Shown: positions 1-64,000 of the stretch, one piece after another | Position numbering within the stretch: the stretch's first letter is position 1 | Layout of the letters: every line of letters begins with the position of its first letter | The notes under the pieces: model-generated | The model's input: the letters and a program-made list of their open reading frames with translations, nothing else | The model's database searches: none | What the model was told of the DNA's origin: nothing | Position numbers and translations under genes: made by a program | Source: a virus | Taxonomy: Duplodnaviria > Caudoviricetes | Strand: one strand, 5' to 3' | IMG/VR virus record: IMGVR_UViG_3300019742_000001 | Length of the DNA: 64,000 nt

Positions 1-105
1 TTCATTTCCTGGACCATTGCTGGTGGTGTTTTTGACTTACCTTGCGGCGTAAAAACAGGAATTCCAAATGCTGACACTTTACTCATACAATATTACCTCA
101 CAAAT

Positions 106-378
106 TTATTTTACTTCTTCTACCTCTTCTTCCATTTCAAACATATCAAGGTCGCGACCTTCTTTGAACTCACTGATAAACTTGTTCTCTTGAATACTTG
201 CATACTCATCGTTATCCATAATTACACACAAAAGTAATTGCTTTGGTAACTCAAATAATACTTGTAAGAACCTAACAACAACCATACATAATTGTAGGAT
301 AGGTTGGAAGTAATCCATAGCCACACCAACAAAAAATGTCTTCTGAATGCTCATAAAATCTTTAATTGTTTGTTTCAT
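106..378 (-). CDS. hypothetical protein
   Basis: ORF with RBS-like GAAAGG; sigma70-like promoter upstream (TTGACG-17-TATTAT, ~416-444). Confidence 0.6.
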   Translation of the reverse strand: MKQTIKDFMSIQKTFFVGVAMDYFQPILQLCMVVVRFLQVLFELPKQLLLCVIMDNDEYASIQENKFISEFKEGRDLDMFEMEEEVEEVK

Positions 379-612
379 AATATTACCTTTCGTTGGGGGT
401 TAATTTGATATGTTCTTATAATACACAATCTGATCTGAAACGTCAACCAATTACTTACTTCAACATTTCAAGATCTTCCATCCACGAATCATAACACCTT
501 GGGCATAAATTGATTTTTGTTGGTAACTGTAATGACTTATCCCAACCCATAAAATCTACTTTCTTTGGGTCATTTGTTTTATTCTTGCATCCGTAACACC
601 TGACTCGGTTCT

Positions 613-1191
613 TCATACTTTAGATATCTCCACCCGTTCAAACCACCCACGAGCATATCTCTCTTGATTAGGTGATTTCTTCATATAATTTATGTAATGG
701 TTCCCCTGTAAAACATTCAACATCTTCAACAACAATTCAATACTATCATTCTCAAGATATAATTTCAAACATTTTTCTGTTGTCGGACCAAAATCACCAT
801 CTTCAACCATATCAGAGTACAATTTACCATTACGATTCAATATATTAAGTGAGATCTGTAGAAATTTGACTGCCCTACCAACTCCCATATTAACCGATGT
901 GTCAAACATTTCCATTGCCAACCCTAATGACATTGAGTCACCTTCATATGGATCGAAATACTTCTGTTTGTACAACTTTTTAACATCTATTTGAAGTAGT
1001 TCATCATCTTCAAGACATTCTGGAAAGTCAGTATCATCTCTAAGTGCGTCAATTACAAACCAACCACCCCACGATGGATTATACTTTCTGGAAATACCTT
1101 TGTATGTTTCTCCACCCGCATCAAGTGGATCATTACAGTAACCACCTTCATTCTTCATCGTTTTTGCATATGATTCTAAATAACAACTCAT
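613..1191 (-). CDS. glycoside hydrolase family 108 N-acetylmuramidase (endolysin-like) with C-terminal PG-binding domain
   Basis: EGGYCNDPLDAGGETYKGI catalytic motif, FDTSVNMG, DGDFGPTT, C-terminal GWFERV. Confidence 0.9.
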   Translation of the reverse strand: MSCYLESYAKTMKNEGGYCNDPLDAGGETYKGISRKYNPSWGGWFVIDALRDDTDFPECLEDDELLQIDVKKLYKQKYFDPYEGDSMSLGLAMEMFDTSVNMGVGRAVKFLQISLNILNRNGKLYSDMVEDGDFGPTTEKCLKLYLENDSIELLLKMLNVLQGNHYINYMKKSPNQERYARGWFERVEISKV

Positions 1192-1201
1192 CTGAACTCC
1201 T

Positions 1202-1489
1202 TTATTTAACCTTCACATGACACCCACCACATTTCGTTGGAGCCTCATTCTCTGGTAATTTATGACATCCTTTACATTCAGTATGTCCGTATTTCTTATC
1301 AACTTGCACTGGTGAACCATGAATATGACACACGGTACAATCCTCAATCACACTTGAATGTGTTGTATGATTGAATGTCACATCACCTTTACCTGTATAA
1401 TGTTTCGTGAAATCTGTTGATCCTTCCATAGCAAATGCAATACCACCTACCATTAATAACATAACCACTAACAATAAAATCTTCTTCAT
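1202..1489 (-). CDS. ppcA: periplasmic triheme cytochrome c7 (PpcA family) with Sec signal peptide
   Basis: Signal peptide MKKILLLVVMLLMVGGIAFA; three CxxCH motifs (CTVCH, CKGCH, CGGCH); distal His in FNHTTH and GHTE; GDVTF and PTKC segments match the PpcA layout; strong RBS AAGGAG. Confidence 0.88.
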   Translation of the reverse strand: MKKILLLVVMLLMVGGIAFAMEGSTDFTKHYTGKGDVTFNHTTHSSVIEDCTVCHIHGSPVQVDKKYGHTECKGCHKLPENEAPTKCGGCHVKVK

Positions 1490-1583
1490 AAAAAATCTCC
1501 TTTATTTGATTTATAATACACAAGTATTTAACCATAAAAAGGAGATTAATGTAAACGACATCTACCGTCATTTCTATAGATGT

Positions 1584-2312
1584 CTATGTATCTGATTGTT
1601 CTTTCCACAATATATTCATTGATTTATATAACATACCTGATGAATTTGTAGCATTTGGTACCGAAATACCCAAAAAGTTGATATTCTCTGTCAACTTATC
1701 AAAAATTATGTTATGTACATCACCTTTAATTCGCTTCTTCTTTAGTTCTGAATATCCCTGTAACCCAATAACTTTCTTGAAACTACTAGATATGGAATCA
1801 TTAGATACTTTACCAAAGTTCTCCCACTTAGAACCATCTTTCCCATACAATCCAAAGTCACCATCTATTCTAGCAACAAATGCATCTTGTTTATACTTCT
1901 TGGCAATCTGTTGCATCACACCGAAAAATAGATCTGTGGATGGTTGATTCAATATTAACCACGATTCCTCTAATGAATCCTCTATCCTACCACCATACGA
2001 ACTACATTGAGATATATTAATATCATCTGGTAACTCAACTGAACATTCTTTCCAATGACCTACCAATCGATAAGCACCATACCCTTTCCCCAACTTAGAT
2101 CTTACATCTTTTAATAATTGGTTATTTTTAGTTTGGTTTGTCTTTATTGATACTTTCTCACCATTTTCGTACTTTCTGAACGCAGTTATGATACAAAAAT
2201 CAACTGATTCATCTTTAAGTTTAGACATTACTCTACTTAATGATGCACCTGATTCAAGGATACATCTTTCCTCAACCTCCAAATCATCTGTTAAATAGGT
2301 GTCTAGTCTCAT
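1584..2312 (-). CDS. SAM-lyase-like (T3 SAMase/Svi3-3-like) protein, possibly virion-internal
   Basis: IITAFR..N...N..L, GHWKE, LEESW and KYKQDAFV segments parallel T3 SAMase motifs (VSAFR, GCYRE, TEEKT, EWEQDCV) recalled from memory. Confidence 0.5.
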   Translation of the reverse strand: MRLDTYLTDDLEVEERCILESGASLSRVMSKLKDESVDFCIITAFRKYENGEKVSIKTNQTKNNQLLKDVRSKLGKGYGAYRLVGHWKECSVELPDDINISQCSSYGGRIEDSLEESWLILNQPSTDLFFGVMQQIAKKYKQDAFVARIDGDFGLYGKDGSKWENFGKVSNDSISSSFKKVIGLQGYSELKKKRIKGDVHNIIFDKLTENINFLGISVPNATNSSGMLYKSMNILWKEQSDT

Positions 2313-2608
2313 ATCGTTATCTCAACCAATTCATTCTTCCATAACATACGCCAGTTCACATAAGATTTCTCATCTTCTGGATGGTTTTTACGGAAGAATC
2401 TAGTTAGATCTCCTGTTTCAATGATAACCTTTTTTGAATTACGGTACAGGTCATCAGTGTAATCGACTGCAGATTTCCAAGGTACACCAGTAACCTTTTC
2501 CATTTGAGAAAGTATCTCTGGCAGATCACTTGATGTTACCTTCTGTACAGTGATTTTAAATGATTTGTGATTCTTTATATCTTTTGTCATCTTCACATTA
2601 ATTGTCAT
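2309..2608 (-). CDS. hypothetical protein
   Basis: ORF; ATGA overlap with the downstream gene. Confidence 0.65.
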   Translation of the reverse strand: MTINVKMTKDIKNHKSFKITVQKVTSSDLPEILSQMEKVTGVPWKSAVDYTDDLYRNSKKVIIETGDLTRFFRKNHPEDEKSYVNWRMLWKNELVEITI

Positions 2609-2621
2609 TACTTGTCTCCAT

Positions 2622-2807
2622 TTACTTTAGGGATACACCCAAAACTTTTTTGATTATATTTTTAAACCCTTCCCAATCTTCTGCGTCAAGTATCTGTTCT
2701 AATTGACTGATTTGTGATTTTGTCGCCTCACCATAAAACCTAACAAGTTCTTCAAACCCAAGATTTCCTGCGTATGACGCTTCTTTTAAGTATTTTTCAA
2801 TTCTCAT
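2622..2807 (-). CDS. small hypothetical protein (EASYAGNLGFEE type seen in T4-like phages)
   Basis: RBS GAGGA; CATAAATA late-promoter variant at ~2836-2843. Confidence 0.65.
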   Translation of the reverse strand: MRIEKYLKEASYAGNLGFEELVRFYGEATKSQISQLEQILDAEDWEGFKNIIKKVLGVSLK

Positions 2808-2849
2808 ATTACTTATCCTCCTAATTAGTCGGTAGTATTTATGAAAAAA

Positions 2850-2935
2850 TGGAGGAAGACAACGGACTTGAACCGTATCCTGTCACAGACGAATTGATTT
2901 CCAATCAAACCTAACACCTCGTTAGTTTATCTTCC
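2850..2935 (-). tRNA. trnS: tRNA-Ser(GGA)
   Basis: Cloverleaf with long variable arm, loop ttGGAaa, encoded CCA. Confidence 0.9.
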
Positions 2936-3089
2936 TTTTTGATTCCCTATATCCCATGAATAATATTTCACATATTCATCCCAAAAATCATATGGATTTG
3001 TTGACCTATATGGTGCATTCTTACCTTCAACATACTCATCTGATAGATCTAATCTACATGCCTTACCTTTCGGCATCAATGGATGTTCT

Positions 3090-3317
3090 TTACTCAATTT
3101 CTTCTAACCTTTCCTTATATTCCAAATCATCTAATAATAACAAAAATCTATTACTACACAAGGTATCCAATTGTGTCCATAATGATGAATATCTATACAT
3201 TTTACCGTAATTCGACACCATATTAAACGCATAGTTCAATTGTAAAATGTTTGTACAACTATGAATAACTTTTAAACATTTAGAGTAATCTCTGGATGAT
3301 TGTAAGATATCCTTCAT
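3090..3317 (-). CDS. hypothetical protein (start reassigned to MKDILQ)
   Basis: RBS AAGGA before ATG at 3317; the longer ORF-track version runs through two tRNAs. Confidence 0.55.
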   Translation of the reverse strand: MKDILQSSRDYSKCLKVIHSCTNILQLNYAFNMVSNYGKMYRYSSLWTQLDTLCSNRFLLLLDDLEYKERLEEIE

Positions 3318-3336
3318 TTGATGTTCCTTTGAAAAG

Positions 3337-3408
3337 TGGTATCGGTAGAAGGAATTGAACCTTCCATCTGTCCGTATGAAGGACGGATTCGTAACCATAC
3401 ATACCGAT
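3337..3408 (-). tRNA. tRNA(CAT), Met/Ile2, atypical D and anticodon arms
   Basis: Acceptor ATCGGTA/TACCGAT, T arm GAAGG-TTCAATT-CCTTC, loop ttCATac on a 4-bp stem, CCA. Confidence 0.6.
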
Positions 3409-3415
3409 ACAAAAG

Positions 3416-3486
3416 TGGAAGCGGAGGAAGGAATCGAACCTTCAAGTAAGTGGTTATGAGCCACCACGATACCCTGAATCCCCGCA
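3416..3486 (-). tRNA. trnM: tRNA-Met(CAT), initiator-like (1:72 mismatch)
   Basis: Loop ctCATaa, U1:U72 mismatch, CCA. Confidence 0.75.
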
Positions 3487-3509
3487 ATAATTGTTTCTAT
3501 GAATATATC

Positions 3510-4163
3510 TTATTGAAGTATTTCTGTCAACGAACCAAAGTTATCTAATAGAACTTCTTTGATATCGTTTGCTATTACACGATGTTCTTTCTGTGTTGCA
3601 TCTTCACATCGTAATTGACAATAATGAATGAATGATCTTACATCACCTGTCAAATACATTGTGGTCATTGTTAATCCTTCTGGTAATACTTTACGTGCAA
3701 CTTCTTTAGCAATACCTTTGTCTAACGCTGCTTTATACAACTCAACAGATTGATCTCTCAGTCGTGCCTGATTGAGTGTCCACCAATCTTGTAATGCCTT
3801 GTCACTGGTTTCAAGTGAATTCTGCCGATTCTTTGTGTCTTGTAATCTAGCCTCTGACAGTTCAAATGAATCTTCGGTGACTTCTGCATATCTCTGTGAA
3901 AACTCTTGGAATTTACACGACTTATGTCTCAAAATTTGTCTACCAATGTCTCTTGTACATTTAATCTCAACTGTCATACTAGCTGTTTCGAATATTGACC
4001 AATGAGCATGATCTGCACAATATTTCAACAATTTAGCTGATGTATCATGGTTTGCCTGATTGGTAGGATTTGATACCCTAGCACAATAAGCAATTAATTC
4101 TTCTGCTGTTTCACATTCATCAATAACTGGTTTTGTTATTGCTACAAGTTTTACACTACTCAT
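3510..4163 (-). CDS. thyX: FAD-dependent thymidylate synthase ThyX
   Basis: AYCARVSNP, HWSIFE, RHKSCKFQEFSQRY (ThyX RHRx7SxR-type motif). Confidence 0.93.
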   Translation of the reverse strand: MSSVKLVAITKPVIDECETAEELIAYCARVSNPTNQANHDTSAKLLKYCADHAHWSIFETASMTVEIKCTRDIGRQILRHKSCKFQEFSQRYAEVTEDSFELSEARLQDTKNRQNSLETSDKALQDWWTLNQARLRDQSVELYKAALDKGIAKEVARKVLPEGLTMTTMYLTGDVRSFIHYCQLRCEDATQKEHRVIANDIKEVLLDNFGSLTEILQ

Positions 4164-4190
4164 CTATCTCCTAGTTTGCGTTTAATTTAA

Positions 4191-4276
4191 TGGAGGAAGA
4201 CAGGGAATTCGAATCCCATCCTGTTACAGACGAACCGCTTAGCAGGCGGACCTAACACCTCGTTAGTTTATCTTCC
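4191..4276 (-). tRNA. trnS: tRNA-Ser(GCT)
   Basis: CCGC-ctGCTaa-GCGG, long variable arm, CCA. Confidence 0.92.
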
Positions 4277-4281
4277 ATATA

Positions 4282-4596
4282 TTATTCTCGTTCAAAATCA
4301 ACTATCTTCATTGTAGCTGTCTCATGTCCTTCTAATTGTTCCTTGTATGAATTATATACACCAGAAGTCATCATATTAAATTCACGTGATGATTTACGAC
4401 AATGATACACACTACCACTATAATTGGTGAATATATACTCAGTATCAGTTTCCTCTGTTTCAGTTATACCTGAACTCAGTTTCCAAGAATCACCATCCAG
4501 ATACCCACCTGACCATCCAGATAATACCTTTTGGATTTTACCGTGTTCGGATTCAAACTCAAGAACTACCCACGTATCAGGTATGTATTCTGACAT
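4282..4596 (-). CDS. conserved phage hypothetical protein
   Basis: PDTWVVL..KVLSGWSGGYLDGDSWKLSSGI motif recalled from T4-like phages. Confidence 0.7.
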   Translation of the reverse strand: MSEYIPDTWVVLEFESEHGKIQKVLSGWSGGYLDGDSWKLSSGITETEETDTEYIFTNYSGSVYHCRKSSREFNMMTSGVYNSYKEQLEGHETATMKIVDFERE

Positions 4597-4612
4597 TGTT
4601 ATATCCTTTAAA

Positions 4613-4688
4613 TGGAGCCGACAACAGGAATCGAACCTGTAACACCCTCATTACAAGTGAGGTACTCTGCCAATTGAGCTATGTCGGC
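4613..4688 (-). tRNA. trnT: tRNA-Thr(TGT)
   Basis: CCTCA-ctTGTaa-TGAGG, canonical cloverleaf, CCA. Confidence 0.95.
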
Positions 4689-4691
4689 AAA

Positions 4692-4780
4692 TGGAGGAAG
4701 GTAAGGGATTCGAACCCTTAACGGGTATTACACCGCTACTTGTTTTCAAGACAAGCTCCTCGTCCAACCGGACACCTTCC
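4692..4780 (-). tRNA. trnS: tRNA-Ser(TGA)
   Basis: CTTGT-ctTGAaa-ACAAG, long variable arm, CCA. Confidence 0.95.
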
Positions 4781-4839
4781 ATTTTCTCTTTAATACTATA
4801 CAACAAAACCTTAATTTTACTTTATACTATGAAAGAAAG

Positions 4840-4871
4840 TAAGGGTGGGTCTGAGATTACGACCCACCTTT
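4840..4871. terminator. GC-rich hairpin, possible terminator or processing stem
   Basis: AAGGGTGGGTC...GACCCACCTTT inverted repeat. Confidence 0.45.
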
Positions 4872-5147
4872 GTTAGAACTTTCGTTAGATTATCCGTAGG
4901 GGGCAACCCTTTGGTTCCTAACTTATCCACACATCATTCCAATGTGTATTCCAACGTGACTACCTTTTTTAAAGAGTGGTTTTTCTCTTGTCCTGTAAGT
5001 CTATTCAATACTTTGTCTACCCTAGTGAGTAATTAATTCCCTAAGTGCGACTCCCTATCAACACTCTCCAACTTGCGGTCTTTGAGTGCCCCAATTCACA
5101 ATACATGTTGGGGATTAAGCCACTTTCAACTTACAGCGGGGCCAACT

Positions 5148-5228
5148 TTGCGTTTACAATATTGGAATTGAACCAATAAATGTCAGATTAGAATTCTGAT
5201 TGACAACCTTTGTCAGATTGAACTATCC
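5148..5228 (-). pseudogene. degenerate tRNA-Arg(TCT)-like element
   Basis: T arm ATTGG-TTCAATT-CCAAT and TCAGA-atTCTaa-TCTGA present; acceptor stem and CCA poor. Confidence 0.45.
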
Positions 5229-5230
5229 AT

Positions 5231-5697
5231 GATGTGTGACCCCTGTGGATTCATAACCTTGCGATTACAAAATACCACACACCATATATCTTTCCCTTTT
5301 GTATCGGTACTCAATGGTTTTTCAAGATTTTGTCTGCCTCCTCACAAAGACACCCAATACCTATCAAACTACGAACCGCCCTTGACACTACTCTCAGACT
5401 ATGTTCATTATCCCTTATCTTTCATAAATGGAATGTTTGGTATGTAGTATTTCGGTACCACCCGAAACTCGTTTAGACCAGTGTTACCCACCTAAACTTT
5501 TTCCTACACATCCGTCATTACTTATGTCCACCTACTACAGTGAACACCCTTTACGGGAAGATGAGACTTGTTTGGTTATCCATTCGAAAATGGCGGGGAA
5601 GTGATAGAACTTACCCCTTTCGTTACGTTTCCGTAATTTATTTGTTGACACCAAACTGCCAATTTTATATTTTCAAAGATCGTTCTGTTTCAATGTT
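5231..5697 (-). ncRNA. large structured ncRNA, GOLLD/ROOL class candidate
   Basis: ~470 nt without a credible ORF, purine-rich on the minus strand, own promoter, inside a tRNA cluster; 3' part GGTGTGTGGTATTTTGT..CAAGG..ATGAATCCAC..CACATC resembles GOLLD-class 3' domains from memory. Confidence 0.55.
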
Positions 5698-5702
5698 TGT
5701 CT

Positions 5703-5731
5703 ACTATAACAACTTGTTCTGTCTTTGTAAA
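5703..5731 (-). promoter_or_regulatory. sigma70-type promoter TTTACA-17-TATAGT followed by boxA-like GATCTTTGAAAA (5670-5681)
   Basis: Direct reading; 17-bp spacing. Confidence 0.75.
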
Positions 5732-5752
5732 CCACCTTTTTAATTTTAATTT

Positions 5753-5828
5753 TGGTGCGGGTAGTAGGGTTTGAACCTACGACGTACGATTTAAAAGACC
5801 GTTACTCTACCAACTGAGTTATACCCGC
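5753..5828 (-). tRNA. trnK: tRNA-Lys(TTT) copy 1
   Basis: ACGGT-ctTTTaa-ATCGT, CCA. Confidence 0.9.
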
Positions 5829-5839
5829 TCAGTTTTTAA

Positions 5840-5916
5840 TGGTAGGGATGACAGGAATCGAACCTGCATTGTACGAGTTAAAAGCCCGTTGTAAAACCAA
5901 TTTTTACTACATCCCC
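5840..5916 (-). tRNA. trnK: tRNA-Lys(TTT) copy 2
   Basis: ACGGG-ctTTTaa-CTCGT, CCA. Confidence 0.88.
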
Positions 5917-6016
5917 ACAGACACATTTGTTTTACGTGTCCGTGGGAGTGTGTTAATCTCTTATCCCAAGAACACGATGAGTTTATCTTGTTTTCGTTTC
6001 ATCGTTAATCTCCTGT

Positions 6017-6304
6017 TTATTTTTTGTCAATAACTAAATTCATTTCTGTAACATATTTTCTTAAAATAACATAAGTTCCAAACTTATGTGTAATATTATA
6101 CTTTTCACTATCCCTTGTCAAGAACCAACTATAAATTTTATAAAGTTCTCTGTAATCGGTGTTTGTCAACTGTCTAACCGACAAATTACTTTCACGGTTG
6201 AATCTAATCGTCAAAACCCAAATATCTGGCAGTTTAGGTCTTGGTGTCTTTGGAAGTGTACCATTAATCGTAAAAAACTTGTATACCCATTCCTTCATAC
6301 TCAC
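6017..6304 (-). CDS. hypothetical protein
   Basis: ORF with RBS GAAAGG. Confidence 0.55.
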   Translation of the reverse strand: MSMKEWVYKFFTINGTLPKTPRPKLPDIWVLTIRFNRESNLSVRQLTNTDYRELYKIYSWFLTRDSEKYNITHKFGTYVILRKYVTEMNLVIDKK

Positions 6305-6316
6305 ACCTTTCGTTTA

Positions 6317-6541
6317 TTAACACTGGAAATAAATGTCATCAACGATTTCAATATCCGTTAACGATTCCAACTCTTCAATTGCTGATGTCTGTGTAAGACT
6401 CTTTAAGTGTATTTGTGGATAACACCATCCAGTTTTTACATTCTGGAAAGATTTGGTCACATCCTTTAACATAAAATAGTAACCTTCATTGTCAATACTC
6501 TTTAATAATATACCTTTTCCAAGTAGTGTTTCATTATCCAT
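6317..6541 (-). CDS. hypothetical protein
   Basis: ORF with RBS AAGGA. Confidence 0.55.
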   Translation of the reverse strand: MDNETLLGKGILLKSIDNEGYYFMLKDVTKSFQNVKTGWCYPQIHLKSLTQTSAIEELESLTDIEIVDDIYFQC

Positions 6542-6683
6542 ACAAATTCCTTTATTGGATGCCGATCTCTCCCCAACTTCAAAATCCTAAGTGGTATCGA
6601 CTACGCTCCCACTAACTTAGACCTTCTACGTGGAAGAATCCCTCTTTTCGTTCTCCACACCTCAGCGTGAAGTTTTACGACTC

Positions 6684-6839
6684 TTACCTACCTTGACCAC
6701 GATATCGTTTGACACCACGTTTCTTATTCCGTTTTTTCTTTTCTGGTCGTGAACATTTACCACCGCCAATCGTGGTCACCATCTTTCTACCATTAATCGA
6801 TTTGTCGTTTGCTGTTGTTCCTCTGATTTTCTTAGCCAT
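6684..6839 (-). CDS. small basic protein ending KRYRGQGR (51 aa; absent from ORF track)
   Basis: MAKKIRGTTANDKSINGRKMVTTIGGGKCSRPEKKKRNKKRGVKRYRGQGR; RBS GAAGGA; promoter TTTACA-17-TATTAT at 6873-6901. Confidence 0.75.
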   Translation of the reverse strand: MAKKIRGTTANDKSINGRKMVTTIGGGKCSRPEKKKRNKKRGVKRYRGQGR

Positions 6840-6916
6840 TTCGTTTCCTTCTGTTAGTGGTTAATTTCAATAATAATAACACTCTGTTTCAATAATGTAA
6901 ACTATCTTTTTAAAAA

Positions 6917-6994
6917 TGGTAGGAGTAGAGGGATTCGAACCCATCACTTTATGCCGTTTAAAGACACTGACTCTGCCAATTGGTCTATACTCCC
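6917..6994 (-). tRNA. trnL: tRNA-Leu(TAA), short variable arm
   Basis: GTGTC-ttTAAac-GGCAT, A73, CCA. Confidence 0.8.
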
Positions 6995-7050
6995 ATATAA
7001 ACTTAGTTGTTGATAGTGGTCGTTACCCCACTAATTCTTCCGATTTCCAC

Positions 7051-7130
7051 GGTTACTCGCTGTGTATTGGAACAGGTTACACCTGCACTTCCCCGTTTAT
7101 AGGGTGTCTCCTAATTACCTATTACGAACC
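7051..7130 (-). pseudogene. degenerate tRNA-like element
   Basis: CCC-tataaac-GGG and GCAGG-tgtaa-CCTGT arms, no CCA. Confidence 0.3.
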
Positions 7131-7206
7131 AATGATTTCAGGTAATACAGTCTCTTTAAAGTCCATGTTCGATTACAGACTACATGACTTACATGTTTAT
7201 CAACAA

Positions 7207-7395
7207 CTATTTCTTTTCTTCTACTGTATCACTTAAATCATGGATTGTCCCACAATTATCACAATAAATATTTACTGATGGATCAAAGACAACTTCTTCA
7301 TCTGACATATCATGACCTTCTGGATCGATTGAGTATGTAAATGAATCATTACACCCACAGTTTCCACATATAACATGTAATCTCGCCCTTACCAT
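7207..7395 (-). CDS. small Cys-rich Zn-ribbon-like hypothetical protein
   Basis: CGNCGC...CDNCG; RBS GGAG. Confidence 0.6.
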   Translation of the reverse strand: MVRARLHVICGNCGCNDSFTYSIDPEGHDMSDEEVVFDPSVNIYCDNCGTIHDLSDTVEEKK

Positions 7396-7413
7396 ATCAA
7401 TCTCCGTCTAAAT

Positions 7414-7491
7414 TGGTGTTCCTAGTGGGATTCGAACCCGACAATAATCGCTTATAAGGCAACCGTTATAGACCATTTTAACTACAGGAAC
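7414..7491 (-). tRNA. trnI: tRNA-Ile(TAT)
   Basis: GTTGC-ctTATaa-GCGAT, A73, CCA. Confidence 0.82.
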
Positions 7492-7498
7492 GTGTAAC

Positions 7499-7574
7499 TG
7501 GTGGATCTCCACGGACTTGAACCGTGATAATACGTCTTATGAGGACGCTGCTCTACCAATTGAGCTAAAGATCC
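7499..7574 (-). tRNA. tRNA(CAT), elongator Met or Ile2
   Basis: GCGTC-ctCATaa-GACGT, canonical cloverleaf, CCA. Confidence 0.9.
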
Positions 7575-7578
7575 AAAA

Positions 7579-7655
7579 TGGTGTCCCCGATAGGATTCGA
7601 ACCTATGACTAATAGCTTAGAAGGCTACTGCTCTATTCCGCTGAGCTACGGAGAC
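7579..7655 (-). tRNA. trnR: tRNA-Arg(TCT)
   Basis: GTAGC-ctTCTaa-GCTAT, CCA. Confidence 0.95.
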
Positions 7656-7663
7656 ATGTAACT

Positions 7664-7768
7664 TGTAATATCACTTTAACGAATGCTTCACCATATTTGC
7701 CCCACCGACAGTCAAGCCGAGGAGGGAATCGAACCCTCTTTCTTTCGTCTTGCAAAAGTGATATTACA
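7664..7768 (-). ncRNA. YrlA-like Y RNA (permuted tRNA mimic)
   Basis: 14-bp terminal helix; GACGAAAG fits GNCGAAN(0-1)G; order is T arm, closed acceptor-like stem, then D-like loop. Confidence 0.7.
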
Positions 7769-7774
7769 TAAATT

Positions 7775-7851
7775 TGGTCAGGAGTATCGGGTACGATCCG
7801 ATATACACAGAGTCACAATCTATGCGATTAACCATTTATCTTAACTCCTGA
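7775..7851 (-). tRNA. trnH: tRNA-His(GTG), U-1:A73 type
   Basis: ATAGA-ttGTGac-TCTGT; T loop ATCGTAC; CCA. Confidence 0.85.
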
Positions 7852-7859
7852 TGATTTGT

Positions 7860-7948
7860 AATACTCAGTGAGGGAATTGAACCCTCATCTCTCCGTCGAG
7901 GTAGTGATCTAATCCGTCTAGGGATATCCGTTTGATCTAACTGAGTAT
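7860..7948 (-). ncRNA. tRNA-like RNA with expanded D loop
   Basis: ACTCAGT/ACTGAGT acceptor, T arm TGAGGG-TTCAATT-CCCTCA, no clear anticodon, no CCA. Confidence 0.5.
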
Positions 7949-7955
7949 AATTTTT

Positions 7956-8029
7956 TGGTACTCCTAGATGGAATCGAACCACCGTTGTCTGGATGTAAGC
8001 CAGTCGTACTACCATTGTACTATAGGAGT
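7956..8029 (-). tRNA. trnV: tRNA-Val(TAC)
   Basis: CTGG-ctTACat-CCAG, CCA. Confidence 0.92.
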
Positions 8030-8204
8030 ATGTTGTAACGTCGCCAATTTACCGTCTGGAAGTCTCTGAGTGGTTTATACTATACTATAGACATCTACCG
8101 AGGAATATAGTATTCGTGTGTTCCACATTACCTACCGCTAAATAGGTTTTCCTTCTCTACAGATTCATTATCCGATTGACACGAATAAATCAGCTATTAT
8201 CTTA

Positions 8205-8282
8205 TGGTAGCCCGTGAGGGTGTTGAACCCTCCCTTTACACCGTTTGAAGATGCTCCCTCTGCCAACGTGGGGTAACGAGCC
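8205..8282 (-). tRNA. trnL: tRNA-Leu(CAA), short variable arm
   Basis: GCATC-ttCAAac-GGTGT, CCA. Confidence 0.8.
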
Positions 8283-8344
8283 ATAACTTTCTGTCTCAAT
8301 GTTTTTACATAGTAACCTATCATATAAACATTGTCAACTAATTA

Positions 8345-8409
8345 CTTACTGAGGTTGGAGTCAAACCAACATTTGTCTAAAAGGTCTTGCTCAATCGCAT
8401 CCTACAGTA
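8345..8409 (-). pseudogene. degenerate tRNA-like element
   Basis: GTTGG-TTTGACT-CCAAC T arm, TACTG/CAGTA ends. Confidence 0.3.
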
Positions 8410-8412
8410 AAA

Positions 8413-8552
8413 AGGAGGGTAGGATGAGTATCGACCTCATCTTCCTTGGTCCCCACTCTCAACGGTACCGTCTCCAAGTGGTTTCTTTTGTTTACACGGT
8501 TCACATCTAAGGTTTCTGTGGTACCACTTTCACCGTTGATGTCCGACTACCC
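8413..8552 (-). ncRNA. ~140-nt tRNA-like ncRNA
   Basis: GGGTAG/CTACCC terminal stem, GATGAG-GTCGATA-CTCATC T-like arm, internal TCAACGGT/ACCGTTGA helix. Confidence 0.55.
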
Positions 8553-8560
8553 ATAATATT

Positions 8561-8636
8561 TGGTGGAAGAAAAGGGAATCGAACCCTAAAGACCCTCTGT
8601 ATGCAAAACAGAGTCGCAACCCCAATGCCTTCTCCC
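8561..8636 (-). tRNA. trnA: tRNA-Ala(TGC)
   Basis: ttTGCat loop, G3:U70, CCA. Confidence 0.92.
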
Positions 8637-8673
8637 ATGATTTTTCATACATAATCGATTTAATTCCGATTAT

Positions 8674-9231
8674 CTATGTAATTTTTAACTTCTTTCGTAT
8701 CATAGTCTCAGATACACCAATTATCTCAGCAATTCTTGAGTTAGTCAAAGTTTTTTTCATTTCAACTAAGTCAAACTTTGACCAATCAACTTTACCTCTA
8801 AGTGATCCAGCACATTTCTTTGAACATGTTGTATATGTTTTTGGTTTTTCTTTACCACAAACAGGACAATACGTTACTTCTGTTTGTATGTAAATCACAA
8901 AATCTTCATCAAAAGTATTATGTGTCTCTGGTAATTCTGTTATACCACTATGAACTTCTTTGTGACAATTTGAACATAAAAGAATACATTTCCTTAGTTC
9001 TTTAACTATATTGTCCCACGATTTTGGATTAGCCATTACATTACCAAATGACAATTCCTTTTCTTCTGGATCAATGTGATGTAATTCTAATGCGTTGTTA
9101 CACTTATCATAACTACATATTTGACAACAACCACCCATTGATTCAACTATTCGTGATTTTGTAGAACTTCTCCACTTTTTTACTGCGTCTGATTGTTTAC
9201 TCACAACAAACCTCCAATTTGATATTAACAA
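8674..9231 (-). CDS. HNH homing endonuclease
   Basis: CQIC..C...LELHHIDP..K...KCILLCSNCHKEVH; TATAAATA late promoter at 9245-9252. Confidence 0.85.
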   Translation of the reverse strand: MLISNWRFVVSKQSDAVKKWRSSTKSRIVESMGGCCQICSYDKCNNALELHHIDPEEKELSFGNVMANPKSWDNIVKELRKCILLCSNCHKEVHSGITELPETHNTFDEDFVIYIQTEVTYCPVCGKEKPKTYTTCSKKCAGSLRGKVDWSKFDLVEMKKTLTNSRIAEIIGVSETMIRKKLKIT

Positions 9232-9268
9232 TACCTGTTAATAGTATTTATAAAAGTTTGTATTAATT

Positions 9269-9343
9269 TGGCTCCGAAGGTAGGGATCGAACCTACGACC
9301 TTGAAGTTAACAGCTTCCTGCTCTACCGCTGAGCTACTTCGGA
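9269..9343 (-). tRNA. trnN: tRNA-Asn(GTT)
   Basis: ctGTTaa loop, canonical cloverleaf, CCA. Confidence 0.95.
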
Positions 9344-9351
9344 ATAAATAA

Positions 9352-9425
9352 TGGTGCCTCTTGGTGGAATCGAACCACCATCAAACGATTATCAGCCGTC
9401 TGCGCTACCGTTGTGCTAAAGAGGC
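9352..9425 (-). tRNA. trnI: tRNA-Ile(GAT)
   Basis: GACGG-ctGATaa-TCGTT, CCA. Confidence 0.93.
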
Positions 9426-9504
9426 ATATAACTAAAAAATGGTTGGTCCGACGAAGACCATAAAGAACCAGAGGAGTCACCTCAACCTGTTCAACCATTA
9501 AACT

Positions 9505-9583
9505 TGGAGCGGATATGGTGAATCGAACACCTTGCGATGGGTTGGAAACCCACTGTCACACCATGTAACTGAGCGATACCCGC
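9505..9583 (-). tRNA. trnG: tRNA-Gly(TCC)
   Basis: GTGGG-ttTCCaa-CCCAT, GCGGGTA acceptor, U73, CCA. Confidence 0.85.
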
Positions 9584-9596
9584 ATTTCTTACTAAA

Positions 9597-9674
9597 TGGT
9601 AGCCCGTGAGGGTGTTGAACCCTCCCTTTACAGTTTCTAAAACTGCTCCCTCTGCCAACGTGGGGTAACGAGCC
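9597..9674 (-). tRNA. trnL: tRNA-Leu(TAG), short variable arm
   Basis: GCAGT-ttTAGaa-ACTGT; body identical to the Leu(CAA) gene. Confidence 0.82.
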
Positions 9675-9705
9675 ATAAAATTAAACTTGATCTGACTACC
9701 CCAGA

Positions 9706-9847
9706 TTGTAACCCCAGAACTTGTGATCCTTGGTTATCAAGTTTTATGATTGTACAAGGAATGACTAATTTCCTCTGGACGTTTCCAATATATTCGGTTC
9801 GAACCAAGTATATCGTATAGACGTGTCTTAAATCGCCTTAGATAGTC
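9706..9847 (-). ncRNA. putative structured ncRNA between tRNAs
   Basis: GACTATCT...GGGGTAGTC terminal pairing, several internal hairpins. Confidence 0.35.
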
Positions 9848-9867
9848 ATACAATCATTTCGTAAATT

Positions 9868-9943
9868 TGGTGGAACCACAAGGTAACGATCCTTGACCTT
9901 CTGGACTTCAATCAGACGTGCAGACCATCTACACCATAGTTCC
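9868..9943 (-). tRNA. trnF: tRNA-Phe(GAA)
   Basis: ttGAAgt loop, T loop ATCGTTA, CCA. Confidence 0.85.
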
Positions 9944-9949
9944 GTAATT

Positions 9950-9986
9950 TGGCAGGGATAGTAGGGATCGAACCCACATCCAAACC
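9950..9986 (-). pseudogene. 3' half remnant of a tRNA-Trp-type gene
   Basis: T arm GTGGG-TTCGATC-CCTAC plus TATCCCT-G-CCA only; abuts the HNH stop codon. Confidence 0.7.
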
Positions 9987-10396
9987 TATTTATTTTTTTC
10001 CATGTAGTGTATTTCTGAGTGACAATTCTTACACAAAACAACACACTTGTCAATTTCAATTATTATCTTTTCCTTGTTCATACCATCCGCCACCATTTTA
10101 CTAACACCCTTTACCTTTTTAGTAGGATCTAAATGATGAAAGTCTAAACAATAGTATCTATCTTCCCCACAATTAGAACATTTCAGGGTTTTCTTGTAAT
10201 CAGCAAACCATAAAGATAACTTTTTTTGTGATCTCCTACTACTTTCAACATACTTCTCTTTATTATCTTCGTAGTGTTTCTTAGTTGATATTGCTTGACA
10301 TACCTTACAATAATACTGATACCCATCATTCTTCGACTTATTCTTGTTGAACTCAGACAAAGATTTTTCTTGTTTACACCTACTACACACCTTCAT
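9986..10396 (-). CDS. HNH homing endonuclease with N-terminal Zn ribbon
   Basis: CSRCKQEK..CKVC; CSNCGEDRYYCLDFHHLDP...KCVVLCKNCHSEIH; TATAAATA at 10415-10422. Confidence 0.85.
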   Translation of the reverse strand: MKVCSRCKQEKSLSEFNKNKSKNDGYQYYCKVCQAISTKKHYEDNKEKYVESSRRSQKKLSLWFADYKKTLKCSNCGEDRYYCLDFHHLDPTKKVKGVSKMVADGMNKEKIIIEIDKCVVLCKNCHSEIHYMEKNK

Positions 10397-10459
10397 AATA
10401 ATCTCCTATGAAAGTATTTATAAAAGTTTCCAAACTATCAACTGTTGTTTGGAGTTAAT

Positions 10460-10533
10460 TGGCAGGGATACAACGAATCGAACGCTGATTAGAGGTGTTG
10501 GAAGCCCCTGTATTACCATTATACGATATCCCT
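10460..10533 (-). tRNA. trnW: tRNA-Trp(CCA)
   Basis: A1:U72, G73, GGGGC-ttCCAac-ACCTC register, CCA. Confidence 0.8.
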
Positions 10534-10702
10534 ATAAAAAATCTGTTATTGCATATTATATTAGCTCTTTCCTTTCACATTGCAGGTGAATTAAGTGATA
10601 AGTGTACTCCACACTAATAAAGGTTTATGCTATACATCTATAACAGAAATTACTGATCTCTCTGGTGGGATTTAAACCCACATTAGTTTCAGAGAGATAA
10701 TT

Positions 10703-10778
10703 TGGTAGTGCTGGGGGGAATTGAACCCACCGTGATCAGATTGAAAATCTGAGATCCTAACCATTAGATGACAGCACC
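10703..10778 (-). tRNA. trnE: tRNA-Glu(TTC)
   Basis: TCAGA-ttTTCaa-TCTGA, CCA. Confidence 0.9.
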
Positions 10779-10898
10779 ATATTCTTTGTAAATTAAATTT
10801 TAAACGGTTACTTTACCGAGAGGATATTCCAATGTAAAGTCTTCCCATATCAACTTTACGAGGAAGGGGGGAACTCAAGATGTTTCACCGTTCAAACT

Positions 10899-10974
10899 TG
10901 GCGCCTCATACGGTATTCGAAACCGCAACAACTTGATCGACAATCAAGCTCCATTCCCAGATGGACCATAAGGC
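10899..10974 (-). tRNA. trnD: tRNA-Asp(GTC)
   Basis: CTTGA-ttGTCga-TCAAG, G73, CCA. Confidence 0.88.
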
Positions 10975-11309
10975 ATTTTCTTTAATTTAGTGGAACAAGG
11001 AGTGTATGCCCTGATTTACTATCCACGTCCTGTGTGGATATCCACTAAAAGGTTTGGTAACCGCACCGTATCCCTTAGACTTGTCGAGGTAGTCGCCGTG
11101 ATTGGTTACCCGTAAATTCTGGTTAATCGGGATTCCATTTCCATCAGCGACCAAGCCAATTTACTACGGTATCCTTTTCACCACGGTCACATAACAATCA
11201 ACTGGTTAGGAATATGCCTCTGTGACCTAAACTTGTCACGGTTTTCGCCTCTCAGGACGGGTCTACATCAAATTAATGATCACCGTGAACCCTCTTTCTT
11301 TCGTATTAA

Positions 11310-11383
11310 TGGTCGGAAAGGTTGGAATCGAACCAACGTTACCTTCGTCCAAGGAAGGGTGAGTACCATTCTCTTACTCTCCG
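11310..11383 (-). tRNA. trnP: tRNA-Pro(TGG)
   Basis: CCTTC-ctTGGac-GAAGG, C1:G72, CCA. Confidence 0.9.
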
Positions 11384-11440
11384 TAATTCTTAAAACATCT
11401 TATCAGGAGTGTTCTCAACTGTCAAGATGTTTATAAATTT

Positions 11441-11523
11441 TGGTGGGAGGCGGAAGATTCGAACTTCTCCCCGAAGGAATGGTTTTACAGACCACTTGCT
11501 AGAGCCACTAGCTTTCACCTCCC
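11441..11523 (-). tRNA. trnY: tRNA-Tyr(GTA)
   Basis: GTGGT-ctGTAaa-ACCAT, long variable arm, CCA. Confidence 0.92.
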
Positions 11524-11597
11524 ATATTTTTTACTTTTTCAAAAAACATTCAATTGTCAAAGATCAGTGTTTCCGTTGTTTCGTTTAACGTGAGATC

Positions 11598-11626
11598 ATC
11601 TTACCAAATCTCTTTCCTATCGTCAA
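11598..11626 (-). promoter_or_regulatory. sigma70-type promoter TTGACG-17-TAAGAT followed by boxA-like GATCTTTGACAA (11554-11565)
   Basis: Direct reading. Confidence 0.75.
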
Positions 11627-11829
11627 CCACTTTCTTTTAGTTTCAATAATTCTTCTTCAACCAATTTGGGATTTACTAGACCACGTGTTTTCTGCATCAC
11701 ACCCTTAAAAACTGTGTTATAAGGAACTTCATTCATTCCAGTTGTGTCTTCATCAAATATTTCATTGATTGCTTTGTATATCTCAAACATATAGGTAATT
11801 CTACTTCCTGTCAACTGTTTTCTTATCAT
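11623..11829 (-). CDS. small protein with GatB/YqeY tail-like C-terminus
   Basis: FKGVMQKTRGLVNPKLVEEELLK resembles the GatB C-terminal G.VMK.T.G.ANP..V. Confidence 0.5.
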   Translation of the reverse strand: MIRKQLTGSRITYMFEIYKAINEIFDEDTTGMNEVPYNTVFKGVMQKTRGLVNPKLVEEELLKLKESG

Positions 11830-11842
11830 ACAAATCCTTTAA

Positions 11843-11914
11843 TGGAGGGTATGGAGGGAATTGAACCCTCGTTCATCGTTTTGCAGACGATACACCGAAC
11901 CATCGAACATACCC
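11843..11914 (-). tRNA. trnC: tRNA-Cys(GCA)
   Basis: ATCGT-ctGCAaa-ACGAT, U73, CCA. Confidence 0.9.
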
Positions 11915-11915
11915 A

Positions 11916-12152
11916 TTAAATTTGAAATAAACTATTGTCTAATATTTCTTGTGTTTCTGGTAATTCTTTTCCTACTGAACCAGTATATCGGTCTTTTAAT
12001 ACCTGACCCGTTGTTATATTCTTAATATAAACAGCATCATACATTTTTCTAACTGGAATCGTTCTACTTGGGTTTGTATCAATGGTCTGATGAATATACT
12101 CAATCTTACCATCACCATAAATATACTTGTATACAAAAAATGAATTTTTCAT
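11916..12152 (-). CDS. hypothetical protein, C-terminal LFxI tag
   Basis: ORF ends DNSLFQI. Confidence 0.6.
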   Translation of the reverse strand: MKNSFFVYKYIYGDGKIEYIHQTIDTNPSRTIPVRKMYDAVYIKNITTGQVLKDRYTGSVGKELPETQEILDNSLFQI

Positions 12153-12433
12153 ATCTCAAATAAACCATCATCTTCTTTGAAGTGGTCATCAGTATACCCT
12201 GTAACTATAAATCCTGTCTCTAACAATCTTTCTATTGTCGGAACATCTAATCTATCAATTTGTATTGGATTTCCAGTATCCATCATTTCACTAATATAAT
12301 CAAGTGACGATCTTAAACCAAAACCTGTACTATTACGAAATGCTTTGATCAAATGAATCTTACCATTACCATTACCAGTTCTGGCTCTGGCTTTAAGTTG
12401 TTTACCAATATGCACATAATATGATTTTTTCAT
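12149..12433 (-). CDS. protein with ribosomal L7/L12 CTD-like motif, C-terminal LFxI tag
   Basis: KIHLIKAFRNSTGFGLRSSLDYI vs the L12 KIxVIKxVRxxTGLGLKEAKDLV pattern. Confidence 0.55.
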   Translation of the reverse strand: MKKSYYVHIGKQLKARARTGNGNGKIHLIKAFRNSTGFGLRSSLDYISEMMDTGNPIQIDRLDVPTIERLLETGFIVTGYTDDHFKEDDGLFEI

Positions 12434-12449
12434 AATGTTACCTTTAAAT

Positions 12450-12523
12450 TGGCGGGGGATGAAGGTATCGATCCTTCGACGCTAGATTCAAAATCTAGTA
12501 TGATTCCATTTCACCAATCCCCT
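12450..12523 (-). tRNA. trnQ: tRNA-Gln(TTG)
   Basis: CTAGA-ttTTGaa-TCTAG, G73, T loop ATCGATA, CCA. Confidence 0.88.
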
Positions 12524-12526
12524 ATA

Positions 12527-12835
12527 TTATGGGAAAAACTTATCCCAATCTGTTTTGTTTAAATACATCGTTCTTGATTTCAAGATCATATCAAGTGAAG
12601 GATAGGTTGTCAATATTTCTTTTACATTATCTTCACCTACAACAGCACTGAATCCTGTTGGGTACAATTCATCAATTATTTGAGGGTTTCCATTAGGTTC
12701 TGTTACAACTTCCACAACAAGAATCCCTTTGTCCCACCATCCTTGACAAGTATCACAAGGTTCATAGTCAAAAAATTCTGGTTTGTCATCCACAATATCA
12801 TCTTTTGACTTTCTACACCAAAAACATATTTTCAT
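12527..12835 (-). CDS. Cys-rich hypothetical protein (start reassigned to MKICFWC)
   Basis: CFWC...PCDTC; RBS GGAG; the longer ORF overlaps tRNA-Arg. Confidence 0.65.
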   Translation of the reverse strand: MKICFWCRKSKDDIVDDKPEFFDYEPCDTCQGWWDKGILVVEVVTEPNGNPQIIDELYPTGFSAVVGEDNVKEILTTYPSLDMILKSRTMYLNKTDWDKFFP

Positions 12836-12857
12836 ATTAAATCTCCGTATTATATAT

Positions 12858-12930
12858 TGGCACCCTATGGAGGAGTCGAACCTCCGTAAGCTGGTTTCGT
12901 AAACCGACCACCGTTTCCCACGGATAGGGT
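12858..12930 (-). tRNA. trnR: tRNA-Arg(ACG)
   Basis: ttACGaa loop, T arm GGAGG-TTCGACT-CCTCC, CCA; atypical D arm. Confidence 0.75.
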
Positions 12931-12939
12931 ACATACAAT

Positions 12940-12968
12940 ACTTTATCATTTGTTTTTCATTTAGTCAA
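12940..12968 (-). promoter_or_regulatory. sigma70-type promoter TTGACT-17-TAAAGT
   Basis: Direct reading. Confidence 0.65.
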
Positions 12969-12987
12969 TATTCAATTTTCAAAGAAC

Positions 12988-13025
12988 AAAAAAGGGTCAC
13001 ATTCTTATATAGAGTGTGACCCTTT
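12988..13025 (-). terminator. intrinsic terminator with upstream antiterminator arm (13053-13065)
   Basis: AAAGGGTCACACTCT/AGAATGTGACCCTTT stem plus U tract. Confidence 0.8.
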
Positions 13026-13056
13026 CGGATAGGTTATGTAAAACTTTCTTACAAGG

Positions 13057-13188
13057 TCACATTCTGTCTCTCACTCTGCCCACACTATAATCAAACCACT
13101 GATTACAAATCGGACGTAACGCTATCATTTCGAAATTCTCTGATTTCGAATGAGTCATCGTTAGATTTGTTGTGAGTTGTGTAGTCAT
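13057..13188 (-). CDS. 43-aa leader peptide (absent from ORF track)
   Basis: MTTQLTTNLTMTHSKSENFEMIALRPICNQWFDYSVGRVRDRM; RBS AAGGA; promoter TTGACA-17-TATAGT at 13220-13248; stop codon lies inside the antiterminator arm. Confidence 0.7.
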   Translation of the reverse strand: MTTQLTTNLTMTHSKSENFEMIALRPICNQWFDYSVGRVRDRM

Positions 13189-13269
13189 TTTTGTGATTCC
13201 TTGTTTAATTTTTTCTTCTACTATAAGTTATTTATGCTTTTTTGTCAACTTTTTTGAAACTTTTTTTCA

Positions 13270-13743
13270 TTATTTAAATTTATCTCGTAACTTATTGTTT
13301 TTATTAATCTTTTCTGTTGCACATTCTTCTTCAATTTCAACATCATCATCAGATTCAGTGAAGATTGATGTAATCTTTAATTTAATTTTTTCTGTCACTG
13401 GTTCTTCTTTTATTTCCTCTTCTACTGGAGCAACTTCAATGTTCACAGACTGTTTAACTCTAACCTGTTCATTCCAAGGTTGCATAAAGAACCCTCTGTC
13501 ACCCTCAGTGATAGCCGATACTTCCAATTTAGCATTATATACACCGTCTTCAAGTCCTTCTATGACAGTTTCTAAAGGTGGAATAGCGAATTGTACATTA
13601 TCCCCACCAGTTTTAGCTTTAAATCCGTAATCAATACCATTAACTTCAACAACAAACTTAAAACGTAACATTTCTTGTTGTATACCCTCTACCAATACTG
13701 GCATAGATAATGATTTTGTCTTCCTCATTTCAAACGTTAACAT
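13270..13743 (-). CDS. hypothetical protein, late/structural module
   Basis: Coupled ORF at the end of a late operon. Confidence 0.7.
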   Translation of the reverse strand: MLTFEMRKTKSLSMPVLVEGIQQEMLRFKFVVEVNGIDYGFKAKTGGDNVQFAIPPLETVIEGLEDGVYNAKLEVSAITEGDRGFFMQPWNEQVRVKQSVNIEVAPVEEEIKEEPVTEKIKLKITSIFTESDDDVEIEEECATEKINKNNKLRDKFK

Positions 13744-13973
13744 TACGTTCCTCCATTCAATGAAAGGTCAATGACCTGTAATACAGTTATATTTATATTT
13801 TCATAGTCATCAAGAACAACTACTTTTTTAATTTTTACAGTTGGTATCGGTTGTTGTACCCTAACTATTGATACTCCACCACCACTACCACCACCACTTG
13901 AATAATCTGGTACTGGTATTTCAACAGTTATCTGTCTATTACGTTTACCCATCCATTTAGGATATACACTCAT
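13743..13973 (-). CDS. hypothetical protein
   Basis: Coupled ORF with a Gly-rich linker. Confidence 0.6.
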   Translation of the reverse strand: MSVYPKWMGKRNRQITVEIPVPDYSSGGGSGGGVSIVRVQQPIPTVKIKKVVVLDDYENINITVLQVIDLSLNGGT

Positions 13974-13983
13974 TTAATACTCC

Positions 13984-14718
13984 TTATGATGGATATGGTT
14001 TAATATATGTTACTTGTCGGTTGTCAGCATTCTCTCCTGTAACAACAATCGTATACAATAAAGTTACTCCATCATCATCAAATACTTGTATCGTATCAAG
14101 AGCACTTACACCTGTACCAACGGTTGATATTCCAACTTTGTTAGTTTGCATCGCCCTACCACGTCTCGCCTCTTCATAAGCAAGATTCAAGGTGGTTTCT
14201 TGTGATGATGTCAGACCTTGTGCTGGAACTTCTACTTCAACGTATACAGGAACTTCTACAACAACTTCTTTTGTCTGAACAACTGTACTAACCAACAATG
14301 AAGTTTGGGAACTTATAGACTTCAGTCCGTCTGGATCAAATCCATAAGGATCTTTTGGATTGTCATTAAGATCATATGCATACAGATTACCTATAATGTT
14401 TGTAGTAGTCGTAGCGTCTCGTTGTCGTATAATCCAGTCATTTAAAAGAAAATATGTATCACCTAATTTCTCTGTATCAGAAATTGGTCTTCCACCCTCA
14501 GTACCAAATGCTTGTAAATACTTAGAATTATCATATAATGATATCCATTCCTTCCAATCACTATACAATTGTTGTTTAACATCAACTTCTGACACATCAG
14601 AAAGAATCCAAATGGTTTTTGATGGTCCGTCAAACATTACAACATGATCAAGGGTAACAGGATCATTATTAAACTTATCCCAATATTCCCACTGTCCTGC
14701 CCATCCACCTTGCAACAT
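13984..14718 (-). CDS. putative virion structural protein
   Basis: LYSDWKEW motif; late operon. Confidence 0.65.
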   Translation of the reverse strand: MLQGGWAGQWEYWDKFNNDPVTLDHVVMFDGPSKTIWILSDVSEVDVKQQLYSDWKEWISLYDNSKYLQAFGTEGGRPISDTEKLGDTYFLLNDWIIRQRDATTTTNIIGNLYAYDLNDNPKDPYGFDPDGLKSISSQTSLLVSTVVQTKEVVVEVPVYVEVEVPAQGLTSSQETTLNLAYEEARRGRAMQTNKVGISTVGTGVSALDTIQVFDDDGVTLLYTIVVTGENADNRQVTYIKPYPS

Positions 14719-16325
14719 TATCTAATCTCTTTCCAATTGAAGGCAACCACTACTTCAATTGGTACTGTATTGTAAAGTTTTGCCCTCAAAGTATAGTGGT
14801 CTGGTTCCAACTCAATATCAGATTTTCTTATAATAATTTCTGTCAACATACTAAAAAAATCGGACAAACTGATGTGTTCATCACCTGTTACTATCCATGA
14901 CATAACAACCTTACCGTCAATTGAACCAGATGCACTAGCAACTTCTAATGCTGATTGAGGATATGATACTCCATTGTCCCACATTGGTGTATCTAATGTA
15001 TCATTTTTAACTAATTCTAGTAACCAAGGATTACCTGTGCTTGTTAATTCAGAAAGAGTAACCATAGTTGGTATGACAACTGACCTATTATCGGTGAGTG
15101 GTGACCCATACTGTTTTCTGGACCTAAAAGATGCTATATGAACCCAATCAACATCATCATCCACAGTTACAGGTTCATCGATGGAACCACCGTAAAGTTT
15201 CTCTGGTGGAGCAAACTTTCCTTCACATGCAACTTTTGCAGCAATACCATACAGGAATGCTGGGTTACCCAACGCACCTACATTTTCCTGTTCCATTGTA
15301 AAAGGAAGTGTACCTGTTCTCATGTATGGATTTGCAAGGTATCCCGCATGATTAAATTCGTGACAAACAATAGGAATACCGTCAATAACAAAACTGAATC
15401 TAACACGACCAGCACCTAACCACTGAAAGTCAATAATCATTATCTGTGACATACCCGGAACTAGTGATTTACCACTAACATTATTAGCATCATCTGATCC
15501 ATCTAGTCTATCTATATTCCATTCGGACTGAGGAACACAAACCTCTTCTATTGATCCATTACATGACGAACGGACACACACACTAATGACACCATCTGTC
15601 ATTTTGTAGTATAATCCATCACTGTCATCAAAAATACCCATTCTTCGAACAACATTAATATAATCACCGCCAGAAAATGCAGAAAACATTACTGTGGTCG
15701 CAACACCTGTTTGGTATTTGTGATAAAGGTTAGTTCTTCTCATACTTCTAGCGCCATTTGTAGTAGGATTTTCCATTACTACAAGATGTCTTGTTTCATC
15801 CCACGAAACTGTAGCACCAAGTTCTTCTGTTTCTGTAAATTCGTCAGACATAGAATTGTGAACGGGTTGATACTCACGAATAGTTGTAGTTTCCGATGTT
15901 TGTAGTTTACCAAACGCATCAAAACTAGGATCACCAGATTCAAAGGTTGTTGTTAACGCACCTCTTACATCAACTGATGCCTTGTTTGTTGGATCATTAC
16001 CACCTGTTATAACAATATCTTGTGTGTATAGTTCGTTGGTGGTACCTGTTGAAGTGGCGAATGTAACACCACCAACTTTCAATGATGTTCCAGACTCCAC
16101 ACTGTTCAGTATAGATTCCATTGAAACAACGATATGAAGATGTCCGCTGAATTGATCACCAGCGACGATTAACACATCACCGTCAAATCCATCATCTGTT
16201 AAGACTTTATCTCCAACACTAAAACTATTACTTCCATTAGTGTAATAAATAGTCACAGTTACAGTCTGTTTGGATTTTTTTCCTGTTCCATCAGGTGGCA
16301 TTTGTATATAATTTAATTCACTCAT
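14718..16325 (-). CDS. putative virion/tail-associated beta-rich protein (DAFGxL family)
   Basis: SFDAFGKLQTS, DFQWLGAGRVRF; TATAAATA at 16363-16370. Confidence 0.7.
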   Translation of the reverse strand: MSELNYIQMPPDGTGKKSKQTVTVTIYYTNGSNSFSVGDKVLTDDGFDGDVLIVAGDQFSGHLHIVVSMESILNSVESGTSLKVGGVTFATSTGTTNELYTQDIVITGGNDPTNKASVDVRGALTTTFESGDPSFDAFGKLQTSETTTIREYQPVHNSMSDEFTETEELGATVSWDETRHLVVMENPTTNGARSMRRTNLYHKYQTGVATTVMFSAFSGGDYINVVRRMGIFDDSDGLYYKMTDGVISVCVRSSCNGSIEEVCVPQSEWNIDRLDGSDDANNVSGKSLVPGMSQIMIIDFQWLGAGRVRFSFVIDGIPIVCHEFNHAGYLANPYMRTGTLPFTMEQENVGALGNPAFLYGIAAKVACEGKFAPPEKLYGGSIDEPVTVDDDVDWVHIASFRSRKQYGSPLTDNRSVVIPTMVTLSELTSTGNPWLLELVKNDTLDTPMWDNGVSYPQSALEVASASGSIDGKVVMSWIVTGDEHISLSDFFSMLTEIIIRKSDIELEPDHYTLRAKLYNTVPIEVVVAFNWKEIR

Positions 16326-16362
16326 CTATATAAAGTTCTCCTTAACTTTCATAACGTACATG

Positions 16363-16396
16363 TATTTATAGGGGGTAGTTGACCTACCCCCTATAA
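16363..16396 (-). promoter_or_regulatory. T4-type late promoter TATAAATA overlapping terminator hairpin TATAGGGGGTAG/CTACCCCCTATA
   Basis: Direct reading. Confidence 0.7.
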
Positions 16397-16417
16397 TACA
16401 ATAATTAAACCATTATG

Positions 16418-18598
16418 TTAAGCTGGGTTAGAGTAATTTCTTTCAAGTGGAGCAACCAAAGATACAGATGCTCCAGTGTTAGTAATTGTTCCTTCCGCTT
16501 GAACATATTGACCAGTGCTTAATCCGATAGCAACAACAACAATATCGGTTTCTGTTGAAGCTACACGACCACCTGTTTCATCACCATCATATGCATATGA
16601 GAACTGATATGATGAACCAGATGCACCATCAGGTACATTATTAGTAACATCAGATCCAACCTCACCAGAAGGTGATTTAATAACTTGAAATGCATTTGTT
16701 GTACCGAAGTCACCCGATGCAACTGATTTGTAATATGCGTAGAATACGGCATCTGAATCAGTAGACAAGTTATTGTTAAAGTTGATTGTAACTGTAACAA
16801 CCAATGGATATGTACGAGCAATACCAGAATAATCATTGAAAACAACATTGTTAGTATCAATTGGTTTCAAATCGTCAATGAAAACACCATCACTTGTCTC
16901 TAGTGTAGCACCAACAAACTCTGATAACAAGTCAGCAACATTACCATTACGACTTGTATCAACATCAATAGTTGTTTCTTGACGTAGTGACCACTGACAG
17001 AAGTCATAAACATTTTCTTTATCACCACCAGATGTGTGAGTATAAGGTGAATCAACTTTCTCATCACCAGAAGTAACAATATTATTAGCGTCAATAATAA
17101 CACTATAAGCATAGAAACCATCTTTTACAAAACGCTCTCCGCCACCTGATGATTTGTCCCAGATTGTCCATGTATTACCAGTATCAGTATTCATATCTGT
17201 GTTGTCTGAATCACCAGTTGTTGAACTAACGTAGTACCAACGAGCACCATCTACATTAGATAGTGAGTTTGTTGCATCATACGCTACATCACCTAATAGA
17301 TATGTTGTACCTGTTGCCCAATCACCTGTAATATTTACAACACCTGTACCTGACTGTGGATTAGGTAGATATGTGATATCAATAACATCATATGGTGATA
17401 CATCGGCAGTACCATCTGTATTTGAATCAATTTGTGTATCAGCAGTTGTTTCAAGGTTAAGGTCTGTTGCATTACTAACAGGGAAACGATACACGATATA
17501 TGTCATAGTAGTAACACCGATATCGGTTAGATTAGAATCAGCATAAACCTTACCACGCTCACGAACATACATTTTGAAATAAGCTGATAAATCAGTAACT
17601 AATGTTGCTGATTGTGATGCCTCAGATGCACCAGTTTCAACGATTGTTATCTCATAAGGACTAACAATACTTGCAACTGTATATGTATCTTCATTTAATG
17701 TTGTTCCTGTTACTGTAATTGAATCTCCAACTTGGAACACGTCTAATCTCGGTCCTGTTGATGTAATACCATTAACACCATCAAATGAAATATCACTTGA
17801 TCCTACAACTTGTGAGTAGATACGTACACCCTCATTAACAGGTCCAGTATACTCTGTATTAGATGTTCCAGCGGTAAATGAACTATCCTGTGCGAAATAT
17901 GGTTGGTCAGTATTATCAACCAAAGTACCCAATGATACAATACCTGATACCCTTTTGTTAACTGTATTATCAGCAAGAACTTCTGACCATCCAGCAGATC
18001 TGATCAATTTACTGGTTGTTGTCTCAAATATACCCTGTGTTACAACATTTGATGTCAATGTTGCAGTAACATCAGCAGTTCCTTCAGCTACTAATGTATC
18101 TGTTGCAACTAATGTGATTACAGTAGACGTTACACTATCAATAGTATAAATACCGTCATTTGATGACGAACCACTTACATTTAATGTATCACCTGATTTA
18201 TAATAATCCGTAAAATCAACTGCACCAGCAGTTGTAATTGTATCTGGGTTACCATCTGCAAAAGTCAAGTCTGTTACTGTAGCCGAAGCACCATCATCTG
18301 GAATCCAAGCATCAATGAATTCAAACTGCTCATTCGTGATTGATAGCATTGGAAAGTCAAATTTAGTGATTGATGCAGTATCTTGCCATCTGTCTTTAAA
18401 AAATGAATATAATGTCTGACCCGTAATACCATCACCAGACGTATCCATATTTCCTGTTCCTTTAAAGTGGAAAGTCTTGTCAACACAGTTAATGTGTATC
18501 TCATCCGTATAATAGTGACCATCCAAATTTCCTGTTCCTGCCGTCCATGATGTGTTAATATCATCTGGATCGACGATTGTGTTTACTATAAAAGCCAT
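16418..18598 (-). CDS. putative virion structural protein with internal repeats
   Basis: T/D/G-rich; repeated GDxLxVSGSxxNDGxYTIxSV units. Confidence 0.7.
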   Translation of the reverse strand: MAFIVNTIVDPDDINTSWTAGTGNLDGHYYTDEIHINCVDKTFHFKGTGNMDTSGDGITGQTLYSFFKDRWQDTASITKFDFPMLSITNEQFEFIDAWIPDDGASATVTDLTFADGNPDTITTAGAVDFTDYYKSGDTLNVSGSSSNDGIYTIDSVTSTVITLVATDTLVAEGTADVTATLTSNVVTQGIFETTTSKLIRSAGWSEVLADNTVNKRVSGIVSLGTLVDNTDQPYFAQDSSFTAGTSNTEYTGPVNEGVRIYSQVVGSSDISFDGVNGITSTGPRLDVFQVGDSITVTGTTLNEDTYTVASIVSPYEITIVETGASEASQSATLVTDLSAYFKMYVRERGKVYADSNLTDIGVTTMTYIVYRFPVSNATDLNLETTADTQIDSNTDGTADVSPYDVIDITYLPNPQSGTGVVNITGDWATGTTYLLGDVAYDATNSLSNVDGARWYYVSSTTGDSDNTDMNTDTGNTWTIWDKSSGGGERFVKDGFYAYSVIIDANNIVTSGDEKVDSPYTHTSGGDKENVYDFCQWSLRQETTIDVDTSRNGNVADLLSEFVGATLETSDGVFIDDLKPIDTNNVVFNDYSGIARTYPLVVTVTINFNNNLSTDSDAVFYAYYKSVASGDFGTTNAFQVIKSPSGEVGSDVTNNVPDGASGSSYQFSYAYDGDETGGRVASTETDIVVVAIGLSTGQYVQAEGTITNTGASVSLVAPLERNYSNPA

Positions 18599-18609
18599 TT
18601 GTTATCCTC

Positions 18610-18810
18610 CTAAATGTTTAACTTTAATTTTAATATCTTTTCTCCGTCTAGTATTGTAAGGTCTTCACCACTTTCAATAAAATGTTCTATTGTCAATGTG
18701 TGTTCACGATTTATAAAAACCTTATCCCCTTGAATTAATTCGTCTTGAATTTGTATAACCGAAGTGTCAGGGAATTCCGCTTCAGAAAAATACACAATTT
18801 TGTAAATCAT
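18610..18810 (-). CDS. hypothetical protein
   Basis: ORF in late operon. Confidence 0.55.
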   Translation of the reverse strand: MIYKIVYFSEAEFPDTSVIQIQDELIQGDKVFINREHTLTIEHFIESGEDLTILDGEKILKLKLNI

Positions 18811-18848
18811 AGTCTCACCTTTTATTTATGTTATTTTACCTTAACTTA

Positions 18849-20432
18849 TTACGGGTTAAGGTAATTTCTATCAATTCTTTGTTGAACCTCTACACGTGAA
18901 TCAGAACTTGTTAATGTGTAATCCTGTCTGATATTCACGTATCCAAGATTAAATACTTTTATTTGAACCTCAACACCTGATAATACTGCCGCATTATATG
19001 AATAAACTAATTTGTAGTACTGTACTCCATTAACCAGAACATCTAATGCGGAAATAGGATCAGCACTAGAAAGAAGAGTTTTGTCATCCTTTCTATAAAC
19101 ATACACATCAGATGCAGACAAAACCCTACCAATTGTTAATGTAGAGGATTGGATAACGTTTACTGTTGCACCAGCAGTTCTAATAGTAGGTGATGTTCCA
19201 CCTGTAAGATAAAGATTAACTATTCCTGTGGTTGCTGTGACATAAATTGCCTCATTACCTGTTGTTCCATTAGTTGCCGCATACCCATCAAAAGACCATT
19301 CCACTAAAGTATAATCACCAGCAACATCAAATCCTTGAACAGCATGTCCTGTACCAGAACTTGTGAAACTACAATATGAAACAACATCATTATTATCAAC
19401 AAGAAGAGCAATTGTTGACGTAGAACTATCAAAATTACAATCGGTAATTGTTGACCCACCCTGTGTTACCAGACCACACCTACGATATGTAGTACCACCA
19501 TCTATAGTGGCGTTATTTTGATAAATGAAAGTATCCATATCAGTAAATGTACATCCAGTTTTAGTGACTGTAGCATTGTCAATCATTTCAAATTGACCCT
19601 TTGATATTAATCCAACCTTTGTAATTAATACACTTGTCCATTCAATATTAGAAGAAGCGTTGTTAACTTCAATTCTATTAAATACACTTGAAACTGTTAA
19701 AGTATCATCAATTGTGATAGAAACGTTGGAATCTCGCATATCAACAGCGGTGGCAGTGGTACCTAAACTCATTAAACCTTTATAAAGATAACCACCAGCA
19801 ACAGCCTGAATTAATCCAAATCTTCCACCAGTTGAGTTATCATTAACAGTTGAATAACCTAAAAATGTAGCATAATCAGATGTTTCACCACCTGTAAATA
19901 TTGATTCACCTCTTCCATAACGAATAATATCAACACTGAATGGATTACCCTTTGATGGTGCCTGAGTAGGTAAATTCCAAGCCATACAAACTGCAGAATA
20001 TGTCCCAGTTGGAGTACCTTGTGTGTCATCAGGAGAACCTATTAACGGATCAACTGCGTAATTTTTCCAACCACCATACGCATAAGTGTCCGAACCACCA
20101 ACATACCAAAGATCAAAGTTTCCTGAACTACTACCGATACCAACTCTGATACCACCACTTGCAATAGTAGCCAGAGAGTTAGGTGCAAGGAATTTACTCC
20201 AAACAAAAAATGCACCGTTAGTAGGGAGGGTAACCGTTGTAGCAGTACTACCAATACTACTTAATCCAGTTTTTGCTCTGTCAGCAGTAATACTTGACGA
20301 ACCATAGATAGCGTAGTCAGTATCAACGTCTGGTGGCGCTGAAGCAGTATATCCAGTAAATTCTAACCAATTGGTAGCTGTTGAAGCGTCATCAAAAGTT
20401 AATAAGTCTGTCGTATATGAAGGTACTGCCAT
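18849..20432 (-). CDS. putative virion structural protein
   Basis: T/S/G-rich, beta-helix-like; C-terminal RNYLNP parallels RNYSNPA of 16418-18598. Confidence 0.7.
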   Translation of the reverse strand: MAVPSYTTDLLTFDDASTATNWLEFTGYTASAPPDVDTDYAIYGSSSITADRAKTGLSSIGSTATTVTLPTNGAFFVWSKFLAPNSLATIASGGIRVGIGSSSGNFDLWYVGGSDTYAYGGWKNYAVDPLIGSPDDTQGTPTGTYSAVCMAWNLPTQAPSKGNPFSVDIIRYGRGESIFTGGETSDYATFLGYSTVNDNSTGGRFGLIQAVAGGYLYKGLMSLGTTATAVDMRDSNVSITIDDTLTVSSVFNRIEVNNASSNIEWTSVLITKVGLISKGQFEMIDNATVTKTGCTFTDMDTFIYQNNATIDGGTTYRRCGLVTQGGSTITDCNFDSSTSTIALLVDNNDVVSYCSFTSSGTGHAVQGFDVAGDYTLVEWSFDGYAATNGTTGNEAIYVTATTGIVNLYLTGGTSPTIRTAGATVNVIQSSTLTIGRVLSASDVYVYRKDDKTLLSSADPISALDVLVNGVQYYKLVYSYNAAVLSGVEVQIKVFNLGYVNIRQDYTLTSSDSRVEVQQRIDRNYLNP

Positions 20433-20435
20433 ATA

Positions 20436-20831
20436 TTACTCCAATATTTCTAACATTCTTTCGTATGTTAGATGTCCCGTATTATATAAATATCCAATAC
20501 CATTTTGTGTATCAGGATCATTAAGATCTACATATTCACTAACAGCAAGATTATCAAGAAAAATGTCAATTACGATATCATCACCACGAGAATTATATAT
20601 AGATGTTAGTTCCGATAATGTGAATCTTTGTCGAAAACATAATTTAGTTACCTCATTTGAAACATATACAGGAACATCAGTAAATGTTCCTAGTTCTCTA
20701 TCATATAGTTTGCCTATCAAAGAATAATCAGCAACATCATACTGGATTCTTTCAGTATGAATCATTTGATACTCTGTCACCATTATATCGGTAACAATAT
20801 CATCAGGGTTCAAACACAAATATATATACAC
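20436..20831 (-). CDS. tail fiber assembly/chaperone-like protein
   Basis: FRQRFTLSEL...VDLNDPDTQNGIGYL...LTYERMLEIL pattern; TATAAATA at 20871-20878. Confidence 0.55.
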   Translation of the reverse strand: MYIYLCLNPDDIVTDIMVTEYQMIHTERIQYDVADYSLIGKLYDRELGTFTDVPVYVSNEVTKLCFRQRFTLSELTSIYNSRGDDIVIDIFLDNLAVSEYVDLNDPDTQNGIGYLYNTGHLTYERMLEILE

Positions 20832-20892
20832 TATTTTCTCCTTATTATAAAAAAATCTATCCCATAAAAGTATTTATACAATTAACCACAAC

Positions 20893-20932
20893 AAAAACCC
20901 CCTTAACCAAAAAAGTTAAGGGGGTTTTTTTT
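20893..20932 (-). terminator. intrinsic terminator
   Basis: AAAAACCCCCTTAAC/GTTAAGGGGGTTTTT. Confidence 0.8.
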
Positions 20933-20951
20933 CTTTTATATATTTAGTTGT

Positions 20952-21806
20952 TTAGATTGTAAATAGATCCTCTCCGTCAAACTCAAAGAAATTCTTAGAT
21001 AACCGTTCCATACGTTTGTATCCTTGAGTGAAGACATTTGAACTACCACCACGACCAGTAACATCATTAGCAGCGATTGAAGCAAGAACGTTATATGCAC
21101 CCCACCGTGTATTACCAACACCACAACGGATCAAGTGACCCTCATAAGAATCAATGATAGCATCTGCCTGTCGTTCAGACAAAAACCCTGTATTACCAAC
21201 AGCGTCGGTCTTGATGTTACTACGAATGAATGACTCAAAAGTTTGTTGGGTCATAACCTCACGACTCCACTGATCAAATAGTGCGGTCATATCCTGAAAT
21301 TTACGAAGTTGAGTAGTAAAATCATCACGAATACGATCAACTAATTCACAATGAACGTGAGAGTAGGTCTTACCGAACATTTTACTCAACAAAGTGGTGT
21401 TATTACGACGACGATAGGCGGAAACTGAGAAACCAACAGCAGATTTTCCATCATAACCATTCCAGATTGAAATCTTGGTTTGAACAACTTCACCACCAAC
21501 AACGATATTGAAATCATCACCGTCAAGAATATAATCTCGTTGCCACTTGTTCTGTTTCCAACTAAGATGGTCATCAATTTCTGTGATAGGTAAATCAGAA
21601 AATGCCTCGGAAAAAACATCCTCAACTTCTTGGTTAGTGATCAACTTATAAATACGACCTACCGTACCAAGTAACTGACCATTTTCACCGTTCAATAATA
21701 CATCACGTTCAACATCAACATCTTCTGTGACACCTTCATCAGTGATAAATTGGGTTGATAATTGGTTACGAAGTACAGGGTAAAATGGATTGATTTGAGT
21801 AGTCAT
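20952..21806 (-). CDS. DUF932-like protein, C-terminal LFxI tag
   Basis: YKLITNQE, ISIWNGYDGKSAV, RWGAYNVL; start at MTTQIN with RBS AGGAG. Confidence 0.7.
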   Translation of the reverse strand: MTTQINPFYPVLRNQLSTQFITDEGVTEDVDVERDVLLNGENGQLLGTVGRIYKLITNQEVEDVFSEAFSDLPITEIDDHLSWKQNKWQRDYILDGDDFNIVVGGEVVQTKISIWNGYDGKSAVGFSVSAYRRRNNTTLLSKMFGKTYSHVHCELVDRIRDDFTTQLRKFQDMTALFDQWSREVMTQQTFESFIRSNIKTDAVGNTGFLSERQADAIIDSYEGHLIRCGVGNTRWGAYNVLASIAANDVTGRGGSSNVFTQGYKRMERLSKNFFEFDGEDLFTI

Positions 21807-21926
21807 ATATAATCTCCTGTTTAGAATGAATTGTTTCGTTCTCGACACAGAAAGATAATAACAAAACTACCCCGTTAAGTCTACTAAAAACTTAACAGGG
21901 TAATGTTTTTGGTATATGTAATGATT

Positions 21927-24149
21927 CTATACAGTTACAAACAAATCATTATCTTTTAGGTCTACCAGAATGGTTTGACCTTCTTCAACAGAACCTTTCA
22001 ACAACATTGTACCAATCTCTGTTTCCAAACGACCTGTTAAGTATCGTTTCAGAGGTCTAGCACCATATACAGGGTCATATGATACCGTTGCGACGTGTTC
22101 TGCAGCTTCATCTGTGATTTCCAGACCAATGTTCCGTTCTGCCAACCGTTTCTTAATGTCATTGAGACAAAGTTTAACGATTTCAGTTGTTTCATTACGA
22201 GTTAAAGGTTTAAAGGTAACAATATCATCAACACGATTCAAGAATTCTGGACGGAATCCCTTTTGTAGTTCTGACATCACCTTATCTTTTGCCGCATCTG
22301 TTACTTGACCATCTTGACCGATACCACTTAACAGGTATTGACTACCAATGTTAGAAGTCATAATGATTACAGTATTCTTGAAACTAACTGTCCGACCGTG
22401 ACCATCTGTGACACGACCATCATCAAGAATTTGAAGGAAAGTATTGAACACATCAGGGTGTGCCTTTTCAATCTCATCAAATAGGATAACTGAAAATGGT
22501 TTACGACGAACTGCCTCTGTTAACTGACCACCATCTTCATAACCAACATAACCGGGAGGTGCTCCTATCAGTCTGGAAACACTATGTTTTTCCCCATATT
22601 CTGACATATCAATACGGATAATGTTGTTCTCGTCATCAAACATTGACTCAGCAAGTGCTTTAGCCAACTCAGTTTTACCGACACCAGTTGGTCCCAAGAA
22701 AATGAATGATCCGATTGGACGGTTTGGATCTTTGATACCAGACCGACTACGAATAACTGCCTGTGATACCAGTGTGACCGCCTCTTCTTGACCAATCAAT
22801 CGTTTGTGAATCTCATCACCAATTTTAAGAATCTTTTCTGACTCACCTTCGGTTAAACGAGTCACTGGAATACCTGTCCAACGACTAACTACTGCAGCGA
22901 TCTCATCTTCATCAATAGCATCGTGTAACATACTACCACCATTGAATTCTAATAGAGTTTTTTCGTGGATATCAAGTTCTGTCTCCATTTTTGGAATGAT
23001 ACCGTATTTCAACTCTCCAGCACGTTCCAATACATTTTTTCGTTCACAAACTTCCAACTCATTCTTGGCGTTTTCAAGTAGTTCACGAAGATTTGCAACA
23101 CCTTTGATTGCGTTCTTTTCGGTGTTCCATTGAGTCATCAGGTCATCACATTCAACACGAAGTTCTACCAACTCACTTGTAATAACATCAACACGGATCT
23201 GTGAATTCTGATCAACCTCTTTTTTCAAAGCAGATTCTTCAATTTCAAGTTGTTGAATTCGTCGTGTAATTGAATCCAATGATGCTGGTAAACTATCAAG
23301 TTCTGTACGAACCATTGAACACGCCTCATCAACCAAATCAATCGCTTTGTCTGGTAAGAATCGGTCAGCAATATAACGATGTGATAACTTTGCCGCAGAT
23401 ACTAATGCTGAATCACGAACAGTAATTCCGTGATAAACCTCGTATGTTTCTTTCAAACCACGAAGAATTGAAATCGTATCCTCTACAGTTGGTTGTTCTA
23501 CCAAAATTGATTGGAAACGACGCTCTAATGCAGAATCTTTCTCAATGTTCTCACGATACTCATCAAGGGTGGTAGCACCAATACAACGAAGAACACCACG
23601 AGCTAATAATGGTTTTAGTTGATTTCCAACATCTACACCATTACTTGCACCCATACCAACCATATTATGGATCTCATCAATAAATAACATGATTTGACCA
23701 TCTTTTGATTGAACATAGTCAAGAATGAACTTCACTCGTTCCTCAAGTTCTCCCTGCATTTTGGTTCCTGCCATCAATGCACCAAGGTCAATTGAATAGA
23801 TAACCTTTTCTTTAAGTGAATCAGGAACGTCACCAGAGACGATTCGTTGTGATAAACCTTCAACAACCGCAGTTTTACCTACTCCCGGTTCTCCAATCAG
23901 AACAGGGTTATTCTTAGTTTTACGACATAAAATTTGAACCATACGTCGAATCTCAGAGTCACGACCAACTACAGGATCAAGTTCTCCTTGTCGTGCTTCT
24001 TCAACAAGATCACGACCATATTTTAATAAATCGTCATTAATCAAACGATCATCAATTTCTTCTTCTTCAACCTGTGGAGTATAATCAGGTCGTTCAACTC
24101 TCATACGAATCGCATCATCGATTGGTGGGGTTGTGTTCCATGCAGTCAT
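21927..24149 (-). CDS. clpB: ClpB AAA+ disaggregase lacking the N-terminal domain
   Basis: [28 protein letters not shown]-domain coiled coil, [29 protein letters not shown]. Confidence 0.93.
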
Positions 24150-24223
24150 TTATTTTTCCTTTCAAAGTGTTTGTTGTCAGTGAAGTTATATAATAACAGG
24201 TGGGGTTACAGGAGTCAATGGCT

Positions 24224-24574
24224 TTATGTCATTTGACTTTGAATGTAACCACAAGGAAGGTCATATTTAAATTCCATATAACCATAATCGTAGAAATCAT
24301 CGTCTTCCGCATCAACCAACCACTGAACTGCCGTCTTACGATCTGTTGCACCCATAGAGATAGTTTTATCAACTAAACTCTCAAATAGGGTTACGGATTT
24401 GTTGCGTCGATCTTGAATCCGATTATTCTCAGATTCAAGATCTTCAATCAAACTTTCCCAAATTACTTGTTTACGATCTGGTGTGGCAGTATAGAATTCG
24501 TGACTCCGTGGACGAAAACCATTAACATCTTTGTAAAGATCAGAGAATGTTTGTTCGTCATATGTGTAAGTCAT
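24224..24574 (-). CDS. hypothetical protein
   Basis: ORF with own promoter TTGACT-17-TATACT. Confidence 0.7.
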   Translation of the reverse strand: MTYTYDEQTFSDLYKDVNGFRPRSHEFYTATPDRKQVIWESLIEDLESENNRIQDRRNKSVTLFESLVDKTISMGATDRKTAVQWLVDAEDDDFYDYGYMEFKYDLPCGYIQSQMT

Positions 24575-24657
24575 AATAATTACCTTTCAACAGTGTAATA
24601 AGTTTGTCACCAGAAGAGAATCCAGTATAGACCCATCACCAACCATAGTCAAGATTT

Positions 24658-24963
24658 TTATGTCATTTCAGAATTAATCTCGGTACCGATCTCAAGGAAA
24701 CTCTTTCGCGATAATTGATCTCCATCTAATCGTGATTGAATCATACCACGAAGTTTCCTCAACTCTTTTTTACCAATCCTTTTACTAAATTCGTTTTGTA
24801 CATGACCTAGTGTAACTGGCAACATTTCACCTCGTTTTACACCTGTAGCATCTACATATGACAAATGAATCCATTTTATCATATCACCGACACCAAAATT
24901 CAAATAGGTTTTACTATCAATAACCAACACATCGTTACCTGATATAGACTGTTGCCATTCCAT
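24658..24963 (-). CDS. hypothetical protein
   Basis: ORF with RBS. Confidence 0.6.
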   Translation of the reverse strand: MEWQQSISGNDVLVIDSKTYLNFGVGDMIKWIHLSYVDATGVKRGEMLPVTLGHVQNEFSKRIGKKELRKLRGMIQSRLDGDQLSRKSFLEIGTEINSEMT

Positions 24964-24965
24964 TA

Positions 24966-25175
24966 TTACTCACCTTTCTCCCACTCTTTAAAGTTTTCCC
25001 AAAGTTCTTGGTCAGTCATTTCAACTGGTAACATTAATGTAACTGTTGGCTCCATTTTATGAGTTTTTGATTTACATCCCGTCTTTTTAACATATCCATA
25101 TTTCTCAAAAAACTCAAGATATCTTGGGTTCCTCTTAATCTTTTCTAATACATACCGTTTGTACATCATATTCAT
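24966..25175 (-). CDS. hypothetical protein
   Basis: ORF with RBS GGAG. Confidence 0.55.
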   Translation of the reverse strand: MNMMYKRYVLEKIKRNPRYLEFFEKYGYVKKTGCKSKTHKMEPTVTLMLPVEMTDQELWENFKEWEKGE

Positions 25176-25187
25176 ATTTTACTCCGT

Positions 25188-25655
25188 TTAAATTATATTT
25201 TGCCACCAACGACCTCTTTGTGGTTGTGGTTGTGGTTGTGGTTGTGGTTGTGGTTGTGGTTCTTGAAAACTATTCACATCCCATACATTTTGTTCTGATC
25301 TATTTCTCCGTTGTGCTTCCCTACGACGAAGTTGTTGTTGTATCTGAACTTCCATAACACGACGAATACGTTCCCATTCCCTTCGTGTCATCATAGGTTC
25401 TTGCCGTCTTACTGGTCTTTGACCTGTATCCCAAGGATCAACAGTTGTACGAACTTGTAATGTAACATCACCTTGAATAACAACACCTTGATTGATAGTT
25501 CCTTGAACTACCCCCCATTGAACAGCTAAATTGTATAATGCCTTTTTATTACTTCTATTTCGTAAAACTATACTCATCTTTTCAGACGGATTTGTTATGT
25601 TAGGGTTTGTATCAGGATGGATTAACTTGACTAGATCTGTAAAACTGATTTCCAT
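25188..25655 (-). CDS. J-domain-like (HPD) protein with QP repeat tail
   Basis: LVKLIHPDTNP...EKM at the N-terminus. Confidence 0.5.
   Translation of the reverse strand: MEISFTDLVKLIHPDTNPNITNPSEKMSIVLRNRSNKKALYNLAVQWGVVQGTINQGVVIQGDVTLQVRTTVDPWDTGQRPVRRQEPMMTRREWERIRRVMEVQIQQQLRRREAQRRNRSEQNVWDVNSFQEPQPQPQPQPQPQPQRGRWWQNII
25218..25261. repeat. (TGGTTG)n hexamer microsatellite, ~7 units, encoding QP repeats
   Basis: Direct reading. Confidence 0.9.
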
Positions 25656-25714
25656 TTGATTTCCTTTCGTTTAAGTAACTCCATTATAGACACATTCAAT
25701 CATATGTCAATGGA

Positions 25715-25757
25715 TAAAAAGATGGGGATTGTATTCTCACACAACCCCCATCTTTCT
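25715..25757 (-). terminator. intrinsic terminator
   Basis: AAAGATGGGGATTGT/ACAACCCCATCTTT. Confidence 0.7.
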
Positions 25758-25760
25758 CTA

Positions 25761-26156
25761 CTAACCCACTTCTGGATCTACTGGTTCAGTTTCTTCTGCT
25801 TTCGGTGACTTCTGTGGCACCTTCTTTGATTTTACACCATGAGATTTAACAATATGCATCTTCAATGCATGATTTGTCTCATAATCAGTTGATTCACACC
25901 AAGGACAAAGTAGTTTTGGTGGTAACTCAACAACCTTTTCCTCTTGTTTCGGACCACGAATCCCATCTAACGCCTTTGATGTAATCGCATGAATTGACTC
26001 ACGTACATCAAAATTATTGATCTTAAATCCTTCGGCTTTATTACCAACCTCTTGCATCAAATATCCCATAGCATCCTCTCTTGATTCTGCCAATAGATAT
26101 AACTTCCATGTTGCATCTTTTGTCTCGTAGCTAATCACAAACACTTGTAATGTCAT
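25761..26156 (-). CDS. C2H2-type zinc finger protein
   Basis: CPWC...LKMHIVKSH. Confidence 0.65.
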   Translation of the reverse strand: MTLQVFVISYETKDATWKLYLLAESREDAMGYLMQEVGNKAEGFKINNFDVRESIHAITSKALDGIRGPKQEEKVVELPPKLLCPWCESTDYETNHALKMHIVKSHGVKSKKVPQKSPKAEETEPVDPEVG

Positions 26157-26386
26157 TCTTTTCCTCCGTTTTCGTTGGTTAACCTACCATATCTGGTGAT
26201 ATATTCAAAATTTCCTTTATTATCTGTTTTAATAACTTCATACCATGACACCTCTTGACCCAAATTTTTTGTTTCTTTTTGGTCAATCATTCTACCACCA
26301 TAAAGGAACTTGGTGTGTAGTTCTGGATTTACCATGTCGGTGAGACAAGGTGTGCATTGTATTTCGTGAAAATCTCTAATATTCAT
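26153..26386 (-). CDS. hypothetical protein
   Basis: Coupled ORF. Confidence 0.6.
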   Translation of the reverse strand: MNIRDFHEIQCTPCLTDMVNPELHTKFLYGGRMIDQKETKNLGQEVSWYEVIKTDNKGNFEYITRYGRLTNENGGKE

Positions 26387-26564
26387 CCTCGGTAAGTTTC
26401 TCCAATCTTAATACTATATCATCCAATCGTTTATCCATCGATACTACAAATGTATTATATTCATCAACAATGACATAAACTTCTTGTAATAGCTTTTTCT
26501 GTACCTTACTTTTCCTCTTTAATTCCAACGTTCTTGTTAACAGTTGTATCTGTTCGTGAGCCAT
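26376..26564 (-). CDS. hypothetical coiled-coil protein
   Basis: RBS GGGG. Confidence 0.55.
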   Translation of the reverse strand: MAHEQIQLLTRTLELKRKSKVQKKLLQEVYVIVDEYNTFVVSMDKRLDDIVLRLEKLTEDEY

Positions 26565-26619
26565 TCATATCCCCCTGTGAAATCAATCACAATTCTTTTT
26601 ATTATGGGTTCCACCGACT

Positions 26620-27714
26620 CTAATTAGTTCCAATTGTATCCAAAGTTTCATCTTCATCTGTAATAAGTCCTGTTAGTTCGGCATTTACGGATGAATACCC
26701 ACTTTGTTGTAATACTTTTTCAATCTCTTTTAATAATGGTTCAATATCAATATCAATCAAGGCATCATAAAAATTCGACTCACCCTGTACTTTCATATCA
26801 AGTAACTCACAAGCATACCAAGCTCCTGATTGCTTAATGAATCCCATTTCAAGACCTAAATCAACTACACCAGCGGTCATATTAACCCCTCGTTTATAAT
26901 CAATCTCAAATACTGCCTCTTGGAAGGGTGGACTGAATCTATTCTTCAATGTTGCAGCATAGATTCTGGTACCCATTACCTTTCCTCGGTCAGCGGCTTT
27001 CTTTGCATTTGGGTTCTCGTAAATACTTGATTTCTTTAGAGTTAATAGATAATCAGCAGCGAGTTTTGGATATTTACCACCACCAATCTGATCAGCATCA
27101 CCATAACCTGTAGGGTTACCATAGTAGTGACCAGCAGAAAATGCTATACTGTCTTGAATCTTAACAATACCAACTAACATTTTCATTATTCGTTTGATTT
27201 TCTTTTGAAGTGTTCCTTGGTCTGCCTTAACATCACCTTTCTTACCATCATCTAACATCTTACGAGATTCTAATGCACCAATACTATCAAGTGCAATTGC
27301 CATCTTTGTGCAACCTGAGTCAATGATATTAGCAAGTTCTACCATAATATCCTCTACCCAAGGTGTGGTGATAATTATTGCCTTTGTTGGATCGATACCC
27401 CAACGAGTTACGAATTCTCCTGTCCATGCACCTTCCGCATCAATGATAACTGGTGTGTAACCTTCTTGTTGTGCGGCGGCTAGGTTCAAACACATGAATG
27501 AACTCTTACCTGATGCCTCTGGTCCAACCAACAATGTATGGGTCTTTTCAGCAACACCTCTATACAATGATCCACTTAGAATTCTATTCAAATCATAAGT
27601 TGGTGTAAATAACCAATTTTGGATATTGGATACCTCTGATTCACTCAACACCATCATCCGTGAACCTTTTGATGATGAACAAAGTTTCGCCTTTATATCG
27701 TCAAAGGCACTCAT
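26620..27714 (-). CDS. uvsX: UvsX/RecA-like recombinase
   Basis: LNRILSGSL, GPEASGKS Walker A, IDAEGA, LDSIGAL, KNRFSPPF, QSGAWY. Confidence 0.92.
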   Translation of the reverse strand: MSAFDDIKAKLCSSSKGSRMMVLSESEVSNIQNWLFTPTYDLNRILSGSLYRGVAEKTHTLLVGPEASGKSSFMCLNLAAAQQEGYTPVIIDAEGAWTGEFVTRWGIDPTKAIIITTPWVEDIMVELANIIDSGCTKMAIALDSIGALESRKMLDDGKKGDVKADQGTLQKKIKRIMKMLVGIVKIQDSIAFSAGHYYGNPTGYGDADQIGGGKYPKLAADYLLTLKKSSIYENPNAKKAADRGKVMGTRIYAATLKNRFSPPFQEAVFEIDYKRGVNMTAGVVDLGLEMGFIKQSGAWYACELLDMKVQGESNFYDALIDIDIEPLLKEIEKVLQQSGYSSVNAELTGLITDEDETLDTIGTN

Positions 27715-27998
27715 TAGATAAACCTCGACAAGTCATCGTTAATAGTATTCAGACGATACTCCAACTCATCCAGTTTTCTGACCAAATATTCCGAATAATT
27801 CTGTGGATCTGTTTGTTTTTCTTCCACGTCATTAGACACAAGAGCATAACCAGACAAACTAACGGTCTTTGAATTGATTTGATTAACAGTCGCATTAATC
27901 TGATCCAATTTACCACTAATAAGTTCTGAAAATACAGGCTGTTTTTCCGATAACACATGTTCCGTGTGTGGTGACCCACTATATACGTCATTTTTCAT
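27714..27998 (-). CDS. hypothetical protein
   Basis: Coupled ORF. Confidence 0.6.
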   Translation of the reverse strand: MKNDVYSGSPHTEHVLSEKQPVFSELISGKLDQINATVNQINSKTVSLSGYALVSNDVEEKQTDPQNYSEYLVRKLDELEYRLNTINDDLSRFI

Positions 27999-28047
27999 AT
28001 TATTCCCTCACATTTTTAATATAACAAATTAAGGTAGTTATGTAAAC

Positions 28048-28809
28048 CTACCTATATTTATTATTTGTATTTTTCACACCTTCTAACATTTCTGACTTAC
28101 ATCCCTTCTCAGACAACCATTCAATCATCATTTCAAGGTTATCAGGGAAACATTTACCACCAAATCCTCTTTTTCCATCAGGACCCGGAACTTCTAAATG
28201 ACTATTACTTATCCTACTATCACCTGAAAATAGTTTGACAGTCTCGTTCCAATCCAAACCACCTACCTCTGTCATATCTCTCATTTCATTCATAAAAGAT
28301 ATTTTTGTTGTGAAATATAGATTTATCATAAGTTTGACAAATTCTGCGGTCTTTGATGTGGTGATTTGTATAGGAACATAGGGAAATCTACATCTATATA
28401 GTTCTTCTATACTATCTACAAACTCACCACCTAGTATAATCCTCTCTTGATTCATAAAATCATTTACGGCTGTCCTATCCGTCAAAAACTCTGGATTAAA
28501 ACAAAAATTATTACCATAAATAGTCTGAATGTGTTCGGTGAATCCGATAGGGACGGTTGTTTTAATTATAAAATTAATGTCATCCCTACCAGATTCATTT
28601 ACAACTAATGATATCACTTCTTCCAATACCGTTTGATTGGGTAAACACAAGAATATGAAATCTCTGTCATACATAACATCAAGAGTAGATGTTGGTATCT
28701 TTTCTGGATCATACATTACTAAGTCTGGTATAACAGAACTAAACGAATGATATACAGCATTACCTATAACACCCATTCCTATAATACCAACTTTGTAATT
28801 ACTTACCAC
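28048..28809 (-). CDS. UDP-glucose/GDP-mannose dehydrogenase family (short form)
   Basis: GIIGMGVIG, FNPEFL, KLMINLYFTTKISFMNE, GFGGKCFP. Confidence 0.85.
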   Translation of the reverse strand: MVSNYKVGIIGMGVIGNAVYHSFSSVIPDLVMYDPEKIPTSTLDVMYDRDFIFLCLPNQTVLEEVISLVVNESGRDDINFIIKTTVPIGFTEHIQTIYGNNFCFNPEFLTDRTAVNDFMNQERIILGGEFVDSIEELYRCRFPYVPIQITTSKTAEFVKLMINLYFTTKISFMNEMRDMTEVGGLDWNETVKLFSGDSRISNSHLEVPGPDGKRGFGGKCFPDNLEMMIEWLSEKGCKSEMLEGVKNTNNKYR

Positions 28810-29644
28810 GACCCATCACCTTTAGTAATTCTTTGACAAATAATTCAATTTCTTGTTCTGATACGGATGGTTCAGGTGTTGGTTCCACGTTAAGTTGACT
28901 AATCACATCGTTCAACATAGACTTAAACACATCTGGTGATGGCGTTTCAGAAGGTGTTTGTAATTCATTGAGTTGATCAAATACATCTTTCAACATAGAC
29001 TGAAACACATCTGTTAGTAGTGATTCACCTTGTTCTTCTGTTACTGGTTGTTCTCCAACAGATTCTTGGTTCTCTTCCATTACATCCTTGAACGCATTAA
29101 CTTCTGCCAGTCTATCATACCCAAGAATGGAATACGAAAGACCCTCTGTGTAATAATCCAACTGATCATGATATTCATCTTCAAAAGGTGACCAGTAAAT
29201 GACGGTTTCAAAACTAAAATCTTCATTGTATTCTGGTTCCTTACCTTCAATCCATGATGGAGTGATACGGTATGTCCTGAAACCAGCACCATAATTAACA
29301 GGATTTTCATCAACAACTACGAGTTCAACACCCTCTACAATACCTTCTGATAAGTATCTTTTATATTGATTCATCTGGTGGATATGCTGATGATTAATAC
29401 GGTTAGATGTTAATGCGAATGTTCCGTGGTCAATGAGTTTTTGTCCCAACTGAATGGCATTTTCACCCCGTAACCACATGGTAATATCATTAATATTAAG
29501 ATACACCTCACGATCTTCATACGATCTTTCACCTGTTTGACCCTGAATATTGAATGTTACGTTACCATTCTCAGGGGATAGTGACGAATATGGGTAAACT
29601 AAAGTTTCCCCTTCCATTTGTTTTTTCATAACTGTTTGTACCAT
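28799..29644 (-). CDS. hypothetical protein with C-terminal DVFxSML repeats
   Basis: Coupled ORF; two DVF(Q/K)SML(K/N)DV repeats. Confidence 0.65.
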   Translation of the reverse strand: MVQTVMKKQMEGETLVYPYSSLSPENGNVTFNIQGQTGERSYEDREVYLNINDITMWLRGENAIQLGQKLIDHGTFALTSNRINHQHIHQMNQYKRYLSEGIVEGVELVVVDENPVNYGAGFRTYRITPSWIEGKEPEYNEDFSFETVIYWSPFEDEYHDQLDYYTEGLSYSILGYDRLAEVNAFKDVMEENQESVGEQPVTEEQGESLLTDVFQSMLKDVFDQLNELQTPSETPSPDVFKSMLNDVISQLNVEPTPEPSVSEQEIELFVKELLKVMGRGK

Positions 29645-30087
29645 TATTGTTTCTCCTTCCAGAAGTGGAAATCATTTCCCATACCATCTGATAAAATACT
29701 ATCTAATTCCATACTACCCGACTTGACAATTTCAATATCCTCTTCACTGTCAACGACAACCATCCGACCAAGAATACCAATTTCAACGGCAACTGGTTGG
29801 TTCTTATACTTTTCCCATGCACATTGACTATAATGACCCATCTTCAAGAAATCTAATTCTTGTTGACCACTACGACTTTGTGTTCCATATCGTTTACTAT
29901 ACTTCTTGACTTGTTCAACACAGGTTTCTACACTATAATCAGTGATCTCATCTGACCCAACATCACCATACTGAGGAACTGTATAATCATTCAAATGATC
30001 TTCCACTGCATCAGCATATTCACGCCATTGTTTTACTCGTTCTGATATCACTTCTTTACCACCACACTCACAAGTTTTTCTAGCCAT
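29644..30087 (-). CDS. DUF3310/T7 gp1.7-like protein
   Basis: KYSKRYG...LDFLKMGHY pattern. Confidence 0.45.
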   Translation of the reverse strand: MARKTCECGGKEVISERVKQWREYADAVEDHLNDYTVPQYGDVGSDEITDYSVETCVEQVKKYSKRYGTQSRSGQQELDFLKMGHYSQCAWEKYKNQPVAVEIGILGRMVVVDSEEDIEIVKSGSMELDSILSDGMGNDFHFWKEKQ

Positions 30088-30240
30088 TCTCTATCTCCTT
30101 TAAGTTTGATAACATTCCACACGTGTTCATATCACACAGAAAACCGTCAACATGAATACAACCAATACTCTTATACACAATACACTGTCTTACTGGATCA
30201 TCCTTTCCAGAAATCAAATCATAAATCCATCCAAAAATCT

Positions 30241-30819
30241 TCATATTCTAAACAATCCTTCGTCAAAATATTTTTCCACTATTGCAATCTTATTTTCCTC
30301 AATATAATCATCTGGTAACATAACAGATCTAAATAAACTTGGTGTGTTCTCAACATCAGAACTTGTGTTTGGTGTTGATACCATAGTTATAATACCATTT
30401 GGTGACACGGATGGTAAGATGTTATCCCACATTTCATTCAATGACCCCGAAAAAGAACTAATCTCATCAATAAAAATACGGTCAACACGTCTACCATCCA
30501 TTCTATACGATGTGTTACTTGAAAATATATCCCTCGAAAACCTTTGTGTATCACGTCCTACTATACGTTGGCACATTAGTTGTACTGTTAATGTCATCAT
30601 ACGATGAGGTGTTATATATACAGAATTTGGAGTCTCAATAAATTTATTAACCAGTGCATATGTTTTACCTGACATTCTTGGTGACCATATACACAGATTA
30701 TCAGTCTCTTCTAAATATCTATCCCACATTTCAGTATAAGGTCTAGTAGCAACATTTTCAAGACCATGTTCGTTATTACGGATTAAATTCTCTATACTTA
30801 ATTCTGTCTCCTGACTCAT
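30241..30819 (-). CDS. stand-alone terminase-large-subunit-like P-loop ATPase domain, C-terminal LFxI tag
   Basis: SPRMSGKT, IFIDE, MVSTPN; no nuclease domain. Confidence 0.6.
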   Translation of the reverse strand: MSQETELSIENLIRNNEHGLENVATRPYTEMWDRYLEETDNLCIWSPRMSGKTYALVNKFIETPNSVYITPHRMMTLTVQLMCQRIVGRDTQRFSRDIFSSNTSYRMDGRRVDRIFIDEISSFSGSLNEMWDNILPSVSPNGIITMVSTPNTSSDVENTPSLFRSVMLPDDYIEENKIAIVEKYFDEGLFRI

Positions 30820-30994
30820 TAGAAACCTCCCTCACCAAACCACACCTTTTACAATAAACCTGTATCAGTGTATATACTCCATCCCGATTGATGTTTGGTT
30901 TGTTACTATTGGGTATAAATTCAACCCATCTGTGTCTGTATGGCACAAAGTCGTGTCCAAAATACTTACATTTTAATGACATCTTTTTTACCAA
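30776..30994 (-). CDS. small hypothetical protein (CxxxGH...CKRC)
   Basis: Typical phage Zn-binding mini-ORF. Confidence 0.45.
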   Translation of the reverse strand: MVKKMSLKCKYFGHDFVPYRHRWVEFIPNSNKPNINRDGVYTLIQVYCKRCGLVREVSNESGDRIKYREFNP

Positions 30995-31463
30995 CCTTCT
31001 TCACCCAAGAAACAAAGAATGGACTATAAGGGCGAAGTTTTACATAATTATCCAAATTCATATCAATAGTTTCTATCAACTCTCGTATGATCCCTTGTTG
31101 TTTAAATCTATCGTCTTCACCCATAATACCACTACAATAATCAAGTGTCTGGTTACCATCAGTACAATGTTTCACAAGAACTTCTTTTATCAACATTAGT
31201 TCGTCTGGTTTGAAGTTAGTAATAATACTATCGGTATTATTAGGTAATTCATCACCCATACTATCATTCAAAACCATATGTCGTTCAATTTCTTCTTGTT
31301 TGGTTGTTAATAGATCAAAAGCTTCATCACTTAACATCCCATCGTCCAACTCACTATACATTTCTTCTTGTATCTTTTTGAAATCTGAGGGTGAAATTGG
31401 AGTAGATTCATGAACTACTTGTGGTACCTCTTCCTTATCCATTAGTAGACTCATCACGGTCAT
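30966..31463 (-). CDS. hypothetical protein
   Basis: Coupled ORF. Confidence 0.65.
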   Translation of the reverse strand: MTVMSLLMDKEEVPQVVHESTPISPSDFKKIQEEMYSELDDGMLSDEAFDLLTTKQEEIERHMVLNDSMGDELPNNTDSIITNFKPDELMLIKEVLVKHCTDGNQTLDYCSGIMGEDDRFKQQGIIRELIETIDMNLDNYVKLRPYSPFFVSWVKKVGKKDVIKM

Positions 31464-31902
31464 AGATTGACTCTGCCATCAGATCTAACCGTTCAGACCA
31501 ACGGTCATCATCAGCATTTTCACTGATTTCTTCATAAAATGTTTGTACTGTCGGTTTTCTTACACCATAAGGCATTTCCTTTTCAAAGTCACAATCTGCA
31601 TGATGCAATCCATGTGAAATAATCCTTACTTTATCACGATCAATCATTTCATCATAAACAGTCTTATCCAAATACAGAATATAGTCCACACCTTCTGGAT
31701 TGGTATTGTCAGCAGAAATATGCCGTAGGATAGGTGACGCTTTATCAAGTTTTACCAATGTATAGGTTCCACCTGATTTTCGTTTCTTCAAATCCATTAC
31801 AACTTCAATGTTACATCCATTAAGTACAGGGAACTTGTCTCTGATTACCTCTTTAACCTTATTTACTACTTGTGATGGTGCTTCCTCAAATCTTGATGCC
31901 AT
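31435..31902 (-). CDS. phage metallopeptidase-like protein (HExxH degenerate: HGLHH)
   Basis: YILYLD...IISHGLHH. Confidence 0.5.
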   Translation of the reverse strand: MASRFEEAPSQVVNKVKEVIRDKFPVLNGCNIEVVMDLKKRKSGGTYTLVKLDKASPILRHISADNTNPEGVDYILYLDKTVYDEMIDRDKVRIISHGLHHADCDFEKEMPYGVRKPTVQTFYEEISENADDDRWSERLDLMAESIYDRDESTNG

Positions 31903-31904
31903 AC

Positions 31905-32195
31905 CTATTCTCCTCCTTCTACATGATCTTTCAATAAATCTTTTAGAATTGTAACTTCAATAGTATCAGGTATAATAATTGCTTTTACTTGACCATCAAA
32001 TAAATCCTTCACAGCACTTTTAATACTAGCAGTAACCTCGTTCAAAATATTACTTGGATACGATTGAGTGTTAATCCGAAAAATTAACACGCTACCATTC
32101 TCTACATCTTCTTTATTAATTGAACCAACAAACTCAATAATTTCTGAGGATGCTGGTGTAGGATTTAACTTGAATTCACTTTTTTCAGTAGCCAT
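31905..32195 (-). CDS. hypothetical protein
   Basis: ORF with RBS. Confidence 0.6.
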   Translation of the reverse strand: MATEKSEFKLNPTPASSEIIEFVGSINKEDVENGSVLIFRINTQSYPSNILNEVTASIKSAVKDLFDGQVKAIIIPDTIEVTILKDLLKDHVEGGE

Positions 32196-32196
32196 T

Positions 32197-32562
32197 TTAT
32201 CTCTTCTCCTGTTTTATATTTTTTAATCGTTCTTTTTCAATTTGTAATGTTTGCACAAAAGCATCTATCTGATCTTCTCCACGAAAAATAAAGGCTCCTT
32301 CCACTTCAATATCTCCACGGAATAGAACCCTAAAAGCACCCTTTATTCGTCGCCATATTGTCCGTAATCGTCTATTCCATCTAGGGGTATCCCATACTTC
32401 ATATACTGACCTACAACCAATCCAGACCTCTAAATAGATATCTTTACATTCTTTGTCAGTACACACCTGAAATGTAAGTGCATCATCACCCATACAAGCA
32501 CAGGATGTTCTCCATACATTGTCATCACCAAGTTTACTAATTTTCTCTATTTCATTTGACAA
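32197..32562 (-). CDS. hypothetical protein
   Basis: TTG start, GGGGA RBS. Confidence 0.55.
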   Translation of the reverse strand: MSNEIEKISKLGDDNVWRTSCACMGDDALTFQVCTDKECKDIYLEVWIGCRSVYEVWDTPRWNRRLRTIWRRIKGAFRVLFRGDIEVEGAFIFRGEDQIDAFVQTLQIEKERLKNIKQEKR

Positions 32563-32688
32563 TTAAGTTTCCCCTTATCCGCTATTTCAATATACTCAAT
32601 TATATCACCAACATAAAACTCTTCCACCCCATTGAATTGTTTAAAAAAATCATACAGTTCTCGTAGTTTTACATCTTTGATTTCATTT

Positions 32689-33108
32689 TCATTTGCCAAT
32701 TAAGTTTCCCTCCAATGTCTCTTCAAACACCAAACACGGTTTCTTTAACTTATCCATTTGTTGTATCATATTCTTTGATCCAGCAGTTCCACCACAACTC
32801 ATAAAGACCATTGCAATATCAGTGTATTTTGCCATATCACCATTTCTAAGATGACCTGCTCGTTTACCATGTCGATCCCAATCAGCAGGAAATTTGGTCA
32901 ATTTCAAACCATACTTCTCTGCTAATTGTTCACCAATAGTATCAACACCTCTTGCTGTTCCACTTACGATTTCAGTAATCTTACCACACCATTCACATGA
33001 CGTAAACATGTCATCTATTAGTTTACACTCATCCAAGGTCATCTGAACTTTTTGGTTATTTACTGTTTTTAATCCAAGATCTCTACTACCAGCAATTATA
33101 CATTTCAT
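32689..33108 (-). CDS. YspA/DUF2493 SLOG-family protein
   Basis: IIAGSRD, IVSGTARGVD, FPADWDRHGKRAGHLRN. Confidence 0.85.
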   Translation of the reverse strand: MKCIIAGSRDLGLKTVNNQKVQMTLDECKLIDDMFTSCEWCGKITEIVSGTARGVDTIGEQLAEKYGLKLTKFPADWDRHGKRAGHLRNGDMAKYTDIAMVFMSCGGTAGSKNMIQQMDKLKKPCLVFEETLEGNLIGK

Positions 33109-33392
33109 ATTTCAAATAGATCCTTATCTTCTTTAAAATGGTCATCTGATGTCGTAATAGGTAAAGGTAAACCACTATCAATATCGTCATATATGGCATG
33201 AAACCAACCACCAGATCTAAATGGTGATGTTTCAGGTAAACCAAAATCTGACATACCACCACACTCAAGAACTACCTCCCTACAAGGATTTTCTCCAACA
33301 TTGATAATTTCCCCATCATTATCAACAATATACATTTTTCCGTCAAACATTTTTCCGTCAAAAGTATTGAAATACCTATCACCCGCCATCAT
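33105..33392 (-). CDS. hypothetical protein, C-terminal LFxI tag
   Basis: Ends DDHFKEDKDLFEI. Confidence 0.6.
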   Translation of the reverse strand: MMAGDRYFNTFDGKMFDGKMYIVDNDGEIINVGENPCREVVLECGGMSDFGLPETSPFRSGGWFHAIYDDIDSGLPLPITTSDDHFKEDKDLFEI

Positions 33393-33583
33393 ATCTGAAA
33401 TAGATCCTCTTCATCTTCAAAATGTTCTGGTACAATAGGTTCTTCTGGTATTGTTGATTTCTGACCAAACATACCTGACAATACATCACCAGAAATTGGT
33501 TGTACTGAAGTAATTTCTGTCATAATAGTTGGATACATATCATACAAGTGATCTGTTCCATAAAGATCAAACTCGTCCATCAC
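33389..33583 (-). CDS. hypothetical protein, C-terminal LFxI tag
   Basis: Ends EHFEDEEDLFQI. Confidence 0.55.
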   Translation of the reverse strand: MMDEFDLYGTDHLYDMYPTIMTEITSVQPISGDVLSGMFGQKSTIPEEPIVPEHFEDEEDLFQI

Positions 33584-35820
33584 ACCACCTCTATTGTACT
33601 GAAACCATCTTCCTTCGTAACTTTGTATGTCCCATCAACACCAAAGTCAGCAACTTCTTCTCTATGTGACACAACAAACACCTTCAAATTATCTTCTCGT
33701 TGTTTCATTCGGATAATATCAAATGTCTTTTCAATACCATGTGAATCAATGGAACTATCCAACAACTCATCCAACACTAGGATGTCAAGATAGGAACCAG
33801 CTTGTCGCCTCGCCACATCCATCATGGCGAACTTTAATGCCAAATCTATAGACTTACCCTCTCCACCTGACATATTACCAAACTCACAGTCTCCTACTCC
33901 ATATCCCTTGATTGTTCCATCTAACCATGCATCAAGCTCAATGTAATAATTATGACCTGTTTCACTCAGATAATGATTCGTCTGTTGTTGTAGGAAAGGA
34001 ATTATATTACCGATAGCATATTGTTTGACATTAGTATCTTTCAATGTCTCTTTAATATACTCAAGGTAATCCTTCATCACATTCAATTTCTTTGTTTCAC
34101 CATTAAATACAGATACTTCTGACTCTAATTGTGTCTTTGTTGTGACATTAGTTTCGTATTCAAGTTCAATCCTATCACAAATTTCCTTCTGACTGTTATA
34201 AATTCGTGTTTCTGTTTCAAACTTGGTCGTTAATCGTTCTTTATCTCTCTGTAGATCCTTGTACTGATCATACATTGACTGTTTCTCATCAATCACACTC
34301 TGAACAATACTAATATCAGATTCAATTACATACTTGTCATTGTCCAATTCTTCAAGTTCTTTTTCAATCTCTGGTATCTCAACGAATTTTATACCTTCAA
34401 TTCGCTTGTCGTTCTCATCAAATTCTTTCTGTTTCTCTTCCACACCAGAAAGGGCAACAAGATGTTTCTCAAGTTGTCGTTTCTTAACAATCTTTTCATT
34501 GATTGTTTTTAACGACACCTCAAACTCTTCTCTATCATTCTTGTTCGTTGCGATCAAATCTTCCAATTCACCACGATTTACCTTAACCAAATTGATCTGT
34601 TCGGTTAGTTCTCCAACCAATTTGTCGATGTGGTCTTTGATGTGTTCAGGATCAACCTCTTGAAAACAGGTGGGACATGTTGTCTCTTCGGTTACAGTAT
34701 GATCTGTCCATTTAGACAACTCCTTCTCCAATCGTGACATTTCATTGGTAAATGTCACATACTCACCCATCAACTTACTACCTGTTTCTTTCAAAACATC
34801 AATGTTTTCAGTCAGTTCTGTTGACATATTTTCAATATTGTCAAGTTTTTCAAGAACCTTTTGGATCTTAACCAACTTCTCACGCTGTTCTGTAAGGTCA
34901 CCAATGGTTTCATTACGTTTCTCTAATGATGTGATCTCACCCTGTAACAGACTTATTTTTTGTGTCACCTGACCTATTTTTGTAGTCAGTTCTGTTTTTT
35001 TATCCATCAACCCTTGTCGTTCGGTCTTTTTATCACCAATCTGACTCTCAAGTATCGGACCCTCTGTGAATAACTGCTCGTTATCTACATTCAACTGACA
35101 CAATTTCAGATTCGCTTCGTCTACAGAGTTCTTATATTCAGACATGTTTGGGACAACACTCTCTGAGATTATCATTTCAAGTTCTTCTACACGTTTTTGT
35201 TTGAACCCGATCTCCATATCAATCTCAGATAATCGTTTTGTCACACCACCAAGTTTTGTGTTGGTATGTTCTGTCATCTTAGAATAAATCTCAAGATTAA
35301 AGAATTTTTCAATGAACTTTCGTTTTTCTGCTTTAGGTGTATTGAAGATAGACACCATATTATTAGCATTCTGAAACAAGATTGCTTGAGCCGCCTTGAA
35401 GTCCATACCTATAAGGTCGTGTTCCAGTTCCATTTGAAACACACGTTTATCTGACAATTTTGGAACTGGAACACCATCTTTAACAAGTTCTAATATTCCC
35501 GGTTTAATACCTCGGTGGATCATATATGAAATTCCATCCTTCTCAAAATGAAACTTCACTTCACACTGTTTACCATTCTTCCAATTTATGATTTTTGGTA
35601 GAGGAACGCCTTTACTGGTCTGACCAAACAATGCAAAAGGTATGGCTTCAAGAAAACTTGTCTTTCCTGCACCATTTGAACGGTCTTTGTCCTTATCGTG
35701 ACCTAAGACTAAGTTAACCCCTTCTTCCAGATTGATCGTTTGCCATTGACCCCCATAAGAGAAAAAGTTCTTTAATTCCAACTTCTTACATATAATTTTA
35801 CTCATTTGTTTCTCCATCAC
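33580..35820 (-). CDS. gp46: gp46-like recombination endonuclease subunit (Rad50/SbcC)
   Basis: KNFFSYG, NGAGKT, CPTC zinc hook, MSGGEG, LDELLDSSID. Confidence 0.93.
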   Translation of the reverse strand: MMEKQMSKIICKKLELKNFFSYGGQWQTINLEEGVNLVLGHDKDKDRSNGAGKTSFLEAIPFALFGQTSKGVPLPKIINWKNGKQCEVKFHFEKDGISYMIHRGIKPGILELVKDGVPVPKLSDKRVFQMELEHDLIGMDFKAAQAILFQNANNMVSIFNTPKAEKRKFIEKFFNLEIYSKMTEHTNTKLGGVTKRLSEIDMEIGFKQKRVEELEMIISESVVPNMSEYKNSVDEANLKLCQLNVDNEQLFTEGPILESQIGDKKTERQGLMDKKTELTTKIGQVTQKISLLQGEITSLEKRNETIGDLTEQREKLVKIQKVLEKLDNIENMSTELTENIDVLKETGSKLMGEYVTFTNEMSRLEKELSKWTDHTVTEETTCPTCFQEVDPEHIKDHIDKLVGELTEQINLVKVNRGELEDLIATNKNDREEFEVSLKTINEKIVKKRQLEKHLVALSGVEEKQKEFDENDKRIEGIKFVEIPEIEKELEELDNDKYVIESDISIVQSVIDEKQSMYDQYKDLQRDKERLTTKFETETRIYNSQKEICDRIELEYETNVTTKTQLESEVSVFNGETKKLNVMKDYLEYIKETLKDTNVKQYAIGNIIPFLQQQTNHYLSETGHNYYIELDAWLDGTIKGYGVGDCEFGNMSGGEGKSIDLALKFAMMDVARRQAGSYLDILVLDELLDSSIDSHGIEKTFDIIRMKQREDNLKVFVVSHREEVADFGVDGTYKVTKEDGFSTIEVV

Positions 35821-36043
35821 CGTAAAGATACGATTTTATCTCATTAACCACATCATGTCCTTTGTGACCAATCGAATATCGGTGTTTACCACTCATATCC
35901 AAATGCACTACTTTAAGACACAAATCAAGTTTTCGTAACAACCTTTCAGCTTCAGACTCTCTATCAATCATCATCCCCACCTGAATATGGTTGTATTGAA
36001 CGAATCTCAATAGCCTTAATTTGTTCAGAATCAAGATTACCAT
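35798..36043 (-). CDS. hypothetical protein
   Basis: ORF; true start uncertain. Confidence 0.4.
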   Translation of the reverse strand: MVILILNKLRLLRFVQYNHIQVGMMIDRESEAERLLRKLDLCLKVVHLDMSGKHRYSIGHKGHDVVNEIKSYLYGDGETNE

Positions 36044-36290
36044 CTTCGTCTTCGTAATCTAACAACTTCCTACTGGTAGTAGCGTCAGCAATAAGTTTGT
36101 CAGCAGACATCTTAATATAAGAATGTACCTTATACTCATTACTCTCAACAAAATCATCCAATGTTCTACGATAAACTTCTGTCCAATGTTCTGGACATAA
36201 ATGATAAACTCTGTCAATCACTTCTCCCTTTGTAAAAACCTCACATTGAACACCTTCGGTAATACCACAAACATCACATTTATCTTCCAT
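35964..36290 (-). CDS. Zn-binding hypothetical protein
   Basis: CDVC...CPEH; RBS GGAG. Confidence 0.6.
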   Translation of the reverse strand: MEDKCDVCGITEGVQCEVFTKGEVIDRVYHLCPEHWTEVYRRTLDDFVESNEYKVHSYIKMSADKLIADATTSRKLLDYEDEDGNLDSEQIKAIEIRSIQPYSGGDDD

Positions 36291-36299
36291 TTTATCTCC

Positions 36300-36815
36300 T
36301 TAGTCTATCTCAAATATTTTTTCATCAAAATGTTGTACTGGTTTCTTTTCTTCTACAAGTTCTTTTATATCTACATTTGGTGGTGTTCGTATAATAAGAC
36401 TTTCCATATGATGCATTGATTCATAATAATCTCTTCCATCCATCGATCTTGTGTTCAACCGTGAGTAAAATTCTTCACCTTCTGATACTCCAAACATACC
36501 ACTCATATCAGTGCCTTGTAACACCTGAAAATAACTTATGAATCTATTGTAATACCCAAACGATCTTCCACCTCTTTCATACTCTTCCACCCAATACATT
36601 GTAACCAAACGATGTGATTCAAATACTATCTGATCTACAACATAATCAGTCGATCCATAATTCAAACCAGAAGCATAATTCATTGTCATTGGTTGTGCCA
36701 CCCGAACCGCATGGTAATCATCCCTCAATCTTTCATTCAAATCCGTATCATAAGGTCCACGAATCTCCTGTTTTGGTAGACTTGTGTTTTGGTGTTGTAC
36801 TATATAGGTTTTCAT
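36300..36815 (-). CDS. hypothetical protein, C-terminal tag variant
   Basis: Ends QHFDEKIFEID. Confidence 0.6.
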   Translation of the reverse strand: MKTYIVQHQNTSLPKQEIRGPYDTDLNERLRDDYHAVRVAQPMTMNYASGLNYGSTDYVVDQIVFESHRLVTMYWVEEYERGGRSFGYYNRFISYFQVLQGTDMSGMFGVSEGEEFYSRLNTRSMDGRDYYESMHHMESLIIRTPPNVDIKELVEEKKPVQHFDEKIFEID

Positions 36816-37183
36816 ATACTAAATAACTCGTCATCAAAGTGTGTTTTCGGTTTAGGATATACAACAAAGTTCGGTGGATAATCCACAATATGATCTATAC
36901 TAAAGACCAGATGCCACTTAGGATAGAAATAGTCATAATCAACATCACAACTCTTCAAATAACATCCTTTGTATTTCTTCGTATCAAATTTATTTCGACC
37001 AATATCAGATATAAAATCTTCCAATTTATAACCAAAATCATTTTCCCCAACAACTAACACACCCTCTATGACACGATTTGTTGTTACATCATATCGAAAA
37101 CTTAATGTTGATATTTGGGTAGTTTCTTGGTGTATATTTACCTCCAAATAATCATCAATATAATCTGATATATCGTTACCCAT
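36812..37183 (-). CDS. hypothetical protein, C-terminal LFxI tag
   Basis: Ends THFDDELFSI. Confidence 0.6.
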   Translation of the reverse strand: MGNDISDYIDDYLEVNIHQETTQISTLSFRYDVTTNRVIEGVLVVGENDFGYKLEDFISDIGRNKFDTKKYKGCYLKSCDVDYDYFYPKWHLVFSIDHIVDYPPNFVVYPKPKTHFDDELFSI

Positions 37184-38207
37184 CTATTTCCTCATACAAC
37201 TGATCAATGATTTTATCTAATACCACCCTCTTTAAATGTTGAGGAATCTCTCCATTCTTAACAAAATCCTTATGGATCTCAACAGGTCCCATTAATTCAA
37301 CACTATCATCTACATTATCACCTGTCATAGAATGTGTAAACTTATATTCTACAAATAATTGATGTGGTTCGGTATTCTGTGCATCATGAATTATTTGGTT
37401 GTTGATAGTTGTTCCGAAATCTTCTTCAAAAACTATCTTAACAACTTGACCTTTGAATTCTTCACCAAAAACATAGTCTGGCACAGCAACCCATTGAAAG
37501 AACTTAGGGTATCCGTTCCATTCAATGAATTCAAGTTCTCCTGTTTCACCATCAAATACATAGAACCCACGTGTACCATTGTCATTGAATGTCATATGAT
37601 ACGGGGCACCTAAGTATTGAACATTGTTGGGGTAATCACCTTTTGTATGGAAGTGTCCAGAAAATGTCTTCTTGAATTTTGAGAAGTCACTATTAGACCA
37701 TTCACCATCAGATACTACCTGACCTGATTGGTTCATTGCAGCACCATTAATCTCCCAATGACCAAGACAATACTCGGCTGTAGAATCTTTCATCCGTTGT
37801 TTGTAACCTTGAACAACATCTTCGTCTTCAATCATCCAAGGCACAAGTAGACAGTTATTAACCTGTGTTGGTTCATCTACAACAATTATATTATCCATTG
37901 ATCCAAAAACTTGATTTGAATTGGGCAGGTATCGGTCTTTGTAGAAAATGTCATGGTTACCTAATATCATGTAACTACAATCAAATCTCTTCTGTAAGGT
38001 TGAACCGATTCTTCGTGCATAGAATAATGTCTTTAGTGACATATTCTTTCGATTATCAAAGAAATCACCAAGGTGGATCAGTTCTTTGATTTCGTTCTCT
38101 TCGGCATAATCAGCGATATCCTCAAACAATTGGTTGACTGTTTCAAGATAAAAATCATTGGCTTTTTTTATACCTAAATGTGTGTCTGTTACTAAAATAT
38201 ATTTCAC
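37176..38207 (-). CDS. gp47: gp47-like recombination endonuclease subunit (Mre11/SbcD)
   Basis: DTHLG, GDFFD, GNHD, GHWE, SGHFH metallophosphoesterase motifs. Confidence 0.93.
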   Translation of the reverse strand: MKYILVTDTHLGIKKANDFYLETVNQLFEDIADYAEENEIKELIHLGDFFDNRKNMSLKTLFYARRIGSTLQKRFDCSYMILGNHDIFYKDRYLPNSNQVFGSMDNIIVVDEPTQVNNCLLVPWMIEDEDVVQGYKQRMKDSTAEYCLGHWEINGAAMNQSGQVVSDGEWSNSDFSKFKKTFSGHFHTKGDYPNNVQYLGAPYHMTFNDNGTRGFYVFDGETGELEFIEWNGYPKFFQWVAVPDYVFGEEFKGQVVKIVFEEDFGTTINNQIIHDAQNTEPHQLFVEYKFTHSMTGDNVDDSVELMGPVEIHKDFVKNGEIPQHLKRVVLDKIIDQLYEEIDG

Positions 38208-38275
38208 AAATAAAAACTCCCTGTATAGATTATTCCATACAAGGAGTATATTACATTATATTGTATATGTAAACT

Positions 38276-39013
38276 TTACAGAACAGGACTATCACTGTGA
38301 AATGACATCGTAAGATTTTCTATAACTATAGACAAACCACCATTCACACGAACATTCATCTTGAACTTATCACCAACTTCAACTACGTATCTGAACGATG
38401 ACGAAAAATATCCAACAGTTAACCCCTCAAACTCACGATAACTTCTTGATTCCTCTATAACATTATATGTCAACCCACCATCTTTGGAAACTTTTATCCC
38501 AATTTCCATTATCTCTCCAGCAGGGGAACCATCAGCAGCAACAGAAATCCCCCAATTAAGTGTGTGACTTTTAGGATAATCAATATCATACGAAAACACT
38601 TTTGTCGTATCGTCATATGACCACCCACAGTCACTTCTTGCATAATAACTTAAAGCGAAATCAAGGTCTTGAAATGTATCAGCAGGGTCAGCAAAGGTTC
38701 TACTTCTGGGACTTGACACCGTAACTTTTTTGTCATCCAAGTCAGTTACAATCGTAGTCTCGGTTGTTGTAATTGTGTCTCCGGGATTTGTTACTGTAGT
38801 TATTGTTGCTACCGTGTAATCACCATCATTAGTACCAACTCCATCATCAACCCTCACGGATATAGTTTCACCAACATCAAAATACTCATTAAAATCAACC
38901 TTCCCACCAGATGTTATGGTGCTAGTTGATGTAAATGAAATGTCATCAGATGTTATCATTCTTAATCTTGCCTGTATACAAAAATTCTTATATATATCAG
39001 ATAGTAATGTCAT
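38276..39013 (-). CDS. putative structural protein
   Basis: T/D-rich; NDGDYTVATI motif shared with 16418-18598. Confidence 0.55.
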   Translation of the reverse strand: MTLLSDIYKNFCIQARLRMITSDDISFTSTSTITSGGKVDFNEYFDVGETISVRVDDGVGTNDGDYTVATITTVTNPGDTITTTETTIVTDLDDKKVTVSSPRSRTFADPADTFQDLDFALSYYARSDCGWSYDDTTKVFSYDIDYPKSHTLNWGISVAADGSPAGEIMEIGIKVSKDGGLTYNVIEESRSYREFEGLTVGYFSSSFRYVVEVGDKFKMNVRVNGGLSIVIENLTMSFHSDSPVL

Positions 39014-39025
39014 TATTATTCTCCA

Positions 39026-42000
39026 TTAATTTACCTTTATTCTCCATCCATAAGTCTCGTCAACATACACCATCGTAACTTGTCCAGAACTTATATTAAT
39101 AATCATGTCTTGTGAAGTAACACCCTCAATAGTAAGTGTGTTTGCTCCACCAGCACCCTGAATAGTGATGTTGTTTATAGATGATTGTTTCATATAATCA
39201 TCTACCACAATTGTATCACCGATAACAGGTGTTGATCCTAGAACCAATGTGACTGGACCTGCCGTGGCATCAACAAAATATGATTTATTGAATTCCAAAT
39301 CACCAGACACCCAAACTTCCCATACATCACTTGGCTGTGCCGACTCAGTTATTTGGGTTATATGACCCCATTTATCAAAAGTTATACCAGAAATCACATT
39401 TCCTATAGACACTGTAAAATCATCATCATATAACGCAACAGGTGTTGTTGGTGAAATATGATGTGAGAATTTTAATTTCTCATTTATTGGATTATGGAAT
39501 ATCAATTCCGTAGTACCCAAATCGGTTGTTCCAGTTCCAGAAACAGTAAATGATGCCTTTGTTGCCTCTGTTAGTGTGTATTCAGTTAATGCATATCCTG
39601 TACCGAAATCACCATCATAAAAATCAAACCCCTTGATTGTTCCTGTAATGTAAGGTCTTAATGTGAACGTACCAACTACACCACTAATTGAAGTTACATC
39701 ATATGCAACTGAATACCCTAAACCAACAACAGCACTAACTTGTTGTATACTTGTTATAACATCGGATACAACGGTAACCGACCACACGGATCTATTTAAA
39801 TCTGGTACATTACCATTAACTATAAATTCGTATGTACCATCAGTAGTCCCAGAAAGTGTTTGGTCTATTATCTGAAAGTATGACACATTACCTTGAACAG
39901 AAGATACACGAATGTCAACACTAGACCCAGCACCATCATTAGGTGGATACATCACTGTTTCTGTGATACTTTGACCACCTGTACCACTTACATCAAATAC
40001 ATCAGTATCAAATGTTGATGGTGTCCATGTATCACCACTTGTATCAAATACAAAGAAACCAACTCCACCATCAACAACCTCAACTCTTGAAATCAAACCA
40101 TAGAGTTCTGTTGTCTTATCAACATCAACCCCTGTGTCAACACCATTACAAATAGAGGTTGTTGTCAATAAATCATTTGTCTCAATTTTCGTATCAAAAT
40201 ATTCAAGTAAACCATCGCCACTTGATACACAAAATCGTTTAAAGTTTGAGTCAACATAATCTTTGTTTACCAATAAATTACCAGTTGACTCAATGAATGG
40301 ATCTAATTCGGATATTGGTTGGTAATATTGATCCGAATTCATTGAGTGTCTACCATAAATATCAACGTAGTCTAGTAGTTCGACAGAAGACTGTGATGAA
40401 ACTACACTGTCAACATACTGTTTAGTTGTTAAATCCCATAGATCAGAAGGTGATCCATCAGGGACGATACCATTATTTGATACTCTTGGAAAATACGAAG
40501 TTATGTCAAAGGGACGTCTACCATCAACATGACTATATTGTGTGTGGTCATCACCATCCAATCCATCCAAATCTGAATGGTATGTAGAAGGAATCAAACT
40601 ATCAACATAACCTTTAGTTGTTAATATATCATCGGTGTCACTATCTACTGTCGCAACACCACCAATTTTACCAGTAAATGATCTGGTACCATCAACTAAT
40701 ATATATTGTGTGTGGTCATCAACAGATAGTCCTGATAACTCACCGTGGTCAATTGAACCACCCAATAATAAACTAGAAACATACTCAACTGTTACCAGAT
40801 GATATGACTCAGAAGGTCCAATGTCAGGATCGCCATCAGTACTTGCTACTTGTGGCATACCTGTAAACGCAATAGAACCATCTTTTACAATATGAATGTC
40901 AGTGACATCAGTTATTACTGATTCAATATATGTCTTTGTTACAAAATCATCACCAATCGCAGAATCAACAATAGTTCCGTTGTCATACCCTATTGGTTGT
41001 GTGAAATTTCTAGTACCGTCAACCAAAATATATTGGGTGTGGTCATCATCACCTAATCCATCAAATCCACCATGATCATTGTTATCCGAAACTACACCAT
41101 CAACATATTTCTTTGATGTTATGTGATATGGTAGTGTTGGTGTGATATCAGGGACACCACCTGTATTAACAAATCCCGGAATACCTGTGAATAAAATCGT
41201 GGCATCTTTCCTTATATGAACATTTGTGGCTTTGTTTAATATCTCAGTATCTACATAATTTTTGGTTGTCAAATGACTTGAACTAACGGGATCAACCCCA
41301 CCGATAGCACCAGTAAATGGTCGTGTTCCATCAATAAAAATATAGTCAGTGTGAATACGAGACTCTGCCGCTCCTACCAAGGAATCATGTTCCTCTGTCT
41401 CCCCAACTAACGAATCAACATATTTCTTTGTTGTTAGATTCCAATCATCAGAAGGTATTACATCAGGAACCCCACCTGTATTTGTAACAGAAGGTAATGA
41501 TGTGAATAGTGTTGATCCATCACGAACAATAATATCTTCTGATAATTTACCACCAATATAGTTAGCATTTAGTCCTGTACACATAGTCGTACTAGAAACT
41601 GTTATTGGTGCCGTTCCTGTACTAACTATTGACGTTATCGGTTCGTTTGTATATAATTCTTTTGTTAGAGTAATTTTTGTTGATCCAATAGAAATATCAA
41701 TCGATCCTGATTCATATCCTATTTGTAGACCCGACCCATTACCAACGACATCATTAACCAATATTTTATTTCCAGACTCTATTACAACGTCTTCCATAAA
41801 ATGTGACTGTGACACCATTAACCAACGACCTGTTGTGACAACATCATCAGGTACTATTACTGTTGGATAATCCTCTGATAAACTTGAGCTACTACTATAT
41901 TTGTAAAAGTGTATTGATTTCAGTGTGTTATCCATAGCAATAGCAATATCACCATCAGTTATAACAGAAATACTAATATCATCTAACGCACCTGATGACC

Positions 42001-42043
42001 CACCACTTGTAGATATCGCACCAAATATTCTATTAACAGCCAT
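39026..42043 (-). CDS. tail-fiber-like protein with DHxxLxGLxxDDHTQY repeats
   Basis: Four HTQY/HTDY-DGxRxF repeats, many LTTKxYVD motifs, C-terminal YFVDATAGPVTL domain. Confidence 0.65.
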   Translation of the reverse strand: MAVNRIFGAISTSGGSSGALDDISISVITDGDIAIAMDNTLKSIHFYKYSSSSSLSEDYPTVIVPDDVVTTGRWLMVSQSHFMEDVVIESGNKILVNDVVGNGSGLQIGYESGSIDISIGSTKITLTKELYTNEPITSIVSTGTAPITVSSTTMCTGLNANYIGGKLSEDIIVRDGSTLFTSLPSVTNTGGVPDVIPSDDWNLTTKKYVDSLVGETEEHDSLVGAAESRIHTDYIFIDGTRPFTGAIGGVDPVSSSHLTTKNYVDTEILNKATNVHIRKDATILFTGIPGFVNTGGVPDITPTLPYHITSKKYVDGVVSDNNDHGGFDGLGDDDHTQYILVDGTRNFTQPIGYDNGTIVDSAIGDDFVTKTYIESVITDVTDIHIVKDGSIAFTGMPQVASTDGDPDIGPSESYHLVTVEYVSSLLLGGSIDHGELSGLSVDDHTQYILVDGTRSFTGKIGGVATVDSDTDDILTTKGYVDSLIPSTYHSDLDGLDGDDHTQYSHVDGRRPFDITSYFPRVSNNGIVPDGSPSDLWDLTTKQYVDSVVSSQSSVELLDYVDIYGRHSMNSDQYYQPISELDPFIESTGNLLVNKDYVDSNFKRFCVSSGDGLLEYFDTKIETNDLLTTTSICNGVDTGVDVDKTTELYGLISRVEVVDGGVGFFVFDTSGDTWTPSTFDTDVFDVSGTGGQSITETVMYPPNDGAGSSVDIRVSSVQGNVSYFQIIDQTLSGTTDGTYEFIVNGNVPDLNRSVWSVTVVSDVITSIQQVSAVVGLGYSVAYDVTSISGVVGTFTLRPYITGTIKGFDFYDGDFGTGYALTEYTLTEATKASFTVSGTGTTDLGTTELIFHNPINEKLKFSHHISPTTPVALYDDDFTVSIGNVISGITFDKWGHITQITESAQPSDVWEVWVSGDLEFNKSYFVDATAGPVTLVLGSTPVIGDTIVVDDYMKQSSINNITIQGAGGANTLTIEGVTSQDMIINISSGQVTMVYVDETYGWRIKVN

Positions 42044-42062
42044 TTATTCCTCCAAATTGAAA

Positions 42063-42554
42063 CTATTTCTTCTTTTTCTTCTTTTTCTCTGTTGACATAA
42101 TGGTATAATCAATCGCCTTGGTTGACAATGACAACGTTTCGTCTTCAACAAGATATGTTCTGTTATTGAAACAACTATCCTTGATATCACTATGTCTTTT
42201 CTGTCTATTGATGTAATTCACAAAAGAATGATTACAGATTGTTGTTATGTACGCAAACGGATTCCTTGACTTTTCCAAATCAAAGTTTTTGAGGTATTTA
42301 CAACAAGTCAATACCGCCTCTTGAATCATATCCTCTTTCCATGTATAATTTATAAAATTTCCTTTATTAGATAGATTCTTTGCTATCAACAACAACATTC
42401 TCCCTAATTCCTCAGACATCAACCCATCATTTAACCTCATGGTTTCTATCTCTGGAATAAGATCTTTGTTCCTAACGTAATATACAGGTGATTCGGGATC
42501 GACACCTTTTATTATCTCAATTACTGTCGTATCACCCGTTTTCTGTTCTACCAT
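42063..42554 (-). CDS. gp55: gp55-like late transcription sigma factor
   Basis: YYVRNKDL, NFINYTWKEDMIQEA, KYLKNFD...NPFAYIT.I..SF. Confidence 0.88.
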   Translation of the reverse strand: MVEQKTGDTTVIEIIKGVDPESPVYYVRNKDLIPEIETMRLNDGLMSEELGRMLLLIAKNLSNKGNFINYTWKEDMIQEAVLTCCKYLKNFDLEKSRNPFAYITTICNHSFVNYINRQKRHSDIKDSCFNNRTYLVEDETLSLSTKAIDYTIMSTEKKKKKKK

Positions 42555-42604
42555 GTAATTCCTCCATTGTAACTATATAATGTATTATATATTACAATTA
42601 AAAA

Positions 42605-42976
42605 CTACTTTTGTAAACCCTTTCTCATACATTTCTCAAAAGATATCTGTATGTTAGACAATTCATCATTGAACTTAAACCATTTTTCTTTTAATTGTCC
42701 AATCTTCTTTCGTCCCATTTTTGTGTCTTGTAAGGACTTTCCCTGTTCTTCTAAACAAAAATCAAATCTTAATTTACCTCTATACATTTCCTTTAACTCC
42801 TTGTTTGCCTTCTCAAGAAGCATCATTGCTGTATCATCCAACATATACTTTTCTGTTATTCGTCTAACCAAATCAGAATTTCCTGTATCAGACTCAACCA
42901 AGTCAAGGTTCAGTGAACGAAATACACTCTCTTCGTTATCACCACTAGATATTGATAAAAAATTATATAATCTCAT
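42605..42976 (-). CDS. hypothetical protein
   Basis: Coupled ORF. Confidence 0.6.
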   Translation of the reverse strand: MRLYNFLSISSGDNEESVFRSLNLDLVESDTGNSDLVRRITEKYMLDDTAMMLLEKANKELKEMYRGKLRFDFCLEEQGKSLQDTKMGRKKIGQLKEKWFKFNDELSNIQISFEKCMRKGLQK

Positions 42977-42977
42977 A

Positions 42978-44093
42978 TTACCAACTCAATCTCACAAATG
43001 TACTGACAGCGGGATCTGTGTATAAATGGATTTCAACCTCTACACCTGTATATACAGATTCAAGTGGCATGATCTCAGAATTTGATTGCCATACCGTAAC
43101 TGTTGGTGGGGTTGCATGTGTAATTGGACTAAGATTCATCGGTATATCATATCTATACGAACCACTAGCATCAAGTGTCCACGATCCTGTTGGAATAGTT
43201 ACTTCAATTCTCTGTCCATCTTGGTATTCTTTGGTAACAAAATCATCATCTCCAACAGTTAATACGATACTTCCATTAGAATAACCAACACCTGCGGTAT
43301 AATCACGTCTACCATCCAAATGACTATATTGAGTGTGTTCATCAAGTGCGGTGTTTGTTCTGTGGTCATGCCATTGTTTTGCTAGTGCATTTGATATTAG
43401 ACGATTCGTTCCACTATCAGTACTTGATACATCAACAAAGTCTATTCCGTGGGGATTTCCGGGTGCCCCATCAATCTCAGGCAAAACTGGATATGTATTA
43501 TGACCATCAACAGTATAATACCAAGAATTTGTATCAGAATTATAATATGACCCTCGGTGTGATGCCCATCCATTAGCAATAACGTTACTAATCAACTTAT
43601 TATATTTTGTGTTCTCTAATACTGTGTCGTCATACATGAATTCATCGACAATTGTTATCCCATGAATTTCTAATACACTGTCTTCAAACAATACAAGATT
43701 CTTGTGGTCCTCCCACCCTTTTGCTAGGAAGTTGGAAACCGCCTTATTTCTCAATGTATCAGTGCTTGTCTCATCAACCTCAGCAACCGATGTAGAAAAA
43801 ACATCAATATAATCAATGAATCCAGCGGAAACTCCGGGAGATTGCCAAGCAATCTTGAACTTTTGATTGTAAAAATACCCATCATCTTCGGTAGTATCAG
43901 CTATCCAAAACTCAAAATAACCTTTTCTACTGGTTCTTGTTTGTGGGGCAGTCCTAGTAGCACTACCACCAATTTCATCCAGATAAACATTTGCAGTGTC
44001 TTCTGTACCAGCTATATAAACCGTAATTTCAGCATTTTCTATTGGATTACCTTCATCAGTAACCAAAAACTGCCAATAATGTCTTCTTGCCAT
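42978..44093 (-). CDS. putative structural protein
   Basis: EHTQYSHLDGRR repeat shared with 39026-42043; CATAAATA upstream. Confidence 0.65.
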   Translation of the reverse strand: MARRHYWQFLVTDEGNPIENAEITVYIAGTEDTANVYLDEIGGSATRTAPQTRTSRKGYFEFWIADTTEDDGYFYNQKFKIAWQSPGVSAGFIDYIDVFSTSVAEVDETSTDTLRNKAVSNFLAKGWEDHKNLVLFEDSVLEIHGITIVDEFMYDDTVLENTKYNKLISNVIANGWASHRGSYYNSDTNSWYYTVDGHNTYPVLPEIDGAPGNPHGIDFVDVSSTDSGTNRLISNALAKQWHDHRTNTALDEHTQYSHLDGRRDYTAGVGYSNGSIVLTVGDDDFVTKEYQDGQRIEVTIPTGSWTLDASGSYRYDIPMNLSPITHATPPTVTVWQSNSEIMPLESVYTGVEVEIHLYTDPAVSTFVRLSW

Positions 44094-44140
44094 AAATATC
44101 TCCCGTTTTTTAATGTCTCTTGTATTTATGATTTAATCTG

Positions 44141-44734
44141 TTACAATGACTCATATATATCTATTATCTTTTTACCTAATTCCATATATTCTTTTAATGT
44201 GACATTTGTTGATGTGGATAATGTATAATCACCCCATAAATCTTCTATTGTAAGCAAATTTATCCTATCTAATGTCAACCAATCAGTTGTCTTGAAACAA
44301 TCATATATACCATTATCTCTTGTAACAACGATCAATATCTCATCATTGTTTGTGTTATTGTAAAATAATTTAGGTGAATAAGATCTAATGTTAGACCTTA
44401 TAACATCCGTTGATATTATCTCATACGTTTTGTCATCAAAATGTCTTACTGTCAGTTCATCGTTCTCTATCGTCACGACATTATACTTTCCTGTGGTATG
44501 TGATACACTGAACCCATCATATACCCCCTCAAACCAAAATATTTCAATCGCACCACCTATCCCATCCTCAAACTCTACATCGTCGATTAGGTCGTAATTG
44601 AGTTCGTGCATATTGAATAAATATTTACCTTCTCCAATATAATCAACCCAAAAACACATTAGTTCATTGTAGGGGATACCTTTCAATATCCCCTGTGAAA
44701 TTCCTTTATATGATATTCTTTTATTAAATCCCAT
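44141..44734 (-). CDS. hypothetical protein
   Basis: ORF. Confidence 0.55.
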   Translation of the reverse strand: MGFNKRISYKGISQGILKGIPYNELMCFWVDYIGEGKYLFNMHELNYDLIDDVEFEDGIGGAIEIFWFEGVYDGFSVSHTTGKYNVVTIENDELTVRHFDDKTYEIISTDVIRSNIRSYSPKLFYNNTNNDEILIVVTRDNGIYDCFKTTDWLTLDRINLLTIEDLWGDYTLSTSTNVTLKEYMELGKKIIDIYESL

Positions 44735-44740
44735 AATTAA

Positions 44741-47700
44741 TTACCATGTCCTATAGATTGCAATATATGTAAAGTCAACTTTGTGACTAACACCAGCAGG
44801 TGATGGTGTTATAATACCTGTTTCGTCATCCAACATAAATTCATTGTCACCAACAAACTCTGTTACTAATGTTGCTGGTTGTTCTGAGGATAATGTCACA
44901 CCACTACCAGTTGATGGTGTCAATGTAAACGAAGACTCTAATTCAAATGTTTTATTGTAGTCATCAAATCTAAGTATCTTTCTATTTTCACCCAAGTATC
45001 TCAAATACTTACCTTTATAATAATCATAAGTTATAGCAAGTTGATCTGAATCTATTTTAAGTGTTATGCCACCATCAGTTGTTGTTATTGTTTCGTCAAC
45101 AGTGAATGTTAAAATATCATCAAAATAAATATAACTGTCTGTTGTATTGTTCTTGTAATACAATTTATACAATTCTGGGTATCCATCATCAACAGAGTGA
45201 AATTTGATATCAGCAGTTTCACTTACTTCATGTGTTGATGCTGGTGTAAATACATCATTGTGTTTCTCTGCTCTTGTCCAATACATTAAATGACTAAACC
45301 CTGTTACATATTGTTGGTTGTCATTTGCAATAGAATCTTGATTAATATAACAAGTATAATAATCATCCGTTGATAGTGTATTTGATGGACTTGTAGTCAA
45401 TTCATTAAATCTAACCTGTACATCAGCAGAAAATGGATGAAGACTATCAAATGTACTATGTGTTGGTTTACCTGTAATCAAAGTTTCTACTATTTCATAC
45501 CCCTCACTATCACGTAATCTATAATCCATATCAACTTTAACATTATCCGATCCAATAACATAATTTGGTACCAGTTTCCATGATGACAACTCTGTATCCC
45601 ACGTGTAATTGAATTTCGAAAGTCTAATAAAGTGGTCAGACAAAAATTCACGTGACCCGTAACTAATAGCACCTATCCATTGTTTATTCCACGGAGTTAC
45701 ACAAGTAATCCATTCAGGTTTCTGTGCAATAGATGAATACATGAATTCAGGGGTGTTGTGAGATGTGTCAACCACCTCTCCTGACACTGGACATATACTG
45801 AAATATGATGTTAATGGTTGTCCACCAGAAAGACGTTTATACACATTACTCCTTCTATCATAGGAATAATCCGTTGTGTAAGAAGCTGGCCAACTGTTAC
45901 TATATAACACAACCCCACCAAGAGCATCACCTGATAGGTCAAGATCATCAAACTTAATATATGCTTGATTATAATCGTGGTCAAGTATAGTTGACTTATA
46001 TGTATCTCCTTTTGGTAAAAACCACTCATTTCTTTTCAACTCTAATGTGGTTGCATCATATACACGACACATATACTTATACAATACAAATATCTCATTC
46101 TTGTCTGTATAACATGCCATACCATCTTTTGATGTAGAGAATGGATCTTCAAACTGACCAATCTCAGGTTCAAATGAATCATCAGATTCTATCATTTTAG
46201 GTAAAGCCAACACTTTCCTATCAATTGTGCCAGAATTTATGGTATATTTCAACAAATCTGTTGTAAACGATTGGTATACCTCACCGCTATTAGTATATAT
46301 GGCAACTAATGCATTACCTGTTATAACATTACTTGAAATCCCTGAATTAACTTCAACCCATGATGACCAAGTAATACCATTAAACATAGAATAATATGTT
46401 TGTATTTCATCTAACACATTTCTCACCACTTTTAACTTACCGTGAGGTTTTGTGATATCAATATCAGTAACATTTACCAGTGTTGTATCAAATGAATTTA
46501 TTGTGTCATATGTTTCATTAATATCAATATCAAAGCCTCTCACATTAAAATCATACACAGAAATGTCTTCGTTTATACTATTATAATCAAAATCTGAACT
46601 GAATAAAATATTGTCTATTAGATATTTTCCCGATGCGTCTGAATAACTATTAGTGTCAAGACCAAACCTTATTGTTATGTTTTGGGTTCCAACAGGAATT
46701 GGTATCCCATCTGTAGTTTTCCATCCATAATCAATATACACCGAAGGTCTGAAATCAAACATCGATGTCCCATCAACATACACAGTAAGATTGGATGCAT
46801 AATTATTGCCATTAACAATATACAGGTAATAATCTAACGTTAAAACTAATGGTTCTGTTTGAACTGGAATATCAAGTGAGATATATCCAAAATTATCATG
46901 AATATATTGAGTGTAGTCGAATACACCAAACCGAATTACGTTTGTGCGACCACCTCCATCAGTCAAATATTTCCACGTAGAACCGTTCGTTACCGCACCA
47001 TCACTGTGATACATTGAAATTGTTGTTCCTGACATAAGACCAGAATCTAATGTCCATGTGGCTTGGTCTGGTGTTGATGGATTAACATATGACCCATCAA
47101 CTATTGGATCACCAGTTAAAACATCCACATCAAATGATTCTCCACCAGTAGATCCGATAGTTGATGTTTCCGTTGATGATGTGGTAAATCCTATATATCT
47201 TCCGGGTAACATACCATCTAATGTCGTAGATTCATCATACATATCAGATGTATCCATTACAGATAATCCAACAATATGACCATATAAGAACGGTTTGATG
47301 TTGTCCAATTCTATCTCAACATCAAACTCACCTGACTCCATCACAAACCCACATAATGAAGTTGTTTGTGTCGATTCACCACCAGATTTAACCGTGGAAC
47401 TACTATAAATGGGTGACTTTAGAGTTAGGGTGTTTAGTGTATCATCTTTTGTATATGATCCACCAACACCACCATTCTTGAGATAAGACCAACATGTATA
47501 AGATGAATACAGGTCAACATCACCTGTAACTCCATCCACGACAACATTATTAACATCAGTTAAACCATCTATTGACATTATTTGAGCACAATCAGTTGAA
47601 ACCAATATGATACTATCCGTTGGTCTGTGATAACTACCCCATGTAACTAAATTGGTGTTATTATTCACACCAAGTTGTTTACCAAAATCGGTAATCCACC

Positions 47701-49252
47701 AATCTTCCCATAACTTTGTTTCCATATCAATCATTTGAAATTGAGTTGAACCCAAATCTGGTATTTGTGTTAATATCTTTGCACTACCATTGTAATCAAT
47801 TACTTGTGCGTGAACTGGATGTTTATGGTCAACAGTATCAACTTCGTGTGTTGTGTAATCTGACCAAAAATCGGTATCATCTTCAAACTCAAATATTAAA
47901 AACTTGTAACGATCAATTGTCGATGGGTACGCGTCACACAACTGACAAAGATATTTTGGAGCAATACCATCATCATGACAAATGTATCCACCACCAAACA
48001 TAGGACCTACAGCAGCATACTCATCAGACTCCAAATCATACATCACCGTAGACAGAGCAGTATCATACCCCGAAGGATCGTTACTATCTGTTCTTCGAGC
48101 ACTCTTAATAACCAAAGTACGACCAAATTTCTCCATTACTTCAATATTTTTGTTGTCACCGTTACCGTAACCACTCGGATTACCGGTGTTCAAAATTTCT
48201 CCAGCGGTTAAAAACAGTGTGTTCAATTCTGTAGAATAAACATAGTTTGAAACACCTAAACCACCACTAACCAACGGATAAATTGAAAATTTGTTTGACG
48301 ACTTCCAGTGAAAATCATCATCTGTTACAGATCTAAAATTAACCGACTTCCACCAACCCGAAGGAATTGCTTCTATTGAACTATCAAACCAATCAGCCGT
48401 TGACCAACGATTTTTAATCCATGTTCTTCCGATGAATTTACCAGAAAACTTTGTCACTCCTCCCCAATAAGCCACGGAAATACCTGTTATCGCAGGAGAA
48501 GTATATCCAGATAAATCACCCGACGAACCAAAAGATTGGTTTTTTATAAACCTTCTATATTTCGTACTTGATATTTCCAACCCTGTCCCTGGCCAGTTAG
48601 TATCAGTGGAACATCCACCTGCAACAACGGAGTAGTTATCTACTGGACTAACATACTTCGTATTTGATATTGTGGGGATGAGGTTCTTATAATAACCATA
48701 GGTATCATTTTGGCCATTACATGTAGAATTTTTACCCTGAAATGGAACAAACTCTTTCCATCTATCAGCCTCATATTTTGATATACCACTTGAAAAACCA
48801 AAATCAACATACACATAATAATATATATAAATAATCTGCCCTTCTAACTGAACATATGGTTCGGTTAATGTAGTACAACAATACGCAGATGTACCAGTAC
48901 TTCCATAAGACAAACCTATTCTATTAAAAGTTCTATCTGCCGATTGAAATACACCACCAAATTTATGTCTACTGTATTCTTCTTCGTATGTCCTAGTAGG
49001 TGAAATATTTGTAACATACCCTGTACTAATATCTGTTGTTTTGTATGTATATTCAGTGATTTCATCATTAACCAGAACCATATATACACCATGACCATTA
49101 ATGAAATTAGTTAGTCCTTGGTCAAACCACATATTAGACTGTTTGTGACTATATATTTCTTCGCCTGTCAATTCATCTACTACTGTAAATTCAACCTCAC
49201 CCCTCATACTTGGTGACATTTGTGTTGTTATATCATTGAATCTATCTATCAT
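44741..49252 (-). CDS. large tail/baseplate-associated protein, paralog A
   Basis: 1503 aa; MRGEVEF.VVDE N-terminus; paralog of 50405-54904. Confidence 0.7.
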   Translation of the reverse strand: MIDRFNDITTQMSPSMRGEVEFTVVDELTGEEIYSHKQSNMWFDQGLTNFINGHGVYMVLVNDEITEYTYKTTDISTGYVTNISPTRTYEEEYSRHKFGGVFQSADRTFNRIGLSYGSTGTSAYCCTTLTEPYVQLEGQIIYIYYYVYVDFGFSSGISKYEADRWKEFVPFQGKNSTCNGQNDTYGYYKNLIPTISNTKYVSPVDNYSVVAGGCSTDTNWPGTGLEISSTKYRRFIKNQSFGSSGDLSGYTSPAITGISVAYWGGVTKFSGKFIGRTWIKNRWSTADWFDSSIEAIPSGWWKSVNFRSVTDDDFHWKSSNKFSIYPLVSGGLGVSNYVYSTELNTLFLTAGEILNTGNPSGYGNGDNKNIEVMEKFGRTLVIKSARRTDSNDPSGYDTALSTVMYDLESDEYAAVGPMFGGGYICHDDGIAPKYLCQLCDAYPSTIDRYKFLIFEFEDDTDFWSDYTTHEVDTVDHKHPVHAQVIDYNGSAKILTQIPDLGSTQFQMIDMETKLWEDWWITDFGKQLGVNNNTNLVTWGSYHRPTDSIILVSTDCAQIMSIDGLTDVNNVVVDGVTGDVDLYSSYTCWSYLKNGGVGGSYTKDDTLNTLTLKSPIYSSSTVKSGGESTQTTSLCGFVMESGEFDVEIELDNIKPFLYGHIVGLSVMDTSDMYDESTTLDGMLPGRYIGFTTSSTETSTIGSTGGESFDVDVLTGDPIVDGSYVNPSTPDQATWTLDSGLMSGTTISMYHSDGAVTNGSTWKYLTDGGGRTNVIRFGVFDYTQYIHDNFGYISLDIPVQTEPLVLTLDYYLYIVNGNNYASNLTVYVDGTSMFDFRPSVYIDYGWKTTDGIPIPVGTQNITIRFGLDTNSYSDASGKYLIDNILFSSDFDYNSINEDISVYDFNVRGFDIDINETYDTINSFDTTLVNVTDIDITKPHGKLKVVRNVLDEIQTYYSMFNGITWSSWVEVNSGISSNVITGNALVAIYTNSGEVYQSFTTDLLKYTINSGTIDRKVLALPKMIESDDSFEPEIGQFEDPFSTSKDGMACYTDKNEIFVLYKYMCRVYDATTLELKRNEWFLPKGDTYKSTILDHDYNQAYIKFDDLDLSGDALGGVVLYSNSWPASYTTDYSYDRRSNVYKRLSGGQPLTSYFSICPVSGEVVDTSHNTPEFMYSSIAQKPEWITCVTPWNKQWIGAISYGSREFLSDHFIRLSKFNYTWDTELSSWKLVPNYVIGSDNVKVDMDYRLRDSEGYEIVETLITGKPTHSTFDSLHPFSADVQVRFNELTTSPSNTLSTDDYYTCYINQDSIANDNQQYVTGFSHLMYWTRAEKHNDVFTPASTHEVSETADIKFHSVDDGYPELYKLYYKNNTTDSYIYFDDILTFTVDETITTTDGGITLKIDSDQLAITYDYYKGKYLRYLGENRKILRFDDYNKTFELESSFTLTPSTGSGVTLSSEQPATLVTEFVGDNEFMLDDETGIITPSPAGVSHKVDFTYIAIYRTW

Positions 49253-49263
49253 ACATATTCTCC

Positions 49264-50349
49264 TTAAACTATAAAGTTACCAAAATAATCTGTGTATACA
49301 AATGTGTCAGGTTCGATACTAACAACAAAATTGGTGCTCACTTCACTCTCTATATATTCTATTTCATCGGTATACAACTCAGTAAATACTGGTATTATAT
49401 CTATTCTTGTATCAACAGACACCAAACCAAAATTAGAATAGCAACCAGACTCATTAGTATTTATAATTATGGTTTGTGTTGTTACTGGTATAAAGGTAGA
49501 ATAATCATATTGAAACGGTGTATATATTGGTCTTGTGTCATAAAAACTAAATGTGTTATTGGCACTATCATCACCAACATCAGGAATAAACAACGAAACT
49601 GTTTGTGGTATTGTATCAACACCATATGACTGATTTCCAGAAAAGTAATCACGACGAGTACTTATAAATGTATCAGAAGGACTCCATATATGTTCAAATA
49701 TAGCCTCTATTGAATATGTTTTGTTCGCCTTTAAGTCATAAATAGCAAGTGTGTCTCTGTCAACTTCTAATATGAAAATATCATCTTCATAAATTCTATA
49801 TTTTATTGTATCAGGGTTTAATGTAGAAGCTACTATAGTTGGAACATTCCAATCAAATTCCATACCTTCCGCGATGAAATTTATCGGTGCTGGTGGTATC
49901 TGTTGTTGGTCATAAACTCTAAGACCTGACCCTAATTCATTATTAGTATAATAATCACCATTCTTATTAATGGGGGTTACGTTGATTTCTTTGTGTATTG
50001 GTGAAAATTCCCAATTCAGAATACCATCCCATAGGTCAACTGGTTGTTGTTTTATACCAGTTACGATATCAGTATACAGAACATCCAATTGTTGTGACTT
50101 CTCATTAAATATATACTCCAATACTACATAATCACCATCACGTGTTGGGGAAGCACTTGTACCGTCAACCAACACAAACGCATCAGTAAATGTATCACTA
50201 TCATTTGAGTATATGGTTGAGTATATAGAGTTATCTTTTTCAATAAAGACGATAGTTTCATTAGTTTCTGTCCATTCCAATAATGAATATATAATTCCTG
50301 CATCACTAAGGTCTTTGAATAGGTCTTTTGTTAATCTTTTATATAACAT
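49264..50349 (-). CDS. putative structural protein, paralog A
   Basis: N-terminal ~105 aa near-identical to 54917-55981. Confidence 0.7.
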   Translation of the reverse strand: MLYKRLTKDLFKDLSDAGIIYSLLEWTETNETIVFIEKDNSIYSTIYSNDSDTFTDAFVLVDGTSASPTRDGDYVVLEYIFNEKSQQLDVLYTDIVTGIKQQPVDLWDGILNWEFSPIHKEINVTPINKNGDYYTNNELGSGLRVYDQQQIPPAPINFIAEGMEFDWNVPTIVASTLNPDTIKYRIYEDDIFILEVDRDTLAIYDLKANKTYSIEAIFEHIWSPSDTFISTRRDYFSGNQSYGVDTIPQTVSLFIPDVGDDSANNTFSFYDTRPIYTPFQYDYSTFIPVTTQTIIINTNESGCYSNFGLVSVDTRIDIIPVFTELYTDEIEYIESEVSTNFVVSIEPDTFVYTDYFGNFIV

Positions 50350-50404
50350 TAATACTCACATTAATAGTTGGAGGAGACGTTAACCCCCTCCAACCCATAT
50401 TTTA

Positions 50405-53400
50405 TTACCATGTTCTATATATTGCAATGTATGTAAAGTCAACTTTGTGACTAACACCATCAGGTGATGGTGTTATAATACCTGTTTCGTCATCTAACAT
50501 GAATTCATTATCACCAACAAACTCAGTAACCAATGTTGCTGGTTGTTCTACTACGAGTTCCACACCATTTCCTGTTGTCGGTGTTAATGTGAACGCGGAA
50601 TCCAATACAAATGTCTTGTAGAAATGATCATATTCAAGTATTGTCCTTGTTTCACCAAGATATCTCAAGTGCTTGCCTTTGTAGATATCATAAGTTGGAT
50701 CTAATAAATCATTTTCTATTTTTAATGTAATACCACCATCAGTTGTTGTTATAGTATCACCAGCATCAAATTCAACGACCACATCAAAATACTTGTGTCT
50801 ATCTGTGATGTTGTCTTTGTAGAAAAACTTATACATCAAAGGGTCACCGTTATCAATAGAGTGAAATTTGATATCAGCAGTTTCACTTACTTCGTGTGTT
50901 GCTGCTGGCGTAAATACATCATTGTGCCTTTCTGCTCTTGTCCAATACATTATATGACTGAATCCAGTGATATATTGTTGATTATCCTTTGAAATACCAT
51001 CCTGTGTGAAATAAGTGGTATAGTAATCATCTGGTGATAACGTATTCGATGGACTAGATGACAATTCATTAAACCTAACCTGTATATCAGCAGAGAATGG
51101 GTGTAATTCCTGAAAATCTGCATGTGATGGTTTTGGTGTAATCAAAGATGTCATATCATAATCAACATCGTCTCTAATTCTGGTGTCTAACAATGTATCG
51201 TAATTTTTACTGTTTAATCCATATGTTGGTCTTAACACCCATTTACTCAGACCAGAATCCCACGAAAATTTGAAATTAGTCATAGTTCTAAAATTTTCCG
51301 TTATAGTAGTTGTTGAAGACCAACATACACCATGCATCATAATCCATCCTTTTTTATAAGGTATTGCAGCCGAATAATTGTCGAGGGTATCCTCTTGAGA
51401 ATTATATGGTGAGTAAGTCGGAATATTGTATGATGTATCAACAACAGAACCATTAACCGGATCTATAGTAAAAATCTTAAATAACGACTGTATATAGTGG
51501 TATGCTTGGTCGTCACGAACATGCTTATTGCTTCGTTTTGTATTATCTGTGTACCCCGAAGTATAAAACCTTCTTGGGTAATTATTAGCATACAATACTA
51601 TCCCACCTAATGCATCACCAGTAAGATCAAAATCATCGAACTTTATATACCCTTCATTATAATCACGAGGCAACCCATTAAAACTATTTGTCTCTGGTAA
51701 GAAAACCTCATTTCTTTTCAACTCAAATGTAGTTGCGTCATAAACACGACACATATACCTATATAACACATATATCTCATTCTTATCAGTATAACATGCC
51801 ATACCATCTTTTGATGTCGAATATGCATCTCCAAACACACCATAGTCATGAATATGTTCATCTGTAATCTCTACCATCTTAGGTAACGCCAATACTTTTC
51901 TGTCAATTGTACCTGAATTTATGGTATAGTTTAATAAATCTGTTGTGAATGATTTCAAATTACCATCACCATTCTTCATATACAATGCGACATATGCATT
52001 ACCTGTGATCACATTACTTGAAATCCCTGAATTAAGTTCTATCCATACTGACCAACTAACACCATTCCATGTAGCATAATATGTTTGTATTTCATTTAAC
52101 GCATTTCTTACAACTTTTAACTTACCGTGTGGTTTTGTTTCGTCGATATCAGTAACATGTACAAGTGTTGTAGAAGTTGGGTTGATAGTGTCATAAGGAT
52201 CTACATTACTAATATCATAACTTTCAACATTAAAATCATATGTAGAAATATCTTCATTTATACTATCATAATCAAATGAATGTATATCTGTTTCATGAAA
52301 CGTGAAATTACTATATGCAATATATGAATCTATTTCAGTATTATTGTCATTTTCTGTTCGATATACAATTCTAATATTTGTTACATTAGGTGGTATGCCA
52401 ATATACGGTGATGTATGCCAAACAGTATCATTATATAATGGACGCCAACTAAACCTTGAAACACCCTGTACATAAGTATATGCATAATTATTATCATCAT
52501 TACCACTATCAAGAATGTTATGTTTGTAATCATATGAAAAAAATCTAAATTCCTCAGAGGGAGGAAACTCTATCTCCACATACGAATAGTCATATACATC
52601 ATAATGATAAAGGGATGTGACATTATTCTGAATATACGTTCTCTCTCCATCAACACCCATCTGCCATTGTGGTGTACTCCAACTATTATACAATTTAATT
52701 TCTGTTCCTGTCATAACACCAGAATCATATGTCCATGATGCTTCATTTGGGTTATTAACATCAATAACATCACCATCAGAAAAACTAGACCCTGTGACGG
52801 GATTAATATCAAACGATTCCAGTACATAAGTTGATGTTATATTATCAACATTACCCGCCCATTCTACAGAATCAACATCAGATGATGTGGTAAATCCTAT
52901 ATATCTTCCGGGTAAATGTCCTGATAATATTGGTGATTCATCGTAAATATCAGATGTGTCCATTACAGACAATCCTATTGACTGACCACTTAAAAATGGT
53001 TTAATGTTATCTAACTCAATTTCTATGTCAAACTCACCATCTTCTATCATAAATCCATACAATGTTGATGATGAATCCAAAAATCCTCCTGTGGATGACA
53101 GTAATCTACTACAAGAACTTAATTTTAGTGAATCAACACCCTTTACATACTTTGACCCATTTAACTGTCTGGTTTTTGACCAACATCTATAAGATGAGTA
53201 TATATCAACATCACCAGTAACTCCATCAACAACTACATTATTAACATCAGTTAATCCATCAATTGACATTATTTGGGTACAATCATCAGACACCAATATG
53301 AAACTATCAGTTGATTTGTTATAATTACCCCATACAACATTAGTATTTGATTGAACATTTGTACCAAGTTGTTTACCAAAATCGGTAATCCACCAATCTT

Positions 53401-54904
53401 CCCATAACTTTGTTGTCATATCCAACATTTTGTATTGTGGTGAAGAACTGTCAAGTTGGGTTAATATTTTTGGTGACCCATTGTAATCTATCATTTGTGC
53501 ATGATAAACATCACGTTGATCTGGGGTATCAACTTCATATGTTGTATAATCAGAGTACATATTATTTACATCATCGAATTCAAATATTTCAACTAAATAT
53601 CTTGAGTTGTAGTAAGGATGCCCTTCATGTACCTGACACACATAATCAGTTATATCATCATGTATAACATACCCACCTCTGTTAACATCACCAATGTTAT
53701 TATATTCATCAGAATCAAGATCATACATCAACAACCCACTTGGTGGTGCATATTTATACGTTGAACTTGATCCTCTCACCAACAACTTCCTACCAAATCG
53801 AACCATAGTCTCAAGATTTCTTGTTCCATTATTGTGGTAATTTGAACTACCAGACTCAGCCAACATAAAATCATACGCCCCTGATTGTCCATATACATAT
53901 GATGAATTAGTTATATCACCACCATCTATAGGATAAATAGAAATTTTATTTGAAGCCTTCCAACTAAAATCATCTGAAGTTGTTGATCTCAAATCAACTG
54001 CCTGCCACCAACCAGAAGGTATCGCTTCAAGTGAACTATCAAAATATGCCGCAGATGACCAACGATTTTTTATCCATGTTCTTCCCGCATATTTACCTTT
54101 AAACTTTGTCCATCCACCCCAATTGTATACACCTATCCCTGTTATCGCACTATATGCATATGAGCTCAGACTACCAGAATCCCCCAAAGATTGATTTTTG
54201 ACATGTCTTCTATATTTTGTTGGTGATATTGTTGGATCAGACCAGTTACTTGACAAATTTATACAATCTCCGGTATAACCATAATACCCAAGCAATTCTC
54301 CTCTATTTTTTGTATTCAACACTGTGAGTATATTATCTCTACATAGAGTATAATAATCGTTTTGTCCATTATATACAGAATTTTTGGTTTGAAATGGAAC
54401 AAACTCTTTCCATCTATCCACCTCATATGATGATATTCCAGTAGAAAATCCAACATCAACATACACATAGTAATAAACATATAGTATCTGACCTTCTAAT
54501 TGGGTGTATGGTTCTGTTAATGTCGTACAACAATACGCAGATGTTCCCGTACTACTTGCAGCCAAACCTATTCTATTAAAAGTTCTGTTTGCCGATGCAA
54601 ATACACCACCAAATTTATGTCTATTATATGCCGATTCCCATGTTCTCGACGGTGTTGTTGAAGTGACACGACCAACATCAATGGCAGTGGTTCTGTATGT
54701 ATATTCAGTAACCTCATCGTTAACTAGAATCATGGATGCACCTAACCCATTAATGAAATTAGTTAGTCCTTGGTCAAACCACATATTAGACTGTTTGTGA
54801 CTATATATTTCCTCACCCGTTAGTTCATCTACTACTTTAAATTCAACCTCACCTCTCATACTTGGTGACATTTGTGTTGTTATATTATCAAAATTATCTA
54901 TCAT
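50405..54904 (-). CDS. large tail/baseplate-associated protein, paralog B
   Basis: 1499 aa; termini near-identical to paralog A. Confidence 0.7.
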   Translation of the reverse strand: MIDNFDNITTQMSPSMRGEVEFKVVDELTGEEIYSHKQSNMWFDQGLTNFINGLGASMILVNDEVTEYTYRTTAIDVGRVTSTTPSRTWESAYNRHKFGGVFASANRTFNRIGLAASSTGTSAYCCTTLTEPYTQLEGQILYVYYYVYVDVGFSTGISSYEVDRWKEFVPFQTKNSVYNGQNDYYTLCRDNILTVLNTKNRGELLGYYGYTGDCINLSSNWSDPTISPTKYRRHVKNQSLGDSGSLSSYAYSAITGIGVYNWGGWTKFKGKYAGRTWIKNRWSSAAYFDSSLEAIPSGWWQAVDLRSTTSDDFSWKASNKISIYPIDGGDITNSSYVYGQSGAYDFMLAESGSSNYHNNGTRNLETMVRFGRKLLVRGSSSTYKYAPPSGLLMYDLDSDEYNNIGDVNRGGYVIHDDITDYVCQVHEGHPYYNSRYLVEIFEFDDVNNMYSDYTTYEVDTPDQRDVYHAQMIDYNGSPKILTQLDSSSPQYKMLDMTTKLWEDWWITDFGKQLGTNVQSNTNVVWGNYNKSTDSFILVSDDCTQIMSIDGLTDVNNVVVDGVTGDVDIYSSYRCWSKTRQLNGSKYVKGVDSLKLSSCSRLLSSTGGFLDSSSTLYGFMIEDGEFDIEIELDNIKPFLSGQSIGLSVMDTSDIYDESPILSGHLPGRYIGFTTSSDVDSVEWAGNVDNITSTYVLESFDINPVTGSSFSDGDVIDVNNPNEASWTYDSGVMTGTEIKLYNSWSTPQWQMGVDGERTYIQNNVTSLYHYDVYDYSYVEIEFPPSEEFRFFSYDYKHNILDSGNDDNNYAYTYVQGVSRFSWRPLYNDTVWHTSPYIGIPPNVTNIRIVYRTENDNNTEIDSYIAYSNFTFHETDIHSFDYDSINEDISTYDFNVESYDISNVDPYDTINPTSTTLVHVTDIDETKPHGKLKVVRNALNEIQTYYATWNGVSWSVWIELNSGISSNVITGNAYVALYMKNGDGNLKSFTTDLLNYTINSGTIDRKVLALPKMVEITDEHIHDYGVFGDAYSTSKDGMACYTDKNEIYVLYRYMCRVYDATTFELKRNEVFLPETNSFNGLPRDYNEGYIKFDDFDLTGDALGGIVLYANNYPRRFYTSGYTDNTKRSNKHVRDDQAYHYIQSLFKIFTIDPVNGSVVDTSYNIPTYSPYNSQEDTLDNYSAAIPYKKGWIMMHGVCWSSTTTITENFRTMTNFKFSWDSGLSKWVLRPTYGLNSKNYDTLLDTRIRDDVDYDMTSLITPKPSHADFQELHPFSADIQVRFNELSSSPSNTLSPDDYYTTYFTQDGISKDNQQYITGFSHIMYWTRAERHNDVFTPAATHEVSETADIKFHSIDNGDPLMYKFFYKDNITDRHKYFDVVVEFDAGDTITTTDGGITLKIENDLLDPTYDIYKGKHLRYLGETRTILEYDHFYKTFVLDSAFTLTPTTGNGVELVVEQPATLVTEFVGDNEFMLDDETGIITPSPDGVSHKVDFTYIAIYRTW

Positions 54905-54916
54905 ATATTTTCTCCT

Positions 54917-55981
54917 TTAAAGTATAAAGTTTCCGTAGTAATTTACTATTATTAATTCCGTGTCTTCGTTTGATATCAAATAACCAAAATCACTACTTGT
55001 AACCAAAGATGGTGATTCAATTTCCGATGTATACAATTCAGTAAAGAACGATATTACCTCAACCCTTGTGTTATATGCAGTCAATCCAAAATCCGAACTT
55101 GTACTTGTAACAGTTGTATTTATGTTTATTGGATCAACAGAAGAAAAAGAATTTGTTACACTGTCATTCGGGAATGGTTGTAAAAACACAGGTCTTGTGT
55201 TATACCTAACATAATCTACACTACTATCAATTCCTGACGTAACAAAAGGATGATAATCTATACCAGTAGTCTGATAACCAGAATTTATAGTAACACCAAT
55301 ACTCTCAAGTTTTTCGTGTGGAGGAAACACTACAGCATAATTTCCGGTTATTGTATACTCTGTATCAGGTTTTACATCCAGATATAATAATAATAAATCA
55401 TCAGTTTCACCTATTAAAATACCTTCTTCGTATATTTTATATGATGTTCCATAGTCTACGGCTGTTAGTGATGTTGTTGTGGCAACCCACTTAAACTCTA
55501 TACCCTCAACAACGAAACCGGATGGTGGTGGTCTTCTGGTTAGAGGTGAATATGTAAATAATGAATCACCACCAGAAGAATGTTTAACTCCATCAGGAGA
55601 ATACAAACCACGATCCAAATCAATATCAACACTTGATGTTTCCCATGGCAATAAACCATCCCACAAATCAACTTCTTGTTGTTTAATACCAAGAACAACA
55701 TCAGTATACAGAACATCAACTTGTTGTGACTTCTCATTAAATATATACTCCAATACTACATAATCACCATCACGTGTAGGGGAAGCACTTGTACCGTCAA
55801 CCAGTATAAACGCATCAGTAAATGTATCACTGTCATTTGAATATATTGTTGAGTATATAGAGTTATCTTTTTCAATAAAAACTATAGTTTCATTGGTATC
55901 CGACCATTCTAATAATGAATATATGATTCCTGCATCACTAAGGTCTTTGAATAGGTCTTTTGTTAATCTTTTATATAACAT
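54917..55981 (-). CDS. putative structural protein, paralog B
   Basis: Paralog of 49264-50349. Confidence 0.7.
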   Translation of the reverse strand: MLYKRLTKDLFKDLSDAGIIYSLLEWSDTNETIVFIEKDNSIYSTIYSNDSDTFTDAFILVDGTSASPTRDGDYVVLEYIFNEKSQQVDVLYTDVVLGIKQQEVDLWDGLLPWETSSVDIDLDRGLYSPDGVKHSSGGDSLFTYSPLTRRPPPSGFVVEGIEFKWVATTTSLTAVDYGTSYKIYEEGILIGETDDLLLLYLDVKPDTEYTITGNYAVVFPPHEKLESIGVTINSGYQTTGIDYHPFVTSGIDSSVDYVRYNTRPVFLQPFPNDSVTNSFSSVDPININTTVTSTSSDFGLTAYNTRVEVISFFTELYTSEIESPSLVTSSDFGYLISNEDTELIIVNYYGNFIL

Positions 55982-56673
55982 TAATACTCACCCCAAACGA
56001 TAGATCCATATACTTCACTGACCGCACAATCAGATGTAAATCTATAAATGTACATCATACCATCATCACCATAATACGATATATCGGTTCCATCAGGTAT
56101 TCTTATCTCACCACCATTCATACTAAATACTGGAGCATTTATTCCATTATGAACTATTTTTAATATCAACACCCAATTCAAATCTGTTGGTGATGTATCT
56201 GGTAATTGTATATTAACGTCACCTGACATTGTTAGTCTTTGTACATTTCCTTGTGATATGTATATAGGAACATCACCACTAACAGACCCCAAATCGTGTT
56301 CTGTTTCTGTATAACCACCTATAGACATATTATTATCGTCTATCCAGTTAACAGTATCAAACACCAATGATTGTCCAACAACAGGATTTGTTGTTGTCAC
56401 GTCTCCTATATCGGTAATACTTAATATATATTCTAATGTGTTTTCCCAAACACTACCGGTATACACAAGTAATTGATTTTCGACTTCACTTTCCAAAGTA
56501 ACATCTAATAGATCACCAACAGACAGACCATTCAATAAAGGTAGAATAACACCTGTTTTTACGTGATCAAATGTTGATGTTTTACTAATACCTTCTTGTC
56601 TTACTATAAAAATCTCATCACCAACCAATGTTCCTGCTGGTGTATATTCTGTTATGTCATAAAACTTAGCCAT
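55981..56673 (-). CDS. MAKFYD-family tail protein 1
   Basis: Paralogous to the next two ORFs (GDV repeats, IDLxxGNVQ domain). Confidence 0.7.
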   Translation of the reverse strand: MAKFYDITEYTPAGTLVGDEIFIVRQEGISKTSTFDHVKTGVILPLLNGLSVGDLLDVTLESEVENQLLVYTGSVWENTLEYILSITDIGDVTTTNPVVGQSLVFDTVNWIDDNNMSIGGYTETEHDLGSVSGDVPIYISQGNVQRLTMSGDVNIQLPDTSPTDLNWVLILKIVHNGINAPVFSMNGGEIRIPDGTDISYYGDDGMMYIYRFTSDCAVSEVYGSIVWGEY

Positions 56674-56690
56674 TATTCCTCCCTACAATG

Positions 56691-57386
56691 TTAAATTGAT
56701 TCTATTAAATCAAACGTCCCATATACCTGAGACGAAGAGACATCAGAAGTAAACCTGAATATAGTCAAATCTCCATTTTCACCCATATCAGTTGGTGATA
56801 TTCTCTTATACCAAATCAACTCTCCATCATCAGAACTGAAAGTTGGTATATTAGATCCATCAAACAACACTTTCAAAACTAACGTCCAACTATAACCATC
56901 TTCTGGTAATGGAGGAAGGGTAATATCCAACCCTCCTGTGATCTGCAATCGTTGTACATTACCCAACGATAGATCTATAGAATATGTACCAGAGTGCATT
57001 CCCAAATTCGTCTCTGTTTCCTTATACCCTTTGAGTAGGAGACTATTACTATTAGACCATAGATCATCGTTCACAACCAAGATTTGACCCTTTGATGGAG
57101 TAACAGTTGTAACATCTTGTAGTTCGTTTATACTTTCCAAAACGATTTTATTGTTTACCCACACATCACCAGAATAAATCAACACATCACCTCTTGATAT
57201 ATTGGTAATTGTAACATCTGATAATTCTGATATACTCATTTCTGACAACAAAGTTGATAATATACTACCAACTATCGACGAGAAATTTGTTGTTCTACAC
57301 GTATCTTCTTTATGTATAATAAAATACTCATCACCAACTAATTCGTCAGTTAAAGGATATTCTGTTTGATCATAAAATTTAGCCAT
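56691..57386 (-). CDS. MAKFYD-family tail protein 2
   Basis: As above. Confidence 0.7.
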   Translation of the reverse strand: MAKFYDQTEYPLTDELVGDEYFIIHKEDTCRTTNFSSIVGSILSTLLSEMSISELSDVTITNISRGDVLIYSGDVWVNNKIVLESINELQDVTTVTPSKGQILVVNDDLWSNSNSLLLKGYKETETNLGMHSGTYSIDLSLGNVQRLQITGGLDITLPPLPEDGYSWTLVLKVLFDGSNIPTFSSDDGELIWYKRISPTDMGENGDLTIFRFTSDVSSSQVYGTFDLIESI

Positions 57387-57398
57387 TTTTGCTCCCTA

Positions 57399-60300
57399 TT
57401 AATCCAAAACTGTTATAGAATATGTATACACAACACCATATGTACCAAAGATCATTTCACCAGTTATAACCTCTTCCCCTTCAGCGGAAACAACAAAATA
57501 ATTATCAGACATAGCAACAGCAGAACCAAACCAATCATAATAACTGGTACTATATTCATTTGGAGAATCTATTGTTTTTATCAATTCTCCTGTCAAGTTG
57601 TCAAATAGATAAGCCTTTCCTACTGTGTTATAGGAAGAATCATCCTCGTACGAGGCACCAACTACTGTATATAAATTATTACAACTAACTGACCCACCAA
57701 AGTAATCACCATCACTTGTTCCGTATGCATTTGGATTATCTAATGTATGTAACAACTCCCACGTAGAGGTAGAATAAATAAACGCTTTACCTGACTCATC
57801 ACCACCAGCATCACTCTCTTCTGATCCAATTACACAGTAATCACCTGACATCGAAACTGACCTACCGAAAGAATCGTATAGACTCACATCATATGCATTG
57901 GGATTAATCAATGTATGTAACAACAAACCTGTTGTCGTACTAAACACATATACCTTACCAGAACTACTTTCTGGTTCGTCTGCATTAGGACAACAAACAA
58001 CAGCATAATCATCTGACACAACAACCGACTCACCAAATCTGTCATATTGACTCTGGGATAATACATTAGGATTATCTAATGTATGTAGTAATCCACCCGT
58101 TGATGTATCAAATATATACGCTTTTCCTGTATCAGATTGACCAACATCATCCTCACTCCAAGCACTAACTAATGTGTATAAATCAGTGCAACTAACCGAA
58201 TACCCAAATTCATCATTTGTGCTTGTTCCGTATGGATTTGGATTATCTATCGTGTGTAATAACTCCCATGTAGATGTTGAATATACATACACTTTACCCG
58301 ATGATGATCCATCAATATCATCTTCTCGATAAGCACTACACACAGCATATGAATCTGATAATGCGACACTCCAACCAAAATGATCATAATAATGGGTTCC
58401 GTATGGACTAGGATTTTCTAATCTAACCAACAGATCACCTGTTGTGGTGTCATAAACAAAAACGCTACCAGATTTCTCTTCCAATTCGTCATTTTCTGTT
58501 GGAGCACCGACCAAAGTATAATCATCATTTATCGCAATAGATGTTCCATATGCATTTGAATCAATATTAGCCAAACCACCTTCATTTGGATTTGCTATTG
58601 TAAGTAAAGTGTCACCTGTCACAGCATCAATTTTATAAACAACACCAGAATACTCACCTTGTGCATCGTCTTCATACTTTGCACCAGAAATAATTTGGTC
58701 ACCTACCAGACCAACAGACCAACCAAAAAGATCACCGTCCATAGTAAAGTTTGTATTAGGATTTTCTAAAGAATGTGACAAATTACCTGTCACTACATCA
58801 AATATGTAAACAGCCCCAGAACTTGTTCCGTCAATACTATCTTCATATGGAGCACCTACTACAGCATATGTATCAGATATTGCAACCGAAGTTCCATAAA
58901 AATCACCACTTGGTGTGTTATATAGATTTGGGTTAGTGAGTGTATGTAACAAATTACCTGTTACATTATCAAATACATACGCCACACCTGACTCATATCC
59001 AGTTGCATCTCTTTCTTGATTGGTGCCAACTATACTATAAGAATCACTTATAGAAACTTGTTTCCCAAAATCATCACCATAACTCGTACCATAAGAAGTT
59101 GGGTTATCTAATGTGTGAAGGAATCCACCTGTAACTGTATCAAATATATATGCTTTACCTGCGCTGGTTCCACCCGCATCATCTTCGAAAATCGCACCAA
59201 CTATACAATATGTGTCTGTTATTGACACCGAAACACCAAACTGATCACCAGCAACGGTTCCATAGGCATTTGGATTATCTAATGTATGTACTAAATTACC
59301 GGTTAAATTGTCAAAAATATATACTTTACCTGAACTTGTCCCACCTGATTCATCTTCATATTTCGCACCAACTGCACAATATGTATCTGATATTGCAACG
59401 GCATATCCATAATAATCACCTGATGTCGTACCATATGCATTTGGATTAACCAGATTGTGTAGTAGTTCACCTGTCGTTGTACTGTAAACATAAACGGCTC
59501 CTGTATACGTACCACCAGAACCATCTTCTCCATAAGCACCTACTATCGCATATAATTCAGATATTCCAACAGAGTAACCAAAATAATCAGCATATGGTGT
59601 GTTATATATATTTGGGTCAGACAATGAATGTAATAATTCACCTGTTGTAGAATCAAATATATAAGCCATTCCAGATGAATTTGCACTTGACGCACTAACA
59701 ATATCTTCTTCCCATGCACCCGATATGATATAACTACTAGAAAATCCAACAGCAGCACCAAAAGAATCTCTAGTTGACGAATAATATTTCAATGAATCTG
59801 TGTTAGAATAGATATAATCAAATTCTGTTATTTTCTCATTACCAGAAATCCAAGCAAGTGATCCATACACATTATCCAAAAATGCATCAGATAAAAATGT
59901 GTATATCAATGTGTTATCTCTTTCTGTTGTGATCGTAGGTAAAATACCTCTTGACCACATAAGTGTACCATCTATAGACTCAAATGTTGGGATAGTTGAT
60001 GAATTACACACAACCTTTACAGCGAATCCCCAATGCTCGTTTATTGGTGGTAATGATGGAAGTCGTAACGTCAGTCCACCAGACGAAACAACATTTTGTA
60101 CGTTACCGTTGTTTAGATCTATCTCATACGTTCCTGTTGTAACAGGAATGGTATACTCAACTTCGGTAGAACCACATAGAATTGGATCGTTTCCGTTTAC
60201 CCAATCATAACCGTTCCATATTAATGTCTGTCCATCTGTTGGTGTGTGTATTGATACATCACCAACAACAACCCCTAATTTTCCAATGGATGATTCACCG

Positions 60301-60533
60301 TTTGTATAAACACTACCATCAAACAACAATATATCACCGTAAGATGGGGTTACAACCGTTACATCATAGAAATTACTAATAGATAGTCCGTCCAACATCG
60401 GTACAACTACATCAGAAACTATTTGGTCAACTGTGACAACTTTTGTCACATCATCTTGGTATATCATGAAACTCTCTTCACCAAGTAATACATCTGTCTC
60501 AGCGTAAGTGTTTCTATCATAAAACTTTGCCAT
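57399..60533 (-). CDS. MAKFYD-family tail protein with 14 FG-GAP-like repeats
   Basis: 14 DxFGxSVxxS..(I/V)VGAxxED..G(K/A)xYxF units. Confidence 0.8.
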   Translation of the reverse strand: MAKFYDRNTYAETDVLLGEESFMIYQDDVTKVVTVDQIVSDVVVPMLDGLSISNFYDVTVVTPSYGDILLFDGSVYTNGESSIGKLGVVVGDVSIHTPTDGQTLIWNGYDWVNGNDPILCGSTEVEYTIPVTTGTYEIDLNNGNVQNVVSSGGLTLRLPSLPPINEHWGFAVKVVCNSSTIPTFESIDGTLMWSRGILPTITTERDNTLIYTFLSDAFLDNVYGSLAWISGNEKITEFDYIYSNTDSLKYYSSTRDSFGAAVGFSSSYIISGAWEEDIVSASSANSSGMAYIFDSTTGELLHSLSDPNIYNTPYADYFGYSVGISELYAIVGAYGEDGSGGTYTGAVYVYSTTTGELLHNLVNPNAYGTTSGDYYGYAVAISDTYCAVGAKYEDESGGTSSGKVYIFDNLTGNLVHTLDNPNAYGTVAGDQFGVSVSITDTYCIVGAIFEDDAGGTSAGKAYIFDTVTGGFLHTLDNPTSYGTSYGDDFGKQVSISDSYSIVGTNQERDATGYESGVAYVFDNVTGNLLHTLTNPNLYNTPSGDFYGTSVAISDTYAVVGAPYEDSIDGTSSGAVYIFDVVTGNLSHSLENPNTNFTMDGDLFGWSVGLVGDQIISGAKYEDDAQGEYSGVVYKIDAVTGDTLLTIANPNEGGLANIDSNAYGTSIAINDDYTLVGAPTENDELEEKSGSVFVYDTTTGDLLVRLENPSPYGTHYYDHFGWSVALSDSYAVCSAYREDDIDGSSSGKVYVYSTSTWELLHTIDNPNPYGTSTNDEFGYSVSCTDLYTLVSAWSEDDVGQSDTGKAYIFDTSTGGLLHTLDNPNVLSQSQYDRFGESVVVSDDYAVVCCPNADEPESSSGKVYVFSTTTGLLLHTLINPNAYDVSLYDSFGRSVSMSGDYCVIGSEESDAGGDESGKAFIYSTSTWELLHTLDNPNAYGTSDGDYFGGSVSCNNLYTVVGASYEDDSSYNTVGKAYLFDNLTGELIKTIDSPNEYSTSYYDWFGSAVAMSDNYFVVSAEGEEVITGEMIFGTYGVVYTYSITVLD

Positions 60534-60546
60534 TATATATCTCCAA

Positions 60547-62280
60547 TTAATCGTATAGATATTCTTCTATGTTATCTATTAGTGGTTCACCTGTATGGTC
60601 TAATAATATACCATCTAGTATTTTAGCTTCCTTCTTAATCCTAAAATGGGTCACAAAATTCATACCCTCTGGTTTGTAAATACCACTAAGTTTGCTGTAA
60701 ACTATCCTTGTTCTATTAATTCTTTTTACACGATTATTTATCAATTCCACACCGATTATTTTGTAATCTCGGATACCTAATTGTTCAATAGCTTCTGAGG
60801 TAGCCGTAAATGTATAATAATAATTCTTGTCATCCATTTCCTCAAGATCAGTGGTACCTGACACAAATGGTCTATAATCTGGGTTATATGGATCAAAGTA
60901 ATGTATTGTTTTATCCTCTTTACCAACCATCATTGCGATTGCGTCTTTTGAACCTTCAACAAGACTTGTGAAAACTTCATCATCTGTCTCTATTGATAGT
61001 CTCCACTCAACATCCATCATGACACCATCGGCACCTATCGGACAAATACCAAAGAATGACACAACATCACCAACTGGACTTATTGCGGCAAATCCAAGAA
61101 ATGGTATCAACAAATCATCAATATCAAGTGATTCACCCAAAGGATTAACATTGTCTGTTGGACACCAAAGGATTGTGACCTGTGGTAATCCAAGATCATC
61201 CAATTCATCCAACAGAACATGTGTTGGTTGAACCAAATCATTGTCTGGGTTGTAACAATTCACCTGAAATATATTAGAATCTAATGGGTGATCAATTTGC
61301 CATGCAATCCATTCCTGACCTTCATATACATAATCTGTTGTTATCTTTGAAACATCATCGAATATCCAGACTTCCTCTGTTACCTCAACATCATTAACAC
61401 CATCATCATCAGCATCATCATAATATGTTAATGTTAAAGCCTCATGTACATATGCCTGTGAATTTGGATAAACACCGTCGATTTGGTTTGTATTAACGTC
61501 AATACTTATACCATCTTGTGGGAAATACACGGTATTTTCTTCGTCACGTACTTGTGTAATCACCTCTCTACGATTCAAACCATGTCTCATTCGTATGGAA
61601 GTAGGTGACACATAAACCCCACTTGGTGTTGATTTGGATAATAACACTACACCGTTTGTTGGTCTATCAAACCTAACCAACACAGTATTTTTATCTATAA
61701 CTTGCACAAACGATGGTACTTGTTTGTTAAAGTTCTGATCATATGATGTGATAATAAGGTCTTCTGTAAACAATGTATGTCTAACAGACCAACTATCAAA
61801 TTCTTCTCGTTGAATGTGTATAAAACTTTCACTATCAAATTTTAAGTTTACATTTGAATACGAAAGACTTTGTGTTGTATTTGGTCGTTCATATAATGTA
61901 TACACCTTTCCAGTTAAATCACAATAAGGAGAATAAATTATATTATATTCCGCATGTCTATTTACTGGTCGTTGTTGTTCCCAATTCTTATACAAAGCAA
62001 TAGACATTTCTTTAGGAAGTATCTCAAATGTAGTGAATGGTTCAACACTTAAATCAAGTTCTGCCTTGAAATGTGGAGACAACATTTTACCATCAGCGGC
62101 AAGATATCCTTCTGGATAGTTGGCTGAGTTATATTTCGAATACCAGAAGTCACCAGCACCTTTAGACCCATCAGGTCCAGTTTTACCATACAATCCATAA
62201 TAGATATAATCCTCAAATACAACTTCTGGTGTATATGTTTCCATTGATGGTAATGAATAAATTTTTACACTACTTGACAT
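60547..62280 (-). CDS. putative baseplate/tail structural protein
   Basis: Repeated H.L....VQ.xD units; position in the structural operon. Confidence 0.6.
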   Translation of the reverse strand: MSSSVKIYSLPSMETYTPEVVFEDYIYYGLYGKTGPDGSKGAGDFWYSKYNSANYPEGYLAADGKMLSPHFKAELDLSVEPFTTFEILPKEMSIALYKNWEQQRPVNRHAEYNIIYSPYCDLTGKVYTLYERPNTTQSLSYSNVNLKFDSESFIHIQREEFDSWSVRHTLFTEDLIITSYDQNFNKQVPSFVQVIDKNTVLVRFDRPTNGVVLLSKSTPSGVYVSPTSIRMRHGLNRREVITQVRDEENTVYFPQDGISIDVNTNQIDGVYPNSQAYVHEALTLTYYDDADDDGVNDVEVTEEVWIFDDVSKITTDYVYEGQEWIAWQIDHPLDSNIFQVNCYNPDNDLVQPTHVLLDELDDLGLPQVTILWCPTDNVNPLGESLDIDDLLIPFLGFAAISPVGDVVSFFGICPIGADGVMMDVEWRLSIETDDEVFTSLVEGSKDAIAMMVGKEDKTIHYFDPYNPDYRPFVSGTTDLEEMDDKNYYYTFTATSEAIEQLGIRDYKIIGVELINNRVKRINRTRIVYSKLSGIYKPEGMNFVTHFRIKKEAKILDGILLDHTGEPLIDNIEEYLYD

Positions 62281-62312
62281 TTATAATATTCTCCCGTTTA
62301 TTTCATATAAAA

Positions 62313-63998
62313 CTATAATGGAACAGGTCCAGTTGACTCGGATATGTTGTGTGTAAATCCAAAGAAAGTGTTTGATATCGCAACCTGACCCGCCAGTTCC
62401 GTATCAAAGTCATTGTCATCAGTATCTTCTATAACCATGATCAGTTCCCATGTAGATGTGTCATAAACATATGCTTTACCTCTATGATCATAATTACTTG
62501 TATATGCATCTGGGGAACCAATTATCGCATGTGTATCTGATATTGCAACAGATGATCCAAAATAATCTTTGTATGTACCCTGTATGTTTGTATTTTGTAT
62601 TGTCTGTACCAACAAACCAGTAACAACATCAAATATATACGCTGCTCCTGCATTATATGAATCACCAACCCCTTCTTCATAGTGAGCACCAACTATCGCA
62701 TATGTGTCTGATATATCAACAGACCACCCAAATTCATCATAATTTGGTGTGTCTTGGTCGTTTGGATTTTCAATTGAATGTAATAATGCACCTGTTTTAG
62801 TGTCATAAATGTAAACATAACCAGAAGTCAAACCTTCTCTATACGCACCAACTATTGCATAATTATCTGTTATTCCAACACTCCAACCAAAATAATCATA
62901 TTCATACCCTGAACTACCTCTTGGATCTTCAAGTGACCACAACAATGTACCAGTATTGACATCAAATATATATGCCGCCCCAACATACCAATGATTCAAC
63001 TGACTTTCTTCGTATGCACCAACGATCAAATAATTCTCTGATAACGCAACACTTGTACCAAACTCATCTGAATCACTTGTATCAAACATATTGGGATCAT
63101 CTAACGTATACAATAATTCCCCTGTTGATGGATTAAATACATATACTTTACCTGCATATGAACCATCGGCATCATCTTCCATCCACGCACCGACTGCGGC
63201 ATGTGTGTCAGTTATAGCAACACTATGACCAAATTCGTCACGATCAGGTGTGTCATATCCATTCGGGTTAATTAATGTATGTAAAGTTTCTCCTGTTTCA
63301 TTTGAGAAAATATACGCTCTACCAGAATTATATGCATCTTGATCGTCACCTTCGGCACCACTTATGGTATATAATGAAGAAACATCAATGTCTACACCAA
63401 AATAGTCAGTATCAACATCAGCAGGGTTATCAAATGTTTGCATCAACTCAAACCCCTCACTACCAGTTGTTATTGGAGCCACATCATCATGCCATCTTTC
63501 CAACACATTAAATATATTTTGTGAGTTTCCACAAAAAACACTGTAAATAATATACATTGAAGCATAAGTACCTTTACGTTTCATCAACCATATCAACTCA
63601 TCGGCATATTCTCTATAGGCATCAACAAACCATGCTGGTATAATGTCTGTCTTTGGTGCATCATACAGTGTAGGAATGTAACCAAGATATTTAGGATCAC
63701 ACTCTCTACCATCACGCAACGACCAAATATCTTTAAGTAATTGATAACCCTCTCCATATACTTGATCAAAATACGTATCTAAAAATTCAACCAAATTAGG
63801 TGTTCTGTTATTTTCAGGTAGTGCCGCCTGAACCCAATCCTTCAATCCATTAAAAACGACATGGTATCTGTTTGGGTCAGATACATTATCCTTTGGTGAA
63901 GTAAAAACTTCCCCGAAATACAAAAATCTCTTGTCTGTATTGACATAGTTTCTAACAACAAAATCGATTTCATATTCTGTCTCGTAATAATCCTCAGC
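62313..63998 (-). CDS. baseplate-wedge-like protein with 7 FG-GAP-like repeats (5' partial, runs off window)
   Basis: Frame open to the window edge; LVEFLDTYF..RD...DPKYLGY..MKRKGT wedge-type segment then 7 repeats. Confidence 0.65.
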   Translation of the reverse strand, partial: AEDYYETEYEIDFVVRNYVNTDKRFLYFGEVFTSPKDNVSDPNRYHVVFNGLKDWVQAALPENNRTPNLVEFLDTYFDQVYGEGYQLLKDIWSLRDGRECDPKYLGYIPTLYDAPKTDIIPAWFVDAYREYADELIWLMKRKGTYASMYIIYSVFCGNSQNIFNVLERWHDDVAPITTGSEGFELMQTFDNPADVDTDYFGVDIDVSSLYTISGAEGDDQDAYNSGRAYIFSNETGETLHTLINPNGYDTPDRDEFGHSVAITDTHAAVGAWMEDDADGSYAGKVYVFNPSTGELLYTLDDPNMFDTSDSDEFGTSVALSENYLIVGAYEESQLNHWYVGAAYIFDVNTGTLLWSLEDPRGSSGYEYDYFGWSVGITDNYAIVGAYREGLTSGYVYIYDTKTGALLHSIENPNDQDTPNYDEFGWSVDISDTYAIVGAHYEEGVGDSYNAGAAYIFDVVTGLLVQTIQNTNIQGTYKDYFGSSVAISDTHAIIGSPDAYTSNYDHRGKAYVYDTSTWELIMVIEDTDDNDFDTELAGQVAISNTFFGFTHNISESTGPVPL

Positions 63999-64000
63999 AA

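Follow-up and report, generated by a model that had tools for sequence, protein, structure and literature searches.

A predicted c7-type triheme cytochrome beside the endolysin in a jumbo-phage clade, a candidate auxiliary respiratory gene

Small electron carriers and multiheme cytochromes of bacteria and mobile elements

Small soluble electron carriers are familiar from T4-like cyanophages, in which plastocyanin (petE) and ferredoxin (petF) are thought to sustain the energy-conserving electron flow of the host; unlike a cytochrome c7, these proteins serve photosynthetic chains and rely on copper or iron–sulfur centers, with no periplasmic heme attachment. Multiheme c-type cytochromes have been described on other mobile elements: a NapC/NirT multiheme cytochrome occurs in amoC jumbo phages (2026 preprint), and Methanoperedens jumbo extrachromosomal elements carry multiheme cytochromes that were proposed to extend extracellular electron transfer (PMC13444090). 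Additionally, a published paper places phages with 5-aminolevulinate synthase in settings where bacteria performing extracellular electron transfer with multiheme cytochromes are common. Among bacteria, the closest described proteins are cytochrome c7 of Desulfuromonas acetoxidans (c551.5; PDB 1ehj, 1hh5, and 1new) and PpcA–PpcE of Geobacter sulfurreducens (1os6, 3bxu, 3h33, 3h4n, and 3h34).

The locus described here lies in a phage window (the whole stretch of DNA that was analyzed, 64 kb in length) and encodes a predicted cytochrome c7. Compared with this protein, the D. acetoxidans c7 exhibits 44–46% identity in the structural alignment (TM 0.72–0.73 by target length) and conserves the same three CxxCH motifs and the same three distal His residues, with a mature form of 68 residues vs ~75 here; it differs in being bacterial instead of phage-encoded and in the length of a few loops. 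The G. sulfurreducens PpcA–PpcE proteins share the fold (predicted here), the ligand pattern, and the predicted periplasmic location, whereas the window cytochrome falls below the equivalog cut-off and within a separate clade of phage and metagenomic sequences. The NapC/NirT protein of the amoC jumbo phages is likewise a multiheme c-type cytochrome on large phages, read as a host-like metabolic gene, but it is of the membrane-anchored quinol dehydrogenase type, the hosts are ammonia oxidizers, and it is highly similar to the host homologs, whereas the window c7 is old, diverged, and clade-wide. The Methanoperedens elements are comparable as mobile elements with extra multiheme cytochromes, and differ in being archaeal rather than lytic tailed phages and in encoding large multiheme proteins, in contrast to a c7 of 75 residues (PMC13444090).

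A tblastn search against 50,697 GenBank phage records (INPHARED release) returned no match to the cytochrome, PHROGs holds no family for it, and a BFVD fold search with the cytochrome model gave nothing below E 1.6. Full-text literature searches returned nothing relevant on c7 or PpcA in phages or viruses, on phage-encoded cytochromes, or on viral c-type cytochromes in extracellular electron transfer. With no PHROG, GenBank phage, or BFVD match and no paper, the phage c7 therefore adds a new kind of auxiliary gene to a phenomenon already known, in agreement with the original prediction that such cytochromes are not an established class of phage genes.

The cytochrome gene, its family, and its predicted transcription unit

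The gene and its elements, all of them on the minus strand, are as follows:

1202..1489, minus strand: predicted c7-type triheme cytochrome precursor, an ATG-to-stop ORF of 95 aa (mature form ~75 aa)
1430..1489, minus strand: predicted Sec-type signal peptide, residues 1–20, with an MKK n-region, 17 hydrophobic residues, and cleavage between AFA and M (read from the sequence)
1358..1369, minus strand: HxxH in FNHTTH (H41 and H44), putative distal axial ligands, paired with FDHKAH in c7 of known structure (1ehj, 3bxu)
1325..1339, minus strand: heme-binding motif 1, CTVCH (C51, C54, and H55), invariant in the 20-relative alignment
1283..1285, minus strand: H69 in YGH, putative third distal axial His, paired with the DKKSAH histidine of 1ehj
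1262..1276, minus strand: heme-binding motif 2, CKGCH (C72, C75, and H76), invariant in the 20-relative alignment
1217..1231, minus strand: heme-binding motif 3, CGGCH (C87, C90, and H91), invariant in the 20-relative alignment
1497..1502, minus strand: Shine-Dalgarno AAGGAG, 7 nt before the ATG and kept in 9 of 10 related loci

The predicted signal peptide has Ala at both −3 and −1 of the putative cleavage site and, in the AlphaFold2 model, is a helix set apart at the N-terminus, where pLDDT is lower; all of the 20 nearest relatives (20/20) conserve an equivalent N-terminus. The cytochrome ORF is the sole ORF of at least 40 aa with more than one CxxCH in the whole 64-kb window, and the HMM search proposed along with the original prediction placed it at 25.7 bits against Pfam PF02085 (Cytochrom_CIII), above the gathering score of 22.9; since both hold, the three-CxxCH pattern is not a product of chance. 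The related sequences likewise carry three CxxCH motifs. Among the 20 nearest sequences, H41, H44, C51, C54, H55, H69, C72, C75, H76, C87, C90, and H91 occupy invariant columns, as do M1, G35, and F39, in an alignment with a mean column identity of 38%. The invariance of all 12 heme ligands therefore points to purifying selection on the heme sites of the cytochrome. The Sec signal, the three CxxCH motifs, the three extra His residues, the strong ribosome-binding site, and the shared orientation upstream of the GH108 gene were thus all found as first described.

The family assignment was approached by sequence and by predicted structure. A phmmer search against all PDB chains retrieved D. acetoxidans c7 (1ehj) as the top match (E 2.4e-11), followed by Geobacter PpcB, PpcE, PpcD, PpcA, and PpcC (E ~4e-10 to 2e-5). 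In the alignments, VTFNHTTH stands against VTFDHKAH and DKKYGH against DKKSAH, and the three CxxCH motifs coincide. The NCBIfam model NF043011 "cytochrome c7" was matched with 62.9 bits (E 3e-17) over model positions 1–88 of 89. The AlphaFold2 model, built on 20 relatives, exhibits a mean pLDDT of 84, and in a Foldseek search of the PDB with this model the first 19 matches were all c7 structures with probability 1.00, TM 0.62–0.73 by target length, and 33–46% identity. The best of these was PpcB (3bxu; E 1.3e-5, 41% identity, TM 0.72 by target length), and PpcA–E altogether gave TM 0.65–0.72 by target length. A tetraheme cytochrome c3 was considered and rejected, since the protein harbors three motifs and not four, and c3 structures reached TM ≤0.43 by target length with rmsd >5 Å. 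Taken together, the three CxxCH motifs in a domain of ~70 residues, the absence of the heme II motif of tetraheme c3, the three further conserved His residues, the match to a curated family, the predicted fold, and the bis-His ligation predicted from sequence indicate that the window protein is almost certainly a c7-type triheme cytochrome with predicted binding of three hemes.

The designation "PpcA-type" in the original prediction was only partly borne out. The c7 fold and the ligands are shared, but the NF043011 score of the window cytochrome (62.9 bits) does not reach the PpcA equivalog cut-off of 120 bits, and the phage clade stands apart from the c7 of Geobacteraceae and Desulfuromonadaceae. 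Because of this score, we regard the window cytochrome as a c7, yet no PpcA ortholog in the strict sense, and its partners and redox potentials may therefore differ from those of PpcA. Two relatives encoded on contig L109 score 58.5 bits (L109:2406-2705) and 44.3 bits (L109:2702-2965) with the same model.

The genes behind the cytochrome and the element in front of it are:

613..1191, minus strand: GH108 plus PG_binding_3 endolysin (Pfam 77.4 and 44.8 bits; phrog_315 endolysin)
455..616, minus strand: 53-aa Cys-rich zinc-ribbon-like ORF, overlapping the endolysin stop (ATGA)
1526..1566, minus strand: candidate promoter element, conserved upstream in the alignment of 10 related phages

The endolysin starts 10 nt after the stop codon of the cytochrome on the same strand, and the scan detected no terminator-like site between the two genes. 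The 53-aa Cys-rich ORF is probably the last gene of the transcription unit; a homologous small ORF is located behind the endolysin in contigs L011 and L015, and an ORF of the same length in L006. No holin, antiholin, or spanin was recognized beside the cytochrome with Pfam and PHROGs. Throughout the syntenic family the cytochrome–endolysin pair is constant, while the SAM-lyase-like gene is located upstream in the window and downstream in four relatives (L009, L014, L019, and L185). The spacers between cytochrome and endolysin span 1–40 nt in most members of this family and ~200 nt in L019.

The 110 nt preceding the first cytochrome gene are conserved in 8–9 of 10 relatives, with ATGTNGG/GATGTCGGGT repeats followed by TTTACA/TTGACA/GTTACA, ~17–18 nt, GTGTTAAATA, ~20 nt, and AAGGAG in this order, and the block is conserved although the coding regions of the 10 related phages are ~50% identical. 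In the window it comprises the upstream motif GGTAGATGTCG (1556–1566), a candidate −35 TTTACA (1550–1555), an 18-nt spacer, and a candidate TG-extended −10 TTAAAT (1526–1531). The GGTAGATGTCG upstream motif and the GTGTTAAATA block have no above-chance repeats elsewhere in the window; therefore, the element is specific to this locus and not a general promoter of the phage. We infer a sigma-70-type promoter with a TG-extended −10, which would imply transcription by the host polymerase, with a predicted start near position 1519. A T4-type late promoter, TATAAAT (1509–1515), was tried as another candidate and rejected, this motif being not enriched in the window (34 found vs 31.8 expected).

Viral setting, phage lineage, and candidate host

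The window exhibits 33–40% GC throughout (35% for the phage), holds 24 tRNA genes, and encodes virion structural and head proteins, a UvsX-like recombinase, SbcC/SbcD, and ThyX, together with a phage metallopeptidase, a sigma-70 region 2 protein, and a ClpB-like ATPase devoid of the N domain. A contig of 239 kb holds the cytochrome gene ~150 kb in, and genes of the T4 gene-30.3 family, HD, NAD-ligase, HNH, and gp32 lie beyond it, with viral genes on both sides of the cytochrome for tens of kilobases. The gene content, the tRNAs, the PHROGs assignments, and the flanks on the 239-kb contig hence support the claim that the cytochrome is phage-encoded among viral genes, directly upstream of the endolysin. 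The identical protein was retrieved from 10 contigs of ENA, JGI, and Logan assemblies (shown for one place in each of five samples). Four runs hold the locus, all of them microbial mat metagenomes with no RNA run listed among them, and three of the four may be source samples of the window; in Logan contigs of the four runs (8.6 kb, 55 kb twice, and 1.7 kb), the sequence continues across the cytochrome from one flank to the other with 0 differences. Since independent assemblies bridge the gene and its viral surroundings, the assembly chimerism that had been named as a possible refutation is excluded. No ccm or heme-synthesis gene was found within the 64-kb window (a part of the ~239-kb genome), and heme maturation would therefore depend on the host.

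The relatives of the cytochrome were reached only by an exhaustive HMMER search and by alignment-based scans; a single-sequence scan of IMG/VR gave no match and a word-indexed protein search retrieved only the protein itself. The exhaustive HMMER search over 1.84 billion representatives produced 257 matches at E ≤1e-3, of which the five best (46–60% identity), as well as P0013, are all on phage contigs syntenic with the window. The shared gene order runs through ThyX, small ORFs, the cytochrome, the GH108 endolysin, the SAM-lyase-like gene, the gene 30.3 family, HD, HNH, and gp32. An alignment-based scan of IMG/VR contributed five further viral contigs (12–236 kb) carrying the cytochrome, in which 10–17 neighboring genes are common with the phage of the window at 42–84% identity. 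Across the related phages the identity amounts to 63–69% for the endolysin, 65–84% for ThyX, and 42–59% for the cytochrome, which suggests that the cytochrome evolves faster than both neighbors while every ligand is kept. In an endolysin scan of IMG/VR, a triheme ORF was located directly upstream in 5/5 contigs whose endolysin reached ≥64% identity, and within 3 kb in 0/27 contigs whose endolysin was 38–59% identical, those checked being not syntenic; this difference between close and distant endolysins therefore indicates that the trait marks one phage lineage, in which GC ranges from 27 to 41%.

Altogether, the cytochrome is located directly upstream of a GH108 endolysin, with intact ligands, in at least 10 diverged phage lineages, and the comparison thus presents it as an old, diverged, and clade-wide phage gene. 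It has viral genes on both sides and, being the homolog of a cellular metabolic gene, is kept intact in related viruses, as is expected of an auxiliary metabolic gene. The survey of related phage contigs that had been proposed at the outset hence found the cytochrome conserved across the phage clade, with a second cytochrome in some relatives. Outside the syntenic family, contig L100 carries a member of the clade together with many small co-oriented ORFs and an endolysin-type Amidase_2 gene located 1.2 kb from the c7 gene, and the contig with P0019 carries an HNH gene.

A second cytochrome gene was observed beside the c7 in four relatives. In L009 and L013 its product is a monoheme cytochrome of class I (Cytochrome_CBB3, 31.1 bits) that bears a signal peptide as well, and in L013 the pair of monoheme and c7 genes does not adjoin any GH108 gene. 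In L014, a gene for another c7-like protein (130 residues) separates the c7 from the endolysin, and in L016/L017 (the same as L109/L110) a second triheme gene, coding for 87 residues, stands in tandem. With 98% identity of the monoheme gene between two unrelated contigs, the cytochrome cassette appears to move between co-occurring phages.

Phylogenetic trees were computed on 77–78 c7 sequences and 98 columns, which confers low resolution. The context-verified phage copies all fall within one clade of 23–24 rows, the remaining rows being unannotated metagenomic representatives, and named cellular sequences are absent from the smallest clade that unites these copies in the trees. The c7 sequences of Geobacteraceae and Desulfuromonadaceae form a separate starred clade; the tree with these families that had been suggested as a check did not bring the phage copies together with them on the 98 columns available. 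Support for the phage clade was SH-aLRT 88 in the quick tree and 24/76 in the careful tree, a modest level that is expected with only 98 columns. Monophyly of the 10 context-verified phage copies alone was rejected (AU test, p 0.004), with metagenomic sequences interleaving among them; since it is these that interleave, the rejection is silent on cellular sequences. The interleaving unannotated metagenomic sequences are most probably phage as well.

The nearest named cellular c7 proteins belong to MAGs of Geobacteraceae and Desulfuromonadaceae, with 38–42% identity by BLAST and 45–48% by HMMER, and other near ones to Trichloromonadaceae and Desulfuromonas sp.; the sampling of cellular c7 relied on a 9-sequence alignment and the single pattern APTKCx[GE]CH, which biases the choice of sequences that entered. 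An Atlas search found the c7 family dominated by Thermodesulfobacteriota. The best named cellular matches of the ClpB-like ATPase are from Deltaproteobacteria, Desulfuromonadales, Desulfuromonas soudanensis, and Geoalkalibacter (64–66%), by a small margin over Acidobacteriota and Lachnospiraceae (62–64%). A 20-kb segment of the phage was compared with 401 genomes of the Desulfuromonas class; the matches fell mainly on the conserved ClpB-like gene, and among the matches listed none was spacer- or prophage-like, in a comparison that may miss spacer-sized matches. The phage has 35% GC against 50–54% in the Desulfuromonadales contigs with the nearest c7, a gap that is large, yet within the range of T4-like phages. 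Many tRNAs of the window have anticodons reading A-ending codons, as would suit an AT-rich phage whose host is richer in GC. We consider it somewhat better than an even chance that the host is a member of Desulfuromonadales. The cytochrome had been called a strong host clue; its nearest c7 and the ClpB-like ATPase do lead to Desulfuromonadales, but at 38–48% and 64–66% identity and with no direct link found in these searches they constitute a moderate clue and not proof.

Proposed role during infection and its alternatives

We propose, with a probability of roughly 60%, that in a clade of jumbo phages a secreted c7 persists as an auxiliary respiratory gene, and that these phages probably supply part of the respiratory chain of the host during infection. 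The cytochrome and the endolysin would be transcribed together from their own conserved sigma-70-like promoter, and the strong ribosome-binding site would drive translation of the cytochrome. The precursor would be exported by Sec and cleaved after AFA, the cytochrome c maturation system of the host would attach three hemes to the three CxxCH motifs, and H41, H44, and H69 would provide the sixth ligands, rendering all three hemes bis-His. The mature cytochrome (~75 residues) would then join or replace the periplasmic c7 pool of the host, which would convey electrons from the quinol oxidoreductases of the inner membrane to periplasmic and outer-membrane reductases acting on Fe(III), Mn(IV), S0, or electrodes. 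In this manner, respiration, the proton-motive force, and the ATP supply might be sustained while the ~239-kb genome is replicated, and early lysis resulting from a collapse of the proton-motive force may also be prevented. Export, heme attachment, the timing of expression, the electron partners, and the benefit to the phage are thus all proposed here.

Co-transcription with the endolysin is not what would be predicted for a purely energetic gene, and it counts as a point against the energetic role. A different role linked to lysis, in which the cytochrome acts as a sensor of redox state or proton-motive force, or as an antiholin-like regulator, that couples holin timing to the respiratory state of the host with no metabolic boost, finds its arguments in the arrangement of the genes: one or more cytochrome genes abut the endolysin on the same strand across the syntenic family, the pair stays intact while the SAM-lyase-like neighbor switches sides, both genes are located under one promoter-like element, and even the unrelated-looking L100 has its c7 near the Amidase_2 gene. 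The whole region is syntenic, however, and common descent may explain the adjacency; moreover, the cytochrome pair of L013 has no GH108 gene as a neighbor, and no holin, antiholin, or spanin was recognized beside the cytochrome. The strict retention of 12 ligands and of the c7 fold suits an electron carrier, while being compatible with a sensor too, and to our knowledge no cytochrome-based lysis regulator has been described. We therefore regard a purely lysis-linked role as unlikely.

Diversion of electrons is another reading, in which the phage cytochrome serves as a periplasmic capacitor or decoy outside the normal chain and could buffer redox stress, detoxify metals, starve competing host processes, or compete for the heme and maturation capacity of the host. 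Membership in a separate phage clade and a score below the PpcA equivalog threshold mean that the partners may differ, the net charge of the mature protein, which varies between −3 and +8 across the phage c7 copies with no consistent pattern, suggests no fixed docking surface, and the class I monoheme cytochrome of some relatives hints at a different circuit. Diversion itself nevertheless has no positive evidence, and a carrier conserved with all of its ligands is most simply placed in the same pathway as its cellular homologs, so that this reading appears rather improbable. That the gene is an artifact, either bacterial DNA misassembled or misbinned onto a phage contig or a decaying passenger, is hardly credible: nothing favors it except that three of the four runs holding the locus may be source samples of the window, whereas one identical locus recurs on 10 contigs of three assembly sources (ENA, JGI, and Logan), the 8.6-kb and 55-kb contigs read through it with no difference, viral genes flank it on both sides for tens of kilobases, and at least 10 diverged phage lineages retain it at a common position with a full set of heme ligands.

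The auxiliary respiratory role and a link to lysis can merge, because a sustained proton-motive force itself prevents premature firing of the holin. Cytochrome and endolysin might then constitute a self-promoted "respire-then-lyse" module, in which the phage c7, with the second cytochrome in some relatives, would uphold the proton-motive force when acceptors are insoluble or scarce, and holin triggering, hence the time point of lysis, would depend on how oxidized or reduced the periplasm is. This extension is speculative, and we grant it a small though real chance; if true, such a module would be the first redox-gated lysis clock.

Periplasmic c7 is central to extracellular electron transfer and to sulfur and metal respiration, processes that underlie the iron, manganese, and sulfur cycles of sediments and mats and that power bioelectrochemical systems; for phage control over this periplasmic step, we found no earlier description. 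Retention of an intact c7 through long divergence of a jumbo-phage lineage, in some members beside a further cytochrome, implies an advantage for these phages in operating part of the anaerobic respiratory chain of the host, and the concept of auxiliary genes would widen from photosynthesis and the enzymes of nitrogen and sulfur metabolism to multiheme electron shuttles. The c7 gene may also serve as a marker for phages of electroactive bacteria, and the set of phage c7 proteins would offer natural variants for studying how redox tuning evolves.

Sequence conservation around the cytochrome gene

Two features lie upstream of the gene encoding the predicted triheme cytochrome c7:

1556-1566, repeated motif ATGTNGG / GATGTCGGGT, immediately 5' of the inferred cytochrome promoter's -35 element
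1584-2312 (-), gene upstream of the cytochrome, with only sub-threshold Pfam matches, to DUF3293/DUF2674

The motif was also observed in the matching upstream regions of eight related c7-carrying phage contigs (L006, L009, L011, L013-L016 and L019), and it is kept between phages with coding sequences that are only about 50% identical. A scan of the 64-kb window detected no repeats of it above chance elsewhere. The motif may serve as an operator for a regulator.

The product of the 1584-2312 gene is related, at 27% identity, to that of a gene located downstream of the endolysin in L019, and the genes found downstream of the endolysin in L009, L014 and L185 match the Pfam family S-AdoMet_lyase. 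The 1584-2312 gene is one that has switched sides around a fixed cytochrome-endolysin pair.

Other gene content of the phage

Elsewhere in the window, the following features were annotated:

4613-12930 (-), 24-gene tRNA array, broken up by small ORFs and HNH-like genes
21927-24149 (-), ClpB-like double AAA+ ATPase without a Clp_N domain
42063-42554 (-), protein of 163 aa whose sigma-70 region 2 domain scores 31.1 bits
44741-49252 (-), 1503-aa ORF
50405-54904 (-), 1499-aa ORF

The tRNA array includes two copies of tRNA-Lys(UUU) together with a tRNA-Ile bearing a UAU anticodon. The ClpB-like ATPase exhibits 67-83% identity to its counterparts on related phage contigs and 62-66% identity to full-length bacterial ClpB; a phage-encoded disaggregase of this type is unusual. 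In transcriptional order, the gene with the sigma-70 region 2 domain, the product of which is probably a phage-encoded sigma factor, immediately follows a block of very large unannotated genes. PHROG searches returned no match for the 1503-aa ORF or for further large ORFs of 1044 and 1005 aa, and these large ORFs, together with the 1499-aa ORF, may encode paralogous structural or injected proteins.

Additional cytochromes in related phages

In L014, a second c7-like protein of 130 aa is encoded between the c7 and endolysin genes (L014:5064-5456). It carries two CxxCH motifs, and the third is replaced by an odd C-x8-CH (CSGGMGGGSCH), which may represent an extended heme-binding motif.

Class I monoheme cytochromes c are encoded in L009 (9674-9991) and L013 (4376-4693), phage-like contigs from the same sample that are non-syntenic apart from their cytochromes. 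Because the monoheme genes are 98% identical to each other, whereas the adjoining c7 genes share just 53% identity and the contigs are otherwise non-syntenic, part of the cytochrome cassette looks to have been recently exchanged between these co-occurring phages.

What the first reader, a model, noticed from the sequence alone, without database searches (positions are those of the whole stretch)
7664..7768. YrlA-like Y RNA / circularly permuted tRNA-Cys mimic
Seen on the minus strand: TGTAATATCACTTT | TGCAAG | ACGAA | AGAAA | T arm GAGGG-TTCGATT-CCCTC | imperfect acceptor-like stem closed by a loop | D-like GC-AAATATGGTGAA-GC | A | TTCGT | T | AAAGTGATATTACA. The T arm comes before the D arm, the ends form a perfect 14-bp helix, and GACGAAAG fits the YrlA GNCGAAN(0-1)G motif. 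Joining the two halves would give an exact Cys anticodon arm (TTCGT-ttGCAag-ACGAA). Known: YrlA RNAs are Ro60/Rsr-binding tRNA mimics found in some phages; permuted tRNAs are known from algae and archaea. No Ro60 or RtcB gene is in this window.
Basis: partly seen in the sequence, partly recalled or inferred. Interest (0 to 1): 0.78.

Follow-up and report, generated by a model that had tools for sequence, protein, structure and literature searches.

The report
Permuted tRNA-Cys mimic in phage
Among the tRNA genes of a 239-kb uncultured T4-like phage sits a 105-base gene for a back-to-front cysteine tRNA with a sealed acceptor end and an anticodon loop split open and clamped by a perfect 14-bp helix; it is built like bacterial YrlA "Y RNAs" but fails that family's tests, and it has been found in this one phage only.

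Summary
The RNA lies 6 and 8 nt from tRNA-His and tRNA-Arg inside a tRNA operon. When its inner 77 nt are circularised, ARAGORN calls a 74-nt tRNA-Cys(GCA), but only at 95% of its default threshold. The break falls exactly between loop nucleotides 32 and 33. The acceptor is closed by a 3-nt linker and pairs at only 5 of 7 positions.

The layout (T arm, closed acceptor, D arm, terminal helix) is that of YrlA, but membership fails:
- Rfam YrlA gives 14 bits against a cut-off of 69, less than it gives ordinary tRNA-tRNA junctions here.
- No TROVE/Ro60 gene was found in about 149 kb of the contig.
- The GNCGAANG motif is common by chance and sits in a different place.

The phage does encode RtcB and RlaP.

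The element is absent from the closest relatives and identical in four DNA metagenomes, and no RNA data exist, so conservation and expression are untested.

My best reading (0.45) is a stable, non-decoding tRNA-Cys mimic acting as a protein decoy or scaffold. A rearrangement relic (0.30) is the main rival.

This scan has reported YrlA-like permuted tRNA modules in other phages. I found one more (L114).

The parts
7755..7768 (-). 5' arm of the terminal helix (RNA nt 1-14, UGUAAUAUCACUUU)
   Evidence: Perfect 14-bp complement of 7664-7677. Pair probabilities are 0.95-1.0, except 0.54 for the outermost pair.
7749..7754 (-). UGCAAG (RNA nt 15-20): tRNA loop positions 33-38 with the Cys anticodon GCA. 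UGCAA is predicted as a 5-nt bulge, and G20 pairs with U91.
7744..7748 (-). ACGAA (RNA nt 21-25): 3' strand of the anticodon-type stem. With G20 and A26-G27 it spells GACGAAAG.
   Evidence: Perfect 5 bp with UUCGU. The motif is frequent by chance.
7739..7743 (-). AGAAA: 5-nt variable-loop equivalent
   Evidence: ARAGORN layout.
7722..7738 (-). T arm GAGGG-UUCGAUU-CCCUC
   Evidence: An orphan canonical T arm outside every called tRNA. It matches the tmRNA and tRNA T arm in cmscan. Pair probabilities are 0.97-0.99.
7703..7721 (-). Closed acceptor-like hairpin (RNA nt 48-66): 5 pairs including 2 G-U, mismatches at the 1:72 and 7:66 equivalents, U at the discriminator position, and a GAC linker where CCA would be
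   Evidence: Thermodynamically weak.
7684..7702 (-). D-arm-like region (RNA nt 67-85): a 2-bp GC/GC stem and a 12-nt loop carrying a GG doublet
   Evidence: The same ...AUGGUGAAGC D-arm sequence is common in phage tRNAs.
7678..7683 (-). UUCGU + U (RNA nt 86-91): 5' strand of the anticodon-type stem plus loop position 32
7664..7677 (-). 3' arm of the terminal helix (RNA nt 92-105)
7775..7850 (-). Upstream tRNA-His with encoded CCA, 6 nt before the element
7579..7655 (-). Downstream tRNA-Arg(UCU), 8 nt after the element. RNase P cutting at its 5' end would set the element's 3' boundary (inference).
11843..11914 (-). The phage's ordinary tRNA-Cys(GCA). Its 3' half is 29/34 identical to the element's 5' part.
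11287..11304 (-). Exact 18-nt second copy of ACGAAAGAAAGAGGGUUC (element nt 21-38), lying 5 nt after tRNA-Pro

Best explanation
The element is a gene for a small, stable, non-decoding tRNA mimic derived from a tRNA-Cys.

It is transcribed as part of the minus-strand tRNA operon. It is freed by the enzymes that mature its neighbours: 3' trimming of tRNA-His and RNase P cutting at tRNA-Arg. These steps are inferred from position.

The 14-bp helix joins its two ends and should protect them from exonucleases. That helix stacks on the former anticodon stem to form a handle of about 20 bp, with UGCAA, which includes the anticodon GCA, bulged out.

The T arm, the closed acceptor hairpin and the D-like loop would form a tRNA-like elbow. 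This is inferred; only the T arm is robust.

It has no free CCA end, and a helix projects from the anticodon loop, so it cannot be charged and used for decoding in the normal way.

I propose that it works by being bound. It would be a decoy or scaffold for a protein that recognises tRNA(Cys) or the tRNA elbow, for example a host anticodon nuclease or a component of tRNA repair. It would not need a phage Ro60. The partner is unknown.
For: - The anatomy is exact. It is one 74-nt tRNA equivalent plus a 3-nt linker plus two 14-nt arms, with both break points at the same loop position, 32|33.
- A perfect 14-bp helix is rare in this window.
- The element is spaced like a tRNA within the array. No terminator-like site lies on the minus strand between the promoter-like site at 8337-8309 and 6800.
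- Gene callers place no ORF on it.
- The 27:43 pair is U-A here and A-U in the ordinary tRNA-Cys, so the stem stayed paired.
- Other tRNA-like genes without normal decoding features sit in the same island.
- An unrelated phage lineage has the same layout with a perfect 13-bp terminal helix beside its tRNA array.
- The genome carries tRNA-repair genes: RtcB, RlaP and phosphoesterases. This fits a phage under attack on its tRNAs.
- Published YrlA work shows that closed, circularly permuted tRNA mimics are real functional RNAs (PMC4201824; bioRxiv 10.1101/312249).
Against: - There is no evidence of transcription or stability. No RNA run holds the sequence.
- The element is a singleton. It is absent from the nearest relatives' tRNA islands.
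- It is identical in all four metagenomes that carry it. No covariation test is therefore possible.
- The acceptor-like and D-like stems are weak, and an alternative hairpin is favoured by 3.2-3.7 kcal/mol.
- No partner protein has been identified.
- The island shows signs of rearrangement: an 18-nt duplicate, an orphan tRNA 3' half and HNH genes.
Confidence: 0.45

Rival explanations
1. A non-functional relic. Tandem duplication, homing-endonuclease breaks or template switching in the tRNA island left a 3' tRNA half followed by a 5' half. The perfect inverted repeat arose at the DNA level. Any RNA made is a by-product.
For: - The element is a singleton, absent from the closest relatives.
- An exact 18-nt fragment of it lies after tRNA-Pro.
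- There is an orphan tRNA 3' half at 9961-9977, and two HNH genes sit in the island.
- The acceptor and D stems are degraded.
- The ordinary junction of two adjacent tRNAs already gives T-before-D order.
Against: - Both break points fall at the same loop position, so exactly one loop of 7 nt is reconstituted.
- The break points are bracketed by a perfect 14-bp helix that is not tRNA sequence.
- Among 3272 repeat-bracketed segments, no other non-trivial case appeared.
- The spacing from neighbouring tRNAs is like that of a gene.
Confidence: 0.3
2. A true Ro60/Rsr-binding Y RNA of the YrlA kind. The stem that carries GACGAAAG next to the bulge would be the Ro-binding site, and the Ro60 would come from the host or from the unexamined part of the phage genome.
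For: - It has the T-AS-D layout with a closed acceptor and paired ends, as in YrlA (PMC4201824; 10.1101/312249).
- GNCGAANG lies on the 5' strand of a helix that ends in unpaired A-G, a local context like that in the Rfam consensus.
- The phage carries RtcB. In Salmonella, RtcB shares an operon with rsr and yrlA (PMC4201824, PMC7790460).
Against: - The Rfam YrlA score is 14 bits, below the 24-26 bits for plain tRNA junctions.
- The conserved YrlA D stem GCUC/GAGC and the CUA are absent.
- The motif is frequent by chance and also occurs in 2 of 24 normal tRNAs.
- No TROVE hit was found. I tested window ORFs of 250 aa or more. I also checked precomputed Pfam hits for genes over record positions 143-239 kb.
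- Chen et al. found their phage YrlA-related sequences in genomes that encode a TROVE protein, nearly all within 4 kb of it (PMC4201824). The Thermus phage Yrl RNAs also sit next to the phage's own Ro60 (PMC12135203).
Confidence: 0.12
3. A working permuted or split tRNA-Cys gene. The acceptor loop is opened by RNase P and 3' trimming with CCA addition. The anticodon loop is then either closed by the phage ligase (RtcB or Rnl2) after the 14-bp arms are removed, or left as a two-piece tRNA held together by the helix.
For: - The rejoined sequence is called tRNA-Cys(GCA), with U33, A37, a U discriminator and a perfect anticodon stem.
- RtcB, the RlaP nucleotidyltransferase and phosphoesterases are encoded in the same contig (PMC12776372).
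- M. smegmatis YrlA is cut by RNase P and gains CCA (PMC4201824).
Against: - The tRNA call appears only below ARAGORN's default threshold.
- The acceptor pairs at 5 of 7 positions with both end pairs mismatched, inside a 6-nt loop, and no CCA is encoded.
- The two cuts required lie directly opposite each other, which is not a bulge-helix-bulge. From general knowledge, no bacterial or phage enzyme is known to make them.
- A normal tRNA-Cys gene is already present.
Confidence: 0.06
4. An RNA-processing or structural signal in the operon transcript, for example an RNase III site. The tRNA-like interior would be incidental.
For: - The handle is about 20 bp, interrupted by a bulge.
- From memory, not checked here: T4 species 1 RNA is an RNase III substrate in vitro.
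Against: - The neighbouring tRNAs need no such signal; other spacers in the array are 3-10 nt.
- This reading does not explain why the helix brackets exactly one permuted tRNA.
Confidence: 0.07

Closest known systems
YrlA (Y RNA-like A; Rfam RF02553; Chen et al. 2014, PMC4201824; Wang et al. 2018, bioRxiv 10.1101/312249)
   Same: - The order is T arm, loop-closed acceptor stem, D arm, with the 5' and 3' ends paired into a stem that replaces the anticodon arm.
- The authors themselves describe most YrlAs as circularly permuted tRNAs with closed acceptor stems.
- A GNCGAANG string is present.
- Both are linked with genomes that carry RtcB.
   Different: - The covariance model gives no match (14 bits against 69).
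- No Ro60 is nearby or in about 62% of the genome.
- The D stem has 2 bp instead of the conserved GCUC/GAGC, and there is no CUA.
- The motif lies in the inner stem, not the terminal helix.
- This element keeps a complete 7-nt anticodon loop with GCA, split at 32|33. YrlA has none.
Circularly permuted tRNA genes of Cyanidioschyzon merolae and other algae and archaea; split tRNA genes of Nanoarchaeum equitans (from general knowledge; PMC3400036 reviews the ligases)
   Same: - The 3' half lies upstream of the 5' half in one unit.
- The break is in the anticodon loop.
- Complementary flanks bring the two ends together.
- An RtcB-type ligase is encoded by the same genome.
   Different: - Those systems use a bulge-helix-bulge motif and the archaeal/eukaryal splicing endonuclease, and they yield standard tRNAs with 7-bp acceptors.
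- Here there is no bulge-helix-bulge, the host is bacterial, the acceptor is poor, and a normal tRNA-Cys already exists.
Phage T4 stable RNAs, species 1 and 2 (rnaC, rnaD), at the end of the T4 tRNA cluster
   Same: They are small RNAs of unknown function encoded directly after tRNA genes in a T4-type phage. rnaC carries a canonical T arm.
   Different: They are not permuted. The T arm of rnaC lies at the 3' end beside an open acceptor-like end, with a large insert in place of the D and anticodon arms. My models gave no match to them; the only hit in the T4 tRNA locus was a tRNA-tRNA junction.
Unnamed element in IMG/VR contigs 3300042868_013845, 3300012663_001378 and 3300042549_010698 (L114 5540-5630, L077 4845-4935, L207 1359-1449)
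   Same: - It has the same T-AS-D layout, a 2-bp D stem, a 4-5-nt variable region starting AGA, and a perfect 13-bp terminal helix.
- It lies beside a tRNA array.
- No TROVE was found in the two records I searched.
   Different: - It has no anticodon-loop remnant; the helix runs straight into the core.
- It appears to have its own promoter-like and T-rich flanks.
- It scores only 24 bits against the single-sequence model, so homology is unproven.

Membership tests
YrlA (Rfam RF02553) | Scores at or above the family's gathering score (69 bits) with the Rfam covariance model | tested here: not met
   The score is 14.2 bits, E = 4.4, in the wrong register. There is no hit when the element is searched alone. 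The model gives 25.6 and 23.8 bits to ordinary tRNA-tRNA junctions in the same island.
YrlA (Rfam RF02553) | Encoded within about 4 kb of a Ro60/Rsr (TROVE) gene on the same strand | tested here: not met
   The neighbours are tRNAs, small ORFs and HNH genes. No TROVE hit was found in window ORFs of 250 aa or more. None appeared in the precomputed Pfam hits over record positions 143-239 kb. About 80 kb, the virion-gene side of the genome, was not examined.
YrlA (Rfam RF02553) | GNCGAAN0-1G motif near the 5' end, in the helix formed by the two ends | tested here: inconclusive
   GACGAAAG is present at RNA nt 20-27, but in the inner stem, 14 bp and a bulge away from the 5' end. The motif occurs in 2.3% of random 105-nt windows and in 2 of 24 normal tRNAs here.
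YrlA (Rfam RF02553) | tRNA-like domain in the order V, T arm, closed acceptor stem-loop, D arm | tested here: met
   The T arm is robust. The acceptor-like and D-like stems are weak.
YrlA (Rfam RF02553) | Near-invariant D-stem and T-stem nucleotides (consensus GUAGCUCA..GGUAGAGC and GCGGGuUCGA..CCCGC) | tested here: not met
   The T loop matches. The D arm is GC-AAAUAUGGUGAA-GC, there is no U8-A9, and the T stem is GAGGG/CCCUC.
YrlA (Rfam RF02553) | Bound by Ro60/Rsr | not testable with these tools
   This needs a binding assay.
Circularly permuted tRNA gene | The 3' half lies upstream of the 5' half, and joining them gives a sequence that tRNA finders accept | tested here: inconclusive
   ARAGORN calls tRNA-Cys(GCA) on the circularised core only at 95% or less of its default threshold, and nothing at the default.
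Circularly permuted tRNA gene | Bulge-helix-bulge (or relaxed variant) at the junction, for the splicing endonuclease | tested here: not met
   There is a single 5-nt bulge on one strand only, and the two required cut sites lie directly opposite each other.
Circularly permuted tRNA gene | A 7-bp acceptor stem that can be opened to give mature 5' and CCA 3' ends | tested here: not met
   It pairs at 5 of 7 positions with mismatches at 1:72 and 7:66, a 6-nt closing loop, and GAC in place of CCA.
Circularly permuted tRNA gene | An RNA ligase able to join the ends is encoded by the same genome | tested here: met
   RtcB (430 aa, PF01139) lies at record positions 205785-207077 of the same 239,309-bp contig, about 59 kb from the element.
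Ordinary tRNA (Rfam RF00005 / ARAGORN) | Recognised as a linear cloverleaf | tested here: not met
   It was not called by ARAGORN. It was not hit by RF00005 at the gathering or E-value thresholds.

The most novel reading that the evidence does not exclude
This is the first permuted or split tRNA gene of a bacterial virus. The transcript would be opened at the acceptor loop. Its anticodon loop would be sealed by the phage's own RtcB-based repair enzymes, or it would act as a two-piece tRNA-Cys. That would give the phage a tRNA-Cys that exists only when its repair pathway is active, or one that a host anticodon nuclease cannot inactivate.
Probability: 0.05. Interest if true: 0.9.

Novelty: new variant of a known kind. 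Interest (0 to 1): 0.5.

Why it matters
Closed, circularly permuted tRNA mimics are known as YrlA partners of Ro60. This one still carries every nucleotide of a Cys anticodon loop. That makes it look like an early stage in turning a tRNA gene into such a mimic, so it bears on how Y-type RNAs originate.

It also lies in a phage without a detectable Ro60 but with RtcB and RlaP. If the RNA is made, it would point to a Ro-independent use of tRNA mimicry during infection. Possible uses are a decoy against tRNA-cutting defences or a part of tRNA repair.

The claim is limited. There is one lineage, no expression data and no conservation data.

Tried and rejected
- **blastn against INPHARED phages.** I searched with the element and with its 1.8-kb surroundings. 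Only T-arm or tRNA matches came back.
- **Exact 28-mer in IMG/VR.** No hit.
- **Relatives fetched through a 244-aa neighbour and through ThyX**, in IMG/VR and in metagenomes. The closest relatives (84% ThyX identity) have the tRNA island but not the element.
- **Single-sequence and two-sequence covariance models** over about 1.7 Mb of phage loci. Only the L114-type element is a credible look-alike. All other hits are junctions of neighbouring tRNAs.
- **Two degenerate pattern scans of IMG/VR** (T loop followed by a D loop). These returned mostly adjacent tRNAs.
- **A scan for permuted tRNAs**, taking repeat-bracketed segments, circularising them and running ARAGORN. Three apparent cases (Val, Asp, Gln) proved to be chimeras of adjacent normal tRNAs.
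- **Reads laid from four DNA metagenomes.** There are no variants in the element, so no population-level covariation.
- **RNA runs.** None hold the sequence.
- **A second copy of the 14-mer arm elsewhere in the window**, as a transposon-like repeat would have. None beyond chance.
- **The 535-aa and 527-aa unknown proteins as hidden Ro60.** The first matches a virion structural protein family. The second groups only with viral hypothetical proteins; its one named structural match is beta-helix, and nothing is Ro60-like.
- **TROVE and RtcB in the relative's 164-kb contig.** Neither is present, which is uninformative because that relative lacks the element.
- **T4 rnaC and rnaD as a model.** They have a different architecture.
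- **Whole-genome search tools.** Unavailable for this record.

Full report
**Setting.** The window comes from a 239,309-bp contig of an uncultured T4-like phage from microbial mats. About 10 kb of the minus strand is a tRNA island. ARAGORN tRNAs there, Rfam finds a GOLLD RNA at 183.7 bits, and several tRNA-like genes escape ARAGORN. No whole genome was available to the genome tools.

The RNA starts 6 nt after the CCA of tRNA-His and ends 8 nt before tRNA-Arg(UCU). It therefore sits in the array like one more tRNA gene. No terminator-like site lies on the minus strand between a promoter-like site at 8337-8309 and 6800. Gene callers placed no ORF on it.

Folding gives -34.3 kcal/mol with z = -3.6. 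Three elements have pair probabilities above 0.9: the 14-bp terminal helix, a 6-bp stem (GACGAA with UUCGUU) and the T stem. UGCAA is predicted as a 5-nt bulge between the two helices.

The 14-bp perfect repeat is one of only five inverted repeats with a 12-nt or longer seed within 150 nt in 64 kb. Two of the others are hairpins with 5-7-nt loops and one is a palindrome. The arm sequence has no further copies beyond chance.

**It is a circularly permuted tRNA-Cys look-alike.** ARAGORN finds nothing in the linear element or in rejoined versions at its default threshold. At 95% of that threshold it calls the circularised inner 77 nt a 74-nt tRNA-Cys(GCA). Its features are:
- anticodon stem UUCGU/ACGAA, which is perfect;
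- loop UUGCAAG, with U33 and A37;
- a 5-nt variable loop;
- a canonical T arm;
- a D stem of 2 bp, with a GG doublet in the loop;
- an acceptor paired at 5 of 7 positions, with mismatches at both ends;
- U at the discriminator position.

Only three nucleotides (GAC) are left over as a linker where CCA would be. The element is thus one tRNA equivalent, a 3-nt linker and two 14-nt arms. Both break points lie between loop positions 32 and 33.

As a control I applied the same circularisation test to 3272 repeat-bracketed segments from 1.67 Mb of window and phage loci. It gave only normal tRNAs and three chimeras of adjacent tRNAs, whose flanks continue as ordinary tRNA sequence. The element's flanks do not.

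**Origin.** The 5' part of the element, from the anticodon to the end of the T arm, is 29/34 identical to the 3' half of the phage's own tRNA-Cys at 11843-11914. The 27:43 pair is U-A in the element and A-U in that gene. The acceptor and D-arm part resembles the GUCGG...GCAAAUGGUGAAGC 5' halves of tRNA-Tyr genes in other phage contigs.

An exact 18-nt copy of element nt 21-38 lies 5 nt after tRNA-Pro at 11287-11304. The island also holds an orphan tRNA 3' half and two HNH genes. So the island has been rearranged, and both halves of the element derive from tRNAs.

**Is it a YrlA?** In design, yes. Chen et al. (PMC4201824) and Wang et al. (10.1101/312249) describe YrlA as T arm, closed acceptor, D arm and paired ends, "resembling circularly permuted tRNAs". 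In membership, no:
- The Rfam model gives 14.2 bits in the wrong register (cut-off 69).
- It gives nothing when the element is searched alone.
- It gives 24-26 bits to plain tRNA-tRNA junctions in the same island.

The consensus printed shows the GNCGAANG motif in the terminal helix. A 7-bp stem, CUA and a 4-bp stem follow, with a canonical GCUC/GAGC D arm. Here the motif is in the stem that touches the core, and the D stem has two pairs. The motif occurs in 2.3% of random 105-nt windows of this strand and in 2 of 24 normal tRNAs.

**Ro60 and ligases.** No TROVE hit was found in window ORFs of 250 aa or more. PHROGs and the protein atlas gave no sign of Ro60 in the unnamed large proteins.

I then walked along the source contig with exact-protein look-ups, from record position 143 kb to about 239 kb. 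The precomputed Pfam hits include no TROVE. With the window, about 149 of 239 kb are covered. The unseen 80 kb is the virion-gene side, according to earlier unverified notes of this scan.

The walk did confirm an earlier unverified note:
- RtcB (430 aa) lies about 59 kb from the element.
- An RlaP nucleotidyltransferase is present. That family adds nucleotides to damaged tRNA 3' ends (PMC12776372).
- There are several phosphoesterases and a DHH protein.

Jumbo phages often carry such tRNA-repair sets, and only a few also carry TROVE (PMC7824862).

**Conservation and expression.** The exact 28-mer is absent from IMG/VR. The source contig is also not among the JGI metagenome hits. The closest relatives, at 84% ThyX identity, have a 21-tRNA island with tRNA-His followed directly by tRNA-Thr. 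They have no orphan T arm apart from the one in the long tRNA-free gap, where this phage carries GOLLD.

Four mat DNA metagenomes carry the region without a single difference in the element. No RNA run holds it. Neither covariation nor transcription could therefore be tested.

One other phage lineage has the same layout (L114, L077 and L207, near-identical). It has a perfect 13-bp terminal helix and a 2-bp D stem, and it lies beside a tRNA array. No TROVE was found in the two of its records I searched, L114 and L077. This scan's earlier notes report similar modules in other phages.

**Most likely mechanism (0.45).** I read it as a stable, non-decoding tRNA-Cys mimic. It would be released from the operon transcript when its neighbours are matured. 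The terminal helix would protect its ends. It would present a tRNA-like elbow and a bulged GCA on a handle of about 20 bp, and it would act by being bound by a protein.

What the tools establish is the sequence anatomy, the predicted stability of the helices and T arm, the position in the operon, and the tRNA-repair genes. What is inferred is the processing, the L-shape, the stability in cells and the existence of a partner.

**Rivals.**
- Relic of rearrangement (0.30). It fits the singleton status and the signs of rearrangement, but it does not explain the matched break points or the perfect non-tRNA clamp.
- True Ro60-bound Y RNA (0.12).
- Working permuted or two-piece tRNA-Cys using RtcB (0.06).
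- Processing signal such as an RNase III site (0.07).

**Verdict.** The element is a new variant of the known closed, permuted tRNA-mimic design. Its complete split anticodon loop and its Ro60-poor, RtcB-bearing phage context make it interesting. It is unproven as a functional RNA.

Noticed in passing
window 7862-7946 (-): A tRNA-like gene missed by ARAGORN (RF00005, 37.7 bits in a local search). It has a 7-bp acceptor and a T arm identical to that of tRNA-Cys. The D loop carries an 18-nt insert containing a GGAU/AUCC hairpin. A 3-bp mini-hairpin replaces the anticodon arm, and no CCA is encoded.
   Followed up: partly
window 3340-3408 and 3419-3486 (-): Two small tRNA-like genes just downstream of thyX, with GAAGG/CCUUC T arms and much reduced D arms (RF00005, 31.6 and 21.4 bits). 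One has a CAU anticodon loop. Neither is called by ARAGORN.
   Followed up: partly
window 10975-11309 (-): About 310 nt between tRNA-Pro and tRNA-Asp with only a 55-aa TTG-start ORF. It begins with the exact 18-nt copy of part of the element, which is flanked by a CATTAAT direct repeat. Folding gives z = -1.9, and there is no Rfam hit at E <= 0.5.
   Followed up: partly
window 9508-9583 (-): A further tRNA candidate at 28.9 bits (RF00005 cut-off 29) that is not in the ARAGORN list.
   Followed up: no
window 7515-7634 and 5773-5892 (-): The Rfam YrlA model scores 25.6 and 23.8 bits on ordinary junctions of two adjacent tRNAs. Sub-threshold YrlA hits in tRNA arrays are therefore not evidence of a Y RNA.
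   Followed up: yes
L114 5540-5630 (-), L077 4845-4935 (+), L207 1359-1449 (+): Another phage lineage carries a 91-nt RNA with T arm, closed acceptor hairpin, a 2-bp D stem and a perfect 13-bp terminal helix. It lies near the start of its tRNA array and has promoter-like TGGTAAGAT motifs nearby. No TROVE was found in the two records I searched.
   Followed up: partly
source contig ena:ERZ27248004:k141_198771, positions about 193,000-222,000 (L218-L220): A dispersed RNA-repair gene set: cREC_REC next to a Metallophos protein, RtcB directly upstream of the PncB-Nudix-NadE-PncA operon, a second Metallophos, RlaP and a DHH protein. There is also a P-loop kinase-like protein near 184,000-185,000.
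   Followed up: partly
window 4847-5285 (-): A GOLLD RNA (RF02032, 183.7 bits) with an embedded tRNA-like element at 5154-5222. It lies in the same tRNA island.
   Followed up: no

Follow-up and report, generated by a model that had tools for sequence, protein, structure and literature searches.

Acidic C-terminal tails with a hydrophobic end, such as the tip of the bacterial SSB (..DDDIPF) and the tails of T7 gp2.5 and gp4, dock in a pocket of their partners; the acidic aromatic tails of the two T7 proteins act on the T7 polymerase, and acidic-hydrophobic motifs recruit repair proteins to eukaryotic RPA. The bacterial beta clamp is bound through the motif QL[SD]LF, the known C-degrons of ClpX or ClpA end in LAA-COOH, and the F-box, BC-box and poxviral PRANC adaptor families each share a ligase-docking element. 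To our knowledge, the hub-docking tails described in phages are those of three T4 proteins, with the sliding clamp as their hub, and we know of no bacterial or phage ubiquitin-like protein (Ubl) that reads a motif similar to the SUMO-interacting motif (SIM). The T4 tails, by which gp43, gp33 and gp55 bind the clamp, follow the pattern [S/T]-L-D-F-L-[F/Y/L] (PMC2988020), and were read from NC_000866 as SLDFLFG, SLDFLYEAND and TLDFLL. The SIM is a loose motif, with a four-residue core containing at least three hydrophobic residues and an acidic run before it (PMC12751080). The Bil systems, composed of BilA (Ubl), BilB (E2), BilC (JAB) and BilD (E1), serve in bacterial antiviral defence (bioRxiv 10.1101/2023.09.26.559546). 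In the literature, no description was found of the motif reported below, or of a recognition tag belonging to a phage Ubl system.

One and the same acidic-hydrophobic peptide of eight residues forms the C-terminus of at least 26 proteins, mostly unrelated to each other, in an uncultured T4-like phage of 239 kb. In the window, i.e. the whole stretch of 64,000 nucleotides that was analysed, the eight C-termini listed by the preliminary description were found on the minus strand exactly as it gave them (Table 1). Its count of at least eight tagged proteins was true but too low: a stitched stretch of 157,422 bp of the same contig (contig 81.9–239.3 kb) holds 26 tagged ORFs belonging to 20 sequence families, roughly a tenth of the ORFs examined (26/275). 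The tag is enriched above its composition background, since LF-x-I-stop closes 7 of the 79 non-overlapping minus-strand ORFs of the window, against one internal LF-x-I per 19,013 residues in the window ORFs, an expectation from composition of 2e-4 per site and a binomial P of 3e-21. As in T4, the tail is a short hydrophobic-acidic extreme C-terminus, present on unrelated proteins and tolerant of a few trailing residues; on the other hand, T4 has three such proteins and this phage at least 26, mostly tiny and of early type. An acidic run before a hydrophobic C-terminus is a feature shared with the SSB and T7 tails, which, however, have one or two carriers and many readers, whereas here the carriers are many.

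Table 1. Tagged genes and context genes discussed in the text (positions in the window, or in L010 and L141 where so marked).
Feature	Position	Strand	C-terminus	Remarks
78-aa protein, no Pfam or PHROG family	11916..12152	-	..LDNSLFQI-stop	TAA, no coupled gene; tRNA-Cys follows
94-aa protein, no Pfam or PHROG family	12149..12433	-	..HFKEDDGLFEI-stop	ATATGA overlap with next gene
298-aa DUF932 protein	20952..21848	-	..FDGEDLFTI-stop	Pfam E 7e-6; TAA, no coupled gene
ClpB-like two-ring AAA+ protein	21927..24149	-	..NDLFVTV	
192-aa protein, weak P-loop signals	30241..30819	-	..YFDEGLFRI-stop	
95-aa protein	33105..33392	-	..HFKEDKDLFEI-stop	
64-aa protein, directly downstream of gp46	33389..33583	-	..HFEDEEDLFQI-stop	
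gp46 (Rad50/SbcC-like)	33580..35820	-		Untagged; used to collect relatives
171-aa protein between gp47 and gp46	36300..36815	-	..HFDEKIFEID-stop	Tag plus one acidic residue
123-aa protein, directly downstream of gp47	36812..37183	-	..HFDDELFSI-stop	
gp47 (Mre11/SbcD-like)	37176..38207	-		Untagged
gp55 late sigma-like factor	42063..42554	-	Seven C-terminal lysines	Neither tag nor clamp-binding tail
Phage ClpP	L141 12638-13183			
PCNA-fold sliding clamp	L010 15378-16115			AF2 model and fold search

The tagged proteins are mostly small (median 99 aa), mutually unrelated and fast-evolving, and the tag is found on 22 of the 167 ORFs of up to 150 aa versus 4 of the 108 larger ones. That their bodies are unrelated, as claimed before, holds in so far as BLAST among them aligns only the last 11–14 residues, with the exception of two possible paralog pairs, in one of which the 64-aa protein of the window is matched by a protein of 69 aa encoded outside it, and in the other the 171-aa by the 123-aa protein. 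A few enzymes are tagged as well: the UvsW helicase and the DUF932 protein in this phage, a UDG-family enzyme and a Ro60/TROVE protein in its relatives. The Pfam match confirmed the DUF932 assignment of the preliminary description, while its 'ATPase' of 192 aa goes back solely to sub-threshold P-loop hits. A protein encoded between gp44 and gp62 is also tagged, the genes flanking gp46 and gp47 are conserved and tagged in many relatives, and an array in L145 (11.4–15.1 kb) contains 11 tagged ORFs, with three more just upstream. No close relatives of the phage were found in the INPHARED phage collection by megablast, or in IMG/VR by a single-protein scan; relatives were reached by profile scans, and most of their records are 35–85% complete.

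From 68 tags of related phages we derived the consensus [L/F/I]-[D/P]-[D/E]-[D/E]-L-F-x-[I/V/L/M]-COOH, in which the hydrophobic residues are spaced as Phi-x-x-x-L-F-x-Phi; one or two further residues trail the tag in 20 of the 68 and, when single, the trailing residue is mostly Glu or Asp. The tail opens with a hydrophobic anchor, followed by acidic residues (two or three) and then by L-F-x-[I/V/L/M], placed at, or one residue from, the free C-terminus. Its Leu is encoded by TTA, CTA, TTG or CTG and its Ile by ATT, ATA or ATC, and the tail is kept by orthologs of only 25–43% identity; because of this codon variation and of this persistence in orthologs, the conservation is placed at the protein level and not in a coupling cassette. 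In fact, orthologs of the 192-aa protein at 44% and 31% identity retain the tag, those of the 171-aa protein (25–35% identity) keep [Y/H/C]F-acidic-[I/L/M]F-x-[I/V/L/M] with 0–2 trailing residues, and the DUF932 orthologs of G005 and G006 keep it in their own dialect (..SDLFVVS and ..GDLFII). By contrast, the DUF932 homologs of L077 and G009 are without tag, as are UvsW and DUF932 homologs in other phages, so that the tag is gained or lost among orthologs. These sequences show the tail to be a short linear motif of the C-terminus, portable and conserved at the protein level, as the preliminary description had proposed.

The same description had offered as an alternative a nucleotide-level origin, in which the tail would only result from a translational-coupling or stop/start cassette made of an ATGA overlap and a purine-rich Shine-Dalgarno-like run, and ATATGA overlaps do end five of the eight window tags, as it stated. 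However, the amino acids are constant in spite of free variation in the codons for Leu, Phe and Ile and at the variable position; even the tails at 12149 and 33105, which are alike in DNA as reported, show synonymous differences (CAC/CAT, TTC/TTT, TTA/CTA, GAG/GAA). Moreover, the tag also stands before TAA or TAG stops (at 11916 and 20952, as had been observed, with no coupled gene), before tRNA genes and intergenic gaps, hence at every kind of gene junction, and on both strands; in tagged arrays genes also lie 2–3 nt apart and not overlapping, and the peptide survives in the diverged orthologs cited above. The synonymous variation refutes the coupling cassette, to which we assign a negligible probability.

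In nine genomes, the 93 tagged proteins represent 67 body families, seven of which are tagged in more than one genome. Tags from one genome are homogeneous in version and differ from those of other genomes, as measured with one representative per family per genome at the last hydrophobic residue (chi-square 52, P 5e-6) and for Pro at position -3 (chi-square 32, P 5e-6). We consider it very probable that one partner, common to all the tagged proteins, reads the tail, which would act as its docking tag.

Among the possible hubs, the sliding clamp had been suggested previously. The clamp of this phage was identified by an AF2 model and fold search, after sequence methods had failed with weak PCNA hits. 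In T4 the polymerase carries the same motif as the other clients and the three tails are interchangeable; here, instead, a conserved tail of another kind, Phi-x-x-Phi-[F/Y], is found on polymerase, RNase H and ligase. In particular, gp43 ends in ..QAFKAFFG and more than 100 relatives end in Phi-x-x-F-F(-G), never in L-F-x-I, RNase H ends in ..[I/L]xx[L/M/V]Y in six genomes, and the ligase in ..LMEMLG; the last two show a Phi-x-x-Phi-[Y/L] spacing that the tag does not have. The gp55 homologs have neither tail, as they finish in poly-Lys or other non-hydrophobic ends. To judge from these termini, the tag is not a canonical sliding-clamp tail, and the canonical pocket of the clamp is not supported as the hub. 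The tail could still dock non-canonically on a core replication or recombination protein, such as a second site of the PCNA-like clamp, gp32, UvsX or the gp46/gp47 nuclease, and the tags of UvsW, the UDG-family enzyme, the DUF932 protein, the protein between gp44 and gp62 and the neighbours of gp46 and gp47 point in this direction, as does gp32 itself, which has an acidic, amphipathic tail (..DDTDALLAELQDM). Besides the distinct tails of the canonical clients and the gp55 ends, however, the clamp, gp32, UvsX and gp46/47 are all present in the tag-free genomes G008 and G010, and dozens of tiny array genes exceed the clientele known for any replisome hub; we regard a replisome partner as unlikely.

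Two other comparisons were made around gp32. An SSB-type tip, i.e. a Pro-Phe end carried by the SSB, was rejected, as the last residues of gp32 are ..ALLAELQDM and the tags end in L-F-x-[I/V/L/M]. No gp33 homolog was recognised: the tagged 69-aa protein near gp32 is unlike T4 gp33, and its 176-aa neighbour has no similarity to T4 gp59; for this reason, and because the gene order is rearranged with respect to T4, an argument based on gp33 was dropped.

The tag lies at the extreme C-terminus of many early-type proteins, its extra residue is mostly acidic, as if a terminal negative charge mattered, and the phage encodes both ClpP and a ClpB-like AAA+ protein. The tail might therefore be read as a C-terminal degron, through which early proteins would be taken up by a protease of the host (ClpXP, ClpAP, Lon or FtsH) or by the phage ClpP, and would vanish after the early phase. 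Against this, phage ClpP is found only in this phage, G005 and G017, and the ClpB-like gene only in this phage, G005 and G006, whereas the tag-rich G007 and G001 have neither; the ClpB-like protein is without the ClpP-docking tripeptide, with IGQ in the position of that loop; the motif is unlike the C-degrons of ClpX and ClpA; one or two residues follow it in 20 of 68 cases; and enzymes needed late, such as UvsW, are tagged. A degron seems to us rather improbable, and phage ClpB, another hub put forward earlier, is disfavoured by its absence from G007 and G001 and by the missing docking loop. An ssrA-like signal in the strict sense, with non-polar last residues, an obligatory free alpha-carboxylate and dependence on a Clp-type protease, is disfavoured by the trailing residues and, as far as the phage enzymes are concerned, by ClpP and ClpB-like genes that do not co-occur with the tag. 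Phage ClpP, the ClpB-like protein and a RimK-like ATP-grasp ligase were likewise rejected as tag readers, since their distributions do not follow the tag. The ..NDLFVTV end of the ClpB-like protein was not counted as a tag, given that its orthologs end in ..GLVISVV and ..NGLIVQ.

A single gene set is distributed as the tag is, and it was not among the hubs named in the preliminary description: a cassette encoding a Ubl, an E2-like protein, an E1 and a JAB peptidase, located directly after gp44-gp62-clamp. The Ubl is ThiS-like, its nearest language-model clusters being the ThiS and SAMP2 families; the E1 is of ThiF type, short (197 aa), and matches the PADLOC E1-E2 models at 3e-17; ThiF and Prok-JAB are the Pfam matches of the cassette. 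The protein of 293 aa has an invariant H-Y-H...C, and its AF2 model (pLDDT 85.5) matches almost only E2 enzymes, weakly (best E 0.04), so that it may perhaps have an E2-like fold. The Ubl tails read ..VAG plus 0–2 residues, and residues past the terminal Gly are consistent with pre-processing by the JAB peptidase, as in the Bil systems. In an unbiased screen of 524 protein families over 17 related genomes, the three families that best separated tag-bearing from other genomes were those of the cassette's E2-like, E1 and JAB genes (6/7 vs 1/10), with the Ubl family ranking just behind them. Restricting the comparison to genomes with an assembled clamp region, all nine cassette-bearing genomes are tagged (26, 12, 4, 15, 3, 6, 1–3, 8 and 9 tags), while the cassette-less G008, G010 and G052 have 0–1 tags; G013 has 0 tags and an uncertain cassette status. 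In the core-gene tree the tag-bearing lineages are scattered, and G007, which has the cassette and 13–15 tags (according to the filter applied to the tags), has as its sister G008, with no cassette and 0–1; the association is nevertheless phylogenetically thin, because the cassette-less genomes with enough sequence for a tag count form only two independent lineages, G008 and the G010/G013/G052 clade. Moreover, G009 has the cassette, yet one clear tag in 189 kb, and G002 has ten tags, with its clamp region outside the contig. A DNA-level proxy over about 65 records gave 86 matches vs 44 controls for the cassette-bearing and 17 vs 23 for the cassette-less ones, figures to be read only in aggregate because the proxy is noisy, YTN reading also Phe and TRR also Trp. 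A count of the tags close to the clamp (up to 10 kb away, 41 non-redundant records) was uninformative, as tags rarely lie there.

Compared with the Bil systems, the same four roles are apparently encoded together, and the Ubl has residues after its terminal Gly, as expected for JAB pre-processing; the cassette is, however, carried by a phage, next to the gene of the replication clamp, and occurs together with a tag found proteome-wide at C-termini, while its E1 is short and its E2 assignment weak. From this co-distribution and from the composition of the motif, the two lines considered, we tentatively propose that the partner of the tag may be the ubiquitin-like conjugation machinery of the phage itself, which is the most likely of the partners named here. 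The tail would act like a SIM, its acidic run leading into a hydrophobic core of four residues, docking on the Ubl or on the E2-like or E1 enzymes, and the tagged proteins would be substrates of Ubl conjugation. In fact, [D/E]-[D/E]-L-F-x-[I/V/L/M] has the composition of a SIM, i.e. a four-residue core, at least three hydrophobic residues and an acidic flank. Similarly to the tag, SIMs occur on many unrelated proteins and evolve fast, and they are read by a Ubl encoded in the same genome, as is proposed for the tag (PMC12751080); unlike them, the phage tag is strictly C-terminal and has Phe as the second core residue, and its binding is predicted. Phe is in fact atypical as a SIM core residue, and the i, i+4, i+5, i+7 hydrophobic spacing also suits an amphipathic helix, not a SIM-type strand. 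A further point against the Ubl machinery as partner is a depletion of Lys/Arg just upstream of the tag, 1.13 vs 1.65 per 12 residues; a lysine-rich acceptor patch in that position was accordingly rejected.

Alternatively, the tagged proteins could be interchangeable adaptors, each bringing its own targets to the conjugation machinery, and as such they would be the phage counterpart of the SIM-containing or F-box-type adaptor families. By analogy only, the F-box, BC-box and PRANC adaptors also combine variable bodies with one conserved C-terminal docking element, occur in arrays and turn over fast; they differ in that their docking elements are domains of 40–50 residues or helices of 10–15 residues binding cullin-ligase adaptors. 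In either role, the tail would be an address label of the phage Ubl system, with dozens of small early proteins, each different in body, being modified or working as adaptors toward host or phage targets, a possibility to which we attach the same tentative weight.

The tagged proteins, mostly small, fast-evolving and in arrays, have the features typical of host-takeover genes, each genome has its own tag version, and the family profile singles out no core phage protein. These data would also agree with a tail that tethers small early proteins to a hub of the host (RNA polymerase, beta clamp, SSB, a nucleoid or a membrane factor), in which case the tag versions would differ as the hosts differ, and the tag-free lineages would have changed host or strategy. 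The core [D/S/G]-L-F resembles positions 3–5 of the beta-clamp motif QL[SD]LF, but this is the only part that matches: Gln is not among the common residues where the motif needs it, and D/E/P precede L-F. In addition, a host hub leaves the co-distribution with the Ubl cassette unexplained, and the tagging of UvsW, UDG and the Ro60 homolog makes an odd mix for a single takeover target. We deem a host hub conceivable, and only slightly less likely than the Ubl machinery.

The tag is conserved, in phage-specific versions, across a large clade of uncultured 100–240-kb T4-like phages from sediments and mats, and its reader, whatever its identity, would be central to the infection programme. By means of the tag, dozens of function-unknown proteins could moreover be placed in a common pathway. 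If the Ubl/E2/E1/JAB set reads it, this would be the first indication of the targets of a virus-encoded bacterial-type ubiquitin-like system and, if the Ubl reading is true, the first Ubl-recognition motif outside eukaryotes, and thus new biology.

As a minor observation, the tagged 69-aa protein beside gp32 that is a possible paralog of the 64-aa protein downstream of gp46 is encoded at L010 1707-1916.

The preliminary description had reported eight proteins sharing an acidic-hydrophobic C-terminal tag, and all eight endings were reproduced by translation of the minus-strand ORFs (see the Table). L-F-x-I followed by a stop closes 7 of the 79 non-overlapping minus-strand ORFs of the window, and an eighth ends with I-F-E-I-D-stop; inside the same ORFs, L-F-x-I is found once in all 19,013 internal residues. 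Compared to the composition background, with 2e-4 expected per site, these 7/79 ORF ends are enriched (binomial P = 3e-21). The protein bodies are indeed unrelated, as BLAST paired only the last 11-14 residues, barring two possible paralog pairs. By Pfam and PHROGs, DUF932 was the only family recognised among the tagged window proteins, in agreement with its earlier naming, but the 'ATPase' label given to a second ORF found only sub-threshold signals.

By exact-protein matches, the window belongs to a metagenome contig of 239,309 bp, in which window position p corresponds to position 154,168 - p; walking along it assembled 157,422 bp, gap-free and with zero overlap mismatches. The window contains 24 tRNAs, T4-type gp55, gp47, gp46 and UvsX, a ClpB-like AAA+ protein and large fibre proteins, while the assembled stretch encodes gp32, RNase H, a NAD-dependent ligase, gp44, gp62, UvsW, gp41 and the family-B polymerase gp43, in addition to ClpP, a RimK-like ATP-grasp ligase and a ThiF/JAB gene pair. 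The T4-type gene set and the contig size identify the source, as judged by sequence, as an uncultured jumbo T4-like phage. In the 157 kb we counted 26 tagged ORFs of 20 body families (binomial P = 1.6e-32 vs internal occurrences), namely 22 of the 167 ORFs up to 150 aa and 4 of the 108 longer ones. Fourteen of the tagged ORFs, all small (..LFEV/I/L), are found in the final 6.7 kb of the contig, where eleven form one array.

Features of the phage and of one relative (L numbers, pieces of the same contig)
Feature	Coordinates	Remarks
Eight tagged ORFs (minus strand)	window 11916, 12149, 20952, 30241, 33105, 33389, 36300, 36812	
DUF932 protein	window 20952-21848	tagged
Former 'ATPase'	window 30241-30819	tagged; sub-threshold P-loop signals
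UvsW	outside window	tagged, ends ..ETLFTIE
DUF7352 protein	between gp44 and gp62	tagged, ends ..DDKLFEV
69-aa protein	near gp32	tagged
ClpB-like protein	window 21927-24149	coiled-coil middle domain; no usual N-terminal domain
ClpP	L141 12638-13183	
gp55, late sigma-like factor	window 42063-42554	ends in 7 Lys
Ubl cassette	L010 16799-20361 (contig 179.1-182.7 kb)	ThiS-like Ubl ends ..VAGV
155-aa ORF	window 25188-25655	(Pro-Gln)6 repeat close to C-terminus (..PQPQPQPQPQPQRGRWWQNII)
~1,500-aa proteins	window 44741-49252; 50405-54904	near-identical C-termini (..GVSHKVDFTYIAIYRTW)
~360-aa proteins	window 49264-50349; 54917-55981	
Gene cluster	L140 13777-18253	RtcB RNA ligase, nicotinate phosphoribosyltransferase, NUDIX, NAD synthase, isochorismatase-family
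Paralogous 150-300-aa proteins	L142 14105-19813; L145 1185-10810	all start M-[K/R]-L-x-x-[Y/F]-[I/L]-x-E
Second tag of G002	IMG/VR 3300001580_000011, 49.1-66.3 kb	[D/N]-E-Y-L-[K/R]-R-[M/I/L]-G + 1-2 residues

Relatives were gathered via gp46 (82 homologs, 68-24% identity), using 80 metagenome loci around them and whole IMG/VR records. Among about 2,000 distinct ORF products, 68 tags gave the consensus [L/F/I]-[D/P]-[E/D]-[D/E]-L-F-[E/K/x]-[I/L/V/M], trailed by no residue in 48 tags, by one (mostly Glu) in 19 and by two in 1. Orthologs of the 171-aa and 192-aa window proteins retain the tail at 25-43% identity; it is absent from the DUF932 homolog of one locus (L077) and from UvsW of the related genomes G001, G005 and G007, and present on a UDG-family enzyme and a Ro60/TROVE protein of relatives. 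The 93 tagged proteins of nine genomes fall into 67 families, only seven of which carry the tag in two or more genomes. The tag version is particular to each genome, typically L-F-E-[I/V] in this phage, L-F-[I/T]-L in G005 and P-[E/D]-[E/D]-[L/M]-F-[K/R]-M in G007, and when each family is counted once per genome the versions still differ at P 5e-6 at each of two positions. These comparisons show a portable, selected C-terminal peptide whose versions are specific to the phage and which ends a very large number of unrelated proteins. Since the tails of unrelated proteins change together, genome by genome, a single reader, that is one partner docking all tags, very probably serves them.

The alternative that the tag is a translational-coupling cassette was excluded by free codon variation and by the variety of gene junctions. 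ATATGA overlaps do close five window tags; nevertheless, Leu is encoded in the tails by TTA, CTA, TTG and CTG, Ile by ATT, ATA and ATC, and the variable position by seven different codons, and tags are also followed by a TAA or TAG stop, by a tRNA gene or by intergenic DNA, or lie within arrays whose genes stand 2-3 nt apart. The conservation is therefore at the protein level.

The sliding clamp, one of the hubs first suggested, is the 245-aa protein after gp62, whose AF2 model (pLDDT 94) has only PCNA among its 50 best PDB matches (E from 2e-12). The T4 proteins gp43, gp55 and gp33 bind their clamp by near-identical, interchangeable tails (PMC2988020). Here, instead, gp43 ends with ..QAFKAFFG, and Phi-x-x-F-F(-G), where Phi is hydrophobic, ends the full-length polymerases among the best 120 relatives, with identity down to 36%; RNase H ends with ..[I/L]-x-x-[L/M/V]-Y in six genomes, and the ligase with ..LMEMLG or ..LMSMLEY. 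As neither the spacing nor the residues of these ends are those of the tag, the classical clients share a separate, PIP-like tail, and the tag is not a clamp tail of the canonical type. It may dock a second, non-canonical clamp site; docking to a core replisome protein through such a site is, more generally, improbable. The hydrophobic epitope, reportedly kept in gp55 homologues of T4-family phages (PMC2988020), was found in none of the clade's gp55 homologs (L013-L092), many of which end with poly-Lys/Arg and the others with different non-hydrophobic tails. Late transcription may have another kind of coupling to DNA in these phages. For many relatives, only a ~600-aa N-terminal piece of the family-B polymerase was called (P0106-P0110, P0182-P0204; G007, G008, G009, G017), which suggests split genes, or intein/intron insertions, in part of the clade.

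To rank families by presence in tag-bearing vs tag-poor genomes, all ORFs of 17 related genomes were grouped into 524 families. The top three were adjacent genes, encoding a 293-aa protein, a ThiF-type E1 and a JAB peptidase (6/7 vs 1/10 genomes), and the small protein immediately upstream ranked just behind. This cassette directly follows gp44-gp62-clamp in every genome bearing it, nine in number, and is missing there in G008, G010 and G052. Where the clamp region is assembled, genomes with the cassette have 26, 12, 4, 15, 3, 6, 1-3, 8 and 9 tags and those without it 0-1, with 0 in G013, of uncertain cassette status; the records are incomplete, and only two independent cassette-less lineages have sequence sufficient for the count. 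G009 has the cassette and only one clear tag; G002, outside this count, has ten. Tag-bearing lineages are scattered over a five-protein tree, in which G007 (cassette, 13-15 tags by the tag filter) and G008 (none) are sisters with support 0.92. A crude DNA-pattern proxy on ~65 records gave 86 matches vs 44 controls with the cassette and 17 vs 23 without it (chi-square ~7, hand-computed, phylogeny ignored).

The cassette is predicted to be a phage-encoded ubiquitin-like conjugation set. The E1 matches Pfam ThiF and PADLOC E1-E2 models (3e-17), and the peptidase matches Prok-JAB; the 293-aa protein (106 homologs, invariant H-Y-H...C, AF2 pLDDT 85.5) has weak fold matches (best E 0.04), almost all to ubiquitin E2 enzymes. 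The small protein (Ubl) has ThiS and SAMP2 families as nearest language-model clusters, and its orthologs end with ..RPY[E/D]VAG plus 0-2 residues, as would be expected if the JAB peptidase trimmed the Ubl to its terminal Gly, which has been shown for Bil systems (bioRxiv 10.1101/2023.09.26.559546). From co-distribution and composition, we tentatively propose that this machinery would be the reader. The tag resembles a SUMO-interacting motif, defined by a core of four residues, three of them hydrophobic, that comes after an acidic run (PMC12751080), but differs in its Phe and strict C-terminal position; its hydrophobic spacing would also suit an amphipathic helix, and no lysine patch lies beside it. 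Docking to a host hub is slightly less likely. Hub-docking tails are an already known kind of feature. In the literature searched, the scale of the tag, its coexistence with a separate clamp motif and a possible link to a virus-encoded Ubl are not described.

ClpB had also been suggested as hub. This phage shares the ClpB-like gene with G005 and G006 alone, and phage ClpP with G005 and G017 alone; both genes are missing from the tag-rich genomes G007 (85% complete) and G001. This distribution, and IGQ at the site of the ClpP-docking tripeptide of ClpA/ClpC, led us to reject the phage Clp proteins as readers; the tag-like ending of the ClpB-like protein is not kept in orthologs. The 157 kb showed no phage ClpX/ClpA partner. 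A protease degron is quite improbable. The RimK-like ligase was discarded, being in tag-bearing and tag-free genomes alike.

The second tag of G002 ends seven small ORFs interleaved with L-F-tagged ones in the same array, which suggests two alternative address labels. In this phage, the shared start of the L142/L145 paralogs resembles the T4-type capsid-targeting leader; thus, one protein set of the genome appears to be tagged at the N-terminus and another to carry the C-terminal tag. The tandem ~1,500-aa/~360-aa modules probably arose by duplication of a fibre and accessory gene pair, and the L140 cluster looks like a NAD-salvage and RNA-repair module. Finally, a 125,653-bp sequence (L013, LGVE01168725.1) deposited in the 'Candidatus Izimaplasma bacterium HR2' bin is a close relative (gp46 63%, clamp 79% identity), a contig of phage origin within a bacterial bin and at most a weak host hint, which conflicts with the peptidoglycan-binding endolysin of the phage.

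Follow-up and report, generated by a model that had tools for sequence, protein, structure and literature searches.

Organization of the locus

The window, as we call the whole 64,000-nucleotide stretch of phage DNA analysed here, carries a tRNA island at 2850-12930 whose roughly 31 tRNA genes cover all 24 decoding classes, counting the 20 amino acids, both boxes of Leu, Ser and Arg, and ATA apart from ATY. Many further promoter-like sites are scattered across this island. The DNA source is microbial-mat metagenomes. T4-like core genes (UvsX and gp46/47-like) are present in the phage, and no gp55-type late sigma factor came up when ten window ORFs were tested, a search that covers only part of the genome. 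A 94-aa ORF of the island that was considered as L7/L12-like received no confirmation from Pfam.

Ahead of the first tRNA gene, the sequence-only reading had placed a promoter (P1), a Shine-Dalgarno sequence, a 43-codon ORF, three RNA arms (A, B and C), a U tract and a boxA-like motif, and it had cautioned that a separate promoter (P2) lies just downstream. Each of these elements was recovered at the position given for it on the minus strand, P2 included. The features of the locus, in the order of transcription, are as follows.

13248-13220, minus strand: P1, a sigma70-type promoter, TTGACA-17-TATAGT (-35 at 13248-13243, -10 at 13225-13220), predicted to drive the leader
13229-13236, minus strand: CATAAATA in the P1 spacer, one mismatch from the T4-type late-promoter motif TATAAATA
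13202-13198, minus strand: Shine-Dalgarno sequence AAGGA, 9 nt before the ATG (GGAG or GAGG at equivalent spacing in relatives)
13188-13057, minus strand: leader ORF, 43 codons plus TGA
13126-13152, minus strand: mid-ORF hairpin, codons 13-21, a candidate RNA polymerase pause hairpin
13065-13053, minus strand: arm A, AGAATGTGACCTT, 5' strand of the putative antiterminator, with the stop codon (13059-13057) inside it
13038-13052, minus strand: small hairpin GUAA...UUAC within the A-B loop; a 4-5 bp hairpin lies here in all seven modules described below
13025-13011, minus strand: arm B, AAAGGGTCACACTCT, the shared strand, able to pair with A or C
13005-12992, minus strand: arm C, AGAATGTGACCCTT, predicted to form an intrinsic terminator with B and the U tract
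12993-12988, minus strand: T6 tract, the U tract of the terminator
12987-12976, minus strand: boxA-like motif GTTCTTTGAAAA, which would be found in read-through transcripts only
12968-12940, minus strand: P2, TTGACT-17-TAAAGT with an extended -10 TG, immediately before the first tRNA
12930-12858, minus strand: tRNA-Arg(ACG), first gene of the tRNA island (ARAGORN call)

P1 matches the consensus at 11 of 12 positions and is the joint best promoter match within 4000-17000, and a -35/-10 pair occupies its position in all relatives read. The motif TATAAATA is exact in the six modules outside the window, and within the window it lies 20-50 nt upstream of the gene starts at 16370, 20878, 13797, 10422 and 9252; its use as a late promoter is our inference. 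P2 is kept directly after the terminator in every module, and this conservation implies that the attenuator proposed below would be an additional input to tRNA transcription rather than its sole gate. With P2 and the many promoter-like sites of the island, the tRNA genes could be transcribed without any read-through, which leaves the quantitative weight of the attenuator undetermined.

The boxA-like motif is harder to interpret. It takes the form TG(H)TC(W)TTGAAAA in relatives (TGCTCTTTGAAAA in L163), and similar motifs occur at 5681-5670 and 11565-11549, downstream of two RNA sub-operon promoters in the island. Compared by hand with the boxA consensus, TGCTCTTTAACAA, it agrees at 9 of 13 positions in the window and at 11 of 13 in L163, a partial match that varies among relatives. 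Because it overlaps an A-rich stretch upstream of the P2 -35 element, the motif could instead be an UP element; there are no Nus-binding data, and a role for boxA and Nus factors is only inferred.

Conservation of the module in uncultured relatives

No relatives were found in INPHARED by DNA, or in IMG/VR when single neighbour proteins served as queries. They were obtained instead through a search of 5.8 billion proteins with the upstream 157-aa ORF as the query, a metagenome pattern scan and an alignment-based IMG/VR scan, which brought the number of distinct modules to seven: that of the window and six from uncultured relatives (L030, L123, L023, L163, L168 and L196). Pattern scans with the arm pattern, the P2 motif or the leader cores returned almost exclusively chance matches, the real ones being L123 and the copies L198, L200 and L209. 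Profile searches with the leader peptide yielded a single additional peptide, P0036, and since the same profile missed the 33-aa leader of G001, negative results from such searches carry little weight.

Failure to find the leader ORF and arm A in relatives had been named in advance as an outcome that would refute the original proposal. Both are kept in all seven modules, along with the promoter, the Shine-Dalgarno sequence, the open leader frame, arms B and C, the U tract and P2. The gene that follows is tRNA-Arg(ACG), called by ARAGORN in the window, L030 and L196 and identified by reading the sequence in L163 and L168; in L023 and L123 there is no ARAGORN call, and a tRNA-like sequence with an ACG anticodon stands at the same place. 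The L196 module heads a homologous tRNA island amid a different gene neighbourhood, which indicates that the module travels with the tRNA island and not with the upstream structural gene. The module is absent from eight loci with homologues of the neighbour genes because the tRNA island is located elsewhere; for one of these lineages the module was later found at the head of the island.

One strand shared between two alternative structures

In the window, 27 nt separate arm A from arm B and a 5-nt loop separates B from arm C, which the U tract follows. The core motif AGAATGTGACC has exact matches in the 64 kb only at arms A and C, and B is its complement, in agreement with the near-identity of A and C, and the ability of B to pair with either, noted in the sequence-only reading. 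With one mismatch allowed, a search of the window alone gave 5 matches where 1.7 were expected, a count equalled in 1 of 100 shuffles. In the MFE fold of the window, B and C form a hairpin of 15 bp interrupted by a single A.C mismatch (whole-leader z = -4.1), and it is this internal mismatch that caused a simple terminator scan to miss the hairpin. By itself, the window terminator has a predicted energy of -19.7 kcal/mol. The competing A:B duplex reaches -15.9 kcal/mol, compared with a mean of -6.7 in 9084 control windows (p = 0.002).

Both structures recur in the relatives. With C removed, A:B is the MFE structure of 7/7 sequences (-13.6 to -26.3 kcal/mol); with C present, the B:C terminator has -19 to -21 kcal/mol in the six modules other than L196, for which the value of B:C alone was not obtained and where local A:B and B:C are nearly equal in energy. 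A run of T5-7 follows B:C in each module. The terminator is the more stable fold at equilibrium in most copies, and an attenuator model has to rest on kinetics.

A functional A:B pairing is also supported by covariation, which had been proposed as a check. The arms exist in five versions (GTGACC, GTGGTC, TAAGCGGTC, TAAGGGTC and TAGGTGGTT) in which A, B and C change together and stay complementary, and in L030 and L123 positions 7-8 of arm B pair with A and not with C. We assessed A:B covariation through per-sequence folds, a B-anchored table and a null distribution: relative to the 9084 control windows, the A:B duplex has p values of 1e-4 to 1.3e-2, and Fisher combination over the five versions gives 3.6e-9. 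RNAalifold predicted nothing on a MAFFT alignment of the A-B region because the arms lie in different registers in different lineages.

The stop codon, too, keeps its place: each of the seven modules has it inside arm A or at the 3' edge of the arm. Measured from the stop codon, the main A helix extends from -11 to +9 nt, and in two modules short outer pairs reach -19; judged from these distances, it fits within the footprint of a ribosome. In this respect the masking and stalling logic of the original proposal agrees with the geometry of every copy, support that is geometric only.

A further pairing did not hold up. In the MFE fold of the window, the translation-initiation region (TIR) pairs with arm A, which would have provided a segment 1. 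Its support is only marginal in two modules, those of the window and L030 (p ~0.03); it is absent in the other five and therefore not conserved, and no conserved anti-antiterminator was found in the seven modules.

Completeness of the leader codon set

Several lines of evidence lead us to infer that the leader ORF is a translated gene. Frame 0 is open in 7/7 leaders, for which chance gives 3-9% per sequence, and the other frames have 1-6 stops each; a Shine-Dalgarno sequence precedes the ORF, and its conserved blocks change mostly synonymously. VLR is invariant in six modules and replaced by VTR in L196. Profile and family searches returned no protein family match for the peptide. The mid-ORF hairpin is found at the same place, with differing sequences and without involvement of arm A, in the MFE folds of all seven leaders, and synonymous changes that come in pairs (ACA/ACG with TTT/TTC) preserve it in subfamily 2. 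Pausing of RNA polymerase at this hairpin is inferred.

As the sequence-only reading had it, the window leader has a Thr-rich start and three AGA codons at its end. Neither feature is conserved in relatives, and Thr and AGA were rejected as control codons. What is conserved instead is the completeness of the codon set. The window leader contains 20/20 amino acids and 24/24 decoding classes, and the same holds for six of the seven leaders, at lengths of only 36-44 codons. These completeness properties were spotted after the fact on the window. The chance per peptide is 4e-4 to 9e-3 for the amino acids and 7e-6 to 3e-4 for the classes; windows taken from real genes had all 24 classes in 0-4 cases among ~14,500 per length, and of the small ORFs compared, 311 with an ATG start in the window and 266 from related loci, the leader alone has 24 classes. 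Between the two subfamilies the W, H, C and P singletons differ in position, and the leader of L163 has H and G exchanged relative to that of L168, with the complete set kept nonetheless. In a neutral-replacement simulation, the joint probability of retaining completeness was 3e-7 for amino acids and 1e-12 for classes.

Two relatives fall short. The L196 leader has neither Leu nor AGR codons (19/20 amino acids, 21/24 classes), and the L196 island does encode Leu tRNAs; the peptide P0036 is missing His (19/20 amino acids). In composition the leaders are flat, with no codon runs and 1-2 Ala residues each; the six complete modules, that of the window among them, have 12-15 singleton classes. Most codon classes lie at least 13 nt upstream of arm A, and in three modules 1-2 classes first occur closer than this, where a stall would mask A. 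The 24 decoding classes are identical for the leader and the tRNA set of the window, whose tRNAs can read 39 of the 43 leader codons by standard wobble.

Discussion

We favor the view, which we consider likely, that the module works as a transcription attenuator of the ribosome-mediated (leader-peptide) kind and controls whether transcription from P1, or any late transcription arriving from further upstream, reads through into the tRNA island, although there are no transcript, ribosome or termination data for this phage, and a look for RNA runs listed none. According to this model, RNA polymerase would start at P1 and transcribe the 43-codon leader that ends in arm A. An undelayed ribosome would be on the stop codon within arm A while B emerges, masking A, so that B pairs with C, transcription terminates at 12993-12988 and a leader RNA of ~225 nt is released. 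If the ribosome is delayed more than ~13 nt upstream of A, or if the leader is not translated, A:B would form once B has been made, C would remain single-stranded and the polymerase would run on past the boxA-like motif and P2 into the tRNA genes. Translation of the leader, the kinetic race between the two pairings and the contribution of read-through relative to P2 are all inferences, as is the physiological trigger, which might be the demand of late infection, starvation, or tRNA cleavage by host defences. The connection that the sequence-only reading drew with anticodon nucleases has the same inferential standing.

Because the leader has at least one codon per amino acid and decoding class, a delay within it would report the shortage of any charged tRNA species, and because the output is more phage tRNA, the circuit would be a negative-feedback homeostat for the whole tRNA pool. 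Read-through into the tRNA genes would thus probably occur when ribosomes decode any codon class too slowly. More tentatively, since we hold this stronger reading to be possible and no more than that, the leader may be a near-minimal "pangram" that acts as a universal tRNA-pool sensor, with depletion of any tRNA species switching on a complete replacement set; host anticodon nucleases, host shut-off and starvation are possible causes of such depletion. With one or a few codons per class and no runs, the sensitivity of a sensor of this kind may be low.

The alternative that survives best, unlikely as we judge it to be, accepts a real switch that senses global ribosome availability or transcription-translation coupling instead of single tRNA species, and thereby acts as a temporal switch. 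Early in infection, with ribosomes free, the leader would be translated promptly and P1 transcripts would terminate; late in infection, phage mRNA would saturate the ribosomes, translation of the leader would be delayed and transcripts from late promoters would read through into the island. The same anatomy fits this alternative, and without a conserved anti-antiterminator the untranslated state would lead to A:B and read-through. The occurrence of TATAAATA in the promoter region of 6/7 modules and upstream of window genes is in its favor, as are the T4-like core genes. Counting against it, no gp55-type factor turned up among the ten ORFs tested from part of the genome, and it leaves unexplained why completeness for 20 amino acids and 24 classes has persisted while the leader sequence diverged.

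We give still less weight to the possibility that the ORF encodes a small functional protein, B:C being an ordinary terminator or insulator before P2 and A:B affecting only mRNA stability or termination efficiency. The partial conservation of the amino acid sequence and the mostly synonymous changes in subfamily blocks would agree with a functional protein, trans-acting leader peptides such as peTrpL are known, and P2 follows straight after the terminator in all copies, as an insulator would predict. An insulator, however, has no use for an arm A, yet A changes in step with B across five versions and in every module overlaps the stop codon. Moreover, the ends of the peptide have diverged freely while the codon set stayed complete, the peptide matches no protein family and the module moves together with the tRNA island. 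As for a mere coincidence of the A/B/C resemblance and the complete amino acid set in an AT-rich intergenic region beside a normal terminator, the weak significance of the one-mismatch search in the window alone and the post hoc discovery of completeness would allow it, but a hypothesis first drawn from the window was afterwards borne out by six independent relatives with the combined p values given above, so that this explanation, for which we see next to no room, is already contradicted by the sequence comparison.

Relation to known regulatory systems

The attenuator that we favor is closest in logic to those of the enterobacterial amino-acid operons, such as trpL, hisL, leuL, thrL, pheL and ilvL. 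Like these, the phage module combines a short, putatively translated leader with an intrinsic terminator and an antiterminator, which share one strand and exclude each other, and the choice between structures would be set by the position of the ribosome. The antiterminator is less stable than the terminator or about as stable, the same energy relation as in the trp attenuator, and a hairpin within the leader could act as a pause site. The phage leader differs in having at least one codon per class in place of runs of one control codon. It also has three segments and no conserved 1:2 anti-antiterminator, from which it follows that the untranslated state should read through. Finally, the module is phage-encoded, has a second promoter after the terminator and regulates tRNAs rather than biosynthetic enzymes.

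With respect to codon content, the nearest parallel is the mycobacterial whiB7 uORF, which controls a Rho-independent terminator/antiterminator and senses general translation stress (PMC10274678). The amino acids present in that uORF determine which starvations are sensed, and one Trp codon is enough, its removal weakening the response to Trp starvation (PMC10274678). The phage leader is likewise a uORF of diverse composition coupled to a Rho-independent terminator/antiterminator. The whiB7 uORF of M. smegmatis has 19/20 amino acids, and whiB7 uORFs in general are longer, Ala-rich (25-40%) and variable in amino acid content, and control a transcription factor (PMC10274678). In contrast, the phage leader is not Ala-rich, is little longer than a complete set requires (the shortest fits 24 classes into 36 codons) and conserves completeness itself. 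The genes downstream are tRNAs, not whiB7, so that the output, tRNA supply, would close a direct feedback loop.

Attenuators that sense antibiotics, including the ermC/ermK type, bmrB-bmrCD, vmlR, msrD and yxjB (e.g. PMC6851288), similarly convert a stall in a short leader ORF into a switch from terminator to antiterminator ahead of a gene that relieves the translation problem. They need drug- and peptide-specific arrest motifs, whereas none is evident in the phage leader and coverage of codon classes is conserved. T-box riboswitches also control translation-related genes through a terminator/antiterminator choice that responds to tRNA charging, but they bind uncharged tRNA directly and have no leader ORF; an Rfam search of 12400-13500 at E values up to 10 found no T-box or other family, returning only tRNAs and sub-threshold chance matches. 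The placement of a boxA-like motif after the terminator recalls boxA-Nus antitermination in rrn operons and lambda, from which the phage differs in that its match to the consensus is partial and variable among relatives.

Implications for the control of phage tRNA genes

Discussion of phage tRNA genes usually centres on codon usage or on escape from tRNA-cleaving defences, and to our knowledge the control of their expression is largely unknown; we found no publication describing control of this kind. An attenuator at the head of a tRNA island would represent demand-driven control, in which the trp-type logic, the oldest known RNA regulatory logic, is applied with a leader that tests the whole genetic code and, with tRNAs as the output, places sensor and output in one direct feedback loop. 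If the universal-sensor reading were true, the module would be at once a self-regulating counter-defence and a translation homeostat. It would also offer a compact part of natural origin, ~230 nt long, for reporting how fast every codon class is decoded, and it supplies a search rule for others of its kind: a short ORF with a complete codon set that ends in an antiterminator arm and stands before tRNA genes. The question of when a phage needs its own tRNAs would become directly testable with simple reporter constructs.

Anatomy of the module

Every element named in the sequence-only reading was recovered from the window sequence at the same position and on the minus strand:

13248-13243 and 13225-13220, minus: promoter P1, TTGACA and TATAGT with a 17-nt spacer, 11/12 consensus positions
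13202-13198, minus: SD sequence AAGGA
13188-13057, minus: leader ORF, 43 codons
13065-13053, minus: arm A, with the TGA stop inside
13025-13011, minus: arm B
13005-12992, minus: arm C, running into the T6 tract (12993-12988)
12987-12976, minus: boxA-like motif GTTCTTTGAAAA
12968-12940, minus: P2, a second promoter with an extended -10
12930-12858, minus: tRNA-Arg(ACG), first gene of the tRNA island

P1 is the joint best promoter match within window positions 4000-17000, and the island that follows holds ~31 tRNA genes across 2850-12930. The leader RNA has a fold z of -4.1, with B:C as a 15-bp hairpin containing one mismatch; an Rfam scan of the module region returned no family match.

The module travels with the tRNA island

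The window phage derives from microbial-mat metagenomes and carries UvsX-like and gp46/47-like genes; no close relative was found in INPHARED or, by a single-protein search, in IMG/VR. The 157-aa ORF just upstream of the module has 34 homologues (60-83% identity). Six further distinct copies of the module came from the contigs of these homologues, from one hit of a metagenome pattern scan and from a single IMG/VR record.

Leader ORFs in the loci from uncultured phages
L030: 3569-3700
L123: 3143-3277
L023: 3549-3668 (identical in L024 and L025)
L163: 3060-3170 (identical in L164)
L168: 3093-3209 (identical in L169; L170 differs by two nt)
L196: 2925-3026 (identical in L198, L200 and L209)

The promoter, SD, open leader frame, three arms, U tract and a conserved P2 are present in every copy. 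The sequence-only reading had made conservation of the leader ORF and arm A in relatives a check on its proposal, and both are kept in all seven. A tRNA-Arg(ACG) gene comes next in L030 and L196 (ARAGORN calls) and in L163 and L168 (read from the sequence), while in L023 (3800-3900) and L123 (~3420-3500) the first tRNA-like sequence combines an ACG anticodon with an aberrant, longer body and is absent from the ARAGORN calls. In the L196 lineage, other genes follow the 157-aa gene, and the module lies ~100 kb from it behind a different gene, yet still heads a homologous tRNA island; the module therefore belongs to the island.

Between the first two tRNA genes, after tRNA-Arg(ACG), all lineages carry a Cys-rich (CxxC...CxxC) protein of ~100 aa (window 12527-12835, minus; L196 3263-3577; L030 3935-4248) for which no family match was found. 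Small island ORFs also give weak or faint precomputed Pfam Ribosomal_L12 matches (L023 4515-4781, L025 2151-2417, L030 4340-4855, L163 5065-5480, L168 4254-4769). A Pfam search with the 94-aa window ORF at 12149-12433 gave no match at E <= 0.01, and it remains possible, but unconfirmed, that these ORFs, the window's included, encode a phage L7/L12-like protein.

The conserved property of the leader is completeness

On the sequence evidence, we regard the leader ORF as a gene. Frame 0 is open in 7/7 copies (3-9% per sequence by chance), with 1-6 stops in the other frames, and differences within conserved blocks are mainly synonymous (for example Leu TTA/CTG/TTG, Arg CGT/CGC and Pro CCG/CCA). 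A mid-ORF hairpin is maintained throughout, in subfamily 2 by paired synonymous changes (ACA/ACG with TTT/TTC).

The Thr-rich start and AGA codons singled out in the sequence-only reading are present in the window but are not conserved among relatives, and leader peptides of the two subfamilies share only ~20-25% identity. In six of the seven leaders (36-44 codons) no amino acid is missing, nor is any of the 24 decoding classes, counted as the 20 amino acids with Leu, Ser and Arg each split into two codon boxes and Ile into ATA and ATY. Given the amino-acid and codon usage of the phage itself, a single peptide would be complete by chance with a probability of 4e-4 to 9e-3 (amino acids) or 7e-6 to 3e-4 (decoding classes). 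Real-gene windows reached 24 classes 0-4 times among ~14,500 per length, and among small ATG ORFs (311 in the window, 266 in related loci) only the leaders did so.

The positions of rare residues differ from lineage to lineage. His is placed in LRHENN in L163 and in SLHLAG in L168, Gly is retained at one or other of two sites, and Trp, Cys and Pro occupy different positions in the two subfamilies. In a simulation of neutral replacement along five tree edges, the joint probability that completeness survives was 3e-7 for amino acids and ~1e-12 for classes. The remaining leader, that of L196 (33 codons), falls short at 19/20 amino acids and 21/24 classes: Leu and AGR are missing, despite Leu tRNAs encoded in its island; P0036, a 41-aa leader from a profile search known as a peptide only, lacks His. 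Reaching at least 19/20 amino acids is itself uncommon (0.4% of windows at 33 aa, 2.4% at 41 aa). Judged in this way, it is completeness, not Thr or AGA, that is the conserved property of the leader peptide.

The window's tRNA genes likewise cover all 24 decoding classes, counting the tRNA at 10460-10533 (minus). ARAGORN calls this gene Gly(UCC), and its loop is equally readable as a CCA anticodon. A1-U72 and G73 form the bacterial tRNA-Trp identity set; as the gene has these, and its anticodon may be CCA, it probably encodes the tRNA-Trp of the island. A second, separate Gly(UCC) tRNA lies at 9505-9583. By standard wobble, phage tRNAs can read 39 of the 43 leader codons.

The island also contains a full-length match to the Rfam GOLLD RNA (4847-5285, minus; 183.7 bits, gathering score 150), with a tRNA-like element at 5154-5222. 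Elsewhere, 21927-24149 (minus) encodes a 740-aa phage ClpB/ClpA-type double-AAA+ ATPase (Pfam AAA_2, AAA_lid_9 and ClpB_D2-small; PHROG 'ATP-dependent protease').

Arms A, B and C change in concert

The seven modules carry five versions of the arms, in which A, B and C change together.

Arm sequences (A; B; C)
Window, L030, L123: GTGACC; GGTCAC; GTGACC
L023: AGTGGTCT; AGACCACT; TGTGGTCT
L163: TGTAAGAGGTCT; AGACCGCTTACA; TGTAAGCGGTCT
L168: GTGTAATGGTCT; AGACCCTTACAC; TGTAAGGGTCT
L196: TGTAGGTGGTTT; AAACCACCTACA; TGTAGGTGGTTT

In L030 and L123, two arm B positions pair with A and not with C. With C omitted from the fold, A:B is the MFE structure in 7/7 modules (-13.6 to -26.3 kcal/mol); with C included, six modules form a B:C terminator of -19 to -21 kcal/mol (no B:C-alone value was obtained for L196, where local A:B and B:C energies are near-equal). 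Compared with 9084 control 40-nt windows, the duplex of B with the A region is exceptional in each of the modules (p = 1e-4 to 1.3e-2; 3.6e-9 when the five arm versions are combined by Fisher's method). Every module has a small hairpin nested in the A-B loop. In 7/7 the stop codon falls within arm A or at its 3' edge. Relative to this codon, the main A helix runs from -11 to +9 nt, with short outer pairs to -19 in two modules; a terminating ribosome would therefore cover A.

Promoter and boxA-like motifs around the module

A T4-late-type motif, TATAAATA, occurs in the promoter region of the six other modules; the window's own module has CATAAATA there. This T4 late-promoter consensus and two further boxA-like motifs lie at:

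16363-16370, minus: TATAAATA
20871-20878, minus: TATAAATA
13790-13797, minus: TATAAATA
10415-10422, minus: TATAAATA
9245-9252, minus: TATAAATA
5670-5681, minus: boxA-like GATCTTTGAAAA
11549-11565, minus: boxA-like TGATCTTTGACAA

The TATAAATA sites listed fall 20-50 nt upstream of gene starts, a placement suggestive of late-promoter use; overall there is no enrichment of the motif (11 hits in the window, 9.3 expected), and none of ten window ORFs tested was a gp55 homologue. From this motif we infer one possible rationale for an attenuator ahead of a conserved P2: if sigma70-type promoters were shut off late, polymerases transcribing the island at that stage would have to cross the attenuator.

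The two boxA-like sites lie 20-35 nt downstream of sigma70-type promoters and precede the GOLLD RNA and a tRNA block. The module's own boxA-like motif would be carried by read-through transcripts only. It shares nucleotides with the region ahead of the P2 -35 and may instead be an UP element. The 19-mer TTGAAAATTGAATATTGAC, comprising the P2 upstream region and -35, recurs exactly in many unrelated phage and metagenome contigs (L033 ~3977, minus; L041 ~3010; L035; L040; >120 metagenome loci), often with TATAAT following after 17 nt to make up a promoter; the L033 and L041 copies come directly after a tRNA-like 3' end. From these occurrences it looks like a widely shared strong promoter/UP design.

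A proposed sensor of the tRNA pool

In the absence of RNA data, our best reading of the element is a three-segment ribosome-mediated attenuator. Prompt translation of the leader would place the ribosome on the stop codon in A as B emerges, so that A is covered, B pairs with C and the transcript terminates at the U tract. A ribosome delayed farther than ~13 nt upstream of A, whatever the codon, would leave A free to pair first with B, and polymerase would continue past the boxA-like motif and P2 to transcribe the tRNA genes. In 4/7 copies every class is introduced at least 12-15 nt upstream of A; in the other three, one or two classes are introduced closer. No conserved anti-antiterminator was found among the seven modules, so an untranslated leader should also read through, a difference from the trp attenuator.

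The proposed working principle is that of classical leader-peptide attenuators, and the most similar system is the whiB7 uORF attenuator, in which uORF composition sets the starvations sensed and removal of one Trp codon blunted the Trp response (PMC10274678); for that attenuator, single codons have thus been shown experimentally to suffice. Unlike these systems, the tRNA-island element is phage-borne, is built of three segments, has tRNA genes as its output and uses a near-minimal but complete codon set without runs or Ala enrichment. Full-text literature searches found no description of an attenuator ahead of phage tRNA genes, nor of a leader selected for completeness.

Because P2 is conserved and the island contains many further promoter-like sites, read-through from P1 is an additional input to island transcription. 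With a leader that samples all decoding classes and tRNA as its output, the element, for which we have no RNA data, would be a feedback sensor of the whole tRNA pool.
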